Shown here: in pieces, positions 1 to 64,000 of the stretch
How the letters are laid out: every line of letters begins with the position of its first letter
Numbering within the stretch: position 1 is the stretch's first letter
The notes under the pieces: generated by a model
Seen by the model: the letters and a program-made list of their open reading frames with translations, nothing else
Told to the model about the DNA's origin: nothing
Databases searched by the model: none
DNA from: a virus
Lineage: Duplodnaviria; Caudoviricetes
Strand: one strand, 5' to 3'
Virus record (IMG/VR): IMGVR_UViG_2974522809_000001
Span: 7,093-71,092 of that record
DNA: 64,000 bases
Program-made: the position numbers and the translations under genes

Positions 1-1545
1 GGCCAGGCCCAGCTGATCAAGCGCGCCGCCGAGTGCCTTACCGTGCCGGGTGAGCATCGCATCTGCCTGCTGGACCAGGGCCAGAAGAACCCCGACGGCA
101 GCGTCCGGCACAACTGGTACGTCGTCACCAACGACGAGGTGAAGAACAAGGGCGGCGGCAAGACCGATATCGAGCTGCCTGACGGCTCCATCCACGAGTT
201 CAACAAGAACCGCGACGTGATGTTCCGCGTGTGGAACCCGCGCCCGCGCCGGGCCAAGGAGCCCGACAGCCCCGTGCGCGCCTGCCTGGATAGCCTGCGC
301 GAAATCATCCGCACCACCAAGAAGATTCGCAACGCCAGCAAGAGCCGCCTGATCGGTAACGGCGTGGTGTTCCTGCCGCAGGAACTCAGCCTGCCCAGCG
401 CCAACGCGCCGACGGCCGACAACCAGCCCGGCGCGCCGGTACCGGTGGTCACGGGCGTGCCCGCCGCCGATGAGCTGTCCAACCTGCTGTTCCAGACGGC
501 AGCGGCGGCAGTCGATGACGAGGACAGCCAGGCGGCGCTGATCCCACTGCTGGCCACTGTGCCCGGCGAACACCTCCAGAAGATTTTCCACCTCAAGATC
601 GGCAACGAAATCACCGAGGTGGAAATCAAGACGCGCAACGACGCCATCGCGCGCCTGGCCATGGGCCTGGACGTGAGCCCTGAGCGCCTGCTGGGCCTGG
701 GCGGGTCGACCAACCATTGGAGCGCCTGGCAGATCGGTGACGAGGACGTGCAGCTGCACATCAAGCCCGTCATGGAGGTGCTGTGCGCGGCCATCTACCG
801 CGAGGTGCTGGTGGCCACCTTGAAGGACGAAGGCATCGACCCCGACAAGTACGTGCTCTGGTATGACGCCAGCGGGCTCACGGTGGACCCCGACAAGACC
901 GACGAGGCCACCGCCGCCAAGGAGCAGGGCGCGATCACCCACGAGGCTTACCGCCGCTACCTGGGCCTGGCCGACGACGACGGTTACGACCTGGAGACCC
1001 TGGAGGGCGCGCAGGCGTGGGCGCGCGATGCCATCGTCGCGGACCCCACGCTCATCACCACGCTGGCCCCGCTGCTGGAGGGCACCGACCTGGGCGAAAT
1101 CGAGTTCCCCACGCCGCAGCCTGCGCTGCCGCCGGGCGAGGAAGAGGCCCCGCCCGAGGAGGACACCACCGGCAGCGAGCCCAACACCGAGAACGAGGCC
1201 GAGGCCGCAGCCCGCACCAGCAGCGTGGCCGACATGGTGCTGGCCGAACGTCTGCTCACCACGCGGGCGCTGGGCCTGGCGGGCAAGCGCCGCGTCAACG
1301 TGCGCGACAGCGCCCAGAAGGCCCGCCTGGCGGGCATCGCCCCGCACGACTACCACCGCGTGATGGGACCAGTGGCCGACGCCGACATCCCACGGCTCAT
1401 CAACGGATGGGACGAGGGCCTGGAAGAGGAGGCCCTGGCACTGCTCGGTATCGACAGCGAGCGCACCGAGGCGCTGCGCCGCACCGTGCGCGCCCAGGTA
1501 CGGCGTGAGTTGACACAGCCGGTAATCGACGCGGAGGTGGGCTGA
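1..1545 (+). CDS. Portal protein (5' truncated by window edge)
   Basis: Frame 1 is open from base 1 to TGA at 1543-1545. It has portal-like content (RLAMGLDVSPERLLGLG, NHWSAW) and sits directly before the head maturation gene. Confidence 0.85.
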   Translation, partial: GQAQLIKRAAECLTVPGEHRICLLDQGQKNPDGSVRHNWYVVTNDEVKNKGGGKTDIELPDGSIHEFNKNRDVMFRVWNPRPRRAKEPDSPVRACLDSLREIIRTTKKIRNASKSRLIGNGVVFLPQELSLPSANAPTADNQPGAPVPVVTGVPAADELSNLLFQTAAAAVDDEDSQAALIPLLATVPGEHLQKIFHLKIGNEITEVEIKTRNDAIARLAMGLDVSPERLLGLGGSTNHWSAWQIGDEDVQLHIKPVMEVLCAAIYREVLVATLKDEGIDPDKYVLWYDASGLTVDPDKTDEATAAKEQGAITHEAYRRYLGLADDDGYDLETLEGAQAWARDAIVADPTLITTLAPLLEGTDLGEIEFPTPQPALPPGEEEAPPEEDTTGSEPNTENEAEAAARTSSVADMVLAERLLTTRALGLAGKRRVNVRDSAQKARLAGIAPHDYHRVMGPVADADIPRLINGWDEGLEEEALALLGIDSERTEALRRTVRAQVRRELTQPVIDAEVG

Positions 1546-4052
1546 TGTGGCCGCTGCCTGGTGAGGCCCTGAACCGGACCATTGAGGTGGAGGCCGGTAT
1601 TACCGACCTGTATGCCGAGGTGCTGAACACCTGGTGTGTCCAGGCCCGCGCTGCTGTTCTGCCGGAACTGGCCACCAGCGAAAACGACGTTCTCACTGCT
1701 GCTGGAAGTTTGCCTCCAGAACCGGGTGGGATAGATGAAACTGCCGGGTTCTGGGATCAACACTCGACTGAGTTGATCCTAGCAGGTATGTCAAATTTGT
1801 ACGCATTGTCGCTGGTAGAAGGCATGGAAGGGATGGAAATCCCCTTGCCTGATATTGACCTGACAGGCCGGAAAGCCCAGGTCATCCCGCCTGCGGTGAT
1901 GCGCTCCATTACTTCGACAAGCTCAGTAGCTGAGGCTGACATCCAGCGGGCTGCGGACATCGTGGAAAGCGTGCCGGAGCTGCGCCAGGCCCGCGACGAC
2001 TTCGTGGCGGCGCAGCGGCCGGACGTGGTGGCGGTGCCCAAGGTGGTGCAGGCCAAGGTCCAGGCGGCGGTGAGCGGCGTCAAGTTCGACGCCATGCAGT
2101 ACGACCCCATGCACACCGACGACAACGTGTCCGTGATCGAGGTCTACGTCACCCGCCAGCGCGAGGCAGCGGCGGCGGTGCTCACGCCCGGCAGCCCCGA
2201 GCTGCGCGACGTGGCCCGCAACGAGGGCTACCAGGCGGCGGGTATCCAGAACGCGGCGGTGGTGGTCGCGGCGGCGCAGTCCGAGGACGAGCTGGAGAAG
2301 GTGTGGATCGCCACTATCGACGGCAAGACCCGGCATACGCACTTCGCCGCCGACGGCCAGCGCGCACCCCTGGCCGGTAAGTTCACGGTCGGTGCCGCGC
2401 TGCTGGACTTTCCTGCGGATCCCGCTGGCCCGGCGGCAGAGGTCAAGAACTGCCGCTGCCGGGTCGGCATCCTGGCACCGGACGAGGAGCTGCCCGATGA
2501 GGTCGACCGCCACACTGAGCGTCTTGCCGGACGCGACTCGACAGCGCGCAATCGCAGCGGATCGCAGTCTGACGAGGTACGGCGGCGCGCCGCTGACGGC
2601 ACCATCCGCGCCCGTGATGACGAGGACGGTATCGGACGCACCGCCAGCGCCGCCCCGAGTGAACAGGAGTACGACATGCCCCGCGAGCAGGTAGTCAACA
2701 CCGAGCAGGGCGGCAGCACTGTCGTCCTGGCGACCGACGAGACCGAGGCCGAGACCTTCCGCGTCTTTACCGACCAGCCCATTGCGTTCGTCGGCATCGA
2801 GACCAGCGACGGCCGGATGCTGGCCAAGGACATCGAGTTCAGCGTGCGCACCCCGCCGCTTCCGATGATGTGGACCAAGCAGACCGGCTATGGCCACGAG
2901 GACGCCTTCACGGTGGGCGTCATCGAGAGCGCCCGCGTGGACGGCGACACCATCCGTGGGTCGGGCTACTGGCTCAACACCACCGAGGCCGACGAGGCGT
3001 TCAACGAGGCCAGCCACAAGGTGAGCCGCCCCAGCGTCGACCTGGCCCGCACCGAGTGGAAGCTGACCGACGAGGACGGCAACGAAATCACCGAGGAGCA
3101 GTGGTGGGATATGCCCATCGACGCCAAGGTGATTCAGACCATTACGGCAGCCGAGCTGATTGGCACCACCATGGTTGCCACCCCGGCCTTCGGCGACACG
3201 ATGATCGAGTTCACCGGGGAGCGCGAGAGCCGGGATGCCGCCCTGGTGGCCAGCGCCGCCGAGGCTTTCCGGCCGCGCGTGTACGCCGCGTCCATGTTCG
3301 CTGACCCGCAGCTGTCCGGCCCGACGCTGCCCACCATGGACCCCGAGACGGGGCACATGTTCGGTCACCTGGCGTGCTTTGGTGCCTGCCACCGCAGCAT
3401 CCAGAGCGAGTGCGTGGTGGCCCCGCGCAGCCGCACTGGCTACAGCATGTTCCACACCAGCCCGGCCGTGCGCCTGGACGACGGCACCAGCCTGCCGGTG
3501 GGGCGGCTCACCGTGGGCAGTGGCCACGCGCCTGACCACGTGAGCGGCCAGGTAGCAGCGGCGCACTACGACACCGCCGGTACCTGCTTCGCGCTGGTGC
3601 GCGTGGGCGAGGACAAGCACGGCATCTGGTTCAGCGGCGTGGCCGCGCCCTGGGCCACGCCCGAGCAGATCGAAATGGGCCTGTCCGCGCCGCTGTCCGG
3701 CGACTGGCGGGACTTCGGCCAGGGCCTGGAGCTGGTGGCAGCGCTGGCCGTCAACACGCCCGGCTTCGCCGTGCGTGGCCGCGAGGGCGACCAGGGCCAG
3801 CCGCTGGCGTTGGTGGCCAGCCTGGGTCCGAACCCGCGTGGTGCGGCGACCCGTGGCGGTAATGCCCTGAGCGCCAACGCCATTGCCGACATCGTGAGCA
3901 AGGCGGTAACCACCGCCCTGGCCCAGCGCGACACCGACGCCGAGCTGGCCACCCTGCTGGCCAAGGCCGACGAGAAGCTGGGGCCGATGCCCACCCCGAA
4001 CGACGAGGTGGCCGAGCTGCTGGCCGAGGCCGACGCCAAGGCAGGTGCATGA
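1545..4052 (+). CDS. MuF-like minor head protein / capsid maturation protease fusion
   Basis: 835 aa. MuF-type motifs (KVWIATIDGKTRHTH, PGP..EVKNCRC) are followed by a protease-like region (GIETSDGR, PAFGDT). Located between portal and capsid. Confidence 0.8.
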   Translation: MWPLPGEALNRTIEVEAGITDLYAEVLNTWCVQARAAVLPELATSENDVLTAAGSLPPEPGGIDETAGFWDQHSTELILAGMSNLYALSLVEGMEGMEIPLPDIDLTGRKAQVIPPAVMRSITSTSSVAEADIQRAADIVESVPELRQARDDFVAAQRPDVVAVPKVVQAKVQAAVSGVKFDAMQYDPMHTDDNVSVIEVYVTRQREAAAAVLTPGSPELRDVARNEGYQAAGIQNAAVVVAAAQSEDELEKVWIATIDGKTRHTHFAADGQRAPLAGKFTVGAALLDFPADPAGPAAEVKNCRCRVGILAPDEELPDEVDRHTERLAGRDSTARNRSGSQSDEVRRRAADGTIRARDDEDGIGRTASAAPSEQEYDMPREQVVNTEQGGSTVVLATDETEAETFRVFTDQPIAFVGIETSDGRMLAKDIEFSVRTPPLPMMWTKQTGYGHEDAFTVGVIESARVDGDTIRGSGYWLNTTEADEAFNEASHKVSRPSVDLARTEWKLTDEDGNEITEEQWWDMPIDAKVIQTITAAELIGTTMVATPAFGDTMIEFTGERESRDAALVASAAEAFRPRVYAASMFADPQLSGPTLPTMDPETGHMFGHLACFGACHRSIQSECVVAPRSRTGYSMFHTSPAVRLDDGTSLPVGRLTVGSGHAPDHVSGQVAAAHYDTAGTCFALVRVGEDKHGIWFSGVAAPWATPEQIEMGLSAPLSGDWRDFGQGLELVAALAVNTPGFAVRGREGDQGQPLALVASLGPNPRGAATRGGNALSANAIADIVSKAVTTALAQRDTDAELATLLAKADEKLGPMPTPNDEVAELLAEADAKAGA

Positions 4053-4273
4053 TGTGCGGCTGCAATGGCGGTGCGGGCAGCGGCAGCCGCAACGACACCA
4101 TCGGCTACTACGTGGTGCTGCCGGGCGGCGACGTGCTGCCCGCTGGCGTGAACCCCGCCGACCCCGACGCCGGAGAGCCGCCGTACGCCTTCTACCAGGA
4201 GGCGCACAACCAGGTCGTGCTCAACGGCGGCGGCACCGTGCGGCGGCTGCGCAAGCAGCCAGCCACCACGTGA
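4049..4273 (+). CDS. Small hypothetical protein (MMCGCNGG...)
   Basis: 74 aa, ATGA overlap with the upstream stop, phage-like codon usage. Confidence 0.7.
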   Translation: MMCGCNGGAGSGSRNDTIGYYVVLPGGDVLPAGVNPADPDAGEPPYAFYQEAHNQVVLNGGGTVRRLRKQPATT

Positions 4274-4383
4274 TTGCACGCCCGTCGTCTACGTTTCATC
4301 ACCAGAGAGTTCCCGCCCGAGTTATGTACCGGGGGACGATCACCGAGAACCATATTGGCGCTGCTTGAGACAAGGAGTTCGCA

Positions 4384-6162
4384 GTGTTCGTCTCCCCTGC
4401 TCCCCGCTACGGCGCGAGCACCCGTAAGGTTGGCCAGTTTGCGCACCAGATGCCGCAGACGCTGCCTGAGACCGCCGCCGAGCTGGCCGCGCTGATCGAA
4501 GGTGCCCAGGCCGACATCAACGAAATCCGTGCCCGCCACGCGGCCGGTGAAACGCTGACGGGCGCTGACGCGACCCGCCTGCGTTCGCTGCTCGGTGACG
4601 TGGACACCCTCACCGCCGCGCACGCCACCGCCGTGCTGGCCGAGCCCGCCGATGCCGACGAGGTGGCCGGTCTGCTCAGCCAGGCCGACGCCGGTACCGC
4701 AGCCCCCGAGGCCCCGGCCGACGAGGCACCCGAGACCCCCGAGGGCGATGCCGGTGGCACCGCACCCGAGGCCCCGGCCGACGCTCCGCAGGTGCCGGTC
4801 GCTGCCAGTGGCCAGCCCGCTCCGGTGACCAACGGCACCCGCCCGGTCACCTTCGGTGCGGCGGTCACCGGTGCCGAGCCCGAGACCCCCGAGGGCGACA
4901 CCCCGACGCCGGGCTGGGTCATGCAGCCGGGCATCCCCGGCTACCAGCCGAACGCCCGCGTTGGCTTCGCGCAGCTGGCCAAGCAGCTCGACACCATCCG
5001 GCCGGGCAGCCGGTCGGTGCGGGGCAACCGGCCCGACAAGTACATGGACGGGCAGTCGTTCAGTGCGCAGGTGGTGTCGGCCCTGACCCGTGACGTGGAG
5101 GTCGTTGACGACCCGCACGCCCTGGTCGCGGCCATCAACAAGGCCACCAGCCTGGTCAAGGGCGAGCGCGTCACCGCGCAGTCGCTCACGGCTGCCGGTG
5201 GCTGGTGCGCCCCGTCCGAGCAGCTGTACGACTTCTGCGACGTGCCGGACGCCACCGACCTGCTCAGCCTGCCGGAAATCACCATCAACCGTGGTGGTAT
5301 CCGCTGGCCGCGCGAACCTGATCTGTCCGGCATCTTCGAGGACTTCGAGTGGTTCTTCACCGAGCCCGAGCTGGAGGCCACCGACCCGGTGACCGGCGCT
5401 CCCACTGCCGTCAAGCAGTGCGTCGAAATCCCGTGCCCCGAGGACTTTGACGAAATCCGGCTCAACGCTGTTGGCTGGTGCGTCGAGGCTGGCATCCTCC
5501 AGGAGCAGGGCTGGCCGGAGCTGATCGAGTGGTTCATGCGCTCGCTCACGCAGGAGCACCTGCGGGCGCTGTCTCGCCGGTCCATCCTGAACATCGTGGC
5601 GGGCTCCGGTGCCGCCAAGGTGATCCCGCCCGCCAGCGTGCTGGGGTCGGTTGCGTCGGTGCTCAACAGCCTGGCGCTGGTGGCCACCAACATCCGGCTC
5701 AAGCGGGGTCTCTCGCGTACCGCGACCATTGAGGGCATCGCCCCGAGCTGGTTCTTCGAGGTGCTGCGTGCCGACCTGGCGTTCCGCGAGGGCACGGACA
5801 CCTTCGCGGTGACCGACGCCCAGATTCTGGGGTGGCTCACGGCGCGCAACATCGCGCTCCAGTTCGTGGGCGACTGGCAGACTCGCGCGGCTGGTCTGCC
5901 GGGCCACATGGACACGCTCAAGTGGCCCACCACGGTGGACATCGTCATGTACCCGGCCGGTACCTGGTTCCGTTCGATGAGCAACGTCATCGAGCTGGGC
6001 GTCATGTACCCCAAGGAACAGCTCCAGGTGAACCGCTTCACCCGCATGTTCACGGAGGACGCCATCGCCGTGGGCAAGCGCTGCGGCGAGTCGGCGCTGG
6101 TGCGTGTGCCGCTGGACGTCAACGGTGCCGTCGGCATCCGCGACACGGCCAGCAACGCATAA
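4384..6162 (+). CDS. Major capsid protein (hexamer type) with acidic Pro/Ala N-terminal scaffold-like region
   Basis: 592 aa, AAGGAG RBS before GTG, very strong codon bias, TAAGGWCAPS motif, position after the protease. Confidence 0.85.
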   Translation: MFVSPAPRYGASTRKVGQFAHQMPQTLPETAAELAALIEGAQADINEIRARHAAGETLTGADATRLRSLLGDVDTLTAAHATAVLAEPADADEVAGLLSQADAGTAAPEAPADEAPETPEGDAGGTAPEAPADAPQVPVAASGQPAPVTNGTRPVTFGAAVTGAEPETPEGDTPTPGWVMQPGIPGYQPNARVGFAQLAKQLDTIRPGSRSVRGNRPDKYMDGQSFSAQVVSALTRDVEVVDDPHALVAAINKATSLVKGERVTAQSLTAAGGWCAPSEQLYDFCDVPDATDLLSLPEITINRGGIRWPREPDLSGIFEDFEWFFTEPELEATDPVTGAPTAVKQCVEIPCPEDFDEIRLNAVGWCVEAGILQEQGWPELIEWFMRSLTQEHLRALSRRSILNIVAGSGAAKVIPPASVLGSVASVLNSLALVATNIRLKRGLSRTATIEGIAPSWFFEVLRADLAFREGTDTFAVTDAQILGWLTARNIALQFVGDWQTRAAGLPGHMDTLKWPTTVDIVMYPAGTWFRSMSNVIELGVMYPKEQLQVNRFTRMFTEDAIAVGKRCGESALVRVPLDVNGAVGIRDTASNA

Positions 6163-6182
6163 GGCTGGCAGCACGTCAGACT

Positions 6183-6231
6183 GAGGGCGGGCAGAGTGGA
6201 CAACCCGAGGCCGTCCGCTCAGCCCGCCCTC
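6183..6231 (+). terminator. Long GC hairpin between the two capsid genes (attenuator/terminator or RNA-stabilising element)
   Basis: GAGGGCGGGC-A-GAGTGGAC / GTCCGCTC-A-GCCCGCCCTC gives 18 bp with one A.A mismatch and one G.U. No U-tract. Confidence 0.6.
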
Positions 6232-6253
6232 TCTCGTCCCATCAGGAGGACCA

Positions 6254-7048
6254 ATGACCACCCCCGTCGCTGACGTGATTGACGTTGTGCACTTCACGCC
6301 GCCGCCGCTCAACCCGACCACGTTCGGGCTGTATGGCGCGGTCGGCACCTGGCAGACCGACCCCGACAACCGCTGGCATCACGGCGTGGAGTTCCGCAGT
6401 GCGGGCAACTACGGCGGCGAGGGCAGCTTCGGCATCTGGAACGCGCCGTGGTGCGGCACGCCGGACCCGGCTGACCAGAAGAAGGAAGGCGAGCGGCCGG
6501 ACAACCTGGACCCGTTCTACCCCGTGACGGTCTGGGCGTACGACGAGTGCGACCTGACCGCGCCCAGCCGGGCCGAGGTGGAGGCCCGCGCCGCCCAGGT
6601 GCTGCGCCTGGAGGAGCAGGTGGCTGTGGAGCGGGAGTTCGCCGCGCGGATGCTGCTTGACGCTGCCGACCTGGAAACGCCCATCCCCACCGCCGCCAGC
6701 CTGGCGCTGGCCGTGGGTGCCCTGGAGGGCGCGGCGGCGCTGACCAACACGCAGGTGTATTTCCACATCGGCGCGCAGTGGGTCAGCCAGGACACGGACC
6801 TCTTCAAGAAGTCCGGCACCACCTGGACCAGCCCGCTGGGCAATATCTGGGTGGTCGGCGGCGGGTACGTCGATGGCCTGGAGGACACCATCGTGGCGAC
6901 CAGCCAGCCCTTCGGCTGGCGCGACGAGGCCACCGTGCGCACCGCCATTGACGAGAAGCACAACCTGTTCGCTGCCGTGGCCGAGCGTAGCGTCCTGGTT
7001 GGATACGAGGCGGTCATTGCCGCTGTGACCATCACGCCCACCCCGTAA
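6254..7048 (+). CDS. Second capsid protein (putative pentamer/minor capsid)
   Basis: 264 aa, AGGAGG RBS, follows the major capsid as in Cluster B-type phages. Confidence 0.65.
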   Translation: MTTPVADVIDVVHFTPPPLNPTTFGLYGAVGTWQTDPDNRWHHGVEFRSAGNYGGEGSFGIWNAPWCGTPDPADQKKEGERPDNLDPFYPVTVWAYDECDLTAPSRAEVEARAAQVLRLEEQVAVEREFAARMLLDAADLETPIPTAASLALAVGALEGAAALTNTQVYFHIGAQWVSQDTDLFKKSGTTWTSPLGNIWVVGGGYVDGLEDTIVATSQPFGWRDEATVRTAIDEKHNLFAAVAERSVLVGYEAVIAAVTITPTP

Positions 7049-7058
7049 GGAGCACGAC

Positions 7059-7883
7059 ATGCCTGCCGGAATCATTGCCACCGTCGACAACGGGTTCGCC
7101 ACGATCGACTTCGTGGACAAGAGCCTGCGTGGCCCCGCCCTGGCCGATCTGGTCGAAATCGGCGGGCCTGCCAGCATCGAGACCATCACCCGCGATGGCC
7201 CGCGCCGCAAGTACCGCGTGCCCGCAGGCAATGCCCAGGCGGCGGGCCTGCTCGACGGCGACGAGGTCGGCGACGTGTGGTCTGCTGGACGGGACACCGG
7301 GGCGGCGGCTGCCACCAAGGCCAGCGACCCGAACGTCAACCCCGGCGCGGATAACGCCAACTGGCACACCCCGGTGGACCAGTACACCAGCGCGAACAAG
7401 TACGTCGGCCAGGTGCCGAACGCCACCGTGCTGCACAACCGGGGTCAGGTCTACACCGGGAACGCCGACAGCGTAGGCGGCGACCTCGAACACCCGCCGA
7501 CGCACGCCGACATCATCCAGCACGTCAAGGACGCCAAGACGCCGCCGACAGAGGGCTTCGCGGCACCGATGGCCCGCGCGGCGGTGGTGGCGGGCAGCCT
7601 GGCCGAGCAGGACGCCGCCCTGGGCAGCGACCCCGGCGGCTGGGGTCCGCAGCCCGGCGAGGAGGCAGCGCCAGAGGCCCCCAGTGAGCCGCAGAGCGAC
7701 GAAACGCCCACCGCCGAGGTAACTACCCCGGCCGACGCCCCCGCTTACCCTGACGGGGAGCCCACGGTGGACTGGACCCGCAAGCAGCTGGACGCCTACG
7801 CAGCCGACAAGCTGGACCTGGACACCACCAAGCTCGAAAGCAAGGCGGCTGTGGTGGCCGCAATCAACGCACCCAAGGAGTAG
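7059..7883 (+). CDS. Hypothetical virion-region protein with C-terminal HeH/LEM-like helical module
   Basis: 274 aa, AAGGAG RBS. A Pro/Glu-rich linker precedes WTRKQLDAYAADKLDLDTTKLESKAAVVAAI. Confidence 0.65.
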   Translation: MPAGIIATVDNGFATIDFVDKSLRGPALADLVEIGGPASIETITRDGPRRKYRVPAGNAQAAGLLDGDEVGDVWSAGRDTGAAAATKASDPNVNPGADNANWHTPVDQYTSANKYVGQVPNATVLHNRGQVYTGNADSVGGDLEHPPTHADIIQHVKDAKTPPTEGFAAPMARAAVVAGSLAEQDAALGSDPGGWGPQPGEEAAPEAPSEPQSDETPTAEVTTPADAPAYPDGEPTVDWTRKQLDAYAADKLDLDTTKLESKAAVVAAINAPKE

Positions 7884-7886
7884 CTG

Positions 7887-8288
7887 ATGACCGGTCATCA
7901 GACCGCACTCAGCGTTCGCGCATGGCTCCAGGCCCGTATTCCGGCCAGCTGGCGGGAGGGCTGGTACCGGCTGGCGTCGGGCCTGGTCATGTTCCTGTTC
8001 GCCTTCGGGCTGCTGACGGCCGACGCACTCACGCTCTGGCTCCAGCTGGCCGTGGCCACGGTGACGCTGCTGTTCGCCCTGCTGTACGCCACCACGCCCT
8101 GGCGGGTGGCGCTGTATGCCATCGTGGCCCCGGCGGGTGCGGTGCTGCTGTATTACGGCGTCGTGGACGATGTGCGCTGGGCGCTCATCAGCGCGGCTGT
8201 TGCCCAGGTATTCGGCATCACCACAGCAGCGGCTAAGACGGTCACCGTCGACTCCGACGGGCGAGTGGTCGGCCAGCCGGTACGGTGA
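7887..8288 (+). CDS. Putative holin (multi-pass membrane protein)
   Basis: 133 aa with about four hydrophobic segments and the FGITTAA C-terminal pattern. Confidence 0.6.
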   Translation: MTGHQTALSVRAWLQARIPASWREGWYRLASGLVMFLFAFGLLTADALTLWLQLAVATVTLLFALLYATTPWRVALYAIVAPAGAVLLYYGVVDDVRWALISAAVAQVFGITTAAAKTVTVDSDGRVVGQPVR

Positions 8289-8656
8289 CGAACCCGTGGG
8301 ACGGCCCCCGTCACCGTTCGTGGGCATCGAACACGATGCTCACGTTCGTGTTGCTGGTCGTGCTCATCATCGCCACGGTGCTCAGTGACTACTGGGGTGA
8401 ACCGCCAAACTACCTGGTGGGCCTGCTGGGCACTGCGGCCGGTGCATTCTTCGCGGCCATCGGCAGCGACAAGCAGAAGAAGGACGCCGAGGTCCGCGAG
8501 ACTGCCGAGCGCGCCGAGCGCAAGGCCGACGCCGTGGGGCGCGTTACCGCCGCCGAGCACCCCGACAAGGTCACCGAGATCACGCCGCCGTTTGAACCCG
8601 AGGACGTTGGCGGAAGTAAGGGGGACAAGGATGGTGGGGGCGGTGGACCACGGTGA
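8285..8656 (+). CDS. Membrane protein (2 TM plus charged C-terminal tail)
   Basis: GTGA overlap. Hydrophobic segments MLTFVLLVVLIIATVL and YLVGLLGTAAGAFFAAIG. Confidence 0.7.
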   Translation: MTNPWDGPRHRSWASNTMLTFVLLVVLIIATVLSDYWGEPPNYLVGLLGTAAGAFFAAIGSDKQKKDAEVRETAERAERKADAVGRVTAAEHPDKVTEITPPFEPEDVGGSKGDKDGGGGGPR

Positions 8657-9264
8657 CGCCTGTACTTGAGCTGATCTACAGCTTCCCGTTTGTGACGGGG
8701 CTGCTGGTGGGCATCGCGGCTCAGCGGGTGTACGCCCATGCCATGTGTCGATACGAGAACGCACATAACCCGCTGCCCGGCGGGAGGAAGCATCACGTGG
8801 CAGGTATCAATCGCATGTGGCTGGCCGGGCTGGTGCTGCTGGCCACGCTGGGGTACGTGCTGCTCCAGACCGGCCAGACCGAGGCCAAGTACCGGGGCCT
8901 GGCCCGCGACGTGGCGCGGTGCCAGACCGAGTTCAACGCGGCGCTGCGGGCACGGTCCAACATCACCGCCGAGAACGACGAACTCAGCGTCAAGCAGCGC
9001 GATCTGCTCACCGCCCTGGACGAGGCTGCCGGGGTGCTGGTCAACCGCCAGCTGAATCCACCGTCGGCCATTGCGGCGCTGCCCATGGACGACCCCCGGC
9101 GGCTGGCCTGGAACGAGGACGTGACCCGCGTCTACTACGAGCGCACGCAGAAGCTGCGTGACCAGATCGGCGAACTGCGCCGCCAGCAGAACGATCTGCT
9201 GGAGGACCGGCGGCGGCACCCGCTGCCCGAGCCGACATGCGGCGTGCTGCCACCGGCCCGGTAG
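8653..9264 (+). CDS. Membrane protein with C-terminal coiled coil
   Basis: GTGA overlap. Two hydrophobic segments, then a long heptad-rich region. Confidence 0.7.
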   Translation: MTPVLELIYSFPFVTGLLVGIAAQRVYAHAMCRYENAHNPLPGGRKHHVAGINRMWLAGLVLLATLGYVLLQTGQTEAKYRGLARDVARCQTEFNAALRARSNITAENDELSVKQRDLLTALDEAAGVLVNRQLNPPSAIAALPMDDPRRLAWNEDVTRVYYERTQKLRDQIGELRRQQNDLLEDRRRHPLPEPTCGVLPPAR

Positions 9265-9347
9265 CTGCACCGTCGCCGCCTAATGTTTGAGCCAGCCTCG
9301 GAGACCGACCTGGCGCGCTGCGCCTGACACCAGGAGGAATACCAGAC

Positions 9348-10154
9348 ATGCCTGGCATCCAGCCCGTCAAGGGCACGCGGCTCCGCGCCACGAAGATCAA
9401 CGGCTGCGGTATGCCGATTGCCGGTCCCCGCAACCGCCTCGTCACGTCCGGCTACGTCAGCCTGACCCTCACCGCCGTGATGCGGGAGGCCCAGGACTTG
9501 ACGCAGGACAACGCCGAGGGCAAGGAGTGCTTCACCGACCGGACGCCGCCCGAGCGCCGCTGGTACACCCCGGCCCTGGAGCTGTGCAACGTGAACACCG
9601 GTCTGCTGACCATGTTCACCGGCTGGGAGTCGGTGCTTGACGCCAACGACCTGCCCGTTGGCTACCGCGACCAGAAGGAAATCGAGACCGACTTCGGCAT
9701 CGCGCTGGAGCTGTGGACCAGCGGCAAGTCCGACGAGGACTGCGCCGACGTGCCCACCACCGACGCCGTGTTCGCGGCTGCCGGGTCGGGTCGCAGCTAC
9801 GGCTACTTCCTGTTCGGCGGCACCGAGTGGACCCCCGGCGACATCACCATCGGCGCTACGGTGTCGACCTTCACCCTGACCGGCCGCACCATCGCGCTGC
9901 CGTACTGGGGCAAGGGTCCGTACAACGTGCAGGAGGACGAGAACGGTGACCCCGGCCGTCTGGTGACGCCCACCAGCAAGAAGGAGCACCTGACCGTGTT
10001 CCGCACCATGGTGCCGCCGCCGGAGCCGACCGCCGGTACCGAGCCCGTGGCCCTGGCCACCAGCTCGATCTTCACCGCGCCGAATTACTACTACGGTGGC
10101 CCGGCCAGCGAGCCCGCCGCCACCGAGGCACCTGCACAGCCCGTTACCCCGTAA
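9348..10154 (+). CDS. Major tail protein
   Basis: 268 aa, AGGAGG RBS, strong codon bias, GTRLRATKINGCG N-terminus, followed by a terminator. Confidence 0.8.
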   Translation: MPGIQPVKGTRLRATKINGCGMPIAGPRNRLVTSGYVSLTLTAVMREAQDLTQDNAEGKECFTDRTPPERRWYTPALELCNVNTGLLTMFTGWESVLDANDLPVGYRDQKEIETDFGIALELWTSGKSDEDCADVPTTDAVFAAAGSGRSYGYFLFGGTEWTPGDITIGATVSTFTLTGRTIALPYWGKGPYNVQEDENGDPGRLVTPTSKKEHLTVFRTMVPPPEPTAGTEPVALATSSIFTAPNYYYGGPASEPAATEAPAQPVTP

Positions 10155-10177
10155 GCTGTCAGGCATCAGCGAAGCGA

Positions 10178-10209
10178 CAACAGCCCCGGCCAATGTGCCG
10201 GGGCTGTTG
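10178..10209. terminator. Probable bidirectional terminator
   Basis: CAACAGCCCCGGC-caatgt-GCCGGGGCTGTTG is a perfect 13-bp stem between convergent genes. Confidence 0.8.
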
Positions 10210-10223
10210 CCGTTGGTGGGCGC

Positions 10224-10481
10224 TTAGGCGGCTGCGGCCACCGCCTCGTTCACCAGGTCGTAGGTGCCGTAACCGTTGCCGTAGAGGCGGCGCACCTGGG
10301 ACGGGCTCAGAGTGAGGCGAGCAGCGGCACCGAAGGCAACCACCACGTCGTCGGTGGCGTGGACCTCCAGGATGGCGCGGGCCAGGCGAACCTCGTCAGA
10401 GGTGCTGTTGAGGTGGGCGGCAGCCTCGCGGATGCGGCGGTCGAGGATGGAAGCGGCGAAGGTGCGGGCGGTGTGGGCCAT
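10224..10481 (-). CDS. Small hypothetical protein, antisense to the structural operon
   Basis: 85 aa, AGGAG RBS, directly downstream of the repeat promoter at 10536-10565. Confidence 0.75.
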   Translation of the reverse strand: MAHTARTFAASILDRRIREAAAHLNSTSDEVRLARAILEVHATDDVVVAFGAAARLTLSPSQVRRLYGNGYGTYDLVNEAVAAAA

Positions 10482-10499
10482 TTTGGTCTCCTGTGATCT

Positions 10500-10565
10500 G
10501 CGGTAGCGGGGCGGTCCCGCTTGGCTGATGGAAGAACACTAACCCGACTAAGGCGGGTAAGTCAA
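10500..10565 (-). promoter_or_regulatory. Repeat promoter/palindrome/leader cassette, copy 1
   Basis: Minus strand reads TTGACT TACCCGCCTTAGTCGGGT TAGTGT N6 ATCAGCCAAGCGGGACCGCCCCGCTACCGC. Confidence 0.85.
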
Positions 10566-10600
10566 GGATAGAAACACCACCAGCAGATACCCTGACCATC

Positions 10601-11344
10601 GTGGCTTTCACGTGGCCGGTAGACCGGTCTGAGTTCCCGGCCCTGCCGGACGAGGACGACCCTGGATACGCCCAGGCGGTCCTGGAGCAGCGTGCAGCGG
10701 CTGACCTGGCCGTGGCGGTGCTGTGGGCGCTCACCGGCCGTCAGTGGGGCCTCTACGAGCACACCGTGCGCCCGTGCCGGTCTGAGTTCCCCACCTGGCC
10801 GGGGCTGGCCAGCGGCGGCGTCACCAGCTATCTGCTGAGCTGGGAGGGCGACCGGTGGATCGGCTGGAGCTGTGGCTGCGTCGGGGCCTGCAAGGTGTCC
10901 GGCCCGCGCGCTGTCCATCTGCCCGGCCCCGTCCATTCGGTGACCGAAGTCAAGATCGCCGGGGCGGTGATTGCACCGGCCGGGTACGTCGTGGAGAGCA
11001 ACGTGCTCTACCGCGTCGGGGCACCCTGGCCGGTGCAAGACCTTGGACGGCCCATTGGTGAGGCCCGCACCTGGGCGGTGACGTACCTGCGCGGCATCCC
11101 GGTGCCCGAGAGCTTCACCGCGCTGACGGGCCTGCTGGCCAAGGAGTTCCTGGCCGCGCTCGACAACGAGGGCCGGTGCCGCCTGCCGCGCACCGTCACC
11201 ACGGCCAGCCGCCAGGGCGTGACGTACCGTGCCTACGACCCCCAGGTGATCTACGCCAACGGCAAGACCGGCCTGCCCGAAATCGACCTGGTGCTGGCAG
11301 CGGTGAACCCGAACGCGCTCATGTCCGCGCCTACGGTGGTCTGA
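10601..11344 (+). CDS. Head-to-tail adaptor
   Basis: 247 aa. AADLAVAVLWALTGRQWG and CRLP..VT..SRQGV motifs are typical of actinophage adaptors. Confidence 0.7.
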   Translation: MAFTWPVDRSEFPALPDEDDPGYAQAVLEQRAAADLAVAVLWALTGRQWGLYEHTVRPCRSEFPTWPGLASGGVTSYLLSWEGDRWIGWSCGCVGACKVSGPRAVHLPGPVHSVTEVKIAGAVIAPAGYVVESNVLYRVGAPWPVQDLGRPIGEARTWAVTYLRGIPVPESFTALTGLLAKEFLAALDNEGRCRLPRTVTTASRQGVTYRAYDPQVIYANGKTGLPEIDLVLAAVNPNALMSAPTVV

Positions 11345-11874
11345 TGACGCAGCCCTGCCGCACCGACCCGGCCATGGAGGTCATCGGTGCCGTCACCACC
11401 ACGCTGACCGACTTCTTTCGGCCTGACCAGCTGTGCCCGCCCATGGTCGGCGGCACCGCCAACATCCGGTTCTTCGCTGGCGACGGCGCGCCGCTGGCCG
11501 CGTGGGACAGCCACGTCAGCCAGGGCTGCGACCAGCCATTCGTCTGGGTGCGCGCCCAGCGCCGCTACCGCAGCAAGGTGTTCCCGAACCCCACGGTGGA
11601 GGTCGGCAACTGCAAGCTGATCAAGGTCATGCCGGTGGAGGTCGGCGTGGCCTGGTGCGCGGTGGTCGAGCAGGAGCCCAAGTGGTCCGACTACGCCAAA
11701 GAGGCGGCGGTCAGCATGGACACCGCCTGGCGGCTGGAGGAGGCGCTGTGCGCCGCCGCTGCCCAGCTGCTGCGCGACGACAGCGAGCGCCTGGTGGGCA
11801 GCGACATCATCAACCCGTATGGTCCAGAGGGCGGTGTCATCGCCTGGATTGGCACCCTGTACGCCAGCTACTGA
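11344..11874 (+). CDS. Hypothetical head-tail junction protein (MTQPC...)
   Basis: ATG overlaps the upstream TGA, so the start was moved from the ORF-track 11176. 176 aa. Confidence 0.7.
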   Translation: MTQPCRTDPAMEVIGAVTTTLTDFFRPDQLCPPMVGGTANIRFFAGDGAPLAAWDSHVSQGCDQPFVWVRAQRRYRSKVFPNPTVEVGNCKLIKVMPVEVGVAWCAVVEQEPKWSDYAKEAAVSMDTAWRLEEALCAAAAQLLRDDSERLVGSDIINPYGPEGGVIAWIGTLYASY

Positions 11875-11884
11875 GGAGGACACC

Positions 11885-12235
11885 GTGGCACGTGTGACTA
11901 TCGAGGGCAGCCGCCTTTCGCCCAGCACGTTCCTGGCTGCGGGTGAGCGCATCACCGTGCAGCGCACCGAGCGCGTGGAGCGCCTGATCGCCAGCGGCTT
12001 CGTGGTGGAGGTGGCCGACGCGCGTACCGACACCGAGCGCGAGGCCGACGAGCAGGCCGAGCAGTCGCGTACCGACCTGACCCCGTACACCCTGGACAAC
12101 CCGCCCAAGCGCAACGCCAGCCGCGAGGACTGGGCCGAGTTCCTGGCCGCGCACAGCGCCCTGGGCATCACCACCGAGGGCAAGGACCGCGACACGCTCA
12201 TTGCCGAGTGGGACGCCAGTCGCGCTGCTGAGTAG
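11885..12235 (+). CDS. Hypothetical protein with C-terminal HeH/Rho-N-like module
   Basis: GAGGAGG RBS before GTG 11885, 116 aa, ends in ASREDWAEFL...GKDRDTLIAEW. Confidence 0.7.
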   Translation: MARVTIEGSRLSPSTFLAAGERITVQRTERVERLIASGFVVEVADARTDTEREADEQAEQSRTDLTPYTLDNPPKRNASREDWAEFLAAHSALGITTEGKDRDTLIAEWDASRAAE

Positions 12236-12238
12236 CCC

Positions 12239-12652
12239 ATGCCGGTAACCGCGCGCATTCACATCAACGAGCCCGAGCTGGAGCGCCAGACTGGCGCGAT
12301 CTTCCGTGGCAAGCACCGCAGCATCACGCGGCGCATCGCCACGCAGGCCCGCGTGGACGTGCCCGTGCGCACCGGCAACCTGGGCCGGGGCATCCAGGAA
12401 ATGCCCCAGACGTACCGGCCGTATCACGTCGGCGGCGGCGTGGAGGACAACGTGGACTACGCCGCCCCGGTGCATGAGGGCAGCCGCCCGCACCGCATCA
12501 CCGCCAGGCACGCCAGCGCGCTGCACTTCTACTGGCACGGGCGTGAGGTGTTCCGCAAGAGCGTCTGGCACCCCGGCGTCCGGCCCCGGCCATTCCTGCG
12601 CAACGCGGCGCGGCGCGTGGTGGCTGCGGACCCCGACATCCGTATGACGTGA
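12239..12652 (+). CDS. HK97 gp10-like tail completion protein
   Basis: 137 aa with the PVRTGNL and YAAPVHEG motifs. Confidence 0.55.
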   Translation: MPVTARIHINEPELERQTGAIFRGKHRSITRRIATQARVDVPVRTGNLGRGIQEMPQTYRPYHVGGGVEDNVDYAAPVHEGSRPHRITARHASALHFYWHGREVFRKSVWHPGVRPRPFLRNAARRVVAADPDIRMT

Positions 12653-12707
12653 CTATCCCGACATCGGTGGTAGTCTCGCGCCCGAACCCCAAGCCTCGGG
12701 AGGGCCA

Positions 12708-13268
12708 ATGACCACGTTCGGACAGCAGGGCAAGATCGTAGAGGCGGCACCGGCCGAGGAGCAGCTGGTGCCACCGGCCGACTACTGCGCCCCAGATGAC
12801 GACGCCAACGACGCACCGCCGGACGTGGACGCGGTGCTGGCCGAGGTCAACGCCGACAACGAACCCGAGGTGATCGTGGCCCCGCAGGACACGCCCTCTG
12901 GCCTGGCCGTGCAGCCCGCCGAGGACGCTGGCAACGCGGTGGCGCTGGTCAAGCGCTTCGACGTGACCACCACGGGCGAGGTCTGGGAGCACGACTTCCT
13001 GGAGTTCGAGGGCGACAAGCTGGGCATCCGGCTGCCGCAGCGCCAGGCGCTGGCGGCGTTCTCGCTGGCGTCCAGCAAGTACGTGTCCATGGGCGTCAAG
13101 AACGACCTGACCGGCCTGTTCATTGCGCGGCACCTGAGCCCCGAGAGCTACGGCCGGGTGTTCTCTCGGCTCATGGACCCCGACGACACCGCCTACGACG
13201 TGGACACCGTGGGCGAGCTGTTCAACGCGATCGTTACCGCCGCTATCGAGTCAGACGAGCAGGAATAG
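12708..13268 (+). CDS. Tail assembly chaperone (G-like, no downstream frameshift partner)
   Basis: 186 aa, GGGAGG RBS, immediately upstream of the tape measure gene. Confidence 0.65.
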   Translation: MTTFGQQGKIVEAAPAEEQLVPPADYCAPDDDANDAPPDVDAVLAEVNADNEPEVIVAPQDTPSGLAVQPAEDAGNAVALVKRFDVTTTGEVWEHDFLEFEGDKLGIRLPQRQALAAFSLASSKYVSMGVKNDLTGLFIARHLSPESYGRVFSRLMDPDDTAYDVDTVGELFNAIVTAAIESDEQE

Positions 13269-13293
13269 CCACCTGCTGGGATAGCCTGACCGG

Positions 13294-16200
13294 GTGACCG
13301 ATGTCGGCAAGATCAGCCTTGGCGTTGAACTCCATGCCGACGACCTCGCAGCAAGGCTGGGCGAGGCAGTGCGCCGGGCCATTCTGCCGACGCTCGACAA
13401 GCTGAACCGCAAGCTCAACGAGACACAGCGAGAGTACCGAAACACCGGCAACGCAGCTGAACGCAGCGCCGACAAGCAGGTGCGCCAGCTGCGCCGGGTG
13501 GCCACCGAGGCAGCCGCCACCGCTGCGGCTGTGCGAGCGGTGCAAGGGGCCTACGGCAACGGTCCCCGCGTGGACCCGGTGCCGCGCATCGAACGCCAGC
13601 GCCGCTCTACCGACGCCCTGGGCAACAGCACCCGCAGCGTTGCTGACGCGCAGCGCGAGCTGAACGAGGCCATCAACATCTTCGGGCGGCGTAGCCCCGT
13701 GGTGGAAGCTGCCCAGCGCCGCCTGGCCCGCGCCGAGGCCACCCATACCGCCGAGCTGGTGCGTGCGGCGGCGCGGTCGCGCGCAGCCACCGATAGCCAG
13801 GTCAACGACTACGAGCGCCTGGCGCGCGAGGCCGAACGGTCTGCTGCCCGCCAGGCTGCGGCGGCGCGTGCGGCCGGTGGTGGCGGTGGCCGGGGCGGTG
13901 GAGGTGGTGGACGCCGGGGCGGCGTGCTCGGATTCCTCACCGGCCCCACGGGGCTGAACACCATCGCCCTGGGCGCGCAGGCGCTGCCAGCGGTGGCAAC
14001 GGGCGTTGTCAATATCGTCGGCGCGGTGCAGCAGCTGGCCCAGGCCGGTGCGGTGCTGCCGGGCGTATTCGCTGGCGGCGCGGCTGCCATCGGTACGGCG
14101 GTGATTGGCTTCAAGGGCATGGGCGATGCCGTCAAGGCGCTCATGGACGCCGCCGACGACCCGGCCAAGCTGGAAGAGGCGAACAAGCAGCTGGAGAAGA
14201 TGGCCCCGGCTGCCGCTGCGGTGGCGCGCGAGGTGGCCAAGCTCGCTGCGCCGAACGGCCCGCTGCGCCAGTTCCAAAAGGACATCGCTCAGCCGATGTT
14301 CGAGGGCATCGACCAGCAGCTGGACGACTTCGCGGGCAAGGTGCTGCCGCGCGTCAAGCCCGGCGCGCAGAAGATCGCCGGGGCCTGGAACAACACCTTC
14401 AAAGAGGCCATGCGCGTTGGCAGCAGCGACAGCACGCTGGGCTTCATCGACCGCATTTTCGGCAACACGGCCGAGGGCCAGAACCGCGCCACCAAGGCCA
14501 TCGAGCCGCTGACCCACGCGCTGGGCCAGCTCAGCGCCACCGGCAGCGACTTCCTGCCGCGCCTGGGCGATGCGATCACCAGCGTGAGCGAGCGGCTGGA
14601 CAAGTTCATCAGCAAGAACGCCGCGAACGGCAACCTGTTCCGGTGGATTGACGAGGGCCTGAACGGTATGCGGGCCTTTGGAAACGCGGTGCTCAACGTC
14701 TTTAAGACCATCACCGGACTGACCAAGGCGGCGGGCGCTCTCGACGGCAGCCTGTCCGGCGACGGCGGGTTCCTGGGCTGGCTGGAGCGCGCCACCAAGG
14801 CCATGAGCGACCTGACCAACAGCGCCAGCGGCCAGGCCAAGCTCACCGCGTTCTTCCGCGATGGGCGCGAGGACTTGAAGCGCTGGGGTGAGCTGTTCCG
14901 CGAGGTGTGGCCCGCGCTGCGTGAGATCATCAAGGGCTTCCAGCAGTGGGGTGAAATCACCTTCCCCATCATCAAGGCCATTGGTGGCCTGGCCGGTTCG
15001 CTGGCCGAGGTGCCGGGGCTGCTCCAGGCGGTTCTGGTCGGGTTCCTGGCGTGGCGCACCATCGGCGGCATCGTCGGCGGTATCACCGGCAAGATCAAGG
15101 CCATGAACACCGCCGCAGCGGCGGGCGGTGGCGCGGCCGGTGGCCGGTTCGGCAAGGGGCAGAGCGCCCTGCTGGGCGGCAGCCTGCTGCTCAGTGGCAC
15201 CACCATGCAGCAGAACGCGGGCACCAGCACCACCAGCGGCGTGCTGGGGGCCTTGCAGACCATCGGCGGCGGCGCAGTGCTGGGCGGCACCATCGGCAGC
15301 GTGATTCCCGGCGTTGGCACGGGCATTGGCGCGCTGGTGGGCGGTGGCCTGGGCGCGGCGCTGGCCGGATACAACGCGCTGGTCAACCAGAACAAGATCG
15401 CCACCGAGGCGGCGGCAGCTGCGGCCGAGAAGTGGGCAGCCACCAACGAGCGCAGCCACCAGGCCATGCTGTTGAACAGCCAGGCCATCAAGTCGATGAA
15501 CGACGCCCTGGCTGAGTCCGGCGGCGCAATCGACGCGGCGACCCTGGCAGCCGTGGGCGAGCAGGTCAGCGCGATTCCTGAGAAGCTGGCCGGGGCCTAC
15601 GACGAGAACACGTTGAAGGGCATTGCCGCCGCGCTGGGCGACGTGGGCATGTCCACCGAGCAGATGGCCGCGACCATCACCGGTAGCCAGGGCCAGTTCG
15701 ACGCGCTGATCAACCGGCTCCAGGGCATGGGTCCGGCCGGGCAGATTGCCGCACAGCAGCTGGCCAGCATCCGAGACAACACGCTGGGCGCTGCCCAGAA
15801 CGCCGCCGCCGCTGCGCCGCTGCTCCAGCAGCTGGCCGACAAGTACGGCGGCATGGCCAACGCGCAGGTAGCTATCGAGAACGCCTTCGCCGCCATCCCC
15901 AAGGATGTGCCGATCAACATCAACATGCCCAACGGGCAGGCGGTGTTCGACATCCTCAAAGACATCGGCGCGCAGATCAAGACCAACGAGGACGGGACCA
16001 TCAACGTCACCGCCCCGCTGGCCCCGGCGGTGCTGGACCAGCTGCGTGCCCTGGGCATCCAGGTGCAGCAGAACAAGGACGGCACCATCAACGTCCAGGT
16101 GGACCCGGCCAAGTACGCCGACACCCTGGCAAAGTTGGGCACCTTGGGCTCCATGCTGCGCGACCTGCACGGCCAGTCCCTGGGCCTGCCGCCGGTACCC

Positions 16201-19200
16201 GGCCCAGCGAACCCCAACACGCAGGCGGCGAACCCGTTTGAGTTGCCGCGCCCCGGCGGTGCCGACGGCATGGTGGTCCCCGGCTATGCGCCTGGCCACG
16301 ACATCGTGAACGCCGTGCTGGCCCCTGGCGAGGGCGTGCTGATCCCCGAGGCGGTGCGCGGCATCGGTGGCCCGGCCGGGGTGTACGCGCTCAACAGCCG
16401 GTTCCGCAGCGGGCTGAGCAAGCGGTACTACGCCGACGGTGGCGTGGAGCCGCACCTGGGCACCGGAGCACTGCCCGGCCCGCCGCCGCCGGGTGCCGAG
16501 ACCGAGCTGGGCGTGCTCATCCAGATTCGTGACCTGCTGGCCGGTAAGGGCGGCATCGGCGCGGTGGCCCAGACCGCCAGCGCCACCGACACCATCGCCA
16601 AGGCCAGCACCGGCACCACCGGTCAGACCATGGGTCCGTTCGGCACGCCCATCAAGGCCCGCAACCGGGGCTACGAGGCAGCGGCTGCGGCCATCCAGGC
16701 GCTCGGTGGCGACCCTGAGAAGTGGATCGGGGCCGACCCCACCACCTACGTCGCCCCGACCGCCAGCGGGGCGCTGGGCGGCACTACGGCGGCACTGCCG
16801 GGCATGGTCGACATCGCCGCGCTCCAGAAGTTCGCCATGACCGGCAACACCGCCGATCTGCCGCCGGGCATGTCGCTCAACGACCCGGTGGTCACGGCCA
16901 TCACGGGGGCACGGAACAAGAAGAAGGGCCTGAGCGACCAGGGCATCAGCGACTTGATTGGCCAGGCGCTGGCACCAGGCGGGTACACCGGCACTCTCGA
17001 CAGCAACAACACCAGTCTGGTAAAGGCGCTGGAGCGGCTGCGCACCAAGGGCGTGAAGGTGCCCACGGGCGGCACGGCGGCGGTGGCCGGATCCACTGGC
17101 GTGCCCATGTACGGCATCCCCGGCGGCGTCATGGACCCCATCAGCGCCTACGCGCAGGCACACAGCGGCGGGCAGTACAGCTGGGGCGCGAGCGACCTGG
17201 CAGCGGGCCTGTCTGACTGCTCGGGTGCCGTGAGCGACCTGGTGGAAATCATCACGCAGGGCCAGGCCACCAGCAAGCGCCTGTTCTCCACAGCCGACGC
17301 GGGCAGCGTGCTGTCCAGCCTGGGGGCGGTGTCCGGCGCGGTGCCGGGCGCTCTCCAGATCGGCTGGTCGGCCGAACACATGCGGGCCACGCTGCCCAAC
17401 GGCGTGAACTTTGAGTCCGGCGGCGGCACCGGCCAGGGCGCGACCTACGGCGGCAACGCCAAGGGCGCGGCCGGTATGCCGAACATCATGTCGCTGCCGG
17501 TCAACGGCGTGCCGCTGGGCGCGGGCATGTCCGGCGCACTGCCCGGCGGCGCGACCGCAGGCAGCGGCACCCCGGTGTTCGTCACCAACTGGCCTGGACA
17601 GGGCCAGCTGCCGCCGGGCGTGAACCAGATTCTCGGCGGGCTCACGCAGGGCGGCGGCGAGGCTGCGCAGAACGTGCTCGGTGACGTGATGGGCGCGGTG
17701 GCCGGTGTCGGGCAGGAGGGCTGGGCCACCAAGGGCGCGACCTACGCCCAGCTGAACCAGCTGGTCAAGGAGGGCAACCCGCTGGCGCTGGCCAAGGCGT
17801 TTGGCCTCAACGTCGAGGACTTCACCCGGCAGGGCGGTGCCGGTACCGACGTGGAGAAGAACGACCAGGCGTACGACGCCAGCGGGCGGCTGTTCTCTGA
17901 CACGTCGGCCCTGTTCGACCGCACGCTGACCAGCCTGAACGCGCAGCTCCAGGCTATGCGCGAGCAGATGGTGGACGTAATCGAGCAGGTCAGCCAGAAG
18001 CTCAACGACGAGGCCCTGGAGCCCGTCGTGAAGGCCGGTGTGCAGAACGCACTGGAAGGCCTCAAGGACAGCGTGTCCAACGCCATCGGCACCGCGATGG
18101 GCAACGCAGCCGCGCCGCCCATTGCCGACGCCGTGAGCAGCGCGGTGGCCAGCTTGCCCATCGACAACACCGGCAGCGGCAACGTCGGCGGCAACCTGGC
18201 TGGCGCGGCCACGGGCGTCATCGGTATGGCGGGCGGTGGCCCGGTGAGCGGCGGCATCGCCGGTAAGGACAGCGTGCCCGCGCTGCTGATGCCCGGCGAG
18301 TTCGTGCTGAACACGATGGACGTGGCCCGCATGGGCGGCACCCACGGCGTGGAGGCTGCCCGGCGCAAGGGCTTCCGGCATTACGCCACGGGCGGCGGCG
18401 TCATCGGTAACGACACCGTGGGCGCTGACTTCTTCGGCGTGTCCGAGGTGCCCATTATCGGGGCCATTGTGAACCTGCTGGTGCGCGTATTGCTCCAGGT
18501 CATTGGTGTGCAGATTGAAGTGCGCGACACCATGAACGAAATGACGGATGACTTCCGGCAGTTCCGTGGTGACGCATTTAAGGCATTCGACGCCCAGGGT
18601 CGTCTGTTGAATGACACCAGCGGCCTTATCGAGCGCACGCAGTCGAGCGAGGAAACTGCCGCTGAGGAGCGCATTCGCATCCTCAAAATCGTTATCCAGG
18701 CGCTTATCAAGTACATCATCGAGAAGGTGATTGTGCCGATTACCAAGGCGGTGGCCAACGCGGCTATTCAGGCCGGGGCCAGCGCTGCGGGCGCGGCGGT
18801 AAATACGCAGGCACCGGGTGCCGGTGGAATTGTCAGCTCGCTTATTTCGAGCGCGGGCCAGGCCGGTGTCGATATTGCGGCCGAGGTCGGTACGGACTTC
18901 GCGCTGGCCATCAGCGAAACGCTGATCGACATGGTGGGCGACCAGCTCCAGTCGTCGTTCCCAGACCTGATGGCCGGGGTGTTCGGTGGTGGCGCATTGG
19001 CCAGCATCTTCGACCCGGCGGGCGGCATCCTGGGCACGATCATCGGTGGCCTGCTGGGCAGCTTGACGGCGGTGTTCGGCGGGCTGTTCGGCGGGGCCAG
19101 CACGCTGATCCCCGGCCAGAGCTTCGACCAGGGCGGGCTGGCCATCGGTGAGGGCTACCTGCCCAAGGCCACCGCCGAGCCCGAGCTGGTGCTGAGCCCC

Positions 19201-19359
19201 ACCGAGACCAGCCTGTTCAGCCGGTTTGTCGCGGCGCTGGAGCGCGGCGGGTTCGGCGGTGGCGGCAGCCGAACCGTCCATGCTCCCATTACTGTGATCG
19301 GTGGCGGCACCGAGACCGCAGACGTAATCGAGCAGCGCCTGCTCAAGCTGATGCCGTAG
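13294..19359 (+). CDS. Tape measure protein
   Basis: 2021 aa Ala/Gly-rich helical protein with repeated GG..G...D.VPA.L.PGE.VL motifs and an embedded DCSG motif. Confidence 0.95.
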   Translation: MTDVGKISLGVELHADDLAARLGEAVRRAILPTLDKLNRKLNETQREYRNTGNAAERSADKQVRQLRRVATEAAATAAAVRAVQGAYGNGPRVDPVPRIERQRRSTDALGNSTRSVADAQRELNEAINIFGRRSPVVEAAQRRLARAEATHTAELVRAAARSRAATDSQVNDYERLAREAERSAARQAAAARAAGGGGGRGGGGGGRRGGVLGFLTGPTGLNTIALGAQALPAVATGVVNIVGAVQQLAQAGAVLPGVFAGGAAAIGTAVIGFKGMGDAVKALMDAADDPAKLEEANKQLEKMAPAAAAVAREVAKLAAPNGPLRQFQKDIAQPMFEGIDQQLDDFAGKVLPRVKPGAQKIAGAWNNTFKEAMRVGSSDSTLGFIDRIFGNTAEGQNRATKAIEPLTHALGQLSATGSDFLPRLGDAITSVSERLDKFISKNAANGNLFRWIDEGLNGMRAFGNAVLNVFKTITGLTKAAGALDGSLSGDGGFLGWLERATKAMSDLTNSASGQAKLTAFFRDGREDLKRWGELFREVWPALREIIKGFQQWGEITFPIIKAIGGLAGSLAEVPGLLQAVLVGFLAWRTIGGIVGGITGKIKAMNTAAAAGGGAAGGRFGKGQSALLGGSLLLSGTTMQQNAGTSTTSGVLGALQTIGGGAVLGGTIGSVIPGVGTGIGALVGGGLGAALAGYNALVNQNKIATEAAAAAAEKWAATNERSHQAMLLNSQAIKSMNDALAESGGAIDAATLAAVGEQVSAIPEKLAGAYDENTLKGIAAALGDVGMSTEQMAATITGSQGQFDALINRLQGMGPAGQIAAQQLASIRDNTLGAAQNAAAAAPLLQQLADKYGGMANAQVAIENAFAAIPKDVPININMPNGQAVFDILKDIGAQIKTNEDGTINVTAPLAPAVLDQLRALGIQVQQNKDGTINVQVDPAKYADTLAKLGTLGSMLRDLHGQSLGLPPVPGPANPNTQAANPFELPRPGGADGMVVPGYAPGHDIVNAVLAPGEGVLIPEAVRGIGGPAGVYALNSRFRSGLSKRYYADGGVEPHLGTGALPGPPPPGAETELGVLIQIRDLLAGKGGIGAVAQTASATDTIAKASTGTTGQTMGPFGTPIKARNRGYEAAAAAIQALGGDPEKWIGADPTTYVAPTASGALGGTTAALPGMVDIAALQKFAMTGNTADLPPGMSLNDPVVTAITGARNKKKGLSDQGISDLIGQALAPGGYTGTLDSNNTSLVKALERLRTKGVKVPTGGTAAVAGSTGVPMYGIPGGVMDPISAYAQAHSGGQYSWGASDLAAGLSDCSGAVSDLVEIITQGQATSKRLFSTADAGSVLSSLGAVSGAVPGALQIGWSAEHMRATLPNGVNFESGGGTGQGATYGGNAKGAAGMPNIMSLPVNGVPLGAGMSGALPGGATAGSGTPVFVTNWPGQGQLPPGVNQILGGLTQGGGEAAQNVLGDVMGAVAGVGQEGWATKGATYAQLNQLVKEGNPLALAKAFGLNVEDFTRQGGAGTDVEKNDQAYDASGRLFSDTSALFDRTLTSLNAQLQAMREQMVDVIEQVSQKLNDEALEPVVKAGVQNALEGLKDSVSNAIGTAMGNAAAPPIADAVSSAVASLPIDNTGSGNVGGNLAGAATGVIGMAGGGPVSGGIAGKDSVPALLMPGEFVLNTMDVARMGGTHGVEAARRKGFRHYATGGGVIGNDTVGADFFGVSEVPIIGAIVNLLVRVLLQVIGVQIEVRDTMNEMTDDFRQFRGDAFKAFDAQGRLLNDTSGLIERTQSSEETAAEERIRILKIVIQALIKYIIEKVIVPITKAVANAAIQAGASAAGAAVNTQAPGAGGIVSSLISSAGQAGVDIAAEVGTDFALAISETLIDMVGDQLQSSFPDLMAGVFGGGALASIFDPAGGILGTIIGGLLGSLTAVFGGLFGGASTLIPGQSFDQGGLAIGEGYLPKATAEPELVLSPTETSLFSRFVAALERGGFGGGGSRTVHAPITVIGGGTETADVIEQRLLKLMP

Positions 19360-19367
19360 GAGGACAC

Positions 19368-20801
19368 GTGGCGTTCCGTGGCTACTTCGCTCTTGACGGG
19401 GTGGAGTTTGCCAACAGCAGCCGCGTGGTGGCCCACATCGGGGCCAACATTCCCACCATGGACCTGGGCCTGCTGGGCGACCCTGGGGACTGCTCGCTGG
19501 TGCCGGTGGCCGGTAGCCCGCTGCTGGCCGAGCTGCCCGCCAGCACAGTGCCCATCGGGCCAGGGCGGCTGCTCGGTACCGTGCCCGACGGCACCCGGCT
19601 GTACGGGCCGGGGCTGGGTCTGGTGGGCGACTGCTGGACGCCGGACACGCTGTGCTTCGGCTGCCGGGAGTCCATCGGCTACGACGACAGCTGGCCTGGC
19701 CTGAGCGACCTGCTGGACCACAGCCTCTACCGGCCCGAGCTGGCACCCTGGTACAGCACGCGCGTGCCCGAGAGCGCCGAGTTCGGCGGCGTCTGGGTCA
19801 TGGACGTGAAGGGCCTGGACACCACGCCCACGCAGCGCGACGTGACCGAGGTGGCCGGTGCCGGTGGCGCACCCGGCCCGCAGCGCAACCCCAGCCGCCA
19901 GGTGACGTTCGACGCGCTGCTGATCGCCTGCACCAACGCGGGCGTGACCTACGGGCTGCAATGGCTCACCTGCCTGCTGCGGGCCACCGACGCCGACGAC
20001 GGCAGCACGCTGCGGTACCTGGCCGCGCACCCCGGCGGCAGCACCGCCGACCCCGTGACCCTCATCCGTGAGGTGCATGGCGTGGTGCTCAGCCAGGAGC
20101 CCCAGGTGCAGGACGCGCAGAACCTGGCGCGCGGCCAGCACAGCCAGGCCACCATCTACCGCGTGCAGTGGACCATGACCGTCACCCGGCCGTACGCCTA
20201 CAGCCCGCCGGTCGACGTGGCGGTGGACTGGGACGAGACCACCCTGGACCCCATCGGGTGGATTCACGGGGCCGACTGCAAGACGCCCGCCAGCTGCGCC
20301 GACATGCCGGTGTTCTTCGCCGAGGGCTGCGACGTGGAGCGTATCGAGGCGGTGACCACGCCGCCGCCGACGTGCGGCGGCTGTATGCCGGTCTGCGCGG
20401 TGCAGACCCGCGTGTTCCAGCTGCCCACGTTCGACAGCCCATACCGCTGCCGCCAGACCGCCGTGACGCTGCGCGTGCGCAACAACAGCGAGGACAACCT
20501 GACGCTCCAGGCGTTCTACCGGCAGCGCAATACCCGCGAGCAGTGCGGCGACCAGCTGTGGCCCATCCAGCTGACCGGCGTCCCCAGCCAGGGTGAAGTG
20601 GTGCTTGACGGCATCAGCGGCCGGTTCTGGCTCCAGTGGGCCGGGCGCAAGCGCCGCCCGTTCAACATGGTCAGCACGCCCAGCGGTGTGCCGTGGCGAC
20701 CGGCCGTCATCGACCGCGACAAGGACTGGGAGCTGGTGATCATCAGCGACGGCGCTGCCACCTTCGACGTAAGCATGAGCCTGGCCGACCGGGAGGTGTG
20801 A
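19368..20801 (+). CDS. Minor tail protein (distal-tail-like)
   Basis: 477 aa, AGGAGG RBS, first gene after the tape measure. Confidence 0.75.
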   Translation: MAFRGYFALDGVEFANSSRVVAHIGANIPTMDLGLLGDPGDCSLVPVAGSPLLAELPASTVPIGPGRLLGTVPDGTRLYGPGLGLVGDCWTPDTLCFGCRESIGYDDSWPGLSDLLDHSLYRPELAPWYSTRVPESAEFGGVWVMDVKGLDTTPTQRDVTEVAGAGGAPGPQRNPSRQVTFDALLIACTNAGVTYGLQWLTCLLRATDADDGSTLRYLAAHPGGSTADPVTLIREVHGVVLSQEPQVQDAQNLARGQHSQATIYRVQWTMTVTRPYAYSPPVDVAVDWDETTLDPIGWIHGADCKTPASCADMPVFFAEGCDVERIEAVTTPPPTCGGCMPVCAVQTRVFQLPTFDSPYRCRQTAVTLRVRNNSEDNLTLQAFYRQRNTREQCGDQLWPIQLTGVPSQGEVVLDGISGRFWLQWAGRKRRPFNMVSTPSGVPWRPAVIDRDKDWELVIISDGAATFDVSMSLADREV

Positions 20802-20802
20802 C

Positions 20803-21879
20803 ATGCCGGTCGTGACCGACGATCTGCTGGTAAGCCTCCACACGGCGGGCGGCACCACGCTGTACCAGTTCCTCCCCGACGACTACACCGACCTCACGTT
20901 CGGCCGGGCCACGCGCGACGGCAGCCAGTGCAACCTGACGGTGCCGCCGCTGCCCGGTGCCGACCGCTTCCCCGACATCGTGTACTGGCACCACTGGCTC
21001 ACCGTCTGGGACGGCACGCGCCAGGGTGCCGAGGCGGTGCTGTGGACGGGGCCTATCAAGAAGATTCGGGACAACCGTGCCGGGCTGGCGCTCCAGGCGG
21101 TGGACCACAGCGCCTATCTGAGTCGCACCCGCAACCCCATGACCAAGCGCTGGGACGCCGCCGACCCGTCCACCGTGGCCGCTGAGCTGTGGGCCTCCAT
21201 GATCGAGGCCCAGGGCCTGGGCACGCGGGCGCTGGTGCGGCCGGACCCCGAGGGCGACCGGTACGACTTCCAGGTCATCACCGACGAGCAGATGCTGGAC
21301 CAGACCATGGGCCAGCTGGTGGATTACGGGCTGAGGTGGACCGTGGTGGCGGGCACGCCCATCCTTGGCCCGCTGCCGCTGGAGCCGGTGGCCACCCTGG
21401 GCGAGGAGCACTTTCTGGGCGACGGTATCGACTTCGTGCGTGATGGCACCGGCACCGTGAACGACGTGCTGGTGCGCGGCCAGGACAACCTGGCCCGCGA
21501 GCGCGTCGACTTCTACGGCCAGAACCTGCAATCCATCGTCAACCTGGACAGCATGAGCGGCGTCAGCAACGTGACGCGGGCGGCGCAGAAGTACGTTCGC
21601 ACCACGGGCGCGGTGCGCACCATGCTGGAGCTGCCCAGCGGCACCGTGCTGCACCCCAATGCGCCGGTCACGTTCGACCAGCTGATGCCAAGCGCCCGGT
21701 TCGTGATCGAGGCGCGCGGCGTGCGGCAGCTGATGTTGCTTACCGGCTGTGAGGTCAATCGGCGGGCTGGGGCGGCTACCGTATCGGTCACCATGGAGAC
21801 CGTGGAGGAGAAGCTGGAGCTGACCAGCGACAAGGCCGGGCCGACGCTGAGCCTGAGCGCCGGGGCGGCGGGCCGATGA
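20803..21879 (+). CDS. Minor tail protein (baseplate hub-like)
   Basis: 358 aa, second gene after the tape measure. Confidence 0.7.
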   Translation: MPVVTDDLLVSLHTAGGTTLYQFLPDDYTDLTFGRATRDGSQCNLTVPPLPGADRFPDIVYWHHWLTVWDGTRQGAEAVLWTGPIKKIRDNRAGLALQAVDHSAYLSRTRNPMTKRWDAADPSTVAAELWASMIEAQGLGTRALVRPDPEGDRYDFQVITDEQMLDQTMGQLVDYGLRWTVVAGTPILGPLPLEPVATLGEEHFLGDGIDFVRDGTGTVNDVLVRGQDNLARERVDFYGQNLQSIVNLDSMSGVSNVTRAAQKYVRTTGAVRTMLELPSGTVLHPNAPVTFDQLMPSARFVIEARGVRQLMLLTGCEVNRRAGAATVSVTMETVEEKLELTSDKAGPTLSLSAGAAGR

Positions 21880-24173
21880 CCGCACTGCTGGCACCGGGAC
21901 GCACTCCGCAGAACGACGCCGAGCTGGCCCGCAGTTTCCACGACAGGCTGCGCAAGCTGGAGACCGCCAGCACAGTGCGCGTCGGCCCGTGGGTGCTGTC
22001 CAACGACCCGGCCACCGGCAACCTGCGCGCCACCCGGCCCGGCCAGACCGTCGTCATTGACGAGTCGGGCAGCACCGAGGTACTGGACGCCGCCAGCCTG
22101 AACCTGTCCGGCTACGTGACGGACAAAGAGCTGGTAGACGCCCTGAGCCAGATCGACACGGGCGGCTCGCTGGAGTCGATGTGGTCGGACCTCTACACCG
22201 CGCTCACCGGCCTGCTGAACCCGGTCAACGCGCTCCAGGCCCTGGCGAACTTCTTCAAGGTGGAGCTGGGCAGCCCCATCACCAGCAACCGGCTGCCGCT
22301 CATCCCGCTGAGCCACATCCGGCCGGTGAATCCGAACCTGCTGCTCGACGGCAGTTTCGATGACGAGGCCACGCTGTCGGGCTTTCCCGATTGGGACTAC
22401 GACGAGGCCGACGGCCGCAGCCGCCCCGGCAGCGCCTACACCATGGCCGACGGGCTCACGCACACCATCCGCAGCAATGCGGTGGAGGTCGAGGCCGACG
22501 ACGAGCTGGACGCCGAGGTCTACGCCAAGTGGGTGGGCCTGGTGGTCAGCGCCGCCACGCCTATCCAGCTGGCCATTGCCAGCTACGACGAGAACGACGT
22601 GCTCATCGGCGGCGCGCCTGCCGTGGTGGCCAGCGCCGGGGCGGCGGGTAACAGCGGTGGGACGGGCGGCTGGGGCACCAAGCTGAGCGTGACCGGCTGG
22701 TCACCGCCTGCGAACGCCAAGTACGTCGTCGTGGAGCTGACGGTGACCACGGGCGCAACCGGCGGCACCGTCAAGTACGACGACGCCGCCCTGCGAAAGA
22801 CCGGCACCCTGCCGCAGAGCTACATCAACGGGCTGGTCGACGCGCTGCAAGGGCTGTGGAACGGCGTGCAGGCCCGCATTGACGACTTCATGGACCTGCT
22901 CGATGCGTTCGGCGGGTTCGTCATCGGAAGCGGCCAGGGCCAGCTCACCGACGTGATTACCCGGCTCCAGGCGCTCAACCCGCTGACCGGTGTGTTCGAC
23001 GCCAGCAAGCTGGGCAACCTGGCCAACATCCCGGCCATCGGCCAGGACAAGATCATCGGCCTGGTGGACGACCTGGCCGACGCCGTGGCCAACGGCGGGC
23101 AGACCGTCCGCAATGCGATCGTGCAGGCGCTGACGGGTGCGGTGCCGCCGGGCGGCGCGACCGACGCCAACGTCATCAGCGCGCTGACCAGCATCCCGGC
23201 CACGCTGGTGCAGTCGGCCGTGGAGGGCGCGAGCAGCATTGACGACGCCATCCAGCAGGCGCTGAACGCCGTGGTGCAGGGTGCCAGCGGCGTGCTGAGC
23301 GCGCCGGGCACGTTCGTGGACATCATCAACCAGCTGGCCGGTATGCGGAACAGCACCGCAGGCGCGAACGCGGCGGTGGTCAACCTCCAGGCGCAGGTGG
23401 CTGGGCTGGACCCGGCGGCGTCGTCCGAGGTGATCAACTTCGGCGAGTTCGCCAACGCGGGCGCACCGCCCAGTATGTTCACCAAGTTCTCCGACAACGG
23501 CAGCGGCACGCTCATCACCAGCAACGGCCAGCTCGCCTGGGACAGCGCCAACGCTGGCCGCGAGCTGTATCTGTTCAACGGTGGCCCGCTCCAGACAGAC
23601 CTCTTCGAGGTCAGCGTGGTGCTGCCGCAGGTGCCGACGCACGGCTGGTTCGGCGCGGACAGCTCGAACTACATCTGGCTCATCGGCCGGTCGAACGCGG
23701 GAAGCACCGCGCTGGTGGCGGCGCGCCTGGCCTGGGACGAGATTCGTCTGTACAACCTGGCGGGCGGCACGTTCACGCAGTTCGGCCCCACCATCAGCGA
23801 AAGCGACATCCTCACCGCCGGGTGCTCGGTGAGCTTCAAGGGCGGCACCGTGGCCGAGCCCCGGTACTTCCACGTGGCTATCAACGGCACCAAGAAGCTG
23901 GTCTACACCGACGGCAGCGCAGGCGCGCCGGTCACGGTGCTGGGGTCTGATTACCGGAACTGCGGCATGGGCGTGGAGAAGGGCAGCAGCTACCTCACCG
24001 GCACCATCAGCACCTGGTCGATGTACGACGGCGGCAGCAGCGCCGGGTCGGGCGTGGTGGCCGGTTACACCGCCGCTGGCCTGACCAACCTGAACCTCTG
24101 GAAGGGCACCGCCGCGCAGTACGCCGCCATCGCCACCAAGAACGCCAACACCATCTACGTGGTGAAGAACTGA
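21876..24173 (+). CDS. Minor tail protein (fibre/receptor-binding)
   Basis: 765 aa with a carbohydrate-binding-like module (NLLLDGSFD) and a C-terminal WKGTAAQYAAI...TIYVV motif. Confidence 0.75.
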   Translation: MTALLAPGRTPQNDAELARSFHDRLRKLETASTVRVGPWVLSNDPATGNLRATRPGQTVVIDESGSTEVLDAASLNLSGYVTDKELVDALSQIDTGGSLESMWSDLYTALTGLLNPVNALQALANFFKVELGSPITSNRLPLIPLSHIRPVNPNLLLDGSFDDEATLSGFPDWDYDEADGRSRPGSAYTMADGLTHTIRSNAVEVEADDELDAEVYAKWVGLVVSAATPIQLAIASYDENDVLIGGAPAVVASAGAAGNSGGTGGWGTKLSVTGWSPPANAKYVVVELTVTTGATGGTVKYDDAALRKTGTLPQSYINGLVDALQGLWNGVQARIDDFMDLLDAFGGFVIGSGQGQLTDVITRLQALNPLTGVFDASKLGNLANIPAIGQDKIIGLVDDLADAVANGGQTVRNAIVQALTGAVPPGGATDANVISALTSIPATLVQSAVEGASSIDDAIQQALNAVVQGASGVLSAPGTFVDIINQLAGMRNSTAGANAAVVNLQAQVAGLDPAASSEVINFGEFANAGAPPSMFTKFSDNGSGTLITSNGQLAWDSANAGRELYLFNGGPLQTDLFEVSVVLPQVPTHGWFGADSSNYIWLIGRSNAGSTALVAARLAWDEIRLYNLAGGTFTQFGPTISESDILTAGCSVSFKGGTVAEPRYFHVAINGTKKLVYTDGSAGAPVTVLGSDYRNCGMGVEKGSSYLTGTISTWSMYDGGSSAGSGVVAGYTAAGLTNLNLWKGTAAQYAAIATKNANTIYVVKN

Positions 24174-25513
24174 TGCCGGTTTTCATCGGTGACGAGACCA
24201 TCGACACCCTGCTGAACCAGCTGGGCCAGGACTACGACAGCGTCTATATCGGCAGCGACAAGGTGTGGCCGGACATCACGTTCCCGTACACGCTGGTGAA
24301 CACCAATGTCACGGGCGCGGCCATCCCGCCGGGCGCGACGGGCGCGTGGGTTCACCTGTGGGGCAAGGGAACCAACGGCGGCAACGGTGGCCACGAGGAC
24401 AGCACCTCGTCATCTGGCGGTGCCGACGGCGGCAACGGCGGCGGTGGCGGTGGTCACGTAGACAAGATATTCATCTACGTAGAGGACATGGGCTCGGACT
24501 GGTCGCTGTTCTACGGCGGCAACACCGCTGGCGCGCCCAACCGGTTCATCTCGGGTGGCATTGATCTGATCGCCAACAGCGCCAGCGGCACCAACGGCGG
24601 CACCGCCAGCGCCAGCGGGCTGACGGCCGGGTACTACTCACCGCGTGCGTCCAACGGCGGCAACCGGGGCCAGAACTCCGACGGTGCCGGTGCCGGTGGT
24701 GCCGACGGTGGCGATGCCAGCTGGACCGGCGACAACGCGCCCAACACCACCCCGCCCGGCACACGCGGCATCGGCACCAACGGCGGCACCAACGGCGGTA
24801 CCGGCGGCGTGGCCCACGGTTCGGGCAATGCACGGCACTACGCCTCCGGTGGCGGTGGCGGCGGTGGCGGCGGGTACACCGCCGGGCAGAACGGCACCGC
24901 AGGAACGCAGAACACGGGCGGCACGGGCGGCTCTGGCGGCGCGGCGCGGGCCGAGGTCATTTGGACCAACGAGGTTGTGCCCAAGGACAAGACCTGGGAG
25001 TTCGCGCCGGGGGCCTGGAGCTGGACCGTGCCTGGCTGGGCGCAGACAGGCTGGAAGGTCGACCTCGTAGAGTTCGGCGGCGGCAAGGGCGGCAACAACG
25101 GCGGCAGCACCAGCGCAGGCAACGGCGGTCTCGGCAGCGTCGGCGTAGCTCAGACGCTCACCATTGGTACCGACATCGCCCTGGGCGGCACACTGAGCGG
25201 CAACGTGGGCAGCGGCGGCGCGTCCAACGGCGGCAACGGCGGCAACACCACCTGCACGCAGACTGGCCTCACCGCCAACGGCGCAACGGGCACCAATACC
25301 GCCCAGGCGGGCGTAGGGGCCACGGGCGTCACCATCGGCGGTAGAACGTACCCCGGCGGCGCTGGCGGCACCGCCAGCGGCACCACAGCGGCCGGTGAGG
25401 CTGGCTACGCGCCGGGCGGCGGTGGCCAGGGCGGTGGTTCGATCTTCTTCGTGGGTCAGGCTGGCGGCGTCGGCGGCGGTGGCCGGGTGTACGTGCGACT
25501 GCGGCAGGTGTAG
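24173..25513 (+). CDS. Glycine-rich minor tail protein
   Basis: 446 aa with two Gly-rich domains and an N-terminal VYIGSDKVW motif. Confidence 0.75.
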   Translation: MPVFIGDETIDTLLNQLGQDYDSVYIGSDKVWPDITFPYTLVNTNVTGAAIPPGATGAWVHLWGKGTNGGNGGHEDSTSSSGGADGGNGGGGGGHVDKIFIYVEDMGSDWSLFYGGNTAGAPNRFISGGIDLIANSASGTNGGTASASGLTAGYYSPRASNGGNRGQNSDGAGAGGADGGDASWTGDNAPNTTPPGTRGIGTNGGTNGGTGGVAHGSGNARHYASGGGGGGGGGYTAGQNGTAGTQNTGGTGGSGGAARAEVIWTNEVVPKDKTWEFAPGAWSWTVPGWAQTGWKVDLVEFGGGKGGNNGGSTSAGNGGLGSVGVAQTLTIGTDIALGGTLSGNVGSGGASNGGNGGNTTCTQTGLTANGATGTNTAQAGVGATGVTIGGRTYPGGAGGTASGTTAAGEAGYAPGGGGQGGGSIFFVGQAGGVGGGGRVYVRLRQV

Positions 25514-25515
25514 CC

Positions 25516-26673
25516 ATGACGGGATGGTTCCAGCAGCCCAGCCCGCCACCGCTGCCCGCGCCGGGCTGGTTCGACAGCGAGGCCACACCACAGCCGCCTG
25601 AGCCCGACGTGGCCTGGTGGGCGGTGCTCACCGTCGACATGGCGCACACGGTGGCGGCGGTCAGCACCATGGAGCTGGGCGCGTTCAAGGCCCTGGGCAT
25701 CGTCCACAGCGTGCACGCCACGCAGACGCTGGCGCTCCAGGCGCTGCTCAAGCTCAACCTGGCGCACAACGTCACCGCGCAGAACACGCTGACGTTCCAG
25801 GGTCTCTACATGCTGGACATGTCGCTGGCGCTGAGCGTGAGCCACGCGCTCACCCTGGCCCGCGTGAAGGACATCGCGGTGCCCATGCCGGTGGCGGTGA
25901 GCCACACGCTGACCCTGGCCCGCGTGCTGGACATGCAGCTGGAGCACGCCCTGACCAGCAGCCAGGTGCTCACGCTCCAGAAGTACCGCACGCTGGCCGT
26001 GACGCAGAACCTGGCGGTCGGCCAGTCGCTGGACCTGGCCAAGATTCGCACGCTGGCCATGGCGCACAGCCTGGCCGTCACCCACCAGATGGCCATGGGC
26101 TTCCCGCCGACGGGCCTGCCCGCACCGGCAGAGTTCAACGTGGCCGGTGCCTACACCTACACGTTCCCCCGCAACTGCGACTTCATCGACGCGGTGATGC
26201 TCGGGGCCGGTGGCGGCGGGGCCAGCTCGGGCACGTTCTACACGCTCAAGGGCTACCCCGGCGAGGCGGGCGTCTACGCCACCGGCACGCTCCAGCGCGG
26301 CCTGACCATCGCGTGGACGGTCACGCAGATCACCGGCCAGGTGGGCACGGGCGGCGCTCGGGGCAGCGGTGGCTTCACGGGCACGGCGGGGCAGGCCGGT
26401 ACCGCCACCACAGCCGCCGCGACCGGATGGGGCGGGCTCAGCGGTGCAGGCGGGGCCGGTGGCATCGCCAACGCAACCGGCACCAGCGACAACGTGGGGC
26501 GCTCGCCGGGGAACATCACGTACAACGGCGTTCCGTACACGGGCGGCGGCACGCAGGCCACCAATGGCGCGGCCGGTAACCCGCCTGGTGGCGGTGGTGC
26601 CGGTGGCTCCAACTTCGGCGGCGCTGGCGGTGTCGGCGCTGCGGGAGCCGCCCGTTACAGGGCATACCAGTAG
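25516..26673 (+). CDS. Minor tail protein with 20-aa repeats and Gly-rich C-terminus
   Basis: 385 aa. Starts with GWF repeats, then 20-aa repeats, then a GAGGGG domain. Confidence 0.75.
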   Translation: MTGWFQQPSPPPLPAPGWFDSEATPQPPEPDVAWWAVLTVDMAHTVAAVSTMELGAFKALGIVHSVHATQTLALQALLKLNLAHNVTAQNTLTFQGLYMLDMSLALSVSHALTLARVKDIAVPMPVAVSHTLTLARVLDMQLEHALTSSQVLTLQKYRTLAVTQNLAVGQSLDLAKIRTLAMAHSLAVTHQMAMGFPPTGLPAPAEFNVAGAYTYTFPRNCDFIDAVMLGAGGGGASSGTFYTLKGYPGEAGVYATGTLQRGLTIAWTVTQITGQVGTGGARGSGGFTGTAGQAGTATTAAATGWGGLSGAGGAGGIANATGTSDNVGRSPGNITYNGVPYTGGGTQATNGAAGNPPGGGGAGGSNFGGAGGVGAAGAARYRAYQ

Positions 26674-26683
26674 GATCACGACC

Positions 26684-27076
26684 GTGGCTGTGGGAATGAC
26701 CGCCTACCTGGCGAACAAGTTGCTGGACCACGTGTTCCGCAACGTGGCATACACCCCGCCCGCCGTGGTGTACTTCCGGCCGCACATTGGCGACCCCGGC
26801 GCGAACGGCACCGCCAACGGGTCGGCGAACACCACGCGCTACGCCATGAGCTTCGGCGTGGCCGGGGCCAGCACCGCCGGGCAGATCGCCCTGACGAACT
26901 TCCCCGAGCACACCCTGAACGCCACCGAGACCATCACCCACGGTTCGATCTGGGACCACCCGACGGCAGGCAACTGCCTGATCACCGGCCAGGCCACCGT
27001 CAGCAAGGGCGGTGTCAGCGGTGACATCATCCGGCTGGCGTCTGACATCGTGGGCATCACGCCCATTGCCGCATAG
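26684..27076 (+). CDS. Minor tail protein (MAVGMTAYLANKLLDH...)
   Basis: 130 aa with the YLANKLLD...HIGDPG..GTAN pattern. GTG start 7 nt after TAGGAT. Confidence 0.7.
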   Translation: MAVGMTAYLANKLLDHVFRNVAYTPPAVVYFRPHIGDPGANGTANGSANTTRYAMSFGVAGASTAGQIALTNFPEHTLNATETITHGSIWDHPTAGNCLITGQATVSKGGVSGDIIRLASDIVGITPIAA

Positions 27077-27084
27077 GAGGCCCC

Positions 27085-27438
27085 GTGCCCGAACTCACCT
27101 GGTCGGTGGCCTGGGAGGTCGCTACCCCGCCCGTGGAGCTGCTGCCCGCCCAGCCCATCCCGCCGACGCCGCCCGGCGACGACGCCGACGAGGCAGCTGC
27201 CCAGCAGTACAGCGACGATTACGCCGCCTACGAGGTGGCCCTGGACGAGGCGTACCACCAGACACAGACCGTGCTGGCCGACGAGCAGTGGTGGTCCACC
27301 ACGCGGCTGGAGTTCGCCGACGAGGCCGAGGCCCGCGCCACGCTGCCCGCCATGGTGCGCGCCAACGCCAGCAGCCCGTACGCCCGCAACTTCCGGCTGG
27401 AGACATCCCCGCCCCGCGTGTGGTCGACCGTAAGCTGA
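27085..27438 (+). CDS. Hypothetical protein
   Basis: 117 aa, AGGAGG RBS. Confidence 0.7.
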   Translation: MPELTWSVAWEVATPPVELLPAQPIPPTPPGDDADEAAAQQYSDDYAAYEVALDEAYHQTQTVLADEQWWSTTRLEFADEAEARATLPAMVRANASSPYARNFRLETSPPRVWSTVS

Positions 27439-27442
27439 TCGG

Positions 27443-28090
27443 GTGACCACGGCCAACGTCTGCGTTTCCGAGCACCTGGTTGTCGGTGCCGACGGAAAGC
27501 TGCGGCTGGCTCCGTGGTCGGTGCCGCGCCTGGTGGCCGACGAGATTGCCCACAGCGGTGCCGACACCACCAAGCTGCTGGAGACCAGCACGCTGCCCGG
27601 CCGCTTGCTCATCGACAAGCCCGGCGTCATGTGGACCAACCTCACCCCGGTAGACCACATGGTGCGCATCATGGTCACCCGGCGGTGGAAGCGGTGGATC
27701 ACCAGCAACCCGAACGCCGTGCAGTTCCGCGACCGCTGGTCCACGGCCATCACGCCCAAGGGCAGCGCCGACGTGCTACCCGCCGAGCCGGTGGTCAGCG
27801 GCATCTTCAACAGCCAGTGCGGCAGCGCGGGCGACCTGGGCAGCAACACCGTGGCCGAGCCGGTGCCCGGCAAGTTCTGGGCCTGGTGGGGCACCAACAC
27901 CAGCGAAGAGTGGATCGGCCCCGTAGCCCCCGAGGAGACGCTGCGCGTGCATTACCGCAGCTACGTGTGGACGCCGCCACCGTTCAGCGACAACGCGAAC
28001 AAGAACGCGCCCGCCCATGAGGCCGAGGCCGGGTACGCGCGCATCCAGCTGATGGTGTTCCCGCAGCAGGGCAAGGTCGTGACCGGATGA
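27443..28090 (+). CDS. Tail-region protein, paralog 1 of 3
   Basis: 215 aa, shares a W.N.(S/T)P...V...R motif with the next two genes. Confidence 0.7.
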   Translation: MTTANVCVSEHLVVGADGKLRLAPWSVPRLVADEIAHSGADTTKLLETSTLPGRLLIDKPGVMWTNLTPVDHMVRIMVTRRWKRWITSNPNAVQFRDRWSTAITPKGSADVLPAEPVVSGIFNSQCGSAGDLGSNTVAEPVPGKFWAWWGTNTSEEWIGPVAPEETLRVHYRSYVWTPPPFSDNANKNAPAHEAEAGYARIQLMVFPQQGKVVTG

Positions 28091-28692
28091 GCACCAGCCT
28101 GAAAATCTGCACCGCTGAGTACATGATCAGCGACGTTCGCGGCATCGGGGTGCGGCAAACCTGGCTGCCGCACGTGGTGGCCGAGCAGTTCCTGGAGTCC
28201 ACCAAGGACGGCGAAATCAAGCTGGCCCCCGACCCGGTGACCATGATCGACGGCGACCTGACCTGGTTCAACAACAGCCCAGACCCCGTGCGCGTCATGG
28301 TGATGGTCCACCGGGCACCGCGCAGCATCGTGGCGCAGAACCCGGCCACCGTGGTCATCCACGACGCCTGGAGCCACCAGGTGGGCAAGAGCCCCAGCGC
28401 CGACTACCCCAGCGTCATCCAGGACACGTTCGGCGGTCGGCTCCAGGTGGACCGCGCCAGCGTGGCCAAAGACCTGCTCCAGTTCGGTCGCTTCTTCCTC
28501 GACGGCGACGACAGCCAGACCTACGTGGACCTGGGCGAGGTACCGGCCAAGCAGTCGTTCCACTTCCGCTACCTGGCCGCTGTGCAGACACCGGGCGTCT
28601 GGACGCAGCCCAGCGAGTTCGAGCCGCGCTGGGAGGCGTATGCGCGGTGGACCAGGCTGGTGGCCATCGGCAGCCCGGTGGGGGCACTGTGA
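28087..28692 (+). CDS. Tail-region protein, paralog 2 of 3
   Basis: 201 aa, ATGA overlap. Confidence 0.7.
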   Translation: MSTSLKICTAEYMISDVRGIGVRQTWLPHVVAEQFLESTKDGEIKLAPDPVTMIDGDLTWFNNSPDPVRVMVMVHRAPRSIVAQNPATVVIHDAWSHQVGKSPSADYPSVIQDTFGGRLQVDRASVAKDLLQFGRFFLDGDDSQTYVDLGEVPAKQSFHFRYLAAVQTPGVWTQPSEFEPRWEAYARWTRLVAIGSPVGAL

Positions 28693-29441
28693 GCGACTGC
28701 GTAGACGAGACACACCTGCAAGAGCTGGACGGCGTGATCAGCCCCCAGCCGTGGATGCAGTGGCGGCACGTCGGCGGCGTGGAGGCCCCCAGCAAGACGG
28801 GCAGCTACGGCGTCACGCTCACCAGCGGCGGGCTGGGCACGGTGGACGTGTTCGGCACCCTGGGCAGCCTGTTTGGCAGCCTGTTCGGGTCAATCCCGCT
28901 GCTGTTCGGCAAGTCGAGCCCGCTGGCCGGGCTGCTGGCCAGCGCCAGCGCAGGCGGTAACAAGAACGACCTGCTGCACAAGCTCCAGTACAGCTGGACC
29001 AACGGCAGCCCCGTGGCTCAGGACGTGTACGGGCTCATCACGCGCGGCGGCGCTCGGGTGAGCTTGCAGCCGCGCAGCCGTGGCGGGCTGGTGCTGCGCA
29101 GCGGTTACGCCAAGCACGCCACCGACCCCGGCCCGCTGGCCGACAGCTCCATGTTCGGCGTGGGCGCTGACCTGGGGCGCGGTGGGACGCTGAGCCTGGG
29201 CACGACGTTCGGCATTGCCGAGCAGCGGATGAACAGCTGCACCATCCCCCTGGCACCCGAGCGCACCGGCTGGCTGCGGCTGGCACCGGGAGAGACCATC
29301 ACCGCCGCCCTGGAGCTGCGATTCATCAGTGAGTTCTGGGAAAACACCACCATCGACGGCGGCGACACCGGCAGCGAAAGCAGCTACACCACGGGCGCGA
29401 CCCGTCTTGATCTGTTCGCGGTGCCGGTAATCTCGGGCTGA
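28689..29441 (+). CDS. Tail-region protein, paralog 3 of 3
   Basis: GTGA overlap (start moved from 28647), 250 aa. Confidence 0.7.
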   Translation: MSDCVDETHLQELDGVISPQPWMQWRHVGGVEAPSKTGSYGVTLTSGGLGTVDVFGTLGSLFGSLFGSIPLLFGKSSPLAGLLASASAGGNKNDLLHKLQYSWTNGSPVAQDVYGLITRGGARVSLQPRSRGGLVLRSGYAKHATDPGPLADSSMFGVGADLGRGGTLSLGTTFGIAEQRMNSCTIPLAPERTGWLRLAPGETITAALELRFISEFWENTTIDGGDTGSESSYTTGATRLDLFAVPVISG

Positions 29442-29468
29442 CAATCCCTCCGGCCTCGGGAGACTGCC

Positions 29469-29837
29469 TTGTACGAACCGCCACCTGGATACGACGACTG
29501 CGAGGCCGACGGCGAAGCACACCCCACGCCGCCGGACTGGCCGTACCACACGCTGGAAGTCGACGGGGTGGGCACACTGCACGCGCGGCGACCACTGCCC
29601 AACGCCATCCCGGCGCTGGCCGGGGCGGCGCGCAGCAAGATCAGCCCTGAGAGCCGTATCGACCACCTGGACATCTTCGTCCAGAACCACCTGGCCGACG
29701 GCGAGTTCGAGCAGCTGCTGGCCCGCATGATGGATCCCGACGTGGACATGCCTGCCGACACCATGCTGCGCGTGAGCCGCGCGATTGCCACGGCGGGCAG
29801 TGCGCGCCCTACACGGCGGTCATCAACCTCGCGTTGA
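29469..29837 (+). CDS. Tail assembly chaperone G-like paralog
   Basis: TTG start with GGGAG RBS. Aligns by eye with the C-terminal half of 12708-13268 (HL...R(M/L)MDPD...AI.TA) and ends in RPT. Confidence 0.6.
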   Translation: MYEPPPGYDDCEADGEAHPTPPDWPYHTLEVDGVGTLHARRPLPNAIPALAGAARSKISPESRIDHLDIFVQNHLADGEFEQLLARMMDPDVDMPADTMLRVSRAIATAGSARPTRRSSTSR

Positions 29838-30148
29838 TGGCCGCGCACAACTGGCGGGCGCTGCGTACCAAGGCCCTGGAGAACGGGCACAGCGACCTGA
29901 TGGCCTGGCCGAACATGCACGTGGTGCTCGACGCGATGGAGCAGCTGGGCCTGGAGAGCGCGGTGGCCGGGGCCAAGACGCAGGTTGAGGCCAAGACCGA
30001 GATGACCCGCTACTACGACAAGCTCTACAAGCCAGACATCACCGCCATGGTGATCAACGGTGACGGGTACCTGCCGCCCCCGCCGGGGTTCAGCGAGGAG
30101 GAGATGGAGGCGTCGTTCGATGCGTTCTTGTCGAGCGGCACGCGGTAA
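29834..30148 (+). CDS. Putative frameshift (T-like) partner ORF in the -1 frame
   Basis: 104 aa from TTG. The frame is open upstream through the CGCCCTAC junction (PYTAVINLALMAAHNW...). Confidence 0.6.
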   Translation: MMAAHNWRALRTKALENGHSDLMAWPNMHVVLDAMEQLGLESAVAGAKTQVEAKTEMTRYYDKLYKPDITAMVINGDGYLPPPPGFSEEEMEASFDAFLSSGTR

Positions 30149-30166
30149 GCCAGCTATCCTGCACCC

Positions 30167-30586
30167 ATGGCAACTACGGCGGTGCTGTTCGATACCAGTG
30201 CGCCCGCCGGTTCCAAGCTGGACCCCGCTGTCCGTGCCGAGGTGGCCGAGGTAGCGCCGGGCAACCTGGAGCCCGGCGAGGTCGACACCATCCACCTGGC
30301 CGACGAGGCGGTAACGCAGCCCAAGATCGCACCCGGCGCAGTAGGCAGCCCTCAGATCGCTTCTGGCGGCGTGAAGGCGGTCAACCTTGAGGCGGGGGCG
30401 GTGGGCACCGCTGCGCTCGCTGGCGGGGCTGTGACAGCCGAGAAAACAGGCATTGGCGTCGTCACCGCCTATGACGCCGCCGGTAACCCCGTGTCGCGCC
30501 GCGAGGTCGAGCTGACCTCTGCCCAGTACCAGGCGCTGGTCACGGCGGGCACCGTGGACCCGAACACGCGGTACTTCGTCAGCTGA
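30167..30586 (+). CDS. Minor tail/fibre adaptor protein with short repeats
   Basis: 139 aa with I/LA.GAV repeats and a C-terminal LTSAQYQAL...NTRYFV motif. Confidence 0.7.
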   Translation: MATTAVLFDTSAPAGSKLDPAVRAEVAEVAPGNLEPGEVDTIHLADEAVTQPKIAPGAVGSPQIASGGVKAVNLEAGAVGTAALAGGAVTAEKTGIGVVTAYDAAGNPVSRREVELTSAQYQALVTAGTVDPNTRYFVS

Positions 30587-31722
30587 TGCCGGTCTACCAG
30601 GGCGCAGCCAACCATCCGGCGTTCAGCAAGTGCTACGTCGGCACGCAGCGGTACCGCAAAATCTACGACGGCACCACCCTGGTCTGGTCAGACACCCTGA
30701 TCCACGACGGGTTCGACTGGGACGGCTGGCTCCAGGGATGGATCAACGAGCTGTGCGCGGCCGACGATCTGGGAGAGCTCATCAGCGACGGCTACGGCAT
30801 GATCGTGGACGGGCTGGGCAACGTGGTCGGGTCGACCGTGGCCTACATCCAGGACGGCGTGAACGAGACCGGCAAGCTGGTGGCCAATGCGGGCACCAGC
30901 CTGGTCGACGCCTACTGCGGGGCCTGGGGCGGCAGCGCACCGCCGGACGGGCTCATCGGCCTGGTCAACGGCATTCCCATCATCGGCGGCATCCTGGCCG
31001 ATTGGCTGGCCGGTGACATCGACATCGAAAGCATCATCGGCAGCCTGCCGGTCATCGGCAATATCGCCAAGCAGATCGGCCTGCTGCCCGACAGCGCCGG
31101 GCATCTGCTGGACCCGCTGAACTACGTCATTGACGAGCTGGGCAACGTCGTCGGGACCATCACCTGCGGCAAGTACACCAACATCGGCGGCGGCATCGGA
31201 GAGAACATCTGCTACGTCATCGGCGTGGTGGAGCAGGCGGCGCGGATGCTGGTTCCCGACGGGCTCATGTCACTGGACCGGCAGGTGAGCTGGGTCCGGC
31301 ATCCCACGGTGCTGACCACCGACGACGGATGGGTGGAAACGCAGATCGCCAACGTGGGGAGCCCAGGGTTCAGCACGCAGGTGTTCCGGCGCTACGCCAA
31401 CGACGGCAGCAGGGCGCGCGGCGTGGGCATGGACTTCACCGACAGCGCGGCGTCCATCGTGCGGCGCGTCGGCGGGACGAACACCCTGGTGGCCCCGAAC
31501 CTGGCGCGCTTCACCGAGGGCGATGTGCTGCGGCTGGAGCAGGCGGGCAACCTGCACGTGCTGCTCAAGAACGGCAACGACGTGGGCGAATGGCCTGATA
31601 CCGGCGGCACAGCGGCAACGGGCGCGTCAAACCGCTCGGTGGGCATGTTCATGGAAGGGGCCAAGGAGTTCCTTGGCTCGCGCCGGTTCGGCCCGGCGCT
31701 GAATTACCTTGACGCTGGCTAG
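30586..31722 (+). CDS. Minor tail protein (putative receptor-binding)
   Basis: 378 aa, N-terminal YVGTQRYRKIYDGTTLVW motif, beta-rich C-terminus. Confidence 0.7.
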   Translation: MPVYQGAANHPAFSKCYVGTQRYRKIYDGTTLVWSDTLIHDGFDWDGWLQGWINELCAADDLGELISDGYGMIVDGLGNVVGSTVAYIQDGVNETGKLVANAGTSLVDAYCGAWGGSAPPDGLIGLVNGIPIIGGILADWLAGDIDIESIIGSLPVIGNIAKQIGLLPDSAGHLLDPLNYVIDELGNVVGTITCGKYTNIGGGIGENICYVIGVVEQAARMLVPDGLMSLDRQVSWVRHPTVLTTDDGWVETQIANVGSPGFSTQVFRRYANDGSRARGVGMDFTDSAASIVRRVGGTNTLVAPNLARFTEGDVLRLEQAGNLHVLLKNGNDVGEWPDTGGTAATGASNRSVGMFMEGAKEFLGSRRFGPALNYLDAG

Positions 31723-31902
31723 TTCCCGGCTGTCTCGGTAGCGCAGCCACGACCAGCCCCCGACCAGCGCCGCGCCTGCGGCGGCACTGATACCGGGGTG
31801 CGGGTTCGTGTTGAAGAACGACACGGCAAGCAACAGCACACCTGTTCCACCCATGAGGGCGACAGTAACGGGTCGGCTGTACCGGCGCGCGTGCCGCGAC
31901 AT
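31627..31902 (-). CDS. Small membrane protein (MSRHARR...)
   Basis: ATG overlaps the upstream TAA and there are two hydrophobic segments. It overlaps the 3' end of the + strand gene by about 95 nt, so it is less certain. Confidence 0.45.
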   Translation of the reverse strand: MSRHARRYSRPVTVALMGGTGVLLLAVSFFNTNPHPGISAAAGAALVGGWSWLRYRDSRELASVKVIQRRAEPARAKELLGPFHEHAHRAV

Positions 31903-32108
31903 TACCGACCGCCCCACCAGCCACGGCCGGGGCGCTCGGCGTGCCAAGCGTCGATGGTCTCCGGCAGCCAGCCCTTGTGACGGCCCACCTCCACATCATG
32001 CGGCGGCAGGTCGATGCCGGACAAGGACCGGACGGACTTCATGCCCAGGCGCTTGGCCACGTCCTGGCGGCTGAGATACTTCTGCACCTTGCGCTCAGTG
32101 GTGGTCAC
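31902..32108 (-). CDS. Excisionase/MerR-like HTH DNA-binding protein
   Basis: 68 aa, YLSRQDVAKRLG...W..ETIDAW pattern, AAAGGAG RBS. Confidence 0.75.
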   Translation of the reverse strand: MTTTERKVQKYLSRQDVAKRLGMKSVRSLSGIDLPPHDVEVGRHKGWLPETIDAWHAERPGRGWWGGR

Positions 32109-32530
32109 CGGACGCTCCTTTCACGGGCTGTGGAGTTCCCCGACAGCGTAAGGGTTATCCGTGGCAGCTCGGGGTCACCGGCAACGATCACGGCGGCGCG
32201 TCCTGCCACCAGACGCTCCCATTCCCACTGGCCACCGGTCTCCACAGCAATGTTGACCTCGCGGTCTGGGTCGGCTTCTGCGGCGTCGATCACACGGGCC
32301 ACGTGGTCATCGAACTGGTCAACCAGCTCCTCCACCTTGGTCAGCATCCCCGGCGGGCACTTGTCCGCGCCGCTCTCGATGCGCTGGTAGTCGCGCCGGG
32401 GCTTGCCCAGCTTGAGCGCCATGCTGCGCTGGTCCAGCCCGATGTAGAGCCGGTAGTTGCGGATCAGCTCGCCCAGCCCGTAGGTGTGCTCCGTGGGCTG
32501 CGGGGCTGTAGGCAGCTCGGTCATCGTCAT
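32105..32530 (-). CDS. XRE-family HTH DNA-binding protein
   Basis: GAAAGGA RBS then ATG 32530, 141 aa, LIRNYRLYIGLDQRSMALKLG...YQRIESG. Confidence 0.8.
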   Translation of the reverse strand: MTMTELPTAPQPTEHTYGLGELIRNYRLYIGLDQRSMALKLGKPRRDYQRIESGADKCPPGMLTKVEELVDQFDDHVARVIDAAEADPDREVNIAVETGGQWEWERLVAGRAAVIVAGDPELPRITLTLSGNSTARERSVR

Positions 32531-32550
32531 GTGCGTGTCCTTTCGTGGGG

Positions 32551-32585
32551 CCGACCCCGGCACCGAGGGGCGGTGCCGGGGTCGG
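32551..32585. other. Perfect 15-bp GC hairpin upstream of the XRE gene RBS
   Basis: CCGACCCCGGCACCG-agggg-CGGTGCCGGGGTCGG. Confidence 0.75.
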
Positions 32586-32603
32586 GTAGGTGGCCGGTGG
32601 CGG

Positions 32604-33332
32604 TCACCAGCCAGCTTTCGCGGCGCACACCGGCCCGATGCCACGGGCGCGGCTCTCGTCGTTGGTGAGCTGGCGACCGCAAATACCGCACTCGCCAATC
32701 TCGTGGCCATAGCGGGCGCTGGCTGCCTCGGCACCCACGGCGGCGATGCGGGCCAGGATCGCCCGGCCCTGCTTCATGCTCAGCTTCTGCTCGTCGCTGC
32801 CGATGATCTGCTTGACGAACACGTACCCGGCCCAGCGGCCGGTCTCGGGGCGGTCGACCTTGTAGAACGCCGTGCCGTTGACCGCGTGGACCTGCGTGTC
32901 GATGGCGTAGCGCCCGGCAGGCACCTCCACCGTGGCGTCCTCGTAGCGCCGGTCGTCAACGCGGACGTTGGCTTGGGTAGGCAGGCTCTTGAGCCAGTCG
33001 ATCAGGGCGCTGGCACCCTGGCGGGTCAGCGGTGCCCAGAGGTAGGCGCTGTCCGTCGCGGCGTTCTCGCGCATGGTGGCCAGCACCGCGTTGACCCCGT
33101 CGCCCAGGCTGCGGGCGTACTCGACGGTCACCACGACCTCGCCGGGGGCGGTGTCCAGGTTCATGGCCCAGCTCAGGACGATGTTCAGGGCAGCGGCGCG
33201 GCTGACGTGCTTGTCGACGCCCTGGGCCTGCTGCCACTGGCGGGTGTTGAGCAGGTCGCGGATGAAGTTCAGTTGCCCGTCGCTGGCGGCAACGATGGCG
33301 GGGGCGGTGCTGGTGGCGAACGGTGAACCCAT
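32604..33332 (-). CDS. DUF6011-like zinc-ribbon domain protein
   Basis: 242 aa, C-terminal CGICGRQLTNDESRARGIGPVC. First gene downstream of cassette copy 2. Confidence 0.7.
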   Translation of the reverse strand: MGSPFATSTAPAIVAASDGQLNFIRDLLNTRQWQQAQGVDKHVSRAAALNIVLSWAMNLDTAPGEVVVTVEYARSLGDGVNAVLATMRENAATDSAYLWAPLTRQGASALIDWLKSLPTQANVRVDDRRYEDATVEVPAGRYAIDTQVHAVNGTAFYKVDRPETGRWAGYVFVKQIIGSDEQKLSMKQGRAILARIAAVGAEAASARYGHEIGECGICGRQLTNDESRARGIGPVCAAKAGW

Positions 33333-33347
33333 GGTGACTCCTTGGTC

Positions 33348-33413
33348 GCGGCGGCGGGGCTGTCCCGCCTGGCTGATACGACCACACTAACCCGACTAAG
33401 GCGGGTAAGTCAA
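33348..33413 (-). promoter_or_regulatory. Repeat promoter/palindrome/leader cassette, copy 2
   Basis: ACACTAACCCGACTAAGGCGGGTAAGTCAA at 33384-33413 on +, with the leader hairpin. Confidence 0.85.
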
Positions 33414-33414
33414 C

Positions 33415-33429
33415 CCCGACATTAACGGG
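33415..33429. promoter_or_regulatory. Extra CCCG-N7-CGGG palindrome at the lysin A promoter
   Basis: CCCGACATTAACGGG has the same CCCGAC-N5-CGGG core as the cassette. Confidence 0.55.
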
Positions 33430-33459
33430 CATGTCACGCGGACGGTCTACCATCGCCCC

Positions 33460-35196
33460 GTGAGCTTCATCCGGTCGAAATTCGCACCCCGTGCCCTGCT
33501 GACCGTCGACCAGTGGATCGCCATTTTCGTCGCGGTGGCCGACGAGCTGGACATGCCGGACAAGCGCGGCGCGGTGATCTGCGCCGCCATGTGCGCCTTC
33601 CAGGAGGCCGGGGCCGACCTGCAAGACGGCAACGGGCGGCAAATCTGGATCCCCGGCAACATGGCTGACCCCTGCTACGCCGACGACCCCGACGCCTACC
33701 CGCACGACAGCGAGGGCGACGACGGGCAGTCCACCGGCCCGTTCCAGCAGCAGATGAACCAGCCGGGGAAAGCCCCGTGGGGCTGGGGTGGCAACTACGG
33801 CGATTGCGCCGGTACCCGCAAGCGCATGGACCCGTGGGACAGCACGCGCATGTTCTTCGGCTGGCCGGGCAGCGGGCTGCGCGACAAGGGCTACGACGCC
33901 AGCACCGCCCAGCGCGCCAACGACAGCATTCAGCGCGTGCAGGGCAGCGGCGTGCCCAACGCTTATGCGCAGTGGTGGGGCCTGGCCAACGCGGCGTACG
34001 ACCGCTACCTGGGCAATCCGATCCCGGCACCGCCCAGCCCCGGCGGGGGCAGCAGCGGCGCACCGGCCCTGACGCCGAACCCGGCCTGGCGTGGTGACCC
34101 GCTGTTCCTGCCGCAGCTGCTGCGGGCGTTCGGGGTGAGCGTCACCACCTACACCGACGCCGACGGCATCCGCTGGGATGAGCGCGGGCATGGAGACTTC
34201 GGGAAAATCTCGTGGGTGCTGTGGCACCACACCGGCAGCGTCAACGAGACCGACAACGGCATCGCGCACCATCCGGCGCTGGGCCTGGCCGCGAACATGC
34301 TCATCCACCCCGACGGGCACGTGGTGCTCACCGGCAGCGGCATTGCCTGGCACGGTGGCATCGGGGTGTACCCCGGCATCCCAGAGGACGGTATCAACCA
34401 GATCAGCATCGGCATTGAGTGCAGCTACGGGCCAGACCGCGACGGCCGGTACACGCTGCCCTGGCCCGAGGCGCAGATGAACGCCATGATCGCGGTGGGC
34501 GGTGCCATCAGCTGGTTCCTGGGCGACACGCTGCCGCCGAGCCACCAGATCGCTCACAAGGAATGGGCCGGTGCCGACAACCCGCTGGGCGTGAACAAGC
34601 AGGGCAAGCCCGACCCCGGCAATCTCGATATGACCTGGTTCCGCGCGCAGATCGCCGCGCGGGCAGCAGCTGGCCCCACAACCGGAGGAGACGATTGGAT
34701 GACGAACCCCGATGCCATCACCATGCTGGCGGCAATCTACCGCGAGACCGTGACGCAGAAGTCCCCGAGCCGGTCGTTCATGGCCGAGGACGGCACGCTG
34801 ATCGACACCCCGCTGGGCATCGACTGGAACACCGACGGCAACGCCTGGACCCTGGTCATGACCGAGGCGTACTGGAACGACGTGCCGCTGGCCATCACCG
34901 TGGTGGAGGACATCGCCGCCAACGGCGTGCGGCAGACCAGCTGGGCCGGTAGCGCCGACAAGGACGACCAGGTGAAGTGGAACCAGTGGCTGAGGGACTT
35001 CGGCCAGGCGTATTGCGCGGGCCTGGTCCGGCGTAAGGCCCAGTGGACCGCTCTGGTGGCCGCAGTTTCGGCCCTGGCTGCCGCACAGAGCGCCGCTGCG
35101 GTCACCGCCGAGGCAACCACCCCGGCCGCGCCCAAGAAGCGCGCACCGCGCAAGAGGGCGGCAACCAAGCCCACCACGACCGGCGGCGCAGAATGA
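33460..35196 (+). CDS. lysA: Lysin A (N-terminal lysozyme-like domain + amidase_2 + C-terminal domain)
   Basis: 578 aa. Amidase motifs WHHTGS, GIECSY, HKEW, KPDPG. N-terminal QEAG...GPFQQQ...MDP pattern. Confidence 0.9.
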   Translation: MSFIRSKFAPRALLTVDQWIAIFVAVADELDMPDKRGAVICAAMCAFQEAGADLQDGNGRQIWIPGNMADPCYADDPDAYPHDSEGDDGQSTGPFQQQMNQPGKAPWGWGGNYGDCAGTRKRMDPWDSTRMFFGWPGSGLRDKGYDASTAQRANDSIQRVQGSGVPNAYAQWWGLANAAYDRYLGNPIPAPPSPGGGSSGAPALTPNPAWRGDPLFLPQLLRAFGVSVTTYTDADGIRWDERGHGDFGKISWVLWHHTGSVNETDNGIAHHPALGLAANMLIHPDGHVVLTGSGIAWHGGIGVYPGIPEDGINQISIGIECSYGPDRDGRYTLPWPEAQMNAMIAVGGAISWFLGDTLPPSHQIAHKEWAGADNPLGVNKQGKPDPGNLDMTWFRAQIAARAAAGPTTGGDDWMTNPDAITMLAAIYRETVTQKSPSRSFMAEDGTLIDTPLGIDWNTDGNAWTLVMTEAYWNDVPLAITVVEDIAANGVRQTSWAGSADKDDQVKWNQWLRDFGQAYCAGLVRRKAQWTALVAAVSALAAAQSAAAVTAEATTPAAPKKRAPRKRAATKPTTTGGAE

Positions 35197-36527
35197 CCGC
35201 CCCGGCCCCGGCCTGGCACCCGCCCAACACCGTGGGCGACGTAGACCCGAACATCGTGCTGGCCAAGCAAAAGCTGGCCAAGTACAGCTATGGCAAGCCC
35301 GCCAACGACGGCACGCCCATCTACACCGCCGAGTTCGGCGCGGCGCTGGCCGAATACCAGCGGCGGCGCAACGTCGAGATTGACCAGGGCAAGTACCTGC
35401 CACCGCGCATGACGGCCCTGGGCACCCTGGACTACGCCACCAAGGTCCAGATGGAAATCGTGCCCCGCGCTGGCGGCGGCGCGAACCCGCCACCGGCAGC
35501 CATCATCACCGACGTGCATTTCCTGTCCAGCCCCGGCAGCGGTGCGGACTGGTGGATCGGCCCCAGCTTCGAGGTCGGGGAATGGCTCAAGACCAACGCG
35601 GGCGTCCGGCACTGGCCGCTCGGGTATCCCAAGGGCGGTTACCTGGGCCTGATGGGCGGCGACAGCGCCCAGAGCTACCTGGACACCATCGCCCTGGAAG
35701 GTGCCGAGCTGGAACGGCGCATCCGTGAGGACATCCTGCCGTTGTACGGCATCAAGCTGGCCCTCGGCGAGGTCATCAGCATGGAGGACGTGGACCAGCT
35801 GCCCGCCGGGTTCAAGCTGATCTTGTCGGGCTACAGCCAGTCGGCCGACGGCATCATCCGCGCGGCGGCGCGGCTGTTCGGCGACGGGGGCATCTTCGCG
35901 GCGCTGCGCAGCTTCGTGAAGGGCATCCTGGTGTTCGGCAACCCGGCCCGCCAAGGCGGTGCCACCCGGTACGGGCGCAGCCCGCGCGGCAAGGGCATCA
36001 GCGGATACGTGGCCCCGAGCTGGCTGGCGGCGCTCATCATCGACGTGGTGACCGAGACGCCCACCGCGCCGGACTTCTACGCCTGCAATGTCAGCCCCAT
36101 CGCCACGGCGGTCTACGAGGTGGTTATCCACGCCGAGACCGAGCTGCCGTTCGTGCTGTACCTGGCCAAACTGGTCATCCCGGCCATCCTGAACCTGGTC
36201 AGCGGCGGCATCTTCGGAGCGGGCGGCATTGGCGGGCAGCTGGGCAGCGCCGCCACGGTGCCCATCCTGGCGGGCCTCACCGGCATGAGCGGCGGGCAGC
36301 TGTTGCCGTTTGTCAACATGGCCCAGCAGGGCGACGACGAGCTGCTGGCCCCGCTCATCGCCGCGCTCAGCCCCACCGGCCTGCTGTTGAGCCTGCCGCA
36401 GCTCATCGGCCTGCTGCTGGCGCTGCCCGGCATCCAGACCCACGGCGAATACCACCTGCCAAAGCCGGAGTTCGGCGGGCGCACGGGCATCCAGGTGGGC
36501 ATCGACCTGGTAAGACCACTGCTGTAA
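35193..36527 (+). CDS. lysB: Lysin B (cutinase-like mycolylarabinogalactan esterase)
   Basis: ATGA overlap with lysA, 444 aa, GYSQS nucleophile elbow, VFGNP motif, C-terminal HGEY. Confidence 0.85.
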   Translation: MTAPAPAWHPPNTVGDVDPNIVLAKQKLAKYSYGKPANDGTPIYTAEFGAALAEYQRRRNVEIDQGKYLPPRMTALGTLDYATKVQMEIVPRAGGGANPPPAAIITDVHFLSSPGSGADWWIGPSFEVGEWLKTNAGVRHWPLGYPKGGYLGLMGGDSAQSYLDTIALEGAELERRIREDILPLYGIKLALGEVISMEDVDQLPAGFKLILSGYSQSADGIIRAAARLFGDGGIFAALRSFVKGILVFGNPARQGGATRYGRSPRGKGISGYVAPSWLAALIIDVVTETPTAPDFYACNVSPIATAVYEVVIHAETELPFVLYLAKLVIPAILNLVSGGIFGAGGIGGQLGSAATVPILAGLTGMSGGQLLPFVNMAQQGDDELLAPLIAALSPTGLLLSLPQLIGLLLALPGIQTHGEYHLPKPEFGGRTGIQVGIDLVRPLL

Positions 36528-36566
36528 CCTGCGCATAGCGGCTCTCGTGGTTGTGGGCTCAGCGGG

Positions 36567-36603
36567 CAAGGCCCCGACACCTGGGGAAGGTGCCGGGGCC
36601 TTG
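36567..36603. terminator. Terminator after the lysis genes (likely bidirectional)
   Basis: CAAGGCCCCGACACCT-gggga-AGGTGCCGGGGCCTTG followed by TTTCG, between convergent genes. Confidence 0.8.
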
Positions 36604-36616
36604 TTTCGTGCGGGGA

Positions 36617-37228
36617 CTACGACGAAATGGACTTCCGCCATTCCTGGTAGAGCGCCTTGTCCTCGTCGGACCCGGCAGCCAGGATGTACGGCGCGGACTG
36701 GTTGGGCTTCTTGTTGCCCTTCACCACCCGGCCCAGCAGCCAGGCGGTGCCCTTGTCCAGCGCCCGCTTGCCCTCGCGGACCAGCGCCTTGTTGAAGATC
36801 ATCACATCGTCCAGGCGCTCGCCCACCTCGTAGGGCTCGCAGGTCTCCACCTCGCCGTCGCGGTTGAGGAAGGCGTAGCCCTCATCGGTGGCGACGGTGA
36901 CGTTGGCGTTGGGCGTGCCCGGCTCGGGCAGCGTCAACGGGATGATGTCGGCGCGGATGAACTCCTGCTCCTCGTCCTTCTTGGACACGCTGGTGCTCAT
37001 GCTGCCGTGCTCGGTCGGGTGCATGAGGATCAGCTGGCCCAGGAAGAACGCGGGCTTGTAGCCGCTGATGCCGGTGGGGTCGCTGGCGGCGAACGGGTCA
37101 CCCTTGCCCAGCGTCTTCTCCTCACCGACGTTGGCCACGTCGTCAGGGCCGGGCAGCGGGGCCTTGGCGGCAGCGGCGGGCTTGGCGGCGGTGGCGGTGC
37201 CACCCTTCTTATCGAACGGGCTGGGCAT
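36617..37228 (-). CDS. Hypothetical replication-region protein (possibly ssDNA-binding)
   Basis: 203 aa, strong AAGGAG RBS, strong codon bias, follows the nuclease gene. The function is a guess. Confidence 0.6.
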   Translation of the reverse strand: MPSPFDKKGGTATAAKPAAAAKAPLPGPDDVANVGEEKTLGKGDPFAASDPTGISGYKPAFFLGQLILMHPTEHGSMSTSVSKKDEEQEFIRADIIPLTLPEPGTPNANVTVATDEGYAFLNRDGEVETCEPYEVGERLDDVMIFNKALVREGKRALDKGTAWLLGRVVKGNKKPNQSAPYILAAGSDEDKALYQEWRKSISS

Positions 37229-37267
37229 AGTTGCTCTCCTTGGTGATGGTGTTGTGTTGGTGATGGG

Positions 37268-38611
37268 TTACAGCAGTCCGGCGATGGTCTCGGCGAACTC
37301 CCCCAGGTCGTCATCCCAAACGTCCTGGTAGGTCTCATAAACGGCCTGGCCCTCGTCCAGGCTGGTGATCTCGCTCAGCGCCAGGCGCGCGGTGGCGTAG
37401 CGCACCGCCTCCTTGCTGGGCACCGGTACGGCGTGCTGCGGTACCAGCTTCTCGGCCTCCTTGCGGCGGCGGCGGGTCTCAAGGCTGGTCACCATGGTCT
37501 CCGCGCCCCAGGTCAGGTCGATGGTGATGGCCGCTGCACGGTCGGGCTCGTTGCTGGGCACGTGCAGCAGGATGGCGAAGTCCTCGCGGATGGCAGGCAT
37601 GGGCTCCCAGCCCTTGCCGTCCACGGTGAGCATCTTGGTGGCCCAGCCGTACACGCCGCCCACCTGCACACCGAACGGCAGCCAGCTGTACTCCAGGCTC
37701 TTGCTGGTTTTCACGTCGCCCAGCACCAGCTCGCCCGTGGTCATCAGCTTGAAAATGCGGTCGATCTTGCCCGCTACCGGCTCCTCGCCCTGGTCGTTCA
37801 GCACGGTGCGCTCGACGTACTCCGGCAGCGCCACGATGCCCCGGTGGGCCATCACCTTGCGGGCGTAGTGGATGTGCGGCTTGACCACCTCGGGCACCTG
37901 GTGCAGCAGTACCAGCCCGCAGTCCAGGGCCTCCAGCCAAGCGTGAGCGCACTCGCCCAGCTCGCGGGCGTCGGCCCCGCCCATGCAGTTGTCGATGGTC
38001 TCCAGCACCGTGTTGATGCGCGTGACCTTGGGCTGGTTCATGGCCTCGTCCAGCAGGCCGATCAGATCGGCGGCGGTGACCTTCTCGGGGCTGCCGTCGT
38101 CGTAGACCACCTCGGTGGGGTCCATGCGCAGCAGGGCCACCACGCGGCCGACGGTCTCGCGCATGGCCCACTTGTGCAGGCCGGTCACGTCGTCCAGCGT
38201 CTTGGCGATGGTGGTGGCGCGCGGGTAGCCCGTGGGCCTGCCGGTGGTGGGGCTGGGCAGCTGGTACCAGCCCCAACCGTTGAACTTGCTCTCGGCGCGC
38301 GGCGGCGCAGGCGGGAGCGGGTAGTGCATCCACTGCGTGACGCGCTGCACCGCCTGGAAGTCCTCGGTGAGTTCGGTGGGGCCTGTACGGGCCATAGCGG
38401 GCTTCTCCTCGGTTGTTGGGGTGGTTGTGTCGGCGGGTGCCGTTTCGTGCGCCAGTGGGGCGCACAGCGGCGCAGGCGCGTCACTGGCGCGGTAGTCGGG
38501 GTGCGCCTGGGCCAGGTCGGCGGTCCACCCGTCGCCGGTCACACCCCGGTACCAGGTGGTGCCGTTGGTGTCGGTGCGGGCGGGATACTGCACCGCCATG
38601 CTGGCCATCAC
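37268..38611 (-). CDS. Cas4/RecB-like PD-(D/E)xK exonuclease (alternative start 38395)
   Basis: LGECAHAWLE, AGKIDRI and GDVKTSK motifs. Confidence 0.75.
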   Translation of the reverse strand: MMASMAVQYPARTDTNGTTWYRGVTGDGWTADLAQAHPDYRASDAPAPLCAPLAHETAPADTTTPTTEEKPAMARTGPTELTEDFQAVQRVTQWMHYPLPPAPPRAESKFNGWGWYQLPSPTTGRPTGYPRATTIAKTLDDVTGLHKWAMRETVGRVVALLRMDPTEVVYDDGSPEKVTAADLIGLLDEAMNQPKVTRINTVLETIDNCMGGADARELGECAHAWLEALDCGLVLLHQVPEVVKPHIHYARKVMAHRGIVALPEYVERTVLNDQGEEPVAGKIDRIFKLMTTGELVLGDVKTSKSLEYSWLPFGVQVGGVYGWATKMLTVDGKGWEPMPAIREDFAILLHVPSNEPDRAAAITIDLTWGAETMVTSLETRRRRKEAEKLVPQHAVPVPSKEAVRYATARLALSEITSLDEGQAVYETYQDVWDDDLGEFAETIAGLL

Positions 38612-40317
38612 GCCTCCAGGAACTTGTCGAGGACGCGGCTGGTCACCCGTACCGAAATCTCGTCACTCAGGCGGGCCTTGGTCATGTCGTCGTCAATGAC
38701 GATGCCCAGGGTGCGGGCGAACTTGAGCTGCGCTTCGCTGGGCTTCTGGTTGCGCCGCCAGCTGGCTTTGCGTACGGGCAGCTGCTGGTCCGACTCAACG
38801 ATCCACACCTCTGCGTTCTCCAGCGCGGTGGCCAGGTCGGTGAAGTCTGGATCGTCGGTGTGGATCGGGAACCGGCCGCTGGCGGTGACCCAACCGCCCC
38901 GGCGGCTGCGGGTGCCCATCTGGCCGATGGCCCAGCGCACCGTGTCGGCCTGGCCCTTGGGCGGCACGCGGTAGCCCTCGGGCATGATGAACACCACCTG
39001 GTTGTCCTCCATGAGCGGCAGGAACGGGATGCCGCCCACGGTCTCCATCCACACCAGATCGCTGTTGGCCAGCAGGTCGATAGACACCATGTCCACCGGC
39101 CCCTGGCGCACCTCCTTGACGGCAGGCTCGCCGCCACCGTCGCCCAGCAGGTCGTCCTCGTCCAGCTCGATGTCCTCGCCGAACTCGTCCACCTCGCGGG
39201 TCTCGGCCCCGGTGTCGAGCGCGGTCAGGCTGACCAGCTTCATGGCCCTGGTGCTGCCCGCCAGGTCGAGCACCAGCGCGTCGTCCTTGTTCGGGTACAG
39301 GCGCAGCGCCCGGCCGACCATCTGGCTGTAGAGGTTGCGGCTGCGGGTCGGCCGCGCCAGCACCACCGTGTCGCACATCGGGAAGTCAGCGCCCTCGGTG
39401 AGCACCTGCACCGTGACCAGCGCGCGGGCGGTGCCGTCGCGGAAACTCTCGTAGATGGGCAGGCGGTCCTCGTACTTCATCGCGCCGGTCACTGCCACGG
39501 CGGGGAAGTCGGCGGTGGTGAGCGCGTCGGCGATGTGGTGGGCGGCGTCGACACTGGCCGCGAAGATGATGGGGCGGCGGTCGGCGGCGTGCAGCTTGAT
39601 CGCATCCACGACGTACTGCGTGCAGGCTTCCATCACCTCGGCCAGCTCGCCCTGGTGGAAGTCACCGGCCACGCTGCGCACGTCATTGAGGGCATCCAGG
39701 CCCTTGATGCGCACCGTGAGGCCACGGGGCTGCACCAGGAAGCCCTTCTTGATGGCCCAGCGAATGTCCTTCTCGTAGCTGATCTTCTGGATAACGTCGC
39801 CCAGGCCGATGACGCCACGCTCGTTGCGGTACATGGTGGCGGTGAACCCGGCCATTAGGGCGTCGTCGTAGCCGCCCAGCTCGCTGAACGTGGTGTGGAA
39901 GCCCTCGGCTCCGGCGTGGTGCACCTCGTCCCAGAGGATGACGTGGCGCTTGCCCAGGGCCTGGCGGCGGTGAGCGGTGGCCAGCGTCTGGAGCGTGGCG
40001 AACACGATGTCGGCGTGGCTGTCGTCGGTCTCGGCGCGGACAATGCCGGTGCGGTCGGCGTAGTGGGGTGCCACCGCGATGAAGTCACGGCGCATCTGGT
40101 CGAGGAGTTCGCCCCGGTGGGCCAGGCACAGCACGCGCTGGCTGCGGTCGAGGGCGCGGCGTCCGGTCTCACCGATGACGCTGGACTTGCCCGAACCCGT
40201 GGGGAGAACGACACCTACACGGTTCTTGCCGCTGGCCCAGTCCCGCTCTACGGCGTCAACTGCGGCGACCTGGTAATCACGAAGCTGGCGCGGGGCCGGT
40301 GCTGCGGTGGTGGTCAT
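38608..40317 (-). CDS. SF2 DNA helicase
   Basis: 569 aa with LPTGSGKS (Walker A), DEVHH, GFTAT, VLTEGAD and QMVGRALR motifs. Confidence 0.92.
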   Translation of the reverse strand: MTTTAAPAPRQLRDYQVAAVDAVERDWASGKNRVGVVLPTGSGKSSVIGETGRRALDRSQRVLCLAHRGELLDQMRRDFIAVAPHYADRTGIVRAETDDSHADIVFATLQTLATAHRRQALGKRHVILWDEVHHAGAEGFHTTFSELGGYDDALMAGFTATMYRNERGVIGLGDVIQKISYEKDIRWAIKKGFLVQPRGLTVRIKGLDALNDVRSVAGDFHQGELAEVMEACTQYVVDAIKLHAADRRPIIFAASVDAAHHIADALTTADFPAVAVTGAMKYEDRLPIYESFRDGTARALVTVQVLTEGADFPMCDTVVLARPTRSRNLYSQMVGRALRLYPNKDDALVLDLAGSTRAMKLVSLTALDTGAETREVDEFGEDIELDEDDLLGDGGGEPAVKEVRQGPVDMVSIDLLANSDLVWMETVGGIPFLPLMEDNQVVFIMPEGYRVPPKGQADTVRWAIGQMGTRSRRGGWVTASGRFPIHTDDPDFTDLATALENAEVWIVESDQQLPVRKASWRRNQKPSEAQLKFARTLGIVIDDDMTKARLSDEISVRVTSRVLDKFLEA

Positions 40318-40416
40318 GGCGTGGCTTTCGTTTGGTTGTGGTGTGGTGCTGGTGAAGTGTGGTGGTGGTGGTCGCTCGGCCCCAGGTGGCAGGCCCTGGG
40401 ACCGTGCGACTCACCT

Positions 40417-40446
40417 AAACTAACCCGACTATTGCGGGTAAGTCAA
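40417..40446 (-). promoter_or_regulatory. Repeat promoter variant (copy 3) upstream of the helicase, without the leader hairpin
   Basis: Minus strand reads TTGACT TACCCGCAATAGTCGGGT TAGTTT. Confidence 0.75.
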
Positions 40447-40449
40447 CTG

Positions 40450-40683
40450 CTACTCGAAACGGCCGTCAAAATCCTGGTCAAGGTAGCCGGACACGTCCAC
40501 GTCGCGCATCTGGGGCACGTCGGTGAGCGCCAGCTTGACCTCCACGGCGGTGCGGACGTTGCCAGCCCTGCCCAGTACCTCGCGCACGGCGTCGGCCAGC
40601 TGCTTCTCGGCCTCCTCCACCGTGTCGGCGTAGTGCGTAGGGATGTCCACGGTTGCGCTGATGCCAGCGCGCAGCACGATCAC
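40450..40683 (-). CDS. Hypothetical protein
   Basis: 77 aa, GTGA overlap. Confidence 0.65.
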   Translation of the reverse strand: MIVLRAGISATVDIPTHYADTVEEAEKQLADAVREVLGRAGNVRTAVEVKLALTDVPQMRDVDVSGYLDQDFDGRFE

Positions 40684-41141
40684 GAAGCCACCTCGCCAGC
40701 TGCCGCCTGGAACACGTGGGCCAGCTTGGTGAGGCCCAGCAGCTTCAGCTCGTTGGCGCTCACCACGTCCCCGGTGGCGGCGTTCAGCACCTCCAGCAGG
40801 GCACGGGTCTCGTTGATCTGCACCGGGGACAGCAGGGCCTTGGGCTGCGTCACTGCCTTGCGCACGTCGTAGTCGGCGGGCGGGGAGTAGAACACGTACT
40901 CCACGTCGGTCACACCGACAGCCTTGCGGGCGTCGGCAACGGTGGGCGCGGCTCCACCCTTGCGCAGCTGCTTGGACAGCCAGTCACGCAGCGCACCCAT
41001 CTGCTGCGGCGACCACTCGCCCCGGTGGTTGTCGCGGTAATCGCGCACCGCCTGGGCATAGCTGGCCTGGGCCTTGTCGTGGTTGGCCAGGGCGGTCTTT
41101 GCCGCCTTGATCAGTGCGGCACGGTTGAACGAAACGGACAT
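40680..41141 (-). CDS. Hypothetical protein
   Basis: 153 aa, GAGGAG RBS with an AC-rich upstream tract. Confidence 0.75.
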   Translation of the reverse strand: MSVSFNRAALIKAAKTALANHDKAQASYAQAVRDYRDNHRGEWSPQQMGALRDWLSKQLRKGGAAPTVADARKAVGVTDVEYVFYSPPADYDVRKAVTQPKALLSPVQINETRALLEVLNAATGDVVSANELKLLGLTKLAHVFQAAAGEVAS

Positions 41142-41174
41142 GGTTGGGTCTCCTCTAGGTGGTTGTGGTGTAGA

Positions 41175-41492
41175 TCAGGGCATCACGACGCCGGGGCACG
41201 GCGTGCGCGGGTCGTTGTCGGTGGGCACGGGCGGCATACCGTCGCACACCCGGCCACTGCTGGAGCCGAATGCGAACGGGCCGGATCCCCACTGGCGGTG
41301 CCAGAAGCTGCCATCGGCCCAGAGGTCACAGTCCTCGTACCCTCCATAGCCGATGAAGCCCCCGCCGCCCCCGACGCAGGTGTTCGGTCCCGGCGGGATA
41401 GCGCCCGCGACAGCCGGTGCCAACACCGCGCCGCCCCAGAGCAGCGTGACGCCTGCTCCGAACGCCACCAGGGCCTTCTGTGCCTTGTTCAT
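41175..41492 (-). CDS. Small secreted protein (signal peptide, 4 Cys, Gly-rich)
   Basis: GAAAGGA RBS then MNKAQKALVAFGAGVTLLWGGAVLAPAVAGA. 105 aa; start moved from the ORF-track 42146. Confidence 0.75.
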   Translation of the reverse strand: MNKAQKALVAFGAGVTLLWGGAVLAPAVAGAIPPGPNTCVGGGGGFIGYGGYEDCDLWADGSFWHRQWGSGPFAFGSSSGRVCDGMPPVPTDNDPRTPCPGVVMP

Positions 41493-41524
41493 GGTTGTTT
41501 CCTTTCGTGGTTGTGTACTGCGGG

Positions 41525-44269
41525 TTAGTCCTGGTCGTTGACTTCGGCAGCGGCCAGGACGCGGGCCTGCTCGGCGGTGTTCACGCTCGGGATGTAGCGC
41601 GCCCCCGAAGGGGTGCCGGTCAGGGTCTCGATGAGCGAATAGCGCAGGCCCTTGTCCACGGCCTCGGCAATCCGCTGCTTCCAATAGATGGGCGTGTCGG
41701 CCCGGCTGATGGCGTAGGCGTCCGGCCGCACGGCCAGCGCAATCTCGGTGCGGGTCGCGCCCTGCTGCGTGAGCCGGTCCACGAACTCGCGGATGCGGAT
41801 CGCGGTCTCCACCACGGGCTCGGGCAGTGCACGGGCCAGCACGACCTCGCCCTGCATGGGGTCCACGCTGCCGTTGGGGCCGGTGATGAGCGGCGCGCTC
41901 ACACCGTCGGGCAGCTCGTAGTTGATCATCAGCAGGGGCAGCGGGTTCTCCAGCTGCTCGGCGTTCTTCTGCTTGCTGGTGGTGATCTCGATGCACTTGC
42001 CGGGCAACCGGCCGTTGTCGTCGGCAATCTGGCTCACGTCCCAGGTGGCCATGCGGACCAGCAGCTCGCTGTCCAGCGCACCATTGAGGGCACTGCTGCC
42101 GCGTGCGGTGTCCGGCGCGCCCTTGGCGGTGTGGTGCACCACGCAAACGCCCGCGTTGGTCAGCTCGCGCAGCTTGTCGAACCGGCGCACCGCCTTGCCC
42201 ACGTCGGTGGCGCTGTTCTCCTCCAGCCCGGCGCTCATACGGGCGAACGTGTCGAACACCACCAGGCCGATGCCCTGCCGCGCGATGTAGGCGGCAATCT
42301 CACCCCAGGCCTCGTTCTGGGCGCTCACCAGGATGATGCCGTTGCCCAGCAGCAGGTCGTCGGCCAGGTCCACCTCGTGGGCGTCCTCCCATGCCTTGAG
42401 GCGCTGCACGGCACCGCTCAGGCCCTCACCGGGCAGGTACAGCACGCGCGTCTTGCGGGTCTGGCGTCCCTGCCAGTTCTTGCCGGTGGCGATGTGGCAG
42501 AGCATGTCCAGCACGACCGTCGACTTGCCGACGCCGGGAGGCCCGATCACGCTGCTGAGCCCGCCGTGCTCGATCAGCCCGTCGATGATGTACTCCGGCG
42601 GCGGCATGTCCCGCCAGTGGCTGAACGGTGCGATGCGCGGCACCCCGTTGTGCGGGCTGTCGAACACGTCGGGGTCGGGGTCGTCCACCTCGTCGGCATA
42701 GGGGCTGTCGGCCTTCTCCGACTTGCCGAAGTCGGCGGGCAGGTCGGACAGGTCGGCGGCGTACTCGACCGGGGTGTCGGCCAGGCGTTCCTCCACCAGG
42801 TCGGGCAATTCCTGCACGGCGTGGCTGTTGTGGTACCACACGCCGTCATCGCCCTCCCGCGCGTCGTCCGGCCCAATGGTGGTACCGCAGGCGCAGACGA
42901 TGGTGTTGTCCTCGGCCTGGTCCTCAGTGTCGACCGGCTCGGGCAGGCTGAACTCCCCGTCGCCGTTCATCTTGTGCTCGCGGTCGACGCCCTTGGGGTC
43001 CAGGCCCGGCTCCACGCTCAGGTCCGGCGTCACGTCCATGTCGTCCATGGCCTTGCCGACGTTGCCGCCGTAGTTGATCAGCGCCACCGCCTGGAGCTTG
43101 CTGATGGTGCTGGTGCCCTTCTCGGCTACCCAGGCGTCGAACGGCTCGGCAGGGTTGTCGGTCCAGATGTGCAGCGGCGCGTTGGTCTCGGTGTAGCGGC
43201 CAGCGGTGCAGCCGGTGTCGTGCGCGGTGGCAGACTTCGGGCTGGCGTGGACGCCCGGCGCGGTCCATACGGCGCACCCGCACCCGTCGGCGCGCGGGGC
43301 CGGGGTCCAGCCCAGAGGCTCCAGGATGTCGGCCCAGCTGACCGTCTCAGCCCAGGCGTCGATGGCCGTGGCCAGCTCACTGGCCTCGGGGCTGGCGGTA
43401 GCGGCAGCGCGCTGCACCCGGCGCTCCCCCGCCTCCAGGATGGCCTGGCCCAGCCAGTCCGGCAGCTCGTAGACGTGGCCCAGCTGTTCGTAGGCACCCT
43501 CGGGCCGGGTGGACGGCGGGATGAGCACATACCGGCGGTCCCAGAGCACTGCGAACCCGTTGTCGCCGCCCCAGGTCATTGCGCCGATGTTGTTGGAGGC
43601 CACGCGCGGCAGCACCGGCAGCAGCTCGTCGGGCACGGTGAACCAGAAGTGCCCGCCATCGGCGTGCGCCCAGGTGCTGGGGTCGTCGGGGTCGGCGTCC
43701 GGTCCCAGCTGGCCGGGCGTCAGGATGGTCGGGGCCGGGCGGGAGTCCTCGGGGATTTCGGCGGCTTCAAACCACCGGTCCATCTGGGCGGCGGTGTCGC
43801 AGTCGACCACCACCACACCAGAGCTGCCCACCTCCACGGCCAGGTTCACGGCGGCGGGCCGGGCCATGGCGATCTCGCCAGCGTCGAACTGTTTCTTGTT
43901 GTAGGGCGTCTCATCGCCCCAGGTGCCGTCGGCCAGCACCTCCACCCACGTGCTGAACAGCTCGATGTAGCGCTTGAGGTACCGCTCCAGTACGGGCTTG
44001 TCGCTGGTGGCCAGCGCCAGCCCGCGTGCGCTCTTGACGGTCTGCCAATCGCGCCGACCAGCGGCCTGGGCCTCCTCCTGGGCCAGCTTATCGTCTTTGC
44101 GCTTGGCCTGCGGGGTGCGCAGGTCGGCGGGCACCTTGCTGTCGGGGTAGATGAACAAGAGGTTCAGCCCCAGGTCAGCGGCCTGCCGGAGGAACGCGCG
44201 GACGGCTTCGTGGTCGGTGTTGTCGACACCGGAGCCCAGTACGGCCTCCAGCGGTTTGGATCCGAGCAT
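41525..44269 (-). CDS. DNA primase/helicase (prim-pol-like N-terminus + AAA RepA-like helicase)
   Basis: 914 aa with VVVVDCD, GGHFWF, GPPGVGKS, YLPGEG and VFDTFAR motifs. Confidence 0.88.
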   Translation of the reverse strand: MLGSKPLEAVLGSGVDNTDHEAVRAFLRQAADLGLNLLFIYPDSKVPADLRTPQAKRKDDKLAQEEAQAAGRRDWQTVKSARGLALATSDKPVLERYLKRYIELFSTWVEVLADGTWGDETPYNKKQFDAGEIAMARPAAVNLAVEVGSSGVVVVDCDTAAQMDRWFEAAEIPEDSRPAPTILTPGQLGPDADPDDPSTWAHADGGHFWFTVPDELLPVLPRVASNNIGAMTWGGDNGFAVLWDRRYVLIPPSTRPEGAYEQLGHVYELPDWLGQAILEAGERRVQRAAATASPEASELATAIDAWAETVSWADILEPLGWTPAPRADGCGCAVWTAPGVHASPKSATAHDTGCTAGRYTETNAPLHIWTDNPAEPFDAWVAEKGTSTISKLQAVALINYGGNVGKAMDDMDVTPDLSVEPGLDPKGVDREHKMNGDGEFSLPEPVDTEDQAEDNTIVCACGTTIGPDDAREGDDGVWYHNSHAVQELPDLVEERLADTPVEYAADLSDLPADFGKSEKADSPYADEVDDPDPDVFDSPHNGVPRIAPFSHWRDMPPPEYIIDGLIEHGGLSSVIGPPGVGKSTVVLDMLCHIATGKNWQGRQTRKTRVLYLPGEGLSGAVQRLKAWEDAHEVDLADDLLLGNGIILVSAQNEAWGEIAAYIARQGIGLVVFDTFARMSAGLEENSATDVGKAVRRFDKLRELTNAGVCVVHHTAKGAPDTARGSSALNGALDSELLVRMATWDVSQIADDNGRLPGKCIEITTSKQKNAEQLENPLPLLMINYELPDGVSAPLITGPNGSVDPMQGEVVLARALPEPVVETAIRIREFVDRLTQQGATRTEIALAVRPDAYAISRADTPIYWKQRIAEAVDKGLRYSLIETLTGTPSGARYIPSVNTAEQARVLAAAEVNDQD

Positions 44270-44302
44270 GTGGTAGCGCCTTTCGTGGTTGTGGTGGTGC
44301 GG

Positions 44303-44965
44303 TTAGACGTAGCGGCCGGGCTTGCTGGCGATGCCGCCGCCCAGGGCCAGGTAGCCCACGCCGTCGGTCCAGCTGTCGGCGTGGTTGGGCGTCTTGATCA
44401 GGCGGGCGATCTTGACCAGTGCCATGCAGATGGCCACCTGCTCGGCGGTGACCTCATGGCCCAACACCACCGCCCAGAGCGCGCCGGTCTCGGTGAAGTT
44501 GACCTCGGCATCGCCGTACACGGCGTTGCGGTCGTTGTTCACCAGGTCGGCGGCGGTCTCGCAGATGTCCCGCGCCCGGCTGCCGGTGGTGGACAGCTTG
44601 GCCGCGATGTCGACCAGGGCATCCTGGCGGGCCTTGAGGCGCTGGGCCTTGGTGTCGGGGTCCAGCTCGCCGCGAAGGTCCAGGTACTGCTCGCGGGCCG
44701 ACAGGCCGGTGAGCGGTGGCACGTCCATCTGGATGGCCTCACCCTGGTGGCAGTGGCACCCCAGCGAGTGGCTGTCGTTGGGGCAGGCGGCGGTCTTGGG
44801 CTGGTCGGCGTCGGGCACGGGGGTCTCCTCGGTGGTTGTGGTGCGGGCCAGCTTAGCTGCGGCAATCTCGCGCTCGAATGACCCGCAGGTGCAGGCGATT
44901 CCGTCGGGACGCAGGAACTCGCAGTCTGGGGAATGCAGGATGTCGCGCCTGCGGTAGCCGCTCAT
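44303..44965 (-). CDS. DUF6378-like protein (alternative start 44818)
   Basis: C-terminal DRNAVYGD...MALVKIAR...DSWTDGVGY pattern. Confidence 0.7.
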   Translation of the reverse strand: MSGYRRRDILHSPDCEFLRPDGIACTCGSFEREIAAAKLARTTTTEETPVPDADQPKTAACPNDSHSLGCHCHQGEAIQMDVPPLTGLSAREQYLDLRGELDPDTKAQRLKARQDALVDIAAKLSTTGSRARDICETAADLVNNDRNAVYGDAEVNFTETGALWAVVLGHEVTAEQVAICMALVKIARLIKTPNHADSWTDGVGYLALGGGIASKPGRYV

Positions 44966-46782
44966 ACCTTGGCCCAGGCTGAGCCCATGTCGGCGCGGTC
45001 GGTGCGCAACACCGGCACCCGCTCGGCCCAGGTGATCAGGAACTGCGGCGGCGTCAGCATGATCTGCTGGACCTCCTCGGCCACCTCGGTGTCCACCACC
45101 AGCTCGTCGTGCATGGCCAGCTGGAGGTGGTCAGCGATACCGCGCCGCTCCATCTCCACGATGCTGTGCGCCAGCACGTCGTAGGCGCTGCCCTGGATGG
45201 CGTAGTTGACCGCCTTGTACTCGAACCCAGGGTCCACCGGCAGAATGCGCCCGCCAGCGGTGACCACCCGGCCGTAGGTCTCGGCCACGTTCTGGACCTT
45301 GCGCATCCAGCGCTCGCAGCCCTTCATCGCCTCGAACATCTGCCGCCTGATCTGGGCTGCGGACTCCTCGGTGTGGCCGATCTGGCGGGCCAGCTTGGCG
45401 ATGCCCAGCCCGTACATGGTGCCGAGCAGAACCACCTTGGCCACCGGCCGCTCGATACCGGCGCTGCGCTGAATCGGCTCATACAGGTCTTCCCCGGCCT
45501 CGAACGGGGCCAGGAATGCGTGGTCCTGGGCCATCAGCGCCATGGTGACCGGCTCGATCTGGCTCCAGTCGATACTGGTCAGGCCCTGCCCGTCGTCGGT
45601 GATGATGGCCCGCGCGTCGGCGGGGAACTGCTGGAGTTCGGGGCTGCCATAGCTCATGCGGCCGGTGGCGCTGGCCCCCAGCACGCCCACCTGGGGATGG
45701 CAGCGGCCGGTCACGCTGGCCTGCCGGTCGACCTTCTCCAGGTAGCCCATCACCTTCTCGATCTGGGCCAGCTTGCGCTGCGCAGCGGCCAGCGGATGGT
45801 CCAGGCCCTCCAGTAAGTCCTTGGTGGCCTTGAGCTTTCGGGTCGGGGTGCGCGGCCAGGGCTCGGGCAGCTCGCCGCGCTCATACAGGTACTCCACCAG
45901 CTTGGCACCCTTGCCGGAGCCGCCCTCCAGGCCATGCGCGGCCAGCTCGGCAATGGCCAAGTTGCGGTCCACGTCGACCTGCTCGGCGTAGCGGTCCAGG
46001 TAGGCGCGGTCCACGGCCAGGCCCACGGCGCTGCGCCGGAGCATCACGCGGTGGACGGTCTCCTGGGTGCCCAGCAGCGCAGCCGCCTGGCCCTCGCTGG
46101 TGGCCCCGTAGGTGCTGAACGGATGATCGGTGGACCAGTGATGCGCCTTGGCCCGCATGATCGGCTCGATTGCCAGGGTGGCCACGGTGTCGGCCATCGC
46201 GCCGTAGCGGTACACCGGGCTGGTGATGTCCATGCCCTCGAACCCGGCCTGCTGAGTCTTGTACCCGGCAGCCTTGAAGGCGCGCTCGAGCCCACCCTTG
46301 TCGTCGGACAGGCCCAGGTGCCGGATGCTCAGCGCGGTGAGGTTCTTGGGGACCATCACGTCGGGCACCGCGAACCGCGCCACCACCAGCGTGTCGATGA
46401 TCTTGTTCACGTCCACCAGGTCGAGCAGCTGGGCGTGGTGCAGGATCGGCACGTCGAACGGCGCGTTGTGGAACACCAGATGGGCGGCGTGCTCCACCAC
46501 GTCGCGCACGATCGCATGGTCGGCCCCGGTGCGGGCCGGGTCGAGGATGACCGTGTGGACCTGGCCTGCCGGGGTGGCCCAGGCGAACGTGACGCAGTTG
46601 ATGGTGAAGCTGTTCAGGCCCGGCGTCTCGATGTCCATGGCCACGGTGACGGTGCCGGGCTCGGTGCCGTAGATCAGCTCACCGCAGGCCAGCCGGGCGT
46701 TCTGGCCGGTGTGCATGGTGGCGTCGAGCACCGGGTCATACCAGGTGCGGCTGGGCACGCGGGGAATGGCGGTGGTAGTCAC
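44962..46782 (-). CDS. DNA polymerase, family A (3'-5' exonuclease + polymerase)
   Basis: DIET, HNAPFD, IDWSQIE, KVVLLGTMYG and MHDE motifs. GTG 46782 overlaps the upstream TGA. Confidence 0.93.
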   Translation of the reverse strand: MTTTAIPRVPSRTWYDPVLDATMHTGQNARLACGELIYGTEPGTVTVAMDIETPGLNSFTINCVTFAWATPAGQVHTVILDPARTGADHAIVRDVVEHAAHLVFHNAPFDVPILHHAQLLDLVDVNKIIDTLVVARFAVPDVMVPKNLTALSIRHLGLSDDKGGLERAFKAAGYKTQQAGFEGMDITSPVYRYGAMADTVATLAIEPIMRAKAHHWSTDHPFSTYGATSEGQAAALLGTQETVHRVMLRRSAVGLAVDRAYLDRYAEQVDVDRNLAIAELAAHGLEGGSGKGAKLVEYLYERGELPEPWPRTPTRKLKATKDLLEGLDHPLAAAQRKLAQIEKVMGYLEKVDRQASVTGRCHPQVGVLGASATGRMSYGSPELQQFPADARAIITDDGQGLTSIDWSQIEPVTMALMAQDHAFLAPFEAGEDLYEPIQRSAGIERPVAKVVLLGTMYGLGIAKLARQIGHTEESAAQIRRQMFEAMKGCERWMRKVQNVAETYGRVVTAGGRILPVDPGFEYKAVNYAIQGSAYDVLAHSIVEMERRGIADHLQLAMHDELVVDTEVAEEVQQIMLTPPQFLITWAERVPVLRTDRADMGSAWAKV

Positions 46783-47354
46783 GGGGCGACCCGATTCCAC
46801 GCGGTGGCCAGGGCCTCGCGCAGCTCGTCGGCGGTGGCGTCGTCACCGATCTGCTCCATGGCTGCGCTGATGGCCGCGTCCAGCTCGTTGAACAGCGCGT
46901 CCCGGCCCTCCTGCCGGGCCTGCTCGATCTTCTCTTCCACCTCGTTGTCGGGGGTCATCGTCTCGTTGTCGATGTCCTCCTGGTGGGCGCAGCCATCGGC
47001 GTGGCCCTCGTCGTACTTGGCTTCCAGCATGTCGCCGTTCACGCCAGGCCCAGCCCAGCCCGACCCGTCGGGGCAGCGGTACTCGCCGGTCTCGGTGTGA
47101 ATCCAGCCCCGGTCACCGCCCTGGTCGCTGTGGACGGGATGGCCGCACTCGGGGCACGCGCCGCGCTCGGTGAAGGGGCTGGCCGGGCTGTGGGCCGGTG
47201 CCGGGGGCGCGCTGGCCTCCAGCTCGGCGGCAGCGTTGCGCATTCGCTTGAGCATGGCGGCACTGACGTTGCCAACGATGTCGCCGTGGTTCTCCAGCAG
47301 GGCCACGGCGGCGCGCAGCTCGGCGGCGCTCGGGGTGTCGGGCAGGGCGGTCAC
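46779..47354 (-). CDS. Hypothetical protein with CxxC motif
   Basis: GTGA overlap, 191 aa, CPECGH...YRCPD. Confidence 0.7.
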   Translation of the reverse strand: MTALPDTPSAAELRAAVALLENHGDIVGNVSAAMLKRMRNAAAELEASAPPAPAHSPASPFTERGACPECGHPVHSDQGGDRGWIHTETGEYRCPDGSGWAGPGVNGDMLEAKYDEGHADGCAHQEDIDNETMTPDNEVEEKIEQARQEGRDALFNELDAAISAAMEQIGDDATADELREALATAWNRVAP

Positions 47355-48100
47355 TTCTGGTTCCTCCAAAGGTCGATGACGTGCAGCAGGTGCGTTGCAT
47401 GGGAGCGCAGCGTGGTGATGTCGGCGTGTACGTCGAGGGCCGAACGCAGGTTGCCGATGGCCTCACCTACGGTGCCAGGTGTCATGTCGATGACCGGCGC
47501 GTTGCGTACCGGCTTCGGCCCCTCCCAGTGGTCCACGCTCAGCTCGTCCACCCGGCCGTCGCTGTAGCGCACGCGCACCTCACCGTACGGATGCACGGTG
47601 ACATCCACCGTGACCTGGACAATCTCGGTGCCGGGTTCTTCGTCGTCGGCCTCCAGGTAATCCTGGAACTCAGAGGCCATTGCCAGGGTGATGGCCGCAG
47701 GCCCGCCCCGGCCGGTGTTCACCCGGCTGGCGCACTCCAGGGCCTTCTCGCGCGACCAGGTGCCGCCGTGGTCCAGCACGCCGCTGGCCAGGTCGGTGAG
47801 CAGTGGCAGCTCAGCGCCCAGGTAGTGCTCGGGGTTGAACTCGCCGAACCGCACCACATGCGCCGGAAACGACACCCCGGCGCTCTCGATGGTCTGCGGA
47901 TCCCAGCCGCCGGGGCTGATCCACACGTCCACCTGGGGAAAGCCCGACTCGTTGGACACCTCGCGCCGGACGAAGGCCACCGCCTCGCTGGTGCGGTCGC
48001 CGGGCACGCGCAGCCAGCTGATGATCGTGCCGTCGGGCAGGGTGCGCAGGTGGGCGGCGTCGGGGATGCCGCCACCGTCCCAGTTGATGCCGCTGCTCAT
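47351..48100 (-). CDS. Hypothetical protein
   Basis: 249 aa, ATGA overlap. Confidence 0.7.
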   Translation of the reverse strand: MSSGINWDGGGIPDAAHLRTLPDGTIISWLRVPGDRTSEAVAFVRREVSNESGFPQVDVWISPGGWDPQTIESAGVSFPAHVVRFGEFNPEHYLGAELPLLTDLASGVLDHGGTWSREKALECASRVNTGRGGPAAITLAMASEFQDYLEADDEEPGTEIVQVTVDVTVHPYGEVRVRYSDGRVDELSVDHWEGPKPVRNAPVIDMTPGTVGEAIGNLRSALDVHADITTLRSHATHLLHVIDLWRNQK

Positions 48101-48528
48101 TCGGGGTCACCACCGTTGGCGGCAACACCGGCCACCGCCTGCTCGTAGGCGGTGATGCCCTGGGCAATGGTCTCGGGCAGCTCGGTGCGGTCGATCGCTC
48201 CCCGATAGCTGCGGAACTCCCGCTTACGCCAGCTGCTGGCGTTGTCGCTCAGATCGCCGGACACCAGGCGGCGGGGGCCACTGAGCGTGACGCTCATCAG
48301 CACCCCGTCCACCCACCGGGCGCGGACGTAGACCGGGCTAAACGCCACTGTCCGGCTGAACTCGGCCAGCATGTCAGGCACCAGGGACTTCACCGTGAAG
48401 TCGGCGCTGTGCTTGACCCTGTGGAACTCGGTCTGCCCGTCACGGCCGGGGGCCTCGGCATACCGGCGGGTCTCAATTTCAGTGCGACTCTCGCGCCAGG
48501 CCAGTGTTTCGGTGGTGGCTGTTGTCAC
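48097..48528 (-). CDS. Hypothetical protein
   Basis: 143 aa, AAGGAG RBS with an AC-rich tract. Confidence 0.75.
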   Translation of the reverse strand: MTTATTETLAWRESRTEIETRRYAEAPGRDGQTEFHRVKHSADFTVKSLVPDMLAEFSRTVAFSPVYVRARWVDGVLMSVTLSGPRRLVSGDLSDNASSWRKREFRSYRGAIDRTELPETIAQGITAYEQAVAGVAANGGDPE

Positions 48529-48564
48529 GGTGGTTCTCCTTCGTGGTTGTGGTGGCGGGGTGGA

Positions 48565-48873
48565 TCAAACCTGGTCGTCGTACAGGGCCAGGGTGGGCAC
48601 GTCGTTGTACTGGTCGGTGGGGCGCAGGGTGACGGGCTGGTCGTTGAACAGGGTCTCCTCGGTCTCCGCGCCCAGGCCGATGCAGATGTGGATCTCACCG
48701 CCGTTGGCACTGAGCTGGCGCAGCTCGCCGGTCAGCACGCGGGCAATCTCGGTGTTGTTGTCCCACTGGCGAAATCGGATGGTCTGGCCGATGTCGGCCG
48801 GGCGCAGCTCGTCGGCACGGATGAACGTGTTGCGCTTGAACCGGCTCTCGGGTGCCACCTCGTTGGCGCTCAC
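48565..48873 (-). CDS. Hypothetical protein (MSANEVAPE...)
   Basis: GTGA overlap, 102 aa. Confidence 0.65.
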   Translation of the reverse strand: MSANEVAPESRFKRNTFIRADELRPADIGQTIRFRQWDNNTEIARVLTGELRQLSANGGEIHICIGLGAETEETLFNDQPVTLRPTDQYNDVPTLALYDDQV

Positions 48874-49142
48874 TGGCCGGTGCCCAGGTGCTCGACGCTC
48901 ACGGTGACCACCGGCAGCGCGTAGTCCATAGGCGGGGCCATGCCCGGCCCGCAGATGCGGTTGCCCATGGTGGTGCAGTCCCAGCACGGCTGGTCCTCCT
49001 CGCACTGCTGGCCGGTGGGCTCAGCAACGCGGTGCTCGGCAGGCTCGGCGGTGATCAGCGCGCCGACCGGCATACCGACAGCCAGGCCGATCAGCAGGCC
49101 CGCGCCGAACATCACAGCGCGGTCGGAGTTGGTAATGGGCAT
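48870..49142 (-). CDS. Small membrane-anchored Cys-rich protein
   Basis: 90 aa, N-terminal TM, CEEDQPCWDCTTMGNRICGP motif. Confidence 0.75.
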   Translation of the reverse strand: MPITNSDRAVMFGAGLLIGLAVGMPVGALITAEPAEHRVAEPTGQQCEEDQPCWDCTTMGNRICGPGMAPPMDYALPVVTVSVEHLGTGQ

Positions 49143-49166
49143 TGTGGTTGTCCTCCCAGGTGAACC

Positions 49167-49228
49167 GTAGCGGGGCTGTCCCGCCGGGGTAATAAAGGTT
49201 ATACGTTACGCATCACGGCCAGCGCAAG
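49167..49228 (-). promoter_or_regulatory. Cassette leader hairpin fused to a different promoter
   Basis: Minus strand reads TTGCGC-18-TATAAC...GGCGGGACAGCCCCGCTAC, with no CCCG-N7-CGGG spacer. Confidence 0.55.
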
Positions 49229-49259
49229 CACTTGCCCGACACTGGGAGGGTATCTGCTG

Positions 49260-49547
49260 CTAGTGCGGCATATGGCCGGTTTGCGCCCACTGCTGGCCGC
49301 GCTGCATCTGGTACAGCAGCGACACCGCGCGGCTCACCTCCGGCGGCAGGGTGACCATCAGCTCGTCCCAGGCACCGCGCCGCCTCAGCTCAGCGCACAG
49401 CTCCACGAACGGTCCATAGCTGTCGGCGCGCACGTCCTTGGTGACGACGTGCCCCAGGGCGAAGCACAGCGCGCTCGTCGGGGTGGAGTGCAGCGGCGTG
49501 CCGCCCGCGAAGCGGGGCACCTGGGGCACGGGCAGGGGAACGGTCAT
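49260..49547 (-). CDS. Hypothetical protein (probably leaderless)
   Basis: 95 aa, TAGTCT 6 nt before the ATG. Confidence 0.65.
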   Translation of the reverse strand: MTVPLPVPQVPRFAGGTPLHSTPTSALCFALGHVVTKDVRADSYGPFVELCAELRRRGAWDELMVTLPPEVSRAVSLLYQMQRGQQWAQTGHMPH

Positions 49548-49587
49548 CGCCCCAGACTAGCCCGTCAATGTCGGTGGTGTGGCCTCT

Positions 49588-49623
49588 CGCGCGCGCGTGC
49601 GCGCGTGCGTACACGTGCGCGCG
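49588..49623. repeat. 36-bp uninterrupted alternating purine/pyrimidine tract
   Basis: CGCGCGCGCGTGCGCGCGTGCGTACACGTGCGCGCG. Confidence 0.85.
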
Positions 49624-49631
49624 GGCGCGTC

Positions 49632-49661
49632 AGCGTACCGGATCGACCCCCGAAAAGTCAA
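49632..49661 (-). promoter_or_regulatory. Leftward SigA-like promoter
   Basis: Minus strand reads TTGACT-18 nt-TACGCT. Confidence 0.65.
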
Positions 49662-49688
49662 ATTCATGGCTACTACCTTGCCCTGTCC

Positions 49689-49746
49689 TTGACTATGGGG
49701 TTAGGCTGCGGGCCGAGGACCGCGCAGCCATCCCCCATATAGTCAA
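49689..49746. repeat. Long imperfect inverted repeat in the divergence region
   Basis: TTGACTATGGGG...GGCTGCG / CGCAGCC...CCCCATATAGTCAA. Confidence 0.7.
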
Positions 49747-49877
49747 GCCCATCCGGCCGGGGAAAGTGGTTGTTCATTCCTACTTTTGAGTAAGTTCCGG
49801 CTCCACGCCCGTGGCGTCAGCCTGGGCTCAGCCTGCCCCTCACTCTGGCTCGGCAGGCTGGCCGGTGGGCCAGGCCC

Positions 49878-49906
49878 TTGGCGGCAGAGTGTTTTAGGGT
49901 TAGTGT
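49878..49906 (+). promoter_or_regulatory. Rightward promoter for a leaderless gene
   Basis: TTGGCG-17 nt-TAGTGT, then 7 nt to ATG 49914. Shares GGGTTAGTGT with the cassette. Confidence 0.6.
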
Positions 49907-49913
49907 GAATGCC

Positions 49914-50687
49914 ATGACCACAACCACACGCAAGACCACGAAGAAGGCGCAGCCGCCCAAGGGCGACGTGCGTAGTGAAACGCTGGCGCAGTTCAACCGC
50001 GAGCTGATCGAGTACGGGGGCTATGACCCTGGGTTCGACGGGCTGGTGGAGAAGCTGTACGCCACCAGAGAGGCCATCCGGCAGCTGGCCGGTGCACGCA
50101 AGAATCTGTTTGAGCACATCAAGGGCTATCACCGGGGTGCCGACGTAGCCGTGCCGGGGACGGAGTACGTGGTGCGCCAGACCGAAGCAGGACCAGCCAC
50201 CACGTACCGGGCGGTGAGCAGTGCCGCCGCCAAGAAGGCCGACCCGGCTGCCTGGCGGCGCGCGCAGGTGCTGACCGGGTTCGTGCAGGTGAAGGCCCCG
50301 GCGGCGGTGGCTGCGGCGGTGCCGGTGGAGGATGTACCGGCGCTGTGCCATCTGGACAAGGGCGTCGGGCTCACCGAGGCGGTGGCGGCGTACAAGGATG
50401 CTCCGGCCTGGGCCAGGCTCAAGGAGCTGCGGGCAGTGGAATCCGAAACGCTCGGGCGGCTGGAGAAGCTGGCAGCGGAGTTCGGCTGGGACGGTGACCT
50501 GAAGGTGTTCGCCGACGGGTGGTCGGTCCAGCTCAAGCGTGTGCAGTACAGCAGTGACGCGCTGGCCGTGGTGGACCCCGAGCTGTTCGACCGGCTGGCC
50601 GAGGTGAAGCTGCGGCAGGCCAGCCCCAGGGTGTACGTCGGCAAGCCAGGTGACATCGACGGTGCCGAGGACGCCGACGCCGACTAG
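49914..50687 (+). CDS. Hypothetical protein
   Basis: 257 aa from ATG 49914, first gene of the rightward block. Confidence 0.7.
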   Translation: MTTTTRKTTKKAQPPKGDVRSETLAQFNRELIEYGGYDPGFDGLVEKLYATREAIRQLAGARKNLFEHIKGYHRGADVAVPGTEYVVRQTEAGPATTYRAVSSAAAKKADPAAWRRAQVLTGFVQVKAPAAVAAAVPVEDVPALCHLDKGVGLTEAVAAYKDAPAWARLKELRAVESETLGRLEKLAAEFGWDGDLKVFADGWSVQLKRVQYSSDALAVVDPELFDRLAEVKLRQASPRVYVGKPGDIDGAEDADAD

Positions 50688-50760
50688 GGCGCTGTGGCGC
50701 GCCAGAAAACCATGGCTGAGCTGCGGCGATGTGATGGTACTGGCGCGCCAGCAAACTAGG

Positions 50761-50776
50761 GGTTATACATATAACC
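50761..50776. promoter_or_regulatory. AT-rich perfect palindrome abutting the ATG (putative auto-operator)
   Basis: GGTTATA-CA-TATAACC, with the ATG at 50777. Confidence 0.65.
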
Positions 50777-51046
50777 ATGGTACGCATAAAACCGCGTGGG
50801 CCGGGTCGCCCGAAGGGGCCAGACAAGTTGCTGGTGCCCGTGAAAATGTTGCCTGACCAGCGCAGACGCTTCAAGGCCATGTGTGCCGCGCGGGACATGA
50901 CTTACGAGGAAATGATCATCGCGTGGATGGATAAAGAGGACGCTTTGGAGCGCCGAAAAGCCGCACAGCAAAAACACCCGCTTCACCAGCCAAAACAGGC
51001 CAGTTTCTACCCAGGAGGAGGGCAGCGTGTCCAGCCCAGACAGTGA
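50777..51046 (+). CDS. Ribbon-helix-helix-like DNA-binding protein
   Basis: 89 aa. GRPKG, then a LLVPVKM strand, RRRFKAMCAARDMTYEEMI helices. Confidence 0.65.
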   Translation: MVRIKPRGPGRPKGPDKLLVPVKMLPDQRRRFKAMCAARDMTYEEMIIAWMDKEDALERRKAAQQKHPLHQPKQASFYPGGGQRVQPRQ

Positions 51047-51323
51047 CGACGACGCAGTGTTGGCCCCGGCCGAATGGACCGGCAAGCCCGTGGTGTGCAC
51101 CACCTGCCAGAACGCGGGCAAGCCCGTGATGGGACAGGACGGCTGGCAGCTGCCCATCCACGGCATGGTCGAGCGGGAGTTCCCGTTCCGCATCGTCACC
51201 TGCCCCGGCAGCATGGGGCCGGTCACGGCCATGCAGACCCCGCAGCCCATGGAGCAGCGGATCGAGGAGCACGTGGTCCGCGCCATGCCCGACCGCCCGA
51301 ACGACGACTGGGACACCCCGTGA
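51027..51323 (+). CDS. Hypothetical protein (CxxC...H...C)
   Basis: 98 aa, AGGAGG RBS. Confidence 0.65.
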   Translation: MSSPDSDDDAVLAPAEWTGKPVVCTTCQNAGKPVMGQDGWQLPIHGMVEREFPFRIVTCPGSMGPVTAMQTPQPMEQRIEEHVVRAMPDRPNDDWDTP

Positions 51324-51433
51324 AGCCCTGGCAGCTGGCGGCGCTGGTGGAGCTGCTGCGGCATCCTGAGCGGCGCGTGATCGTGACATGCGTGCCGCCC
51401 CAGCACCCGCAGACGGGGCAGCGCCGTGGATGA
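51320..51433 (+). CDS. Small hypothetical protein (37 aa)
   Basis: GTGA overlap upstream; fills the gap to the next gene. Confidence 0.45.
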   Translation: MKPWQLAALVELLRHPERRVIVTCVPPQHPQTGQRRG

Positions 51434-51809
51434 GTGGCCGGAGCTGGAGGCCCTGGGCCGGGCAATGGATGTCTACGAGGATTGGCCCCCACGCTGGGAC
51501 CACCTCCAGCCCGAAATCCAGGCAGTGATCGAGGCAGCGCGCGACGTGGTGCGCAACTACCGCGACACCAAGGCCCGTATTGAGCACTACCGCGCCATGC
51601 CGGTGGATGCCGACCAGGTGCGCCGGGCCATGGGCCTGCCGCCCATCGGTGATGGCACCAAGGCGTTCATTGAGGTGCCGATGCCCGAGGACCAGGGTTC
51701 GTGCGCCTGCGGTGACCCCAACCGGCCGGGCTGGTATCACTCGCGTGTCACCGGCCGGTGCTACGCCACCGGACTGGAGCCAGAGAGTGATCGACACCGT
51801 GACGATTGA
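51426..51809 (+). CDS. Hypothetical protein
   Basis: 127 aa with phage-like codon bias. Confidence 0.65.
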   Translation: MDEWPELEALGRAMDVYEDWPPRWDHLQPEIQAVIEAARDVVRNYRDTKARIEHYRAMPVDADQVRRAMGLPPIGDGTKAFIEVPMPEDQGSCACGDPNRPGWYHSRVTGRCYATGLEPESDRHRDD

Positions 51810-52074
51810 GCACCAGCGCGGCACCAAGCCCGTCACCCGCGCACGGGTCGACCGGGCCACCGCCTGCTACTACCCCGACAGCCAGCGCGTGGTCCTGGTG
51901 GCCGACAAGGCAGACTTCGGCGCGGCGCTGCGTGCGCTCACCGAGCTGCGCGACCACTACGGTGCCAGCACCGAACCCGACCCCTGTACCTGCGCGCACG
52001 GGCCGACCCGCTGGGGCCGGGGCGACCAGCAGGCTGACACCTGCGCCACCTGCGGGGGATACTGCCCACCATGA
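51787..52074 (+). CDS. Hypothetical protein with C-terminal Cys cluster
   Basis: GTG 51787 after GGAG, 95 aa. Confidence 0.6.
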   Translation: MIDTVTIEHQRGTKPVTRARVDRATACYYPDSQRVVLVADKADFGAALRALTELRDHYGASTEPDPCTCAHGPTRWGRGDQQADTCATCGGYCPP

Positions 52075-52295
52075 CCCGCCAGCCCGCGCAGCCGATCATG
52101 GAGCTGACGCCCGAGCACGCCGACGGCACCATCTACGCCGACGGTGAGGGCGATCTGTGGCAGCCGTGCCCGTTCGGCTGGATGGTCACCCATCGCACGC
52201 CGTTCAGCATCGACTCCAGCCTGGGCACGCCGCTGCCGATCTATGGTCCGTACCGCCCCGTGCTGGGGCCACCGGCCGAGAGGAGCCAGCCATGA
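52071..52295 (+). CDS. Hypothetical protein
   Basis: 74 aa, ATGA overlaps at both ends. Confidence 0.65.
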   Translation: MTRQPAQPIMELTPEHADGTIYADGEGDLWQPCPFGWMVTHRTPFSIDSSLGTPLPIYGPYRPVLGPPAERSQP

Positions 52296-52879
52296 CCGTC
52301 AGCGATGACGACATCAGCACCCTGCTGGACGAGGAGCTGCTGGCCCGCCGCACCAAGGTGATGTTCCTGCGCAATGCCGGGGCCACCTGGGCGGCGGTGT
52401 CCAAGGAGACCGGGGTCAGCATCGCCACCTGCCGCAAGGACTACCAGGTGGTCTGCCGCGACATCAACAACGAGCAGCCCGCCGACGTGGTGGCCCGGCA
52501 CCGCGCGGTCATCTTCGATATCCAGCGCGCCAACTACCCCGCCATGATGCGCGGCGACAAAGACGCGGCAGCCACCATCCTGCGGGCGCTCGACCGCGAG
52601 GCCAAGCTGCTGGGCCTGGACGCGCCCACGCGCATCCTGGCCGGGGTGAGCGACGTGGAGTTCGCCAACGAGGCTGCCCGGCTCATCGAACGCATCACAC
52701 AGCTGGACCCCACAACCATGAAGGAGCTTGGCCGTGCCACCAACAGCGCGCCCCGCATCATCGACGCAGAATCCGCTGACCTTCCCGCTGACCAGGCGGG
52801 CCATCCGCAGGCTGCGCCGTTGTCTGGGCCTGGGGCCAACGCTGACGACGGTGACGACGACTGGTCCAACATTGCCTGA
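52292..52879 (+). CDS. HTH protein, terminase small subunit-like
   Basis: GAGGAG RBS, 195 aa. HTH (LRNAGATWAAVSKETGVS) plus the REAKLLGLDAP motif. Confidence 0.6.
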   Translation: MTVSDDDISTLLDEELLARRTKVMFLRNAGATWAAVSKETGVSIATCRKDYQVVCRDINNEQPADVVARHRAVIFDIQRANYPAMMRGDKDAAATILRALDREAKLLGLDAPTRILAGVSDVEFANEAARLIERITQLDPTTMKELGRATNSAPRIIDAESADLPADQAGHPQAAPLSGPGANADDGDDDWSNIA

Positions 52880-53432
52880 GCCCGACGCCGCCCACGGCCA
52901 GGCCGAGCACCGCTGCCGCCTGGTCGAACGGCACGAGATCAGCGCGCCGGTAGACGACGAGCAGCCCGACATCAGCCACTACCGCGAGGCGGTGGCAGCC
53001 ATGTTTGACCAGGCGCGGGCCTGGCACGCCGCCCACGGGCTGGAGCCCATCGACCTGGCCCGCTTCGCCCGCACGGCCAGCGCCAACGGCCAGGCAGCGG
53101 TGGGCGTGCAGTGGACCGTCACCGTCGGCCGGGGCGACATCAGCGCAGACCAGCGCCTGCCCGGCGTCATGGACAGCTGGAAGTGGTCGGCCCGGTTCCA
53201 CCATTGGCGCAAGGTGTTCAACCGCATGGACGGGCGGCAGGGGCGGCTGCTGGCGCTTCGTGAGGACGGCCGGGCCAGCGTCACCCCGCTGTTCCGCGAC
53301 CACCGCAGCGGCCAGCTCACGGGCCACGAACCCGTCGTCGGCGTGCGCACCGGGGTAGTCAATGGCTGCACCTGCCACATCGGAGGTCCGTTCAAGGACA
53401 TCTGCCCGGTGCACTTCGAGGCCGACACGTGA
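52872..53432 (+). CDS. Hypothetical protein
   Basis: TTG start overlapping the upstream gene, 186 aa. Confidence 0.6.
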   Translation: MPEPDAAHGQAEHRCRLVERHEISAPVDDEQPDISHYREAVAAMFDQARAWHAAHGLEPIDLARFARTASANGQAAVGVQWTVTVGRGDISADQRLPGVMDSWKWSARFHHWRKVFNRMDGRQGRLLALREDGRASVTPLFRDHRSGQLTGHEPVVGVRTGVVNGCTCHIGGPFKDICPVHFEADT

Positions 53433-53773
53433 GCAACATTGTCTGCCCCGAGTGCGGCGCATCGCCGTTGGCCAACCACCAGCGGCAGTGCAGTCAGCCC
53501 GCATACGTTGACCTGCGCGGTACCATCACGCCCATGGGCCTCGCTGACCGCCATCACTCCGTCCAGCACCTGGTTGACCTACTGGAGCCGAACCCCAACC
53601 TCCCCGACCCGCTATTCCGTGTGGCCGACGTTGCCGCCTGCCACCGGGACAAGATGCTGGAGCTGCTGCAAGACGGCCCCGAGCTGGCCGCTGGACTGCG
53701 CAAGCTGCTGGAGGCCAAGGACTGCTTCGTGCGCCAGGCGCTGCTCGATCGCGTGGAGGACGAGGGCCAGTGA
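53429..53773 (+). CDS. Hypothetical protein with helical-hairpin GPEL..GLRKLLEAKDC motif
   Basis: 114 aa, GTGA overlaps. Confidence 0.7.
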   Translation: MSNIVCPECGASPLANHQRQCSQPAYVDLRGTITPMGLADRHHSVQHLVDLLEPNPNLPDPLFRVADVAACHRDKMLELLQDGPELAAGLRKLLEAKDCFVRQALLDRVEDEGQ

Positions 53774-53997
53774 CACCCGACGACGTGCCGGTCACCATCG
53801 TTGACAAGCGCCGACCCTTGCCACTGCCCACCCTGGCCGAGAACGTGGCCAGGCAGCGTGAGCAGGTACGGCGCAACATCAACCAGCTGGCGGGCACGCT
53901 GTGGTGGAAGGCCCAGGGCAGCCCCACGCCCGAGGAGGCCCTGGCCACGCGGGACGCGCTGCTGGCCCAGGCGCGCATGAACGGGCTCGACGTATGA
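53770..53997 (+). CDS. Hypothetical protein
   Basis: 75 aa, overlapping start/stop codons. Confidence 0.65.
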   Translation: MTPDDVPVTIVDKRRPLPLPTLAENVARQREQVRRNINQLAGTLWWKAQGSPTPEEALATRDALLAQARMNGLDV

Positions 53998-54557
53998 GCG
54001 CCGACCCTCTGGAGCTTGAGGACGACGAGCCCGACACCAAGGGCTGGCAGCCCGACCTGCTGCTGGTGCCCGCGCTGCTGGCCGGTAGCCCCACCACCAT
54101 GGCCGACCTCTGCCCGGCCGACCGCGCCTGGGCGGTGGCGGGCCTCATGCGTGCTGGCCACACCGCCGAGCGCATCCGCGACCGCATGGGGTGCAGCCTG
54201 CGCACGGTGCGCATGGTCAGCGCGTGGGCAGCCACCACCGCCATGATGCTGCTCCAGGAAGAGACCGAGCACTTCCAGGACGAATACCGGATGCAGGCCA
54301 GCGAGATTGCCCGCCTGACCCGTGAGCTGGCCACCAGCGAGGCCACCGCCAAGCGGTACCAGGATCAGCTGGCCAACGTGCTGGACAGCTACCTCACCGG
54401 TGAGGCCGGGCCTAGTTTCCCGAAGTGCGGGCACCCGAAGACCAAGTACAACACCTACACCGCGCCCAAGACCGGCAAGACCAGTTGCCGAATCTGCCAC
54501 TGCGATGCCCAGCGCGCCTACGAGGCCCGCAAGGCTGCCGCCGCCGCCGAGCGCTAG
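53994..54557 (+). CDS. HTH DNA-binding protein with C-terminal Zn-finger-like domain
   Basis: ATGA overlap, 187 aa. GHTAERIRDRMGCSLRTV helix-turn-helix and CGH..T..NTY...CRIC. Confidence 0.7.
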   Translation: MSADPLELEDDEPDTKGWQPDLLLVPALLAGSPTTMADLCPADRAWAVAGLMRAGHTAERIRDRMGCSLRTVRMVSAWAATTAMMLLQEETEHFQDEYRMQASEIARLTRELATSEATAKRYQDQLANVLDSYLTGEAGPSFPKCGHPKTKYNTYTAPKTGKTSCRICHCDAQRAYEARKAAAAAER

Positions 54558-54730
54558 GCGCTCATCCGCAGCCGGATTTCGTGCCGCACCAGCGTGCGCT
54601 GGCTGGCATGGCTGCCGAACGTGTTCGACCGGGCGCACATTTCCAGCTCGTCCAGCAGCTGCTCGTCGGTCATGTCGATCAGGCTGGCCTGGTAGGCGTC
54701 GATGTCGGCTTGGGTGACCATGCGCTCCAT
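54554..54730 (-). CDS. 58-aa protein not in the ORF track (MERMVTQADIDAYQ...)
   Basis: GAGGAG RBS, directly downstream of cassette copy 4, GC3-rich codons. Confidence 0.75.
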   Translation of the reverse strand: MERMVTQADIDAYQASLIDMTDEQLLDELEMCARSNTFGSHASQRTLVRHEIRLRMSA

Positions 54731-54747
54731 GTGAGGCTCCTCTGTTC

Positions 54748-54813
54748 GCGGCGGCGGGGCTGTCCCGCGTGGCTGATGGAATCAGACTAACCCGACTAAG
54801 ACGGGTAAGTCAA
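54748..54813 (-). promoter_or_regulatory. Repeat promoter/palindrome/leader cassette, copy 4
   Basis: AGACTAACCCGACTAAGACGGGTAAGTCAA at 54784-54813, with the leader. Confidence 0.85.
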
Positions 54814-54842
54814 GTTGCCCGCCGCAGGCGTAGGGTCGGGCC

Positions 54843-55154
54843 ATGGCCAAGGCACGCAAGGGCAGCCGCCGGGCCGGAGCATTGCGCGGTGGCCGGTCCA
54901 AGATCGCACGCAGCCGGGGACGCGGCACCGTCGCACTGCACAGCCGCGCGGGCGGCATCGCCACGTTCTCCAAGGGCGGCGGTGGCGGGTATCGCGGGTT
55001 CAAGTCGAAGAAGCAATGGCGCTGGGCCTGGGCTACGCACCAGCCCTGGGCGCGCAAGAAGTCCCACGAGACGGCCGGTGGCCCCAAGGTGCGTTACCGC
55101 CGCCTCCCGGCCAGCAAGCACAGCGGGCACAAGGGCAGCCGCGCCCCGTCCTGA
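54843..55154 (+). CDS. Highly basic small protein (probably leaderless)
   Basis: 103 aa, K/R/G/S-rich with a single acidic residue. FKSKKQWRWAWA motif; TAGGGT 6 nt before the ATG. Confidence 0.7.
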   Translation: MAKARKGSRRAGALRGGRSKIARSRGRGTVALHSRAGGIATFSKGGGGGYRGFKSKKQWRWAWATHQPWARKKSHETAGGPKVRYRRLPASKHSGHKGSRAPS

Positions 55155-55172
55155 TAACCCGGTCATCAGGGT

Positions 55173-55670
55173 TCAACCGAACGCGCCCAGTGCGCTCGCC
55201 AGGAACACGAACACCACCACGGCGGTCAGCAGCACGTAACCCACAGCGCGCCAGTTGGCGGGCACCAGGGCATCGTCGTGGGCCTCGGGCTCGGGCCACG
55301 GGTTCACCCACAGCGCGGCAGTGCCCACGCCCGGCCCCAGGCACACCCGGCACCGGTAGGCGTCCACCAGCCAGCGCATGTCGTGCCGGTAGCGGCACTG
55401 GCCGCAGCCCTGGCACCAATCTGCGCGCCCATCCAGCAGGCTCTGGATGCCCGGTTCCACCACGGGCTTACCCACTACGGTGCCGTCGCTGGCCAGGAGC
55501 GGCGTCGGCCGAGGTGGCGGCAGCGGCGTGAAGGCGAAGCCCTCGGGCACCCGGTGCACGGTGCCGCCGGTCGGGCTGGCGTGCAGCTGGGCCACGGCAT
55601 CGCCCAGCTTGGCGAACTGCGCCGCCTGCGGGCCAAAACCTCGGGCAGCTACTCGGGGCACTCGTCCCAT
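55173..55670 (-). CDS. Zn-finger protein with C-terminal TM
   Basis: ATG overlaps the upstream TGA, 165 aa, CQGCGQC...CRVC and a hydrophobic C-terminus. Confidence 0.6.
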   Translation of the reverse strand: MGRVPRVAARGFGPQAAQFAKLGDAVAQLHASPTGGTVHRVPEGFAFTPLPPPRPTPLLASDGTVVGKPVVEPGIQSLLDGRADWCQGCGQCRYRHDMRWLVDAYRCRVCLGPGVGTAALWVNPWPEPEAHDDALVPANWRAVGYVLLTAVVVFVFLASALGAFG

Positions 55671-56056
55671 CACCACACCTCCAGGGGTACGTCGCAGGTC
55701 TCGGCGTGCTGCGCCAGGTAGTGCGCGCCGCAGGTCTTGCAGTGGTCTGTGTCGTCGTAGGGGTCGGTCGCCGCCCGCAGCTCGGCGGTCATCCGCGCGC
55801 CCTGGCGGCAGCTGCACCCGGCGCAGTGCGGACCACGGATGTTGCTGCGCCGGTACGTGCCGCCCTGGCTGCCGGGCACCAGGCGGTCGGCAATCACCTC
55901 GTCCTCGGTCACCAGCCGCCCGCATTCCCAGCAGGGCACTTTCACCCCGTCGCCGCCGAATCCGGCCTCGGGGCTCACCAGCCACTTGCGCCGGGCTCGC
56001 CGGTCGTAGCTGCTGCCGCGCTCGTTGCGGTTGCTGCGCCCGCAGATGCTGCTCAT
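55670..56056 (-). CDS. HNH endonuclease-like protein (degenerate motif)
   Basis: 128 aa from ATG 56056, CWEC...ADRLVPGSQGGTY..SNI...CAGC. Confidence 0.7.
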   Translation of the reverse strand: MSSICGRSNRNERGSSYDRRARRKWLVSPEAGFGGDGVKVPCWECGRLVTEDEVIADRLVPGSQGGTYRRSNIRGPHCAGCSCRQGARMTAELRAATDPYDDTDHCKTCGAHYLAQHAETCDVPLEVW

Positions 56057-56193
56057 GTCGGGCTCGGCGGGTCGTACACCAGCCGCCAGCGGTCGACTAT
56101 CCACACCACCGCCCACCAGTGCCGCAGGTGGTGCCGGTCGGCGTCGAACAGCCGCTCCACGTCGGCCCGCGTGGGCACGCCAGCGCCGGTCAC
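56053..56193 (-). CDS. 46-aa protein not in the ORF track (MTGAGVPTRADVERL...)
   Basis: GTGA and ATGA overlaps on both sides exactly fill the gap. Confidence 0.55.
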   Translation of the reverse strand: MTGAGVPTRADVERLFDADRHHLRHWWAVVWIVDRWRLVYDPPSPT

Positions 56194-56471
56194 CGGTACC
56201 GGCTTCCAGGCACCGGGTCATGGCCGGGATGGCTGGCTTGCACTGCCCAATCGCACACCGCGCACGGCTGATGTCGGCCCTGGCCGGTCTGGTCCTTGAT
56301 CATCAGCACCCACTGGTCACCGGCAGCGCGCACCCGCATGGAGAGGAGCGCGTGCTTGCCCTCCTTGGGCCGGGGCATGATCAGATTCCTGTTCGGCACC
56401 CCGATGGCCGCGCCGTGGCGCAGCTCGTAGTCCCTGATCTGCTGGTGCTGGCGTTCGCCCAGGGTGCTCAT
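56190..56471 (-). CDS. Hypothetical protein (MSTLGERQ...)
   Basis: ATGA overlap, 93 aa. Confidence 0.6.
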   Translation of the reverse strand: MSTLGERQHQQIRDYELRHGAAIGVPNRNLIMPRPKEGKHALLSMRVRAAGDQWVLMIKDQTGQGRHQPCAVCDWAVQASHPGHDPVPGSRYR

Positions 56472-56614
56472 GCTTCGTCCTTCTCCCAGTCGTCCAGAAT
56501 GGCGTTGATCCTGTTCAGCGGCACCACCAGCGCGCTGCCGTACTCGGCGCACAGCTCGCGGATACGGGCCAGCGCCAGCCGGTCGGGCGGCAGGGAAAAC
56601 GGGTCGCCGTTCAC
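56468..56614 (-). CDS. 48-aa hypothetical protein (MNGDPFSLPP...)
   Basis: GTGA overlap. Confidence 0.55.
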   Translation of the reverse strand: MNGDPFSLPPDRLALARIRELCAEYGSALVVPLNRINAILDDWEKDEA

Positions 56615-56940
56615 AGCTGGCCTCGCTTCACACGGGCGTCCACGCTGGCGCACCAGGCATAGTGCGGCTCGTCGGTGCGGGTCCGGCAGCAGGCCCGCAG
56701 GGCGCTGTGTGCGGCGTCGGTGGGCACCGGGGCACCGCACTTCACGCAGCTGGGCCAGCCGAACCCGCCGCTCGGGTCGGCGTAGTAGTGCTGGCAGGCG
56801 TCACGGTCTGACAGCGCGGGCAGCTCCTGGTCGGCCAGCAGCCGGTTACGCAGGATGATGCGGGCGTACCGGGCCACCTCGGGCTTCTGCTGGTTGATCA
56901 GGCCCATGCAGGCCTCGGCAACCTCAGCGGGTGTCATCAC
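56611..56940 (-). CDS. Cys-rich hypothetical protein
   Basis: GTGA overlap, 109 aa. Confidence 0.6.
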   Translation of the reverse strand: MMTPAEVAEACMGLINQQKPEVARYARIILRNRLLADQELPALSDRDACQHYYADPSGGFGWPSCVKCGAPVPTDAAHSALRACCRTRTDEPHYAWCASVDARVKRGQL

Positions 56941-57098
56941 GGCCGGTCGTCCCATCCGTTGCGCATCCCGCTGATGGCGCACAGCTGGCCGCTCTCGGGG
57001 TCGTTGTGGTCGGTGTAGACGCGCTGGCCCTCGTCGTCGCGGGCGATGTTCACGTCTTGCAGGCAGGCCGGGCACCACCAGGTGCCCTCGCCGGTCAC
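56937..57098 (-). CDS. 53-aa CxxC protein not in the ORF track (MTGEGTWWCPAC...)
   Basis: GTGA overlaps on both sides, GAGG RBS. Confidence 0.6.
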   Translation of the reverse strand: MTGEGTWWCPACLQDVNIARDDEGQRVYTDHNDPESGQLCAISGMRNGWDDRP

Positions 57099-57586
57099 AA
57101 TGTCCTCACAATGGCTGTGATTGTGGCCCCAGCCTGGAAGTTCTCACGCCAACCGTGATACTCCAGCAGCGCGCCCAGGTCGTCCAGAATCACGAACCGA
57201 TCGCTGGCCAGGCCCACGTGCACGTCGCCCACCAGGGGCCGGTCCAGGGTGGTCTCGGCCAGGGTCACGTGGTCGGTGTGGCAGGGCCTCCACGGTGCCC
57301 ACCAGGGGCGCGCGTTCACGGCCATCACCAGGGCCACCATGGCGGTGCCCGGCGCGACCTCGGTGGTGGGGTCCACGGCTGCCGGTGCGGTGGCCAGGGC
57401 GCGTTCGCGGTTGACCCGCTCCCAGTGCAGCAGCCATACGCGGACGATCAGCCCCAACGCCACGCCCAGGGCGGCGTCACGCCAGCTCCACTGCCAGCCC
57501 AGCAGCAGGTCCAGCCCGTAGGCAATGCCCATGCACACCGGGATGACCACGAACCACCAGGTCAGCCAGTCTCTCAGGGTCGCCAT
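57095..57586 (-). CDS. Membrane protein
   Basis: 163 aa with two N-terminal TM segments. Confidence 0.65.
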   Translation of the reverse strand: MATLRDWLTWWFVVIPVCMGIAYGLDLLLGWQWSWRDAALGVALGLIVRVWLLHWERVNRERALATAPAAVDPTTEVAPGTAMVALVMAVNARPWWAPWRPCHTDHVTLAETTLDRPLVGDVHVGLASDRFVILDDLGALLEYHGWRENFQAGATITAIVRTL

Positions 57587-57720
57587 GGTTCGGCACCGCC
57601 TCCCGTGCTCACGTTGTGGTCAAAGCACCAGCCATAGCGCCAGTGGCAGGTCGGCCCGCACGGCAGCAGGCCCACGGCACGCATCAGGTCGGCCAGTTCG
57701 CGCTTGGTCATGTCGTCCAT
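57574..57720 (-). CDS. 48-aa Cys-rich protein not in the ORF track (MDDMTKRELAD...)
   Basis: ATG overlaps the upstream TGA, GGAGGG RBS. Confidence 0.55.
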   Translation of the reverse strand: MDDMTKRELADLMRAVGLLPCGPTCHWRYGWCFDHNVSTGGGAEPWRP

Positions 57721-58043
57721 CAGTTGCCCTCCAGCTTCTTGCGCAGCTCGGCCAGGTCGGCATCGTCCAGAGGCGGCACCACCGGCTCCAGGATCAGCGG
57801 CAGCGCCACGTCATGCGTGTTGCACCAGACCGCGACCGGCCCCGGCCCGGCGTAATCGAACATCAGGCGGCAACCCAGCTGGGCGTGGACGCCGACCTCG
57901 GGGTTCATCACCGGCAGCCAGCCGTTCTCCGGCCGGGCCTCGGGCTCGCTGGTCAGGTGCTGCGCGATGTTCTCCAGCGCAGTCACCGCGCGCTTGGCCA
58001 GCGTCATGGCGTCACGGGTGGGGCCGGGCAGCAGGTTAACCAT
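57720..58043 (-). CDS. Hypothetical protein
   Basis: 107 aa, GAAAGGA RBS. Confidence 0.7.
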   Translation of the reverse strand: MVNLLPGPTRDAMTLAKRAVTALENIAQHLTSEPEARPENGWLPVMNPEVGVHAQLGCRLMFDYAGPGPVAVWCNTHDVALPLILEPVVPPLDDADLAELRKKLEGN

Positions 58044-58314
58044 GGTCAGGGCGTCCTTTCGTGGTGAGCGGCAGGCCCGCTCGGCGTAGGTGGGCTATGG
58101 CGTTCTTGAGGCTGCGCGGGTCGCTGGGCGTGCCGGGCAGCGTGGTGGTCAGCGCCCCGCCGACGTACACCTTGAAGTGCCCTCGGCAGTGCTTCACCTC
58201 CCCGCCGACGGCCAGCACCGCCGCCACCAGTGCGCGCACCTCGGTGTTGGTGCCGCCAGTACGGCGTCGGCCGCAGCCGGGCACCGGTTTGCCGGATTGC
58301 TGTTGCGTGGCCAC
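58036..58314 (-). CDS. HicA-like toxin / dsRBD-fold protein
   Basis: 92 aa, G.....GHFKVY..G...TLPGTPSD.RSLKN...LRR pattern, AAAGGAGG RBS. Confidence 0.7.
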   Translation of the reverse strand: MATQQQSGKPVPGCGRRRTGGTNTEVRALVAAVLAVGGEVKHCRGHFKVYVGGALTTTLPGTPSDPRSLKNAIAHLRRAGLPLTTKGRPDHG

Positions 58315-58330
58315 GGTGGGCCTCCTTTCT

Positions 58331-58355
58331 GGTGGGCCGGGCCTTCCGGCCCACC
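58331..58355. other. Perfect 10-bp hairpin directly upstream of the HicA-like RBS
   Basis: GGTGGGCCGG-gcctt-CCGGCCCACC. Confidence 0.7.
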
Positions 58356-58365
58356 GGGGCGGTGC

Positions 58366-58668
58366 TCAGTGCTTGATCTGGGGAACCTCGTCGGTGTGAC
58401 CGTTGACGTAGTTGGTCACGCGGATCACGTCCATGCCGTCGGCCATGTCCAGGTTGAACACCGCCACCCGGCCCTTGAGCCCGTCGACCGGGATTTCCAC
58501 GTCGGCGTAGCGGCCGAGCGCTACGTGGTGCGCCAGGTGGTCCCAGGTCACCTGGCCCAGGTCGGCCTGGGCTTCGATCATGCCGTCGAGCATGTCAGCG
58601 CCCTTGACCCCGCGATCTTCGAGCATGTCGATGACCTGGCCCTTGGTGACGATGACGATGGTGGACAT
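58366..58668 (-). CDS. Hypothetical protein (MSTIVIVTKG...)
   Basis: AAGGAG RBS, 100 aa, first gene after cassette copy 5. Confidence 0.75.
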   Translation of the reverse strand: MSTIVIVTKGQVIDMLEDRGVKGADMLDGMIEAQADLGQVTWDHLAHHVALGRYADVEIPVDGLKGRVAVFNLDMADGMDVIRVTNYVNGHTDEVPQIKH

Positions 58669-58685
58669 TTCTGGTCTCCTTACCT

Positions 58686-58751
58686 GCGGCGGCGGGGCTG
58701 TCCCGCCTGGCTGATGTAAGAACACTAACCCGACTAAGGCGGGTAAGTCAA
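58686..58751 (-). promoter_or_regulatory. Repeat promoter/palindrome/leader cassette, copy 5
   Basis: Exact 30-mer at 58722-58751, with the leader. Confidence 0.85.
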
Positions 58752-58918
58752 GCGTTTCTAGCTGGCAATTTGGCCGAATGTCTGCGCACCATGCCGTTCG
58801 CCTTCTCTGCGAACCGACGCCCGCAGGCGGCGCAGTAGGCGTGACCGCGAAAGGTGCGGGCCGGGGCCTTGTCAGACCCCGAGCACCGCACCCTCTGCTC
58901 AGCGGTGGTCGCCTGCAT
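58748..58918 (-). CDS. 56-aa Zn-finger-like protein not in the ORF track
   Basis: MQATTAEQRVRCSGSDKAPARTFRGHAYCAACGRRFAEKANGMVRRHSAKLPARNA. Its TGA lies inside the TTGACT -35 box. Confidence 0.55.
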   Translation of the reverse strand: MQATTAEQRVRCSGSDKAPARTFRGHAYCAACGRRFAEKANGMVRRHSAKLPARNA

Positions 58919-59216
58919 ACTTCATGCACCGCTCGCCGCTCACCAGCACGTACATGCAGGTGTCGTCGCCGGGCATGGGCTCGAACTCGTGCCCAGCGTC
59001 GGTGCGGTAGCCCTTGTCGCGCTGCTCGGGCGTGGGCACCCGGCTGGCCATCCACGCCGCCGGGAGATAGCCGCCGCCCATAATCCAGTCGTGCAGGGCG
59101 ACGACCTTCTGGGCCAGCTCGACGTGTCCAGCGTCTTCGGTGCCGGTGGCGTCGTCGCGGGCCAGTACACCCCGCGCGTCATCCAGCAGTTCGGCCAGCG
59201 TGGCGTCGGGGTCCAT
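58899..59216 (-). CDS. Hypothetical protein (MDPDATLAELL...)
   Basis: ATG overlaps the upstream TGA, GGAGG RBS, 105 aa. Confidence 0.7.
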   Translation of the reverse strand: MDPDATLAELLDDARGVLARDDATGTEDAGHVELAQKVVALHDWIMGGGYLPAAWMASRVPTPEQRDKGYRTDAGHEFEPMPGDDTCMYVLVSGERCMKYAGDHR

Positions 59217-59425
59217 CAGGACACCTCCACCCACTGCATCACCACAGCCAGCGCGGCGTCGTAGTTGTCGGCGTTGGTCACCTCGTCCACGAACGCGGTC
59301 ACCTCGTCGGCGTGCCCGGCCTCGCGCAGCGCCTTGCTCACCTTCCCGATGATGAAGAACACGTTGCCGTCCTGGCCGGTGAGCTGCACGTGGACATCGG
59401 GGTGCTTGGGCGCGGTTCCGGCCAT
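59216..59425 (-). CDS. Hypothetical protein
   Basis: 69 aa, AGGAGG RBS. Confidence 0.7.
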   Translation of the reverse strand: MAGTAPKHPDVHVQLTGQDGNVFFIIGKVSKALREAGHADEVTAFVDEVTNADNYDAALAVVMQWVEVS

Positions 59426-60042
59426 CAGTACCGGTCCTCCTGGCCGAAGGGGTTGCCGCCGCGCACCACGATGCCGTACACCCCGGTGTGGCCACCGGCA
59501 CCGCCAGCGCCGCCACCACGGACCACGCCACCGTCGGCGTAGCGGGGCACCTCGGCGCTCACCAGCGGGTCCACCACGCCGCTGGTCCCCAGCACCCGGC
59601 CGAAGCTGCCCATGCGCTCGGCCATAGGCTCCTCCTCGTCGGGGCTGGGGCCGATGTTCTCCGTGTCGGTGACCACGCGCAGGCTGGGCCAGTTGCCCTC
59701 ACCGATGAACTGGAGCAGGCCCGGCCAGTTGAGCCGGTCGGTGGTGTTGCCGGTGACCGCCCAGCGCACGCTCCGGCCCTGCCGCCAGCCCACGGCGGCG
59801 TAGTGGTACTCCCGCCCGGCCTGGTACTTGGTGAAGATGACGACCGCGCTTTCGCCCTCGTGCACGGGCGGCATCTTGGGGCGGCGCTCCTCGCGGCGGC
59901 GCAGCTCCTCGGCGGCAACCAGCCGGTCGATCCTGGTGGCTTCCTCCAGCATCTGGGCAGCCTGGCGGCGCAGGTCATTGGCGCGGATGGGGTTGACCGG
60001 CGCAGCCTCGGCGGCTACTGCCTTCTCGCCTTCGTTGGACAT
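59425..60042 (-). CDS. Hypothetical protein (MSNEGEK...)
   Basis: AAGGAGG RBS with an AC-rich tract, 205 aa; start moved from 60261. Confidence 0.7.
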   Translation of the reverse strand: MSNEGEKAVAAEAAPVNPIRANDLRRQAAQMLEEATRIDRLVAAEELRRREERRPKMPPVHEGESAVVIFTKYQAGREYHYAAVGWRQGRSVRWAVTGNTTDRLNWPGLLQFIGEGNWPSLRVVTDTENIGPSPDEEEPMAERMGSFGRVLGTSGVVDPLVSAEVPRYADGGVVRGGGAGGAGGHTGVYGIVVRGGNPFGQEDRY

Positions 60043-60131
60043 GGGATCCTCCTTGGTTGTGGTGGCGGGGTAGCGGATGCCACCCCGCTTCATGGGCGGG
60101 ATGCCCTCGGGGAACAGGGCGGTGAAGATGC

Positions 60132-60362
60132 CTACGGTGTCACCACCTCGTCGTCGGGGCCGGAGCCGTAGCTGGACGGGTGCTTGGCGGTGGCGCATCG
60201 GGCGTTCTTGCCCGCCATGCCGACGCCGTGCTTGGCGTTGACAAACGCGGGGTTCATGCACGCCTGGTCGTAGACCGGGTACTTGCCGGTCTCGGCGCTG
60301 GCGGTCGCGGCACCGAACAGGGCCAGCCCTGCGGTCAGTGCGGCGGCGATCAGGTACTTCAT
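60132..60362 (-). CDS. Small secreted protein (signal peptide, 2 Cys)
   Basis: AAGGAGG RBS, MKYLIAAALTAGLALFGAATASA, 76 aa. Confidence 0.75.
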   Translation of the reverse strand: MKYLIAAALTAGLALFGAATASAETGKYPVYDQACMNPAFVNAKHGVGMAGKNARCATAKHPSSYGSGPDDEVVTP

Positions 60363-60396
60363 GGTGGTTCCTCCTTGGTTGTGGTTTGGTCGTGCG

Positions 60397-60467
60397 CTCC
60401 AGGGGCGGGAATCGAACCCGCGAGGTTGGCTCGTCAGCCGTGGCGACCCCATCGCGCCAGCCCTGGA
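60397..60467 (-). ncRNA. tRNA-like cloverleaf with a 4-nt anticodon loop (tRNA mimic or pseudo-tRNA)
   Basis: 7-bp acceptor TCCAGGG/CCCTGGA, D-arm GGCG/CGCC, T-arm GCGGG-TTCGATT-CCCGC, 5-nt variable loop ending in C. No encoded CCA. Confidence 0.65.
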
Positions 60468-60514
60468 AGGTGGTACCGGGCCAGTGGTCAGTTCACCGGC
60501 CCGGCACCGGTCTA

Positions 60515-61573
60515 TTACACCGGCAGCAGCGCGCTGAACGCCTTGGCCTTCATGTCGCCCAGGTCGTTGCTCATCAGGGTGCGCTGCGCCCGCTTGATGG
60601 CTGCCTCCTCGCCCTCGGCCTTGGCGGCGGCACCGGCCAGCGGTGCCACATGGTCCAGGTACTCGGTCACCGCGTTGTACACCCCGAACGCCGTGCCACG
60701 GAACGGGGCCACGGTCTCGGCGGTGCGGTACAGGTCAACCACCTCGGCGGCGCGCAGCTTGCGGCTCTCGGCCTGCTTCTCGGTGGTGGCACCCGGCACG
60801 TTCCAGATGTCCTCCAGCACCTCGATGACCTGCACGGGCGTCATCTCCCGCTTGATCAGCTTCTCCACCTGCTCCACGAACGTGTCGCGGTACTGGAAGG
60901 TCAGCCCCAGCAGCTGGCGAATCTCGGCCAGGCGCTTGTCCGGCGTGCCGGTGTGGCGCAGGGTAGCGGTGCTGCGGGCGGCGCTCTCGGCCATGCGCTG
61001 CGTGTTGGCGCACACGATGCGCACCGGGGCGATGAGCGCGCGGAGCGGGGCCTGGCCGGTGTGGTTGTTCAGGACGCTGATGTACAGGTCCGTCACGTCC
61101 AGCTCACCGGTCACCGGGCTGCGAAACTCCATGTGGCTGGGCAGCTTCATGGTGACGAAGGTGTCCCGCCCGCCGCGCAGTGCGCCGATGGTCTCGATGT
61201 GTGCGCCGCCCTCGTCCACGATCTGGTTCAGCAGCTCGGTGGTCTGCTCGTTCTGGAACGGGGTCCAGCGGTTGCCGACCACGCCCAGCGCCTCGGTGCC
61301 GCCGTTGATCGGGTTCGTGCGGAGCACGACGTTGCGATCCGGCACGGTCAGGCTCAGGGTGCCCTCGCCGGTCTGGTCGGGCACCTCGGCGGTCAGGGGC
61401 ATGGTGCGCACGTCCCAGCCGCGCATGTGGGCGGCGTCCAGGGCCTCGTCCACCGTCATGGTGTGGCCGACGGGCGTGCCCAGCTTGTGCCAGGCGTCCA
61501 CCCGTCCGCTGGCGTCCACTCGGCTGTCGGCAAAGCTGGTGACGCCATCGGTGGTGTCGAGTTCGTGGGCCAT
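60515..61573 (-). CDS. DUF932-family phage/plasmid-like protein (TIGR03299-like)
   Basis: 352 aa with AWHKLGT, W..FQN, ET.G.L.GG..F, N.H.G, P.R..CANT, and GTA.G.YNAVTEY.DH motifs. Confidence 0.8.
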   Translation of the reverse strand: MAHELDTTDGVTSFADSRVDASGRVDAWHKLGTPVGHTMTVDEALDAAHMRGWDVRTMPLTAEVPDQTGEGTLSLTVPDRNVVLRTNPINGGTEALGVVGNRWTPFQNEQTTELLNQIVDEGGAHIETIGALRGGRDTFVTMKLPSHMEFRSPVTGELDVTDLYISVLNNHTGQAPLRALIAPVRIVCANTQRMAESAARSTATLRHTGTPDKRLAEIRQLLGLTFQYRDTFVEQVEKLIKREMTPVQVIEVLEDIWNVPGATTEKQAESRKLRAAEVVDLYRTAETVAPFRGTAFGVYNAVTEYLDHVAPLAGAAAKAEGEEAAIKRAQRTLMSNDLGDMKAKAFSALLPV

Positions 61574-61596
61574 GGTGTCCTCCTTGGTAGTGGTTG

Positions 61597-61656
61597 GCGG
61601 GGCGGTCCCGCCTGTCTGATACGTTCACACTAACCCGACTAAGGCGGGTAAGTCAA
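61597..61656 (-). promoter_or_regulatory. Repeat promoter/palindrome/leader cassette, copy 6
   Basis: Exact 30-mer at 61627-61656, with the leader. Confidence 0.85.
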
Positions 61657-61677
61657 GCGCTTCTAGCAGGCAATTTG

Positions 61678-61833
61678 TCAGAAACTGCCCATGAGATAGC
61701 CCACCGGGATGGCCAGGGCGCACGTCACCGTGAGCACCGCGCACACCAGCTCGGTCAGGGTGTCCTGCTTGGCGTAGTGCAGGCCCACGCAGGCCAGCAG
61801 GCCCACGCACACGATGATCAGCTGGAGGATCAC
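61678..61833 (-). CDS. 51-aa two-TM membrane protein (MILQLIIVC...)
   Basis: GTGA overlap, GGGAGG RBS, two hydrophobic segments. Confidence 0.65.
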   Translation of the reverse strand: MILQLIIVCVGLLACVGLHYAKQDTLTELVCAVLTVTCALAIPVGYLMGSF

Positions 61834-62297
61834 CAGGGGCCTCCCTCGGGCAGGTTGAACCAGGTACGGCGCTGCTCGTCGGGCGTGGGGTCCGGCATCA
61901 CCGTGATGATCTGCTCCCCGGCTGGATAGTGCGTGCACTGGTCGGTGCAGGGGTAACCCTCGGCGTGGTCGTGCAAGGACACTGCCGGGTAGGGCTTGCG
62001 GATTACGGTGGGCCACCGCGCCTCAATGCCGATGTTCACCCGCTGTTCGGGCGCTGGCGGGGCCAGCAGCGCCTCCCAGGGCACCGGGTCAGGCCCCAGC
62101 TCGACCATGCGCGCAAACAGCCCGCCATCGGTCTCCTGGAACACCTTGTCACGGCGCTCCTGGCGAATCTCGTGGGCGATCTGCGCCGCCCAGCGGATGT
62201 GACCGGCGGCGTCGGCGGCGCGGTTGCGCCTGCGGGCCTTGCGACCGAACCAGCCGCAGCTCGGGCACCAAACGGCATGTTCCACGTGGAACCTCAC
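61830..62297 (-). CDS. Hypothetical protein (CPSC motif)
   Basis: 155 aa, GTGA overlap. Confidence 0.65.
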   Translation of the reverse strand: MRFHVEHAVWCPSCGWFGRKARRRNRAADAAGHIRWAAQIAHEIRQERRDKVFQETDGGLFARMVELGPDPVPWEALLAPPAPEQRVNIGIEARWPTVIRKPYPAVSLHDHAEGYPCTDQCTHYPAGEQIITVMPDPTPDEQRRTWFNLPEGGPW

Positions 62298-62674
62298 GGC
62301 ATGACCACCTTGAACTCGTTACGGAAGAGGCAGAGCCGCTTTCCTCGGGCGAACTTGATGCAGTACAGCGGACCATTGCCGGTCTCGATAACCGACGTGA
62401 TCTGGCCGGGGCGGGCGGGCAGGATGACCTTGCGCACGTCGGGGGCGGTCTCCACGCGGTCGCCCACCACCGGCACCACGGTGTACCCGTCGCTGATGTC
62501 GATCAGCCGGGCGTGAGCGGAGCGCTCGCAGGCGCGCTGGGCCTCGGCCTTGGTGCCGCACACATCGGTGAAGTCTGGCCCGCTGGCGGTCCAGATGGGC
62601 CGGTGCGTGCCCGCGCTGAGCACGGCGTAGGGTCCGGCCTGGTACAGCCCTGGCCGGGTGCGGGTCCACTTCAT
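62294..62674 (-). CDS. Hypothetical protein
   Basis: 126 aa, GGGAGG RBS, ATGA overlap. Confidence 0.7.
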   Translation of the reverse strand: MKWTRTRPGLYQAGPYAVLSAGTHRPIWTASGPDFTDVCGTKAEAQRACERSAHARLIDISDGYTVVPVVGDRVETAPDVRKVILPARPGQITSVIETGNGPLYCIKFARGKRLCLFRNEFKVVMP

Positions 62675-62895
62675 GCGCGGGCCTCCCGTCGTGCGGCCCA
62701 GTAGGCGGCGTTCTCGCCCAGCTCAAAGTCCACAATGCGGCTGGCCAGCGCCCAGTCCGCAGCCTCGGCGTCCAGGGTGTTCTCCAGCGAGCTGGTGATG
62801 CCCTGGCCGGTGCGGCAGGTGGCGTCGTGGTCGTTGACGTAGCCGTCGCAGTCCTCGCAGGTGGGCGGCTCGATGATGTCGGCGGGGTCGTACAT
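62671..62895 (-). CDS. Small CxxC..H..C protein
   Basis: 74 aa, GAAAGGA RBS, first gene after cassette copy 7. Confidence 0.75.
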   Translation of the reverse strand: MYDPADIIEPPTCEDCDGYVNDHDATCRTGQGITSSLENTLDAEAADWALASRIVDFELGENAAYWAARREARA

Positions 62896-62907
62896 GTCGA
62901 TCCTTTC

Positions 62908-62973
62908 GCGGTAGCGGGGCTGTCCCGCTTGGCTGATATAGGAACACTAACCCGACTAAGGCGGGTAAGTCAA
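62908..62973 (-). promoter_or_regulatory. Repeat promoter/palindrome/leader cassette, copy 7
   Basis: Exact 30-mer at 62944-62973, with the leader. Confidence 0.85.
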
Positions 62974-63009
62974 GGGCCAGGACCAGGCAATTTGCCCGGC
63001 CCTGGCCCT
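62973..63009 (-). terminator. Hairpin abutting the -35 of cassette copy 7
   Basis: Minus strand AGGGCCAGG-G-CCGGGCA-AAT-TGCCTGG-T-CCTGGCCCT, just after the TAA of 63017-63763. Confidence 0.7.
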
Positions 63010-63016
63010 CGGGTGG

Positions 63017-63763
63017 TTACGCCTTGGCCTTGGCAGCCTTGCGGGCGGCGTCACCGGGGCGGGGCTTGCGGCCACCGGGGTTCGCGCTGGTGGGCACGTG
63101 CTGGAGCCACTTGCCGACCGCCTCGTTGGCCTCTGCGGCGTCCAAGCCCTCCGGCAGGGTGATGGTGCCGTCGGCCAGCGCTGCGTTCACCAGAGCGACG
63201 ATCTGGTCACCAAGCGCCTGCTTCTTGCTCACGCGCTTGGCCGGTGCCTCGGTGACCTCGGTGACCTCGGGGGCCGGGGCCATCGCCTCGACGGTCTCGG
63301 CGTCGGTGACGGGCTCGTCCACCTCGGGCTCGGGGTCGGCGGGCACCTCGGGGAGGATGTCGGCCAGCGCGTCGGCTGCGGACTCGTAGACGGTGACGTT
63401 GGACTTGATCGCCTTGCCCTTGCTGGCCTTCTTCGGGGCCTTGGCCTTGGGCGCGTTCTTGGCCTCGATCAGCGCGTTGATGGCCTCTTCCTGCCAGCCC
63501 TTGTCGGCGGGGAAGTCACCGACGTTGGCCACACCCTGCACGCTGGTGGGCACGGCGGGCACCACGTTGGACTCCCACCCCTTCTCGGCGAAGTGCGCGC
63601 CCACCTTGCCGCTGCGGGCCTTCTCGGCGGCGGCAGCGGACTTGTGCCAGCTGTAGGCCGAGTTGTTGACCATCAGCACGTGGGTGTAGGGCATGGTCGG
63701 GCTGGTGCGGGTGAAGGTTTTGCCGTTGTCGGCGGTGGCGGTGAAGGTAACGGTTGCGGCCAT
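63017..63763 (-). CDS. Hypothetical protein (Ala/Lys/Glu-rich), likely highly expressed early gene
   Basis: 248 aa, AAAGGAG RBS, strong codon bias, first gene after cassette copy 8. Confidence 0.8.
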   Translation of the reverse strand: MAATVTFTATADNGKTFTRTSPTMPYTHVLMVNNSAYSWHKSAAAAEKARSGKVGAHFAEKGWESNVVPAVPTSVQGVANVGDFPADKGWQEEAINALIEAKNAPKAKAPKKASKGKAIKSNVTVYESAADALADILPEVPADPEPEVDEPVTDAETVEAMAPAPEVTEVTEAPAKRVSKKQALGDQIVALVNAALADGTITLPEGLDAAEANEAVGKWLQHVPTSANPGGRKPRPGDAARKAAKAKA

Positions 63764-63782
63764 TTTGGCTCTCCTTTGATCT

Positions 63783-63848
63783 GCGGTAGCGGGGCGGTCC
63801 CGCTTGGCTGATACAGGAACACTAACCCGACTTAGGCGGGCAAGTCAA
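63783..63848 (-). promoter_or_regulatory. Repeat promoter/palindrome/leader cassette, copy 8 (variant)
   Basis: ACACTAACCCGACTTAGGCGGGCAAGTCAA at 63819-63848, with the leader and an AT-rich upstream segment. Confidence 0.85.
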
Positions 63849-64000
63849 GCGGTTAGCGAAAATTCTTTTGGAGCGCAGGTCAGGCCCGTTTTCTTCGCAC
63901 CCCTGGTACCGCCCCCGGTGTCCGGCTCCGTGCATTTAGACTAACCCGAAAATGACCGAGAGCGCAAACCCGCTGATAGGTGGTCGGATATGCTCCGGCC

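Follow-up and report, generated by a model that had tools for sequence, protein, structure and literature searches.

In cluster A mycobacteriophages (L5, Bxb1), one repressor silences many genome sites, including the early leftward promoter at the right end. The stoperators it uses are 13-14 bp long and asymmetric, lie for the most part inside transcribed regions, and point in the direction of transcription; the phages that carry them are temperate and have an immunity repressor. The temperate Streptomyces phage phiC31 has many early promoters with a conserved inverted repeat of 17 bp bound by one phage repressor, and these promoters are not SigA-consensus-like. MerR-type promoters (merT, soxS, copA, bmr) carry a spacer-centred dyad that touches both hexamers, with a spacer of 19-20 bp. 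Aca2 is a dimeric autorepressor: the inverted repeat IR1 blocks the -35/-10 region, and a second inverted repeat or hairpin lies in the 5' UTR (PMC6765145, PMC13551039). Cluster O mycobacteriophages have 17-bp dyad repeats and SigA-like promoters; the roughly 31 copies of TGTTCGG-N3-CCGAACA, with 7-bp arms and a 3-bp centre, are described separately from the promoters (PMC6439249).

The window analysed here spans 64,000 nucleotides (bases 7093-71092 of the 71,092-bp genome) of a subcluster B4 mycobacteriophage and contains eight promoter-leader cassettes, each with a dyad between the promoter hexamers. No published description of this cassette was found in the literature. As in cluster A, one phage repressor is proposed to act on many genome sites including the right end; the cassette sites, however, are dyads confined to promoters, and neither an immunity repressor nor an integrase is evident in the phage. 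phiC31 is likewise an actinophage with a conserved inverted repeat at many promoters, but differs in its temperate lifestyle, its promoter type, and the length and placement of its repeats. The MerR-type geometry recurs, and a MerR-superfamily winged HTH is encoded nearby, whereas the spacer is 16-18 bp and the winged HTH protein has neither a coiled-coil dimerisation helix nor an effector domain. Unlike the cluster O repeats, the cassette dyad has 4-5-bp arms and a 7-bp centre, occurs once per promoter, and lies essentially only in promoter spacers.

Eight copies of a promoter-leader cassette

The earlier note described a 30-mer repeated eight times on the minus strand. A pattern scan for TTGACT-N18-TAGTNT confirms exactly eight matches at the same starts, all on the minus strand (Table 1), and no further copy elsewhere in the 71,092-bp genome. 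Shuffled sequence gives an expectation of 0.00 matches, and no shuffle reached eight. Five of the eight 30-mers are identical, and the others differ at 2-3 positions. All eight spacers keep CCCG-N7-CGGG, and substitutions fall mainly in the central 7-mer of the dyad, both as claimed; spacer position 8 (copy at 63819) and, in some copies, the fifth base of the -10 also vary. In all, CCCG-N7-CGGG is found 15 times against 8.2 expected; eight of these lie in the cassettes, and elsewhere it occurs at about chance level. The reported position upstream of leftward genes also holds, since each copy stands ahead of the gene that opens a leftward block. The units headed are four right-arm small-gene blocks, a 58-aa gene, the helicase/RecB block, a DUF7185 insert, and a two-HTH operon.

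Table 1. Coordinates (window numbering) of the cassettes, additional dyads and candidate regulator genes
Feature	Extent	Strand	30-mer	Dyad	Predicted +1	Leader hairpin	ATG	Genes headed; remarks
Cassette 1	63763-63848	-	63819-63848	63826-63840 (CCCGCCTAAGTCGGG)	63812	63788-63804	63763	248-aa gene 63017-63763 (Heath gp91 homolog, PHROG 5873); right genome end
Cassette 2	62895-62973	-	62944-62973	62951-62965	62937	62913-62929	62895	gp90-87-like block; first gene (74 aa) with mycobacteriophage zinc-binding domain
Cassette 3	61573-61656	-	61627-61656	61634-61648	61620	61596-61612	61573	Block; first product a 352-aa DUF932 protein
Cassette 4	58668-58751	-	58722-58751	58729-58743	58715	58691-58707	58668	Block; first product a 100-aa DUF7280 protein
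Cassette 5	54730-54813	-	54784-54813	54791-54805 (CCCGTCTTAGTCGGG)	54777	54753-54769	54730	Lone 58-aa gene, convergent with rightward operon; -10 TAGTCT
Cassette 6 (helicase promoter)	40317-40446	-	40417-40446	40424-40438 (CCCGCAATAGTCGGG)		Own 93-nt leader, long hairpin (-38.9 kcal/mol), no SD	40317	DNA helicase, then RecB-like and gp44-like genes; -10 TAGTTT
Cassette 7	33332-33413	-	33384-33413	33391-33405	33377	33353-33369	33332	Operon: DUF6011 protein, XRE/Aca2-fold HTH, small winged HTH
Cassette 8	10481-10565	-	10536-10565	10543-10557	10529	10505-10521	10481	85-aa DUF7185 gene (10224-10481)
Extra dyad, lysA	33415-33429	+		33415-33429 (CCCGACATTAACGGG)				1 nt outside the -35 of cassette 7
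Extra dyad, gp58-like	49561-49575	-		49561-49575 (ACCGACATTGACGGG)				1 nt upstream of TAGTCT-N6-ATG of the gp58-like gene
Candidate regulator A	32105-32530	-						141-aa XRE-type HTH, C-terminal dimerisation-type domain
Candidate regulator B	31902-32108	-						68-aa MerR/excisionase-type winged HTH

Each 30-mer is the front end of a larger cassette of about 85 bp, which runs from the -35 through the 15-bp dyad, the -10, a variable 6-nt discriminator, ATCAG and a GC hairpin leader to an SD and ATG. Seven of the eight sites share this leader; the helicase copy lacks it, and its ATG follows at +99 nt (93 nt by the shorter count), whereas SD and ATG otherwise lie at +48 to +55 nt (42-49 nt by the shorter count). 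The dyad fills the spacer and extends to ACTTACCCG-N7-CGGGTTAGT in eight of nine arm pairs, with the extended arms reaching both hexamers. Within the genome, the copies are almost identical across about 65 bp, and this near-identity could partly stem from gene conversion rather than selection. The 6-bp leader stem, GGCGGG/CCCGCC, is the same duplex as one dyad half-site; its arms run in the order CGGG..CCCG, opposite to that in the spacer dyad, which means that stem and dyad do not count as equivalent DNA sites. Cassette 8 and its DUF7185 gene form a moron-like insertion of about 450 bp relative to phage Heath, in reverse orientation, with the major tail gene on one side and the adaptor gene on the other.

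The reading of the 30-mers as promoters is supported by an information-content profile built from 56 different B4-type sequences (63 phage/site instances). Positions -45 to -1 carry almost no information, and conservation sets in at the first base of the -35. Between the opening T of TTGACT and the closing T of the -10 the content stays close to its maximum, with the dyad centre as the exception; it is low in the discriminator and returns to high values at ATCAG, in the predicted +1 region, and beyond.

Two further dyads lie outside the set. The one at lysA is 18 nt upstream of TACCAT-N6-GTG (lysA start 33460), at the place of the -35 in a putative leaderless promoter; it is kept in Cooper, ChrisnMich, JAMaL and Adawi and not in Nigel or Stinger. 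The other matches it at 13 of 15 positions and precedes the gp58-like gene, which starts at 49547 and opens the DNA polymerase/primase block. A divergent control region at 49.55-49.91 kb heads this block and the rightward gp59-71 block via other promoters, so extending the shared control to all early promoters, as the earlier note did, was an overstatement.

Conservation and orientation of the dyad

A motif scan of related genomes shows that the cassette design is a feature of the whole of Cluster B, with B2 lacking the dyad, rather than a peculiarity of one phage; cassette-type operons number 7-12 per genome. CCCG-N7-CGG(G) beside the -10 is kept in B1, B3, B5 and Vincenzo-like phages and in one Gordonia phage promoter. 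Vincenzo, B1, B3 and B5 share the arrangement -35 / 2 nt / CCCG-N7-CGG(G) / 0-1 nt / TANNNT, and spacers are 16-18 bp across the compared phages. Hexamers have diverged among relatives (-35 TTGACT, TTGACA, TAGACT; -10 TAGTGT, TAAGTT, TATTGT, TAATAT), dyad centres differ among Vincenzo, B1, B3 and B5, and in divergent metagenomic contigs the arms persist around unrelated centres. At the orthologous helicase promoter, the dyad is retained in Vincenzo, B1, B5 and the Gordonia phage MakoManhole, and the two-HTH operon's own promoter keeps it in about 20 lineages. B2 cassettes have another conserved spacer in place of the dyad, and -35-like hexamers are weak in B5 (TAGACT) and B2 (GAGACA). B1 phages often show a degenerate outer arm base, and their one-sided arm changes go uncompensated. 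The retention of the arms in B1, B3, B4, B5 and Gordonia while hexamers and centre diverge, together with flips in orientation, lends comparative support to the idea that the dyad is bound by a protein.

These flips are recurrent, and orthologous sites differ between phages. Dyad positions 5 and 11 are linked (C..T in 38, A..G in 26, hybrids in 5), five different centres are seen in both orientations, and a flip alters just three non-arm positions. Because flipping occurs at orthologous sites, dyad function appears independent of orientation, as expected for a dimer, and the flips argue for such recognition. The dyad is never symmetric: one CCCGCC half-site always pairs with one CCCGAC, an asymmetry that a simple homodimer leaves unexplained. 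The shared leader, the extended dyad, the Cluster-B-wide motif and the two reverse-complement dyad forms in relatives all go beyond the earlier note.

Candidate regulators

The proposal of a single controlling phage protein stands in part: one regulated operon, that of cassette 7, encodes plausible HTH regulators. Regulator A (model pLDDT 83.5) has a full-length Aca2/YdiL fold, matching Aca2 (7vjo) with Z 10.6 and rmsd 2.7 across 103/117 residues, against Z of about 6 for HTH-only matches. It gives weak Pfam HTH_31/HTH_3 hits, falls in PHROG 955, and has a 434-repressor HTH by sequence, with RRDYQRIE as putative recognition helix. No Pfam DUF1870 match was found, so the relationship to Aca2 is at fold level only. 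The helix accompanies the dyad in all lineages examined, and where it is altered (B2, B3, Gordonia) the dyad is missing or altered in the cassettes; the independent contrasts behind this association number about three, phylogeny is a confounder, and the IMG/VR search it draws on was biased to RDYQRIE. In B2, D to S is the sole change in the helix, yet the dyad is lost; the Gordonia phage has a different XRE helix, yet keeps the dyad at its helicase promoter, a mismatch that fits better with the small winged HTH. That protein, regulator B, carries an invariant C-terminal tail, RPGRGWWGGR, and no other protein of the region comes close to its conservation (87-92% identity between B4, B1 and Vincenzo). 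Its model (pLDDT 73) matches RacA, NmlR, BmrR, BldC and RdfS at E 0.1-1 and TM of about 0.5. The helix KSVRSLSG of regulator B persists in the Gordonia phage and is disrupted in dyad-less B2.

By analogy, the cassette design resembles the Aca2 anti-CRISPR control unit (acrIF8-aca2 of phage ZF40). Both combine a regulator of N-terminal XRE HTH and C-terminal dimerisation domain with an inverted repeat, of 4-nt core and N6-N8 centre, inside the core promoter. In both, a second inverted repeat forms structured RNA directly after the transcription start (predicted here), adjoins the RBS, and has a stem similar to the DNA half-site; the distance to the start codon is fixed, the regulator gene lies within the regulated operon, and several operons are predicted under one regulator. 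The cassettes differ in their core (CCCG/CGGG versus TTCG/CGAA), the inverse order of the leader arms, the number of operons (7-12 per genome versus up to three reported), a regulator outside the Aca2 family at sequence level, the lack of a known acr gene downstream, and a phage that appears lytic.

Possible modes of control

Tentatively, at a probability of about 45%, the cassettes are early promoters of SigA type whose spacer dyad serves in feedback repression; the leader hairpin may in addition be targeted as RNA, as happens with Aca2. Activation from the same dyad is an unlikely alternative in which the MerR-like winged HTH or the XRE protein would bind the spacer and act by MerR-style remodelling or by a factor loading onto RNA polymerase, as with lambda Q and AlpA, the leader hairpin being the signal read through. 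A dyad centred between the hexamers is a hallmark of MerR-type promoters, and the best, though weak, fold matches of regulator B are MerR-superfamily DNA-binding domains. Its high conservation, the fate of KSVRSLSG in Gordonia and B2, the weak -35-like hexamers of B5 and B2, and the extra dyads found in place of a -35 at the putative promoters of lysA and gp58 point the same way. MerR-type activation, however, requires a spacer longer than any seen here, and regulator B has no MerR dimerisation helix; the leader hairpin is not followed by a U-tract terminator, and the activator gene would depend on a promoter that itself needs the activator. Repression fits better because a strong -35 with TANNNT at 16-18 bp should need no phage factor to be active, and because the regulator genes sit behind such a promoter. 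It is equally doubtful that no dedicated trans-acting factor exists and that a strong promoter-leader module was duplicated to several places in the genome, its copies being held alike through recombination or gene conversion, with the GC dyad an intrinsic spacer feature or by-product and the flips a mutational property of short inverted repeats. The near-identity of the copies, the one travelling with an inserted gene, the tolerance of both orientations at little sequence cost, the degenerate B1 arm base and the different B2 spacer agree with this, but homogenisation cannot explain arm survival between subclusters and the Gordonia phage despite changed hexamers, centre and flanks. Conversion tracts are not what keeps the arms, because the discriminator inside the cassette is free to vary, and CCCG..CGGG in a spacer meets no known RNA polymerase need.

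Recognition by a Mycobacterium or Gordonia DNA-binding protein, which the phage promoters would exploit or evade, is improbable: the arms do stay the same across two host genera and among phages whose candidate regulators are 40-60% different, but B2 phages infect the same host and lack the dyad, and the regulated operon holds phage-encoded HTH genes. Least probable of all is a dyad that works not as a DNA operator but as an RNA or single-strand hairpin, a terminator or processing site in read-through transcripts from the upstream block. The blocks do lie in tandem on one strand, and a simple scanner called one copy terminator-like, with a T-rich tail from the -10 region; against this, the stem has only 4-5 bp (-5.7 kcal/mol), the tail differs from copy to copy, the one-sided B1 arm changes are uncompensated, and there is no Rfam match.

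For the preferred reading of feedback repression, the 30-mers would act as host-SigA-type promoters, with SigA dependence and start sites predicted from their sequence, and the 15-bp dyad as operator for a dimeric DNA-binding protein that the phage expresses from cassette 7. The preferred candidate for this role is the Aca2-fold XRE protein, with the MerR-like winged HTH as an alternative or partner; by analogy with Aca2, the XRE protein may also bind the leader RNA hairpin and dampen translation. As the protein accumulates, it would occupy the core promoters and turn all eight units down, including the regulator's own operon, giving negative feedback and a shut-off that is probably early. The dyad most likely lets one phage DNA-binding protein control all eight units together.

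The cassette as a probable promoter unit

The window covers bases 7093-71092 of a 71,092-bp phage genome. Its right arm is mostly 94-99% identical to subcluster B4 mycobacteriophages (Coopervirus), including Heath, Hydro and Magpie, and identity to Cooper and Nigel is about 81-84%. Genes were mapped through comparison with the Heath annotation. The earlier note had placed eight minus-strand copies of a 30-mer, TTGACT-N18-TAGTNT, in this sequence, and all eight are found there, with zero in shuffles and no ninth copy in the whole 71,092-bp genome. Five copies are identical, and the remainder carry 2-3 differences. The palindrome described in the spacer, a 15-bp dyad reading CCCG-N7-CGGG, is kept in 8/8 copies; outside the cassettes, the repeated promoter-leader units built around the 30-mer, it occurs at chance level (7 sites vs ~8 expected). 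As also claimed, each copy lies just upstream of a leftward gene. It is on the coding strand, follows an intergenic gap and precedes the SD and ATG of the first gene in a leftward block.

The assignment to SigA-type promoters fits the sequence criteria of a -35 near TTGACA, a -10 of TANNNT and 16-19 bp spacing; such promoters would also depend on the SigA holoenzyme and start transcription 6-8 nt after the -10. All eight copies read TTGACT-18-TAGT(G/C/T)T, and relatives show TANNNT with spacers of 16-18 bp. An E. coli-style promoter scanner misses the copies because TAGTGT matches TATAAT at only 3/6 positions. Downstream of the 30-mer come 6 variable bases, ATCAGCCARGCGGGACMGCCCCGCYRCCGC (7/8 copies), about 10 bases, the SD and the ATG; the predicted +1 lies 42-49 nt from the start codon. 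Conservation returns at an A precisely 7 nt past the -10 in 7/8 copies. Nine B4-type phages and two metagenomic contigs supplied 63 phage/site instances, or 56 unique sequences, for a profile of information content. It is close to zero ahead of the -35, jumps almost to its maximum exactly at the first T of TTGACT, dips only at the dyad centre, drops in the 6 bases past the -10 and is high again from ATCAG. As sequence logic, such limits match a promoter with a predicted +1 at the A of ATCAG, and the 30-mers are very probably promoters.

Alignment of the copies with their flanks reveals nothing common upstream of the -35 save a loose CAAATTGCC in three copies. Written more fully as CAAATTGCC(A/T)G, it precedes the -35 of three right-arm cassettes by 10-20 nt and is also present in Vincenzo, Cooper and metagenomic relatives.

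Cassettes, gene blocks and associated elements (window coordinates; leader hairpins span +9 to +25 of the predicted transcript)
Feature	Position	Strand	Leader hairpin	Content
Structural genes	to ~31.7 kb	rightward
Short three-gene operon	31.9-33.3 kb	leftward
lysA and lysB	after three-gene operon	rightward
Long replication block	36.6-49.5 kb	leftward
Rightward block	49.9-54.6 kb	+
Blocks of small genes	to right end	leftward
Cassette	63819	-	63788-63804	248-aa protein of unknown function, genome end
Cassette	62944	-	62913-62929	gp90-87-like block; mycobacteriophage zinc-binding domain in first gene
Cassette	61627	-	61596-61612	block led by DUF932 protein
Cassette	58722	-	58691-58707	block led by DUF7280 protein
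Cassette	54784	-	54753-54769	lone 58-aa gene
Cassette	40417	-	own leader, 40318-40416	helicase, RecB-like nuclease, gp44-like
Cassette	33384	-	33353-33369	DUF6011 protein, 141-aa XRE HTH, 68-aa HTH
Cassette	10536	-	10505-10521	85-aa DUF7185 gene
Insertion vs Heath	10152-10600			cassette 10536 and its gene
Small ORFs missing from Heath	56310-58510	leftward
Element upstream of -35	58752-58775, 61657-61680, 62974-62997	-		CAAATTGCC(A/T)G
Extra dyad	33415-33429	+		upstream of lysA TACCAT-N6-GTG
Extra dyad	49561-49575	-		upstream of gp58-like TAGTCT-N6-ATG
Second promoter type	~49632-49661	-		TTGACT-18-TACGCT
Alternating tract	49588-49640	-		CG/CA/TG
Start of gp59-like block	49897-49916	+		GGGTTAGTGT; block starts near 49905-49914
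RHH protein	50828-51046

The cassette at 10536 faces backward within a ~450-bp insertion relative to Heath, which has the major tail gene on one side and the head-to-tail adaptor gene on the other. Together with its DUF7185 gene it is a moron-like unit inside the late operon, and similar units are found in ChrisnMich, Adawi and Vincenzo. Separately, about 2.2 kb of small leftward ORFs within the block behind cassette 58722 is missing from Heath, an example of gene flux inside a cassette-bounded block.

Promoters outside the cassette set

The palindrome had been proposed as the means of switching off all early promoters, and this part of the claim is overstated, as not every leftward promoter is cassette-type. 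For the polymerase/primase block, which begins at 49547, the promoter region is another one, containing TTGACT-18-TACGCT, an alternating purine/pyrimidine tract and TAGTCT-N6-ATG. TTGACT-18-TACGCT represents a second conserved promoter type, with the long alternating tract directly downstream; the promoter, together with a CGCGCGCGCGTGAGG-like tract, is seen again at the same divergent control region of Vincenzo, B1, B2 and B3. On the opposite strand, the rightward gp59-like block lies behind GGGTTAGTGT, the right half of a cassette whose TTGACT and left arm are absent. An in-frame ATG lies 7 nt past its hexamer, the block start is possibly leaderless, and the Heath-annotated gp59 start corresponds to a GTG within the hexamer.

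Two further dyads, upstream of lysA and the gp58-like gene, share the form CCGACATTRACGGGC and are identical at 13/15 positions. The -10-like hexamers beside them sit 6 nt before the start codon, downstream of the dyad, and both genes therefore appear to have leaderless promoters that lack a -35. Some B4 phages conserve the lysA dyad, but Nigel and Stinger do not. Dyads at these -35-less promoters would fit a dual repressor/activator.

A conserved hairpin in the transcript leader

Seven of the predicted transcripts carry the sequence (G/A)GCGGGAC(A/C)GCCCCGC(C/T), which forms the hairpin GGCGGGAC.GCCCCGCC beside the RBS. The GC stem of this fold has 6 bp and the loop 5 nt, and its closing pair covaries, being A-U in three copies, G-C in three and mismatched in one. 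The form GGCGGGA..CCCGCC appears in every lineage, including B2 and a Gordonia phage, and the leader hairpin is conserved more widely than the spacer dyad. Loop length varies from 3 to 6 nt, and this speaks for a hairpin in the RNA rather than a second operator in double-stranded form. No U-tract follows it, and across the window no Rfam-type RNA family reaches the gathering threshold, one cassette giving only noise at E<=10.

The helicase copy has its own 93-nt leader and no SD. In this leader a long hairpin folds at -38.9 kcal/mol (z = -4.3), and an SD-less stretch rich in C and A separates it from the ATG. Cooper, Nigel and Vincenzo conserve the hairpin through compensating changes.

Conservation of the dyad across lineages

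A motif scan of related genomes, proposed earlier as a check, shows that the spacer dyad beside the -10 recurs in Vincenzo and in subclusters B1, B3 and B5, with B2 lacking it.

Cassette promoters in Cluster B lineages
Lineage	Promoter	Spacer (bp)	Copies and remarks
B4 (window)	TTGACT-TA-CCCG-N7-CGGG-T-TAGTGT	18	8
Vincenzo	TTGACT-TA-CCCG-N7-CGGG-TAACTT		7
B1 (Kikipoo)	TTGACA-NN-CCCG-N7-CGGG-TAAGTT	17	8; outer arm base at times degenerate
B3 (Phaedrus)	TTGACA-AT-CCCG-N7-YGG-TATTGT	16	12
B5 (Acadian)	TAGACT-T(A/T)-CCCG-N7-CGGG-TAATAT	17	5-6
B2 (Qyrzula)	GAGACA-AYGCCGCC-N9-TAATGT		at least 6; no dyad

The Gordonia phage MakoManhole is syntenic, and its cassettes carry another spacer; its helicase promoter reads TTGCTA-AAC-CCCG-ACTCACT-CGGG-TATAAC. 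In divergent metagenomic contigs, TTGACTT(A/C)CCCG..CGGGTTAGT persists around unrelated centres, and the promoter of the HTH operon itself retains CCCG-N7-CGG(G) in about 20 lineages. The arms thus outlast changes in the hexamers, the centre and the flanks, making within-genome copying an insufficient explanation.

The two common dyad centres, CCTTAGT and ACTAAGG, are exact reverse complements, and five different centres are seen both ways round. The two asymmetric positions show tight linkage over 75 instances in promoter context (C..T 38, A..G 26, hybrids 5), with a Fisher P of 1e-13 that overstates independence because the instances are related. At the orthologous site ahead of the HTH operon, four phages carry form 1 and five carry form 2. 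Each dyad pairs one CCCGCC half-site with one CCCGAC half-site, and since its orientation varies at promoters, the element works either way relative to transcription. Orientation independence fits a symmetric binder rather than asymmetric RNA polymerase contacts, and inversion at the inverted repeat probably produced the flips. In their extended form the arms reach ACTTACCCG/CGGGTWAGT, and two B1 copies have them perfect. Co-variation of the outer arms (ACTTA/TAAGT vs ACAAT/ATTGT vs ACAAC/GTTGT) was rejected as a signal, being inconsistent across B1/B2 copies and overlapping the hexamers.

Candidate regulators behind cassette 33384

Two proteins encoded behind cassette 33384 are candidate regulators. 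The gp40-like 141-aa protein shows an XRE HTH signature, though a weak one, and by sequence this HTH is related to the one in the 434 repressor. Its model (pLDDT 83.5) matches ZF40 Aca2 and YdiL/SO3848 proteins across both domains, with Z 10.6 and rmsd 2.7 Å against Aca2 7vjo (103/117 residues aligned) and Z 10.0-10.7 against 2ox6 and 1s4k; HTH-only matches score Z ~6. Foldseek gives E 7e-3 and TM 0.5-0.64. By sequence, 13 homologs show no DUF1870 match at E<=1, only HTH_31, HTH_3 and HTH_19, and a PDB sequence search with the protein returns no Aca2 chain. Its RRDYQRIE helix accompanies the dyad across dyad-bearing lineages, although B3 differs (VRTYQRVE); the helix reads RRSYQRIE in B2 and AQHVKKIE in the Gordonia phage. 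This association is at most suggestive, and the IMG/VR loci in the regulator/operator co-variation came from search patterns that selected for the RDYQRIE helix.

The gp39-like 68-aa protein is the most conserved of the region (87-92% between B4 and B1/Vincenzo, with most others at 40-60%). It is modelled as a winged HTH only (pLDDT 73), and its weak but mutually agreeing structural matches are MerR-superfamily DNA-binding domains, BldC and excisionases; by sequence it has no real match in the PDB. The Gordonia phage retains its KSVRSLSG helix, which is disrupted in B2. The helix profiles of the two proteins rest on very few independent contrasts and make no choice between them. A Gly/Trp/Arg tail, RPGRGWWGGR, follows the winged HTH invariantly in all homologs, Gordonia phages included, in a low-confidence part of the model.

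Other candidates fare less well. The RHH protein is a less likely binder because B3 lacks it yet retains the dyad. Arthrobacter phage Jamun was set aside as an independent test of the winged HTH, having a different recognition helix and no promoter dyads. Jamun, which is unrelated and temperate, carries a thrice-repeated ~60-bp module (…AATACACGCCTAACCGTGCTAAACTTAGAGAGTCAGCAAGG…) before three leftward genes, at its positions ~20340-20450, 22440-22550 and 23005-23115.

How the cassettes may be controlled

The spacer dyad is likely a protein site. Feedback repression by a phage HTH protein is the favoured reading, at roughly 45% for the whole chain, because a strong -35 and -10 at normal spacing ought to need no phage factor, because a promoter of this kind precedes the regulator genes, and because the dyad covers the core promoter. 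Activation or polymerase loading through a MerR-like protein is less probable. The fold matches of the 68-aa protein point in that direction, but they are confined to the MerR DNA-binding domain, the protein lacks a long dimerisation helix, and the spacers are 16-18 bp rather than the over-long 19-20 bp of MerR-type promoters. A purely intrinsic or homogenised module is similarly improbable, given arms that persist while their surroundings change.

Binding of the dyad by a host factor is quite unlikely, and action of the dyad at the RNA level has less weight still: as an intrinsic terminator or processing hairpin it was rejected, at -5.7 kcal/mol with variable tails. A stoperator-like dispersal of the Cluster A kind was also dismissed, since the sites here are dyads with non-cassette copies at chance level, unlike the many asymmetric Cluster A sites dispersed in transcribed regions.

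Beyond repression at the promoter, a wider scheme is conceivable though doubtful, in which one Aca2-fold HTH protein would run a two-level, genome-wide regulon in lytic Cluster B and related Gordonia phages. Such a protein would occlude 7-12 SigA-type promoters at the spacer dyad and would also bind an RNA hairpin at the 5' end of each transcript, the hairpin mimicking one dyad half-site. Aca2 itself is a dimeric autorepressor whose promoter repeat IR1 directly blocks the -35 and -10, and whose second repeat, IR2, lies in the 5' UTR with the same 4-nt core and a different spacing (PMC6765145). According to later work, it also binds 5' UTR hairpins and so blocks translation, its motif pair can be shared by up to three operons, and an actinobacterial RNA motif exists (PMC13551039).

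The present system resembles Aca2 in the modelled two-domain fold of the 141-aa protein (HTH plus C-terminal dimerisation domain), in an inverted repeat over the core promoter of the regulator's own operon (33384-33413; ~20 lineages), and in a structured RNA motif that opens the 5' UTR and adjoins the RBS. The dyad half-site CCCGCC/GGCGGG is, moreover, the same 6-bp duplex as the leader stem. In contrast to Aca2, the 141-aa protein falls outside the Aca2/DUF1870 sequence family, the leader arms run in inverse order, 7-12 operons are involved per genome, and no known acr gene is present, the downstream products being DUF932, DUF7280, DUF7185 and zinc-binding domain proteins.

The literature searched contains nothing tying Aca2 to mycobacteriophages and no account of this motif, its leader, B4 promoters, the regulator or a Cluster B transcriptome. 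A B1 preprint goes no further than remarking that the right arm has many strong predicted promoters. Among mycobacteriophages, the Cluster O dyad repeat (PMC6439249) comes closest as a precedent; Alexphander gp94 was set aside as belonging to a different, temperate phage. Operator-in-promoter control by phage HTH proteins is known, and what would be new, judged from sequence, is its whole-genome scale and the Aca2-like two-element layout.

Implications for Cluster B phages

Cluster B is among the largest groups of sequenced mycobacteriophages, yet studies of how its genes are expressed are all but lacking; for the gp40-like HTH gene alone, 486 phage records match, mostly Cluster B-type. If the proposed control is real, the cassettes would supply a ready-made transcription-unit map and a testable switch with two candidate proteins, along with a compact, strong promoter-operator-leader module for mycobacterial genetics. 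The dyad flips would be neutral inversions tolerated by a symmetric binder, and they offer a clean natural experiment on an operator working in both directions. A fold-level link to Aca2 would take dual DNA/RNA control by HTH proteins beyond single anti-CRISPR operons and make it the programme of a whole phage. Under the two-level scheme, the right-arm genes behind the cassettes, which number in the dozens, would form a co-ordinately timed early set, possibly anti-defence, giving a handle on which unknown genes are co-expressed early in infection.

Follow-up and report, generated by a model that had tools for sequence, protein, structure and literature searches.

The window analysed here, a stretch of 64,000 nucleotides, comes from a Cluster B4 mycobacteriophage (Coopervirus) with a genome GC content of 69%, to which the phage BrownCNA is approximately 93% identical. 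With more than 350 genomes, Cluster B ranks second in size among the groups of mycobacteriophages (PMC9262239), and we found no study of Cluster B gene expression in the searchable literature. Using the pattern ATCAGMCANGCGGGACMGCCCCGC with up to three mismatches, eight matches were found in the window, all on the minus strand, versus none in 100 dinucleotide shuffles; the whole 71,092-bp genome contains the identical eight hairpin copies and none elsewhere. Each is in a 5'UTR on the coding strand and precedes the start codon by 42-51 nt. The first-pass annotation had proposed a shared leader hairpin on seven transcripts. The hairpin is real, but it is present eight times: seven copies follow a 30-bp SigA-type cassette promoter and one, at 49170, a different promoter (TTGCGC-N18-TATAAC). 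The positions given there were right within approximately 6 nt, although it is the minus strand that carries the element.

The features that follow are all on this strand, with +1 positions predicted from the promoters. Cassette promoter 1 (10536..10565) consists of TTGACT, an 18-nt spacer with CCCG-N7-CGGG, and TAGTGT; its predicted +1 is 10529, and the hairpin (10505..10521), which is closed by an A-U pair (A/T at 10506), lies in a 48-nt 5'UTR (10529 to 10482) in front of an 85-aa DUF7185 gene (ATG 10481). Promoter 2 (33384..33413, predicted +1 33377) and its hairpin (33353..33369, closing pair G-C at 33354, 45-nt 5'UTR) precede a DUF6011 gene (ATG 33332), after which come two HTH genes. The hairpin behind the TTGCGC-N18-TATAAC promoter (49169..49185) has a G.U closing pair at 49170 and is followed by an ATG at 49142. 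Promoter 3 (54784..54813, predicted +1 54777) has the spacer centre TCTTAGT, and its hairpin (54754..54768) has only 5 bp, with C/C at the sixth position (54754), in a 47-nt 5'UTR upstream of a 58-aa ORF (ATG 54730). Promoter 4 (58722..58751, predicted +1 58715) is followed by a hairpin at 58691..58707 (G-C, 58692; ATG 58668) and promoter 5 (61627..61656, predicted +1 61620) by a hairpin at 61596..61612 (G-C, 61597) and a 352-aa gene (ATG 61573). The hairpins behind promoter 6 (62944..62973, predicted +1 62937) and promoter 7 (63819..63848, the TTGACTTGCCCGCCTAAGT variant, predicted +1 63812) are located at 62913..62929 (A-U, 62914; ATG 62895) and 63788..63804 (A-U, 63789; ATG 63763), respectively. 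The earlier calls of the closing pair (three A/T, three G/C, G/T at 49170 and C/C at 54754) were all correct. An eighth cassette promoter at 40419-40446 (feature 40371..40446) leads into a different leader without the shared hairpin: a 40-nt hairpin (40410-40371) that begins exactly at the predicted +1, after which a CA-rich 93-nt leader runs up to the ATG at 40317 of a DNA helicase gene.

All eight hairpin leaders open with AUCAGCCA, followed by a 6-bp GC stem, GGCGGG/CCCGCC, the first pair of which is variable, and by a 5-nt loop, A-C-N-G-N; apart from the variable sixth pair, the eight copies read GCGGG-ACMGC-CCCGC. The hairpin starts 9 nt past the predicted +1, leaving an unpaired 5' tail of 8 nt, and its 3' end is approximately 10 nt from a strong Shine-Dalgarno sequence and 20 nt from the start codon. 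The 6-nt discriminator between the -10 element (TAGTGT) and ATCAG varies among copies, as had been noted earlier, and conservation resumes downstream of it, at the predicted +1. At copy 49170 and its orthologues, the module is retained behind an unrelated promoter.

The stem GGCGGG/CCCGCC also heads leaders of Rosebush, PG1, Pipefish, Phelemich and KayaCho, of the Tsukamurella phage TPA2 and of the Gordonia phage Evaa, and in these seven phages the predicted 5' tail is 3-5 nt, the range of most relatives. Together with Vincenzo, they carry 7-11 copies per genome behind differing promoters, and the hosts of the stem-bearing phages belong to the genera Mycobacterium, Gordonia and Tsukamurella. 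Behind at least four promoter architectures, it is at the predicted +1 that the module begins, and the distance from hairpin to start codon in the relatives is 21 ± 4 nt. Copies upstream of plus-strand genes in Pipefish and TPA2 are inverted together with the gene, and one copy in Nigel has no promoter and lies within an operon. In orthologous lysin-side leaders, the stem is retained though the promoter and every flanking leader position have diverged. The palindromes in the promoter spacers are lineage-specific and have diverged between lineages; the hairpin is unchanged. Among 2.9 million viral contigs, the motif with a Shine-Dalgarno sequence and ATG is found almost exclusively in these phages of approximately 60-72 kb. 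A stem that is shared despite differing promoters is indicative of an RNA signal, so far undescribed, on putatively early phage messages. The motif, exact hairpin strings included, is not described in the searchable literature, the coverage of which is incomplete, so that an earlier description is possible. As a separate observation on 596 Gb of cellular genomes, the matches listed for the motif with a Shine-Dalgarno sequence and ATG are scattered single ones in many high-GC taxa.

The five inner base pairs are invariant in 71-72 of 72 distinct relatives, and the RNAalifold covariation term is approximately zero. The covariation reported in the first-pass annotation stands for the outermost (sixth) pair and does not extend to the other five. 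Between orthologous leaders, this closing pair changes from A-U in Cooper to G-C in Adawi, and from A-U in Adawi to G.U in Stinger. As G/T (n = 9) is not commoner than A/C (n = 8) at the sixth pair, there is no wobble signature. Among 139 promoter contexts, the consensus stem is found in 129, and two have clearly compensated stems (GCCGG/CCGGC and CCGGG/CCCGG); a third, GCGGC/GCCGC, was found in the set of 148 contexts, and departures in one arm are mostly indels that retain at least 5 bp. Compensated variants of a palindrome may also arise at the DNA level by templated repair. Of 148 contexts, 141 (95%) have a 5-nt loop and the other seven a loop of 3, 4 or 6 nt. The first loop position is A in 131 of the 141 copies, the loops found are ACAGC, ACCGC, ACGGA and AGGTA, and positions 2-4 vary freely in Evaa. 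In 95 of 130 contexts, the palindrome in the promoter spacer has a centre that is found both ways round, whereas the reverse complement of the main hairpin loops was never found in the same cassettes, and no arm-swapped hairpin was found in promoter context. The fixed loop orientation, the two to three compensated variants and the loops of 3, 4 or 6 nt speak for a strand-specific RNA element rather than for a duplex-DNA operator. The RNA-level function suggested earlier thus gains support from the relatives (at least four promoter architectures, fixed loop orientation and compensated stems) rather than from covariation of the closing pair. The frozen stem sequence in turn suggests recognition by a conserved factor, probably of the host.

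The hairpin is predicted in the minimum free energy and centroid folds of all eight leaders, which mostly leave the Shine-Dalgarno sequence unpaired; by itself, the hairpin has a folding energy of -9.3 to -11.5 kcal/mol. The folding z-scores of the single hairpin leaders (-0.1 to -1.8) are not significant in a 69% GC genome, and it is comparison rather than thermodynamics that supports the predicted hairpin. A longer stem, in which the 5' tail would pair with the 3' flank (AUC..GAU, GC..GC), was rejected: none of 200 shuffled flanks gave an equally good energy, but 33 of 200 leader-swapped flanks did, and there is hence no leader-specific co-adaptation. The hairpin in the helicase leader has a folding z-score of -3.9. 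In six lineages, the eighth cassette promoter is followed by long hairpins with unrelated sequences, which all begin precisely at this predicted +1. They support its assignment and show that 5' structures are in use by these phages. The helicase hairpin is single-copy, and its sequence turns over completely in the same genomes that freeze the repeated stem.

We tentatively propose, as the best of several explanations and with rather less than even confidence, that the hairpin is a 5'-proximal mRNA stabiliser and insulator of the ribosome-binding site on messages of the leftward operons. In this view, host SigA RNA polymerase would transcribe these operons and thereby place a cis-acting stem-loop at the 5' end of each message. 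The stem-loop could form a barrier that slows 5'-end-dependent decay, that is exonucleolysis by RNase J or the entry or scanning of RNase E, and by insulating the ribosome-binding site it might provide very different first genes with a uniform, stable leader. In E. coli, more than about 4 unpaired nucleotides abolish protection by a 5'-terminal stem-loop. The predicted 8-nt tail of the B4 phage exceeds this limit and speaks against a stabiliser, whereas the tails predicted for most relatives have 3-5 nt. In addition, covariation would be expected of a purely structural stabiliser, yet the inner pairs are invariant and the arm spacing is fixed, which fits a dimeric DNA-binding protein as well. 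A 5' stabiliser and a factor-binding site, both raised in the first-pass annotation, remain the two leading RNA-level options and look alike on sequence.

It is possible, though doubtful, that GGCGGG-loop-CCCGCC serves as the RNA address tag of a regulon, with one conserved protein bound to the 5' end of every early message. This protein would be either a core host factor of the Mycobacteriales or a phage protein of Cluster B, TPA2-like and Evaa-like phages, and once bound it could switch the stability, translation or elongation of the early messages together.

A serious rival, although on balance we consider it unlikely, is a duplex-DNA operator, in which a dimeric protein would bind the half-sites GGCGGG and CCCGCC, 11 bp apart from centre to centre, at approximately +9 to +25 (+5 to +21 in relatives) and block initiation or early elongation at all of these operons, for example for early-gene shut-off. 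Such an operator would resemble lacO or CIRCE in layout and stoperators in its logic. A perfect dyad with invariant half-sites, a variable centre and near-constant spacing fits such a protein, as do inner pairs without covariation and an outer pair in which G/T and A/C are equally frequent; moreover, the HTH genes beside one copy are conserved in all relatives. However, the centre has a strong asymmetry and is never found flipped, in contrast to that of the spacer palindrome, and the copies are always oriented with their gene. Related phages retain copies with 3-, 4- or 6-nt centres, and individual copies show symmetric double rather than single changes. One would also expect a phage repressor and its operator to diverge together from lineage to lineage, which is the pattern of the spacer palindromes.

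An RNA-level explanation that we likewise regard as unlikely is a recognition site for a trans-acting factor that co-controls all these operons. The factor could be phage-encoded and common to the group or a host protein common to the Mycobacteriales, and it might act by N/boxB-like loading that renders RNA polymerase termination-resistant, or as a RegA-like translational repressor or nuclease target for the shut-off of early messages. Phages of three host genera share one stem sequence and arm order while the helicase leader hairpin turns over, loop position 1 is strongly conserved as A, the layout is nut-like (a conserved linear element on the 5' side, then a stem of 5-6 bp with a pentaloop), and the promoterless Nigel copy inside an operon also agrees with such a site. 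On the other hand, the loop is not GNRA-like and largely free to vary in Evaa, and terminator-like sites downstream are no more frequent than in shuffles (5 found, 5.1 expected, in a scan for intrinsic sites). Nor do the neighbouring genes yield a candidate RNA-binding protein; Pfam searches with 10 neighbouring proteins returned DUF6011, DUF7185 and weak HTH matches only, with no RNA-binding or N-like candidate. Phage-encoded specificities drift in this group, as seen for the spacer palindromes, but the hairpin did not.

Least probable, and in our view quite improbable even taken jointly, are an effect at the time of transcription, in which the nascent hairpin or the GC-rich initial DNA tunes pausing, backtracking or escape, and no effect at all, with the leader hitch-hiking on a promoter-gene cassette spread by duplication and recombination: the paralogy of copies 10506 and 63789 extends well past the hairpin, and the discriminator, too, is nearly identical among copies within genomes such as Cooper, which suggests concerted evolution, but hitch-hiking cannot explain a stem that outlives its flanks and promoter in the lysin-side leaders, and the hairpin emerges after promoter escape. 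It is no intrinsic terminator or attenuator either, as it has no U-tract, the sequence after it being YRCCGC without a run of T, and a terminator scan calls none of these sites. Mimicry of a CRISPR repeat or tRNA T-arm was rejected on arm order and loop, and an Rfam cmscan of the whole window (E ≤ 1) gave three sub-threshold matches and no family; one of them, p27_CRE, coincides with part of copy 33354 by chance, at 25 bits versus the gathering score of 42.

A 17-nt element that heads 7-11 operons per genome and outlives the full turnover of promoter and leader in phages of three host genera is a strong candidate for controlling early expression at a key point. The hairpin leader would be a compact and portable part for mycobacterial expression tools, and if a host factor reads it, it would provide an entry point to mRNA decay or translation in the Mycobacteriales. 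With a DNA palindrome that flips and a hairpin that does not, a single cassette provides a clean, testable split of DNA-level and RNA-level control. If the address-tag reading is true, actinobacteriophages would have a system of the N/boxB or RegA kind that has yet to be described in them.

Among known systems, the SAS of Cluster K, a 13-nt motif (GGGATAGGAGCCC) abutting the start codon 3-8 nt upstream of it, and the ESAS inverted repeats, which are 17 bp, imperfect and subcluster-specific and for which the authors found little support for hairpins, similarly represent a repeated, oriented motif before many start codons that is conserved across subclusters (PMC3203893). In contrast, the B4 stem is perfect, invariant, approximately 20 nt upstream and tied to +1, and neither its sequence nor its position is that of SAS/ESAS. 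Stoperators are asymmetric 13-bp repressor sites of the temperate Cluster A phages. Like these and like the B4 element, the 17-bp palindrome of Cluster O (TGTTCGGNNNCCGAACA), a dyad with a variable centre, no orientation bias and also intragenic copies, is a short conserved site present many times in mycobacteriophage transcription units (PMC4351075). The B4 element, by contrast, is a perfect dyad with a strictly oriented centre and all copies in 5'UTRs, and neither an integrase nor an immunity repressor is annotated in the gene tables of relatives that were examined. Lambda boxB has a 5-bp stem and a GNRA-like pentaloop of the GAAAA or GACAA type. The nut sites (boxA and boxB, bound by N) share with the phage leaders a linear element and a 5-6-bp stem with pentaloop downstream of early promoters; the geometry is present, but the A-C-N-G-N loop is not GNRA-like, there is no boxA match, and there are eight copies instead of two. 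LacO1 and the CIRCE/HrcA operators are also dyads just past +1 that are transcribed into the leader, and CIRCE acts at the DNA and mRNA level. Their sequences are unrelated to that of the B4 dyad, whose cognate binding protein would be hypothetical; half-sites and spacing fit a dimeric protein, whereas the fixed orientation of the centre sets the dyad apart from the spacer palindrome that served as control. The 5'-terminal stabilisers, such as hp1 of E. coli ompA, the B. subtilis aprE leader and that of phage SP82, differ from the phage hairpin in that the latter is multi-copy (eight per genome), is frozen across genera and has a predicted tail of 8 nt, but they resemble it in having a 5' hairpin and a short leader with a strong ribosome-binding site close by, and the predicted tail of 3-5 nt in most relatives of the B4 phage would be a further likeness.

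The window spans bases 7093-71092 of a 71,092-bp phage record. It shares approximately 93% identity with Mycobacterium phage BrownCNA and also matches Cooper, Nigel, Stinger, Adawi and further Coopervirus / Cluster B4 phages. Its GC content is about 69%, with structural genes on the rightward strand and replication genes together with many small genes on the leftward strand. The first-pass annotation had described a leader with an RNA hairpin shared by seven early transcripts. A search of the window with its consensus returned eight sites, as compared to none in 100 shuffles, and the same eight were found in the complete genome. The repeated leader is thus real, but strand and count need to be amended: there are eight hairpins, all on the minus strand, seven of which are preceded by the cassette promoter. 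In these seven copies, TTGACT, an 18-nt spacer with the palindrome CCCG-N7-CGGG, TAGTGT and six variable bases are followed by the leader, which reads ATCAGCCA, N, GCGGG-ACMGC-CCCGC, N. Around 10 nt 3' of the hairpin there is a strong GGAG, and the ATG is located 42-49 nt from the first leader A. The remaining hairpin, at 49170, has a leader matching the others from roughly the same first base onwards, but it is preceded by an unrelated promoter, TTGCGC-N18-TATAAC; all relatives retain this arrangement. One more cassette promoter, the eighth (40419-40446), is followed by a leader of another kind.

The 17-nt hairpin has a predicted energy of -9.3 to -11.5 kcal/mol and is part of both the MFE and the centroid fold in each of the eight leaders, with the Shine-Dalgarno sequence mostly unpaired. 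Compared with dinucleotide shuffles, however, the leaders showed no significant folding advantage in this GC-rich genome (z = -0.1 to -1.8). A longer stem, formed by pairing between the 5' tail and the 3' flank, was rejected after a control that exchanged flanks between leaders. Promoter-leader contexts were also drawn from five complete B4 genomes, Vincenzo, Phelemich, KayaCho and IMG/VR contigs. Among 72 distinct leaders, the inner five pairs are invariant (71-72 of 72), and the outer pair is G-C in 50, A-U in six, G.U in five and unpaired in 11. The structure predicted by RNAalifold is exactly this hairpin of 6 bp, and its covariation term is close to zero. Every closing pair assigned in the first-pass annotation was correct, and the covariation it proposed is real between orthologous leaders (A-U in Cooper versus G-C in Adawi; A-U in Adawi versus G.U in Stinger); however, it comprises few events and is confined to this one non-essential pair.

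Nigel carries an additional hairpin, leader and gene copy (45505-45519, minus strand) that immediately follows the upstream gene's stop codon and has no recognisable promoter, indicating that the leader module is able to move independently of the promoter. In the window, copies 10506 and 63789 (10224-10565 and 63017-63848, minus strand) are paralogous far past the hairpin, with the same 3' flank and ATG spacing. At the 10506 position, the leader in the other B4 genomes is of the G-C type and the first gene is not the same, which suggests a cassette-plus-gene replacement within the structural operon.

The same stem is found in other phages and genera under other promoters. GGCGGG-loop-CCCGCC is present in 7-11 copies per genome in Rosebush (B2), Pipefish (B3), PG1 (B1), Tsukamurella phage TPA2 and Gordonia phage Evaa, positioned 3-5 nt past the predicted +1 and 14-28 nt ahead of the start codon. 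Rosebush uses GAGACAA..TAATGT promoters in which the spacer palindrome is absent, Pipefish TTGACAA-N16-TATTGT, PG1 a differing promoter architecture, TPA2 a promoter with the spacer TACCACC..TAGGTA and Evaa its own promoter type. TPA2 and Evaa are distant Cluster B relatives (~75-79% nucleotide identity across the capsid gene region), with 7-8 copies each behind their own promoter types. Among 148 distinct contexts, 145 have the consensus arms and 141 a 5-nt loop, whose first position is A in 131; the distance from hairpin to start codon is 21 +/- 4 nt. Evaa loops read A-N-N-N-A, leaving position 1, plus position 5 outside B4, as the only conserved loop positions. Between genera, orthologous leaders on the lysin side retain all 12 stem bases, whereas all positions outside the stem have diverged. 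A search of 2.9 million viral contigs found the motif with a downstream Shine-Dalgarno sequence and ATG almost exclusively in these phages of roughly 60-72 kb.

Is the element read as RNA or as duplex DNA? A duplex dyad site is expected to show its centre in both orientations. The promoter-spacer palindrome does so: 95 of 130 contexts contain a 7-nt centre that is seen both ways round (CCTTAGT 29, ACTAAGG 21). In contrast, reverse complements of the main hairpin loops (ACCGC, ACAGC, ACGGA, ACCGG, ACCGA) were never found, nor were arm-swapped hairpins in promoter contexts. For those copies of Pipefish and TPA2 that are on the opposite strand, hairpin orientation follows the gene. Stem departures are mostly compensated (GCCGG/CCGGC, CCGGG/CCCGG, or indels retaining at least 5 bp), and a few copies have kept a loop length of 3, 4 or 6 nt. 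Based on loop orientation, gene-linked orientation, compensated stems and variable loop length, we favour a strand-specific, base-paired element. A DNA operator bound by a dimeric protein is retained as a serious but less probable rival, because invariant half-sites at a fixed spacing of 5 nt (11 bp centre to centre) are the pattern of such proteins, G/T is not commoner than A/C at the outer pair, and symmetric palindrome variants can arise from templated repair without selection.

The spacer palindrome itself (10545-10559, 33393-33407, 58731-58745 and the other cassette promoters, minus strand) has an asymmetric centre, found in either orientation among copies and among orthologues. In its place, Rosebush, Pipefish, TPA2 and Evaa have a different dyad or lack one altogether. 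The palindrome's behaviour is like that of a lineage-specific operator in duplex DNA. Three cassette promoters additionally share an upstream motif (58752-58778, 61657-61683 and 62974-63000, minus strand), CAAATTGCC(T/A)G..., 5-25 nt upstream of the -35; at 62974-63010 this motif falls inside an inverted repeat rich in GC (GGGCCAGGGCC..GGTCCTGGCCC). Candidate identities for the motif are an UP-like element, a regulator site and the point where the upstream transcript ends.

In the region 40371-40446 (minus strand), the eighth cassette promoter drives the DNA helicase gene via a 93-nt leader. The leader's first 40 nt fold into a hairpin of -31 kcal/mol beginning exactly at the predicted +1 (z = -3.9), and the remainder is CA-rich without a Shine-Dalgarno sequence. 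Stinger, Cooper, Vincenzo, Phelemich, KayaCho and a PG1-like contig have hairpins of unrelated sequence here, so that structure is clearly conserved; it may serve as a 5'-terminal stabiliser or RNase III site. In six lineages, these long, unrelated hairpins all begin at the same predicted first base, which provides independent support for the predicted +1.

Mycobacteria depend on RNase E and RNase J. The repeated leader (~45 nt) consists of a GC hairpin close to the 5' end, a short A/C-rich linker without structure and a strong Shine-Dalgarno sequence, a layout like that of known 5' stabilisers (the leaders of ompA and aprE) and of obstacles to scanning by RNase E. By this analogy, the best-supported reading is that the hairpin would act as a 5' mRNA stabiliser or obstacle to RNase E scanning. 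The sequence of a purely structural element would be expected to drift, and that of the helicase leader hairpin does so in these genomes. Since stem and arm order are frozen despite diverged promoter-spacer operators, we argue that something invariant reads the hairpin, more likely a host factor than a co-evolving phage protein; Pfam searches of the neighbouring genes gave no candidate reader.

Rfam contained no family matching the hairpin. The literature searched, which covers the field in part and so leaves room for a prior mention, contained neither the hairpin strings nor a description of the cassette. The nearest described mycobacteriophage analogues are the Cluster K SAS/ESAS repeats, the Cluster O palindromes and the Cluster A stoperators, and the leader hairpin lacks the defining features of each of the three. 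A real possibility is that the hairpin marks an early-gene regulon not yet described, and among known systems we class it with the cis-acting leader stem-loops.

What the first reader, a model, noticed from the sequence alone, without database searches (positions are those of the whole stretch)
60397..60467. Anticodon-less tRNA mimic embedded in an early polycistronic transcript
Seen (minus strand): TCCAGGG CT GGCG-CGATGGGGT-CGCC A CGGCT-GACG-AGCCA ACCTC GCGGG-TTCGATT-CCCGC CCCTGGA G. This gives a 7-bp acceptor, 4-bp D-stem with GG in the loop, 5-nt variable loop ending in C, and a perfect T-arm with consensus TTCGA, all in canonical spacing. The anticodon loop is 4 nt instead of 7, U8 is C, and no CCA is encoded. 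It lies between the DUF932 gene and a secreted-protein gene, after another hairpin (about 60472-60500). Known: the T-loop/D-loop elbow and acceptor are what RNase P, RNase Z, CCA-adding enzyme and tRNA-sensing proteins recognise. Inference: a non-decoding tRNA mimic used as an mRNA processing signal, or as a decoy/modulator of tRNA-targeting defences or the stringent response.
Basis: partly seen in the sequence, partly recalled or inferred. Interest (0 to 1): 0.85.

Follow-up and report, generated by a model that had tools for sequence, protein, structure and literature searches.

The report
Anticodon-less tRNA-like cassette in mycobacteriophage
A 71-base stretch between two genes of a Mycobacterium smegmatis phage folds like a transfer RNA descended from tRNA-Asn but has no anticodon; related phages carry three other tRNA-shaped inserts, or nothing, at exactly the same spot, so it looks like a conserved but dispensable RNA signal (most likely a cutting site for tRNA-processing enzymes), not a working tRNA.

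Summary
Window 60397-60467 (minus strand) folds as a cloverleaf: 7-bp acceptor, 4-bp D stem with GG, perfect T arm, and a central arm closed by a 4-nt loop, with C8 and no CCA. A descriptor scan finds it once in the window against 0.01 per shuffle. tRNA finders reject it. The phage is a Coopervirus (cluster B4), identical to phage Heath at this locus.

- **Origin:** its acceptor and T arm are those of genuine tRNA-Asn genes.
- **Variation:** in 24 B4 phages the same site, after a conserved hairpin and before the RBS of a small signal-peptide protein, holds four unrelated cloverleaf cassettes. A, this one, is in 9 phages and B, Nigel's annotated 'tRNA-Ile', in 4. C is in 3 and D in 1; six phages have none.
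- **Selection:** within types A and B the element changes more slowly than flanking four-fold sites. Heath-versus-Cooper changes keep every pair, including a compensatory change in the aberrant stem.

So it is not a neutrally decaying pseudo-tRNA, yet it is dispensable.

Best reading (about 0.45): a phage 't-element', cut by host RNase P and RNase Z to punctuate the gp86-gp85 transcript. No RNA data exist, so processing, a decoy role and 'early' timing are untested.

The parts
60515..61573 (-). Upstream gene (Heath gp86 homologue), DUF932 family, stop codon TAA at 60517-60515
   Evidence: ORF list; Pfam DUF932 E 2.4e-50; PHROG 1221, unknown function; GenBank annotation of Heath
60472..60508 (-). 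15-bp G+C-rich hairpin with 7-nt loop, directly after the stop codon and without a U tract. It is present in every relative, in at least four sequence versions that all fold as hairpins.
   Evidence: Fold in context; intergenic sequences of 17 phages and 17 viral contigs
60397..60467 (-). Cassette A: 71-nt tRNA-Asn-derived cloverleaf without an anticodon. It has a 7-bp acceptor, a 4-bp D stem, a central arm of 4 bp plus a GACG loop, a 5-nt variable region, a 5-bp T stem plus UUCGAUU loop, and discriminator G. No CCA is encoded.
   Evidence: structure, more than chance; tRNA-Asn ancestry; constraint
60427..60440 (-). Aberrant 'anticodon' arm: 14 nt instead of 17, with a 4-nt loop. One pair (U-A in Heath) is C-G in Cooper and a second is G-C versus G-U.
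60405..60421 (-). T arm with consensus T loop. Together with 60397-60404 it forms the 23 nt that are identical to bacterial tRNA-Asn genes.
60363..60396 (-). C/A-rich unstructured leader with RBS AAGGAGG at 60370-60376
   Evidence: conserved in all relatives
60132..60362 (-). Downstream gene (Heath gp85 homologue): 76 aa, signal-peptide-like N-terminus, annotated as membrane protein, PHROG 8425

Best explanation
The element is a tRNA-derived RNA of tRNA-Asn lineage that cannot decode. It keeps everything tRNA-processing enzymes read: a 12-bp acceptor/T-arm coaxial helix, a consensus T loop, D-loop GG, and a discriminator with no CCA. It has lost the anticodon loop, which is closed to a GACG tetraloop. 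It is transcribed as part of the leftward gp86-gp85 message. Inferred mechanism: host RNase P cuts between 60468 and 60467, and an RNase Z-type activity cuts after G60397. This leaves the DUF932 mRNA ending 4 nt after a 15-bp protective hairpin. It frees the gp85 mRNA with a 34-nt C/A-rich leader and releases a ~71-nt tRNA-like RNA that may receive CCA. It would work like plant-mitochondrial t-elements or mascRNA. It is one of four interchangeable cloverleaf cassettes at this site and is not essential. Shown: sequence, fold, ancestry, cassette polymorphism, purifying constraint. Inferred: transcription through the site, both cleavages, and any effect on mRNA stability or expression.
For: - **Fold:** the cloverleaf is the MFE fold alone and in context. 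It is unique in the window against 0.01 per shuffle.
- **Ancestry:** the acceptor and T arm are identical to genuine tRNA-Asn(GUU) genes.
- **Shared shape:** four sequence-unrelated cassettes at the same site all fold into four-way junctions with a 6-7-bp acceptor and a 5-bp/7-nt T-like arm. None has a canonical anticodon arm. A+B consensus folding keeps the acceptor and T arm, with 6 pairs changed on both sides.
- **Borders:** cassette borders coincide exactly with tRNA nt 1 and N73, the RNase P and RNase Z sites. All types lack CCA.
- **Pair-preserving change:** Heath versus Cooper shows 6 substitutions, 3 of them in stems. All preserve pairing, including a U-A to C-G swap in the aberrant arm (Monte Carlo P about 0.01).
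- **Slow evolution:** elements change more slowly than flanking four-fold sites. A: P 0.002-0.005 (Cooper) and <3e-5 (Vincenzo). B: P 7e-3 to 4e-7.
- **Environmental copies:** contigs from three wastewater runs carry cassette A unchanged while the flanks differ.
- **Transcript context:** same strand as both flanking genes, and no promoter-like or U-tract terminator site between them.
- **Precedent:** t-elements direct RNase P and RNase Z cleavage of mRNAs (PMC1920247).
Against: - No RNA evidence of any kind exists. Transcript ends, a 71-74-nt species and CCA addition are all untested.
- Six of 24 relatives lack any cassette, and Bane1 carries an inversion through it. The signal is therefore dispensable for plaque growth on M. 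smegmatis.
- Fast turnover of cassette type between near-identical genomes is not what one expects of a housekeeping processing signal.
- C8 and C14 replace the U8-A14 tertiary pair, and cassettes C and D lack D-loop GG (D also lacks a T-loop consensus). Elbow recognition is therefore uncertain.
- Slow within-type evolution could partly reflect recent recombination of the module, since phage genomes are mosaic.
Confidence: 0.45

Rival explanations
1. Neutral relic. A phage tRNA-Asn gene lost its anticodon loop and now persists as a harmless pseudo-tRNA. The other cassettes are likewise dying tRNAs, and the empty alleles are the end point. Any RNase P cleavage is incidental.
For: tRNA ancestry. 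A graded series from near-tRNA (cassette B of RawrgerThat, 38 bits) through A (14-17 bits) to C and D (no tRNA score), and finally absence. Six empty alleles and one inverted copy. The core tertiary positions 8 and 14 are mutated.
Against: All 20 pairs are intact. Changes between Heath and Cooper are pair-preserving, with one double compensatory change in the very arm that lost its function (P about 0.01). Elements evolve more slowly than four-fold sites in every A and B comparison. The central arms of C and D differ completely in sequence, yet both are long perfect hairpins.
Confidence: 0.25
2. Trans-acting tRNA body. The released, possibly CCA-tailed, anticodon-less RNA acts as a decoy or modulator for proteins that read the acceptor/T-arm. 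Candidates are acceptor-end-modifying toxins of defence systems, tRNA-sensing enzymes, or the GatCAB transamidosome that recognises U1-A72 of tRNA-Asn. Cassette turnover would reflect an arms race.
For: Rapid swapping of cassette types between otherwise near-identical phages, with presence/absence polymorphism, is typical of counter-defence loci. Anticodon loops are closed in A and in the Nigel form of B, which would prevent decoding while keeping the tRNA body. U1-A72 plus G73 are retained in A, C and D.
Against: No target is known. No defence or anti-defence gene is linked to the site. One copy inside an mRNA would have to compete with the whole host tRNA pool. Cassettes C and D lack elbow motifs. 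There are no experimental data.
Confidence: 0.15
3. Structure-only or DNA-level role. The compact fold acts as a 5' stabiliser or insulator for the downstream mRNA without tRNA-enzyme cleavage, or the DNA acts as a recombination hot spot. The tRNA shape is merely inherited.
For: All cassette types are very stable folds placed about 30 nt upstream of a strong RBS. Cassette borders are razor-sharp and reshuffled relative to both flanks, and a local inversion exists in Bane1.
Against: This does not explain why the acceptor plus T-arm geometry and the T-loop consensus are kept in A and B. No repeats or recombinase sites are evident. The cassettes are found nowhere else in 50,697 phage records.
Confidence: 0.1
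4. A functional decoding tRNA that the finders miss.
For: Phage Nigel's element at the same site is annotated tRNA-Ile. RawrgerThat's scores 38 bits.
Against: Cassette A has a 4-nt loop and no possible anticodon. It scores 14.4 bits against a cut-off of 29. ARAGORN calls neither A nor B. B has a 3-bp anticodon stem or an 8-nt loop, plus C8 and C37.
Confidence: 0.02

Closest known systems
Plant-mitochondrial t-elements (tRNA-like elements flanking mRNAs; Forner et al. 2007, PMC1920247)
   Same: Non-canonical cloverleaf that retains the GGTTCRANYCC T-arm motif. It lies in an intercistronic or untranslated region, its ends sit where mRNA ends would be made by RNase P and RNase Z, it has no decoding role, and it derives from tRNA genes.
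   Different: A phage of an actinobacterium, not an organelle. Cleavage is not shown here. The site is polymorphic for four cassettes and for absence.
mascRNA / MEN-beta tRNA-like 3'-end modules of vertebrate lncRNAs (own knowledge)
   Same: A tRNA-like fold with a reduced, non-conserved anticodon loop embedded in a longer transcript. RNase P makes the 3' end of the upstream RNA, which is protected by an adjacent structure. RNase Z and the CCA enzyme finish a small RNA of about 60 nt.
   Different: Eukaryotic nuclear system. The upstream protector there is a triple helix, here a plain hairpin. No homology.
Murid gammaherpesvirus 68 vtRNAs (TMERs) (own knowledge)
   Same: Virus-encoded tRNA-like RNAs that are processed by host tRNA enzymes and CCA-tailed but not aminoacylated. 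They serve as processing modules for adjacent RNAs.
   Different: Pol III promoter function and miRNA linkage. Animal virus. No homology.
Phage tRNA genes and pseudo-tRNAs, in particular tRNA-Asn of actinobacteriophages and the 'tRNA-Ile' annotated in phage Nigel (NC_011044, gene 87)
   Same: Same genomic site as Nigel gene 87. The acceptor and T arm match tRNA-Asn. Same size and orientation.
   Different: No anticodon loop, C8/C14, fails every tRNA caller, unannotated in all cassette-A genomes. The Vincenzo and AlanGrant genome announcement reports that no tRNAs were predicted (PMC4472886).
Bacterial Y RNA (YrlA) tRNA-like domain with Ro60
   Same: A tRNA-mimicking D/T/acceptor module in a non-coding RNA. 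Known from some mycobacteriophages (PMC4201824).
   Different: No Ro60/TROVE gene in this genome. No Ro-binding stem. No Rfam match.

Membership tests
Canonical tRNA (Rfam RF00005) | Score at or above the family gathering threshold (29 bits), or a call by a tRNA finder | tested here: not met
   14.4 bits, E 0.16; best clan hit tRNA-Sec 17.2 bits against a cut-off of 47; ARAGORN finds no genes
Canonical tRNA (Rfam RF00005) | 7-nt anticodon loop with U33 and purine 37 on a 5-bp stem | tested here: not met
   4-nt loop GACG on 4 bp plus a mismatch; the arm is 14 nt instead of 17
Canonical tRNA (Rfam RF00005) | 7-bp acceptor stacked on a 5-bp T stem with a T-loop consensus; D-loop G18G19 | tested here: met
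   identical to tRNA-Asn genes over the 23 3'-terminal nt and the 5' acceptor strand
Canonical tRNA (Rfam RF00005) | U8 and A14 (core tertiary pair) | tested here: not met
   C8 and C14
t-element-type mRNA processing signal | Non-canonical cloverleaf with a conserved T-arm motif inside an mRNA, on the sense strand | tested here: met
   co-oriented flanking genes with no promoter-like or terminator-like site between them
t-element-type mRNA processing signal | Transcript 5'/3' ends coincide with the element's ends; cleavage by RNase P and RNase Z | not testable with these tools
   No RNA holder listed for this phage; the laid runs were contigs only
t-element-type mRNA processing signal | Structure maintained by selection | tested here: met
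   Pair-preserving and compensatory changes, P about 0.01; slower than four-fold sites. Caveats: few independent lineages, and recombination is possible.
Y RNA / YrlA | Ro60 (TROVE) partner gene and a Ro-binding helix | tested here: not met
   No TROVE match in the genome; no Rfam hit
attP core (3' part of a host tRNA next to an integrase) | Integrase nearby; only the 3' portion of a tRNA present | tested here: not met
   Complete cloverleaf. No integrase is annotated in Heath. The 'integrase' label in phi1_186018 sits on the DUF932 gene. Cluster B phages are described as not temperate (PMC4472886).

The most novel reading that the evidence does not exclude
Coopervirus phages keep a hypervariable slot that is repeatedly refilled with different 'disarmed' tRNA bodies, in which the acceptor, T arm and elbow are kept and the anticodon loop is closed or replaced. 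The released RNA would act in trans as a decoy or sensor-blocker for host proteins that read the tRNA acceptor end or body, for example acceptor-modifying toxins of abortive-infection systems, or GatCAB via U1-A72. The cassette swapping and losses would be the footprint of an arms race.
Probability: 0.1. Interest if true: 0.85.

Novelty: new variant of a known kind. Interest (0 to 1): 0.55.

Why it matters
If the element is cut by RNase P and RNase Z, it would carry the 'tRNA punctuation / t-element' principle, known from organelles and vertebrate lncRNAs, into a bacteriophage operon. It would also show that phages can recycle tRNA genes into non-decoding RNA signals.

The locus offers a ready-made natural experiment. 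Near-isogenic phages carry cassette A, B, C, D or none, on a laboratory host with good genetics.

It also exposes an annotation blind spot. Cassette A is unannotated in every genome that carries it, while cassette B is annotated as a tRNA-Ile that probably cannot decode. Several older records run a protein-coding ORF through the element.

If the trans-acting reading were true instead, it would be a new class of phage counter-measure.

Tried and rejected
- **RNA evidence:** The look-up of sequencing runs listed no RNA holder. The four runs laid were contigs and cannot show RNA ends. They gave only natural DNA variants: cassette A unchanged in three runs, the empty allele in one.
- **More relatives:** a metagenome scan with gp85 gave one unrelated weak hit. 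A viral-contig scan with the gp85 start gave the same eight records. The DUF932-based scan added only one new B4-type contig (cassette B); more distant relatives have a hairpin but no cloverleaf.
- **Cassettes elsewhere:** none of A, B, C or D occurs at any other place in 50,697 phage records beyond T-arm-length tRNA matches. A mobile-element reading therefore has no support.
- **Extended protein ORF through the element** (ATG at 60452; older annotations of Cooper, Stinger, Adawi, JAMaL): rejected. One-nt indels between relatives break the frame, and the strong RBS and signal peptide start at 60362.
- **Y RNA:** rejected.
- **attP remnant:** rejected (no integrase; complete cloverleaf).
- **Link to the phage 'queuine tRNA-ribosyltransferase' gene:** this is a DpdA-like DNA-modification enzyme according to PMC6392294, so no link is assumed.
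- **Phage 'RNaseE' annotation:** the ORF I took to correspond (window 53901-54554) gave no RNase E Pfam hit. The mapping is uncertain and was not pursued.
- **Phage CCA-adding enzyme:** none found.
- **gp85 homologues in cluster L phages:** no adjacent tRNA.
- **Literature:** searches found no description of this element.
- **Earlier scan notes:** none for this genome.

Full report
**1. What is there**

RNAfold gives the cloverleaf as the minimum-free-energy and centroid structure. This holds for the 71-72 nt alone (-35.1 kcal/mol) and within the whole 161-nt intergenic region (z -3.3, 0 of 200 shuffles as stable).

The element has:
- a 7-bp acceptor;
- C8 and U9;
- a 4-bp D stem with a 9-nt loop containing GGGG;
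- a central arm of four Watson-Crick pairs closed by a GACG tetraloop (14 nt instead of the canonical 17);
- a 5-nt variable region;
- a 5-bp T stem with loop UUCGAUU;
- discriminator G followed by CGC, so no CCA.

A simple descriptor (T-loop consensus, T stem, acceptor, D arm with GG) hits once in the 64-kb window on both strands. In 100 dinucleotide-preserving shuffles the mean was 0.01 without the D-arm condition and 0 with it.

tRNA finders reject it. ARAGORN finds nothing and Rfam finds nothing at gathering thresholds. The tRNA model gives 14.4 bits at E 0.16 as the only candidate in the whole 71-kb genome, and tRNA-Sec gives 17.2 bits.

**2. Context**

The window belongs to a Mycobacterium smegmatis phage of genus Coopervirus (cluster B4). 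The locus is 100% identical to phage Heath, although the window's own record is 71,092 bp rather than Heath's 69,258 bp.

Read 5' to 3' on the minus strand, the order is:
1. a DUF932 gene (60515-61573);
2. a 15-bp hairpin without a U tract (60472-60508);
3. a 4-nt spacer;
4. the cloverleaf;
5. a 34-nt C/A-rich leader with AAGGAGG;
6. a 76-aa protein with a signal-peptide-like N-terminus (60132-60362).

All of these lie on the same strand within a long leftward gene block. No promoter-like or U-tract terminator-like site lies between the two genes. Co-transcription is therefore likely but not shown, and 'early' timing is unverified.

**3. Ancestry**

The 23 3'-terminal nucleotides (T arm plus acceptor strand plus discriminator) were scanned against one genome per prokaryotic species. 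They matched four sites in three unrelated bacteria. ARAGORN calls three of the four sites tRNA-Asn(GUU); the second site in the Nitrospinae contig is not called as a tRNA and lacks the matching 5' acceptor strand. The 5' acceptor strand of the three called genes, which was not part of the query, is identical too.

U1-A72 with G73 is the tRNA-Asn signature (own knowledge), and this agrees with the matches. The D arm and central arm do not resemble tRNA-Asn. Cassette A is therefore a tRNA-Asn derivative whose anticodon arm has been shortened by 3 nt and rewritten so that the former loop pairs.

**4. The locus is a cassette slot**

I extracted the stop-to-start interval of 17 B4 phages and of viral contigs. 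Every genome has the hairpin, in at least four sequence versions that all fold, and every genome has the leader and RBS. Between them lies one of four unrelated inserts of about 70-76 nt, or nothing:

| Cassette | Phages | Count |
|---|---|---|
| A (this element) | Heath, Apex, Magpie, Bane2, Fortunato, Mithril, Vincenzo, AlanGrant, Cooper | 9 |
| A, disrupted by an inversion | Bane1 | 1 |
| B | Nigel, phi1_186018, Stinger, RawrgerThat (plus one metagenomic contig) | 4 |
| C | VioletZ, Hydro, JAMaL | 3 |
| D | ChrisnMich | 1 |
| None | BrownCNA, Austelle, Lolalove, Prince, Mudslide, Adawi | 6 |

These 24 phages are all the distinct B4 genomes in the collection.

- **Cassette B** is the element annotated 'tRNA-Ile' in Nigel and phi1_186018. 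ARAGORN does not call it. Only the RawrgerThat version passes the Rfam tRNA threshold, at 38.3 bits with a 3-bp anticodon stem. It has C8 and C37. In Nigel a C-to-U change lets the arm fold as 5 bp with a 5-nt loop. It is about 74% identical to T4-like phage 'tRNA-Met' genes.
- **Cassettes C and D** share a 6-bp acceptor (U1-A72, G73) and a T stem. In C these match 26 of 28 nt to Microbacterium-phage tRNA-Asn. Their central arms are long perfect hairpins of unrelated sequence. D has no T-loop consensus.

All four types fold as four-way junctions with an acceptor and a 5-bp/7-nt T-like arm. RNAalifold on A+B keeps exactly the acceptor and T arm, with six pairs changed on both sides.

None of the cassettes occurs anywhere else in 50,697 phage records. 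More distant DUF932 loci have the hairpin but no cloverleaf.

**5. Is it maintained or decaying?**

- **Within cassette A:** Heath and Cooper differ by six substitutions and one indel. Three substitutions fall in stems and all preserve pairing, including a U-A to C-G double change and a G-C to G-U change in the aberrant central stem. The GACG loop is unchanged. Random placement of six substitutions gives such an outcome in about 1% of trials, or 0.6% with a double compensatory change.
- **A against neutral sites:** identity at four-fold degenerate sites of the two flanking genes is about 0.77 for Heath-Cooper and 0.58-0.83 for Heath-Vincenzo. The element is 0.91 and 0.99 identical respectively. 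The binomial P is 0.002-0.005 for Cooper and below 3e-5 for Vincenzo.
- **Cassette B:** the same pattern holds in all six pairwise comparisons (P 7e-3 to 4e-7). Its few differences lie in loops or preserve pairs.
- **Environmental copies:** contigs from three wastewater runs carry cassette A without a single change while the flanks differ. A fourth run carries the empty allele.

These results argue against a neutrally decaying pseudogene. Two caveats apply: there are few independent lineages, and phage mosaicism could mimic constraint through recent exchange of the module.

On the other side, six empty alleles and the Bane1 inversion show that the element is dispensable for growth on the laboratory host.

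**6. An unexplained feature**

Divergence between cassette types begins at tRNA nucleotide 1 and ends right after N73. The hairpin type and the 3'-flank type occur in several combinations with the same cassette. Genomes that are 91-98% identical in the flanks carry different cassettes or none.

Razor-sharp borders at the two tRNA-processing sites fit a functional unit defined by those sites. The rapid turnover, however, looks more like an arms-race or selfish locus. I could not identify the recombination mechanism.

**7. Mechanism**

The features kept in A and B are the ones read by RNase P, RNase Z and the CCA-adding enzyme, according to established knowledge of these enzymes:
- a 12-bp acceptor/T coaxial helix;
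- the T-loop consensus;
- D-loop GG;
- a discriminator with no CCA.

The features needed for aminoacylation of tRNA-Asn and for decoding (the anticodon) are gone.

The most economical reading is a phage 't-element'. RNase P cleavage at 60468/60467 would leave the DUF932 message ending 4 nt after a protective hairpin. 3' cleavage after 60397 would free the gp85 message with its leader, and a ~71-nt RNA would be released. The phage encodes no CCA enzyme and no Ro60, so host enzymes would do the work.

Plant-mitochondrial t-elements (PMC1920247) and mascRNA (own knowledge) are the closest functional precedents. I put this at about 0.45.

The rivals are:
- neutral relic, 0.25;
- trans-acting decoy or modulator, 0.15;
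- structure-only or DNA-level role, 0.10;
- a working tRNA, 0.02 or less.

**8. Novelty and verdict**

No paper found describes the element. The genome announcement for the cassette-A phages Vincenzo and AlanGrant states that no tRNAs were predicted.

tRNA-like processing modules and pseudo-tRNAs are known kinds. New here are the phage setting, the disarmed tRNA-Asn body under apparent constraint, and the four-cassette-or-empty polymorphism. I rate it a new variant of a known kind, with interest 0.55. It is well worth a northern blot and a deletion, but at present it is a structural and evolutionary inference without RNA data.

Noticed in passing
L004 (Bane1, KF279412.2) about 613-651; corresponds to window 60446-60484: Bane1 carries an inversion of about 39 bp covering the 3' arm of the hairpin and the first 22 nt of cassette A. 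This destroys both structures. Its near-twin Bane2 has the normal arrangement. Whether the inversion is real or an assembly error is unknown.
   Followed up: partly
L001 922-991 (Nigel) and L002 923-992 (phi1_186018): The annotated 'tRNA-Ile' is not called by ARAGORN. It has C8, C37 and a 3-bp anticodon stem or an 8-nt loop. In Nigel a C-to-U change closes the loop to 5 nt. It is probably non-decoding too, so the tRNA-Ile annotation is doubtful.
   Followed up: partly
L008 588-962 (Cooper gp92), L011 593-967 (Stinger gp88), L012 593-901 (Adawi gp90), L006 681-974 (JAMaL gp91): Older records start the gp85 homologue far upstream, so the ORF runs through the hairpin and cassette. One-nt indels among relatives break this frame, and a strong RBS plus signal peptide mark the shorter start. 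These are probably mis-called starts.
   Followed up: partly
L002 1-874 (phi1_186018): The DUF932 gene is labelled 'integrase' in this record. Pfam finds only DUF932 in the Heath homologue, and cluster B phages are described as not temperate.
   Followed up: partly
L027 about 2280-2360 and L028 about 2280-2358: In two more distant viral contigs (DUF932 71% identical) the post-gene hairpin is followed by an extra long imperfect hairpin of about 75 nt. After that comes a sigma-70-like promoter (TTGACA, 17 nt, TAACTT) in front of a different downstream gene. It is not tRNA-like.
   Followed up: partly
window 60132-60362 (-); L043 1417-1653 (LeBron gp64): The small signal-peptide protein has homologues at 60-64% identity in cluster L mycobacteriophages, at an unrelated genomic position with no tRNA-like neighbour.
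   Followed up: partly
window 60472-60508 (-) and the same place in L001-L031: A strong hairpin without a U tract directly follows the DUF932 stop codon in every relative, including distant ones. It occurs in at least four unrelated sequence versions, so the structure is conserved but the sequence is not. It could be a terminator or a 3' stabiliser; this is unresolved.
   Followed up: partly
window 53901-54554 (+): Heath's record annotates a small 'RNaseE' gene in this neighbourhood. The ORF I took to correspond shows no RNase E Pfam hit, only PHROG 928 (unknown function) and weak HNH-like matches. The mapping between the record and the window is uncertain here.
   Followed up: no
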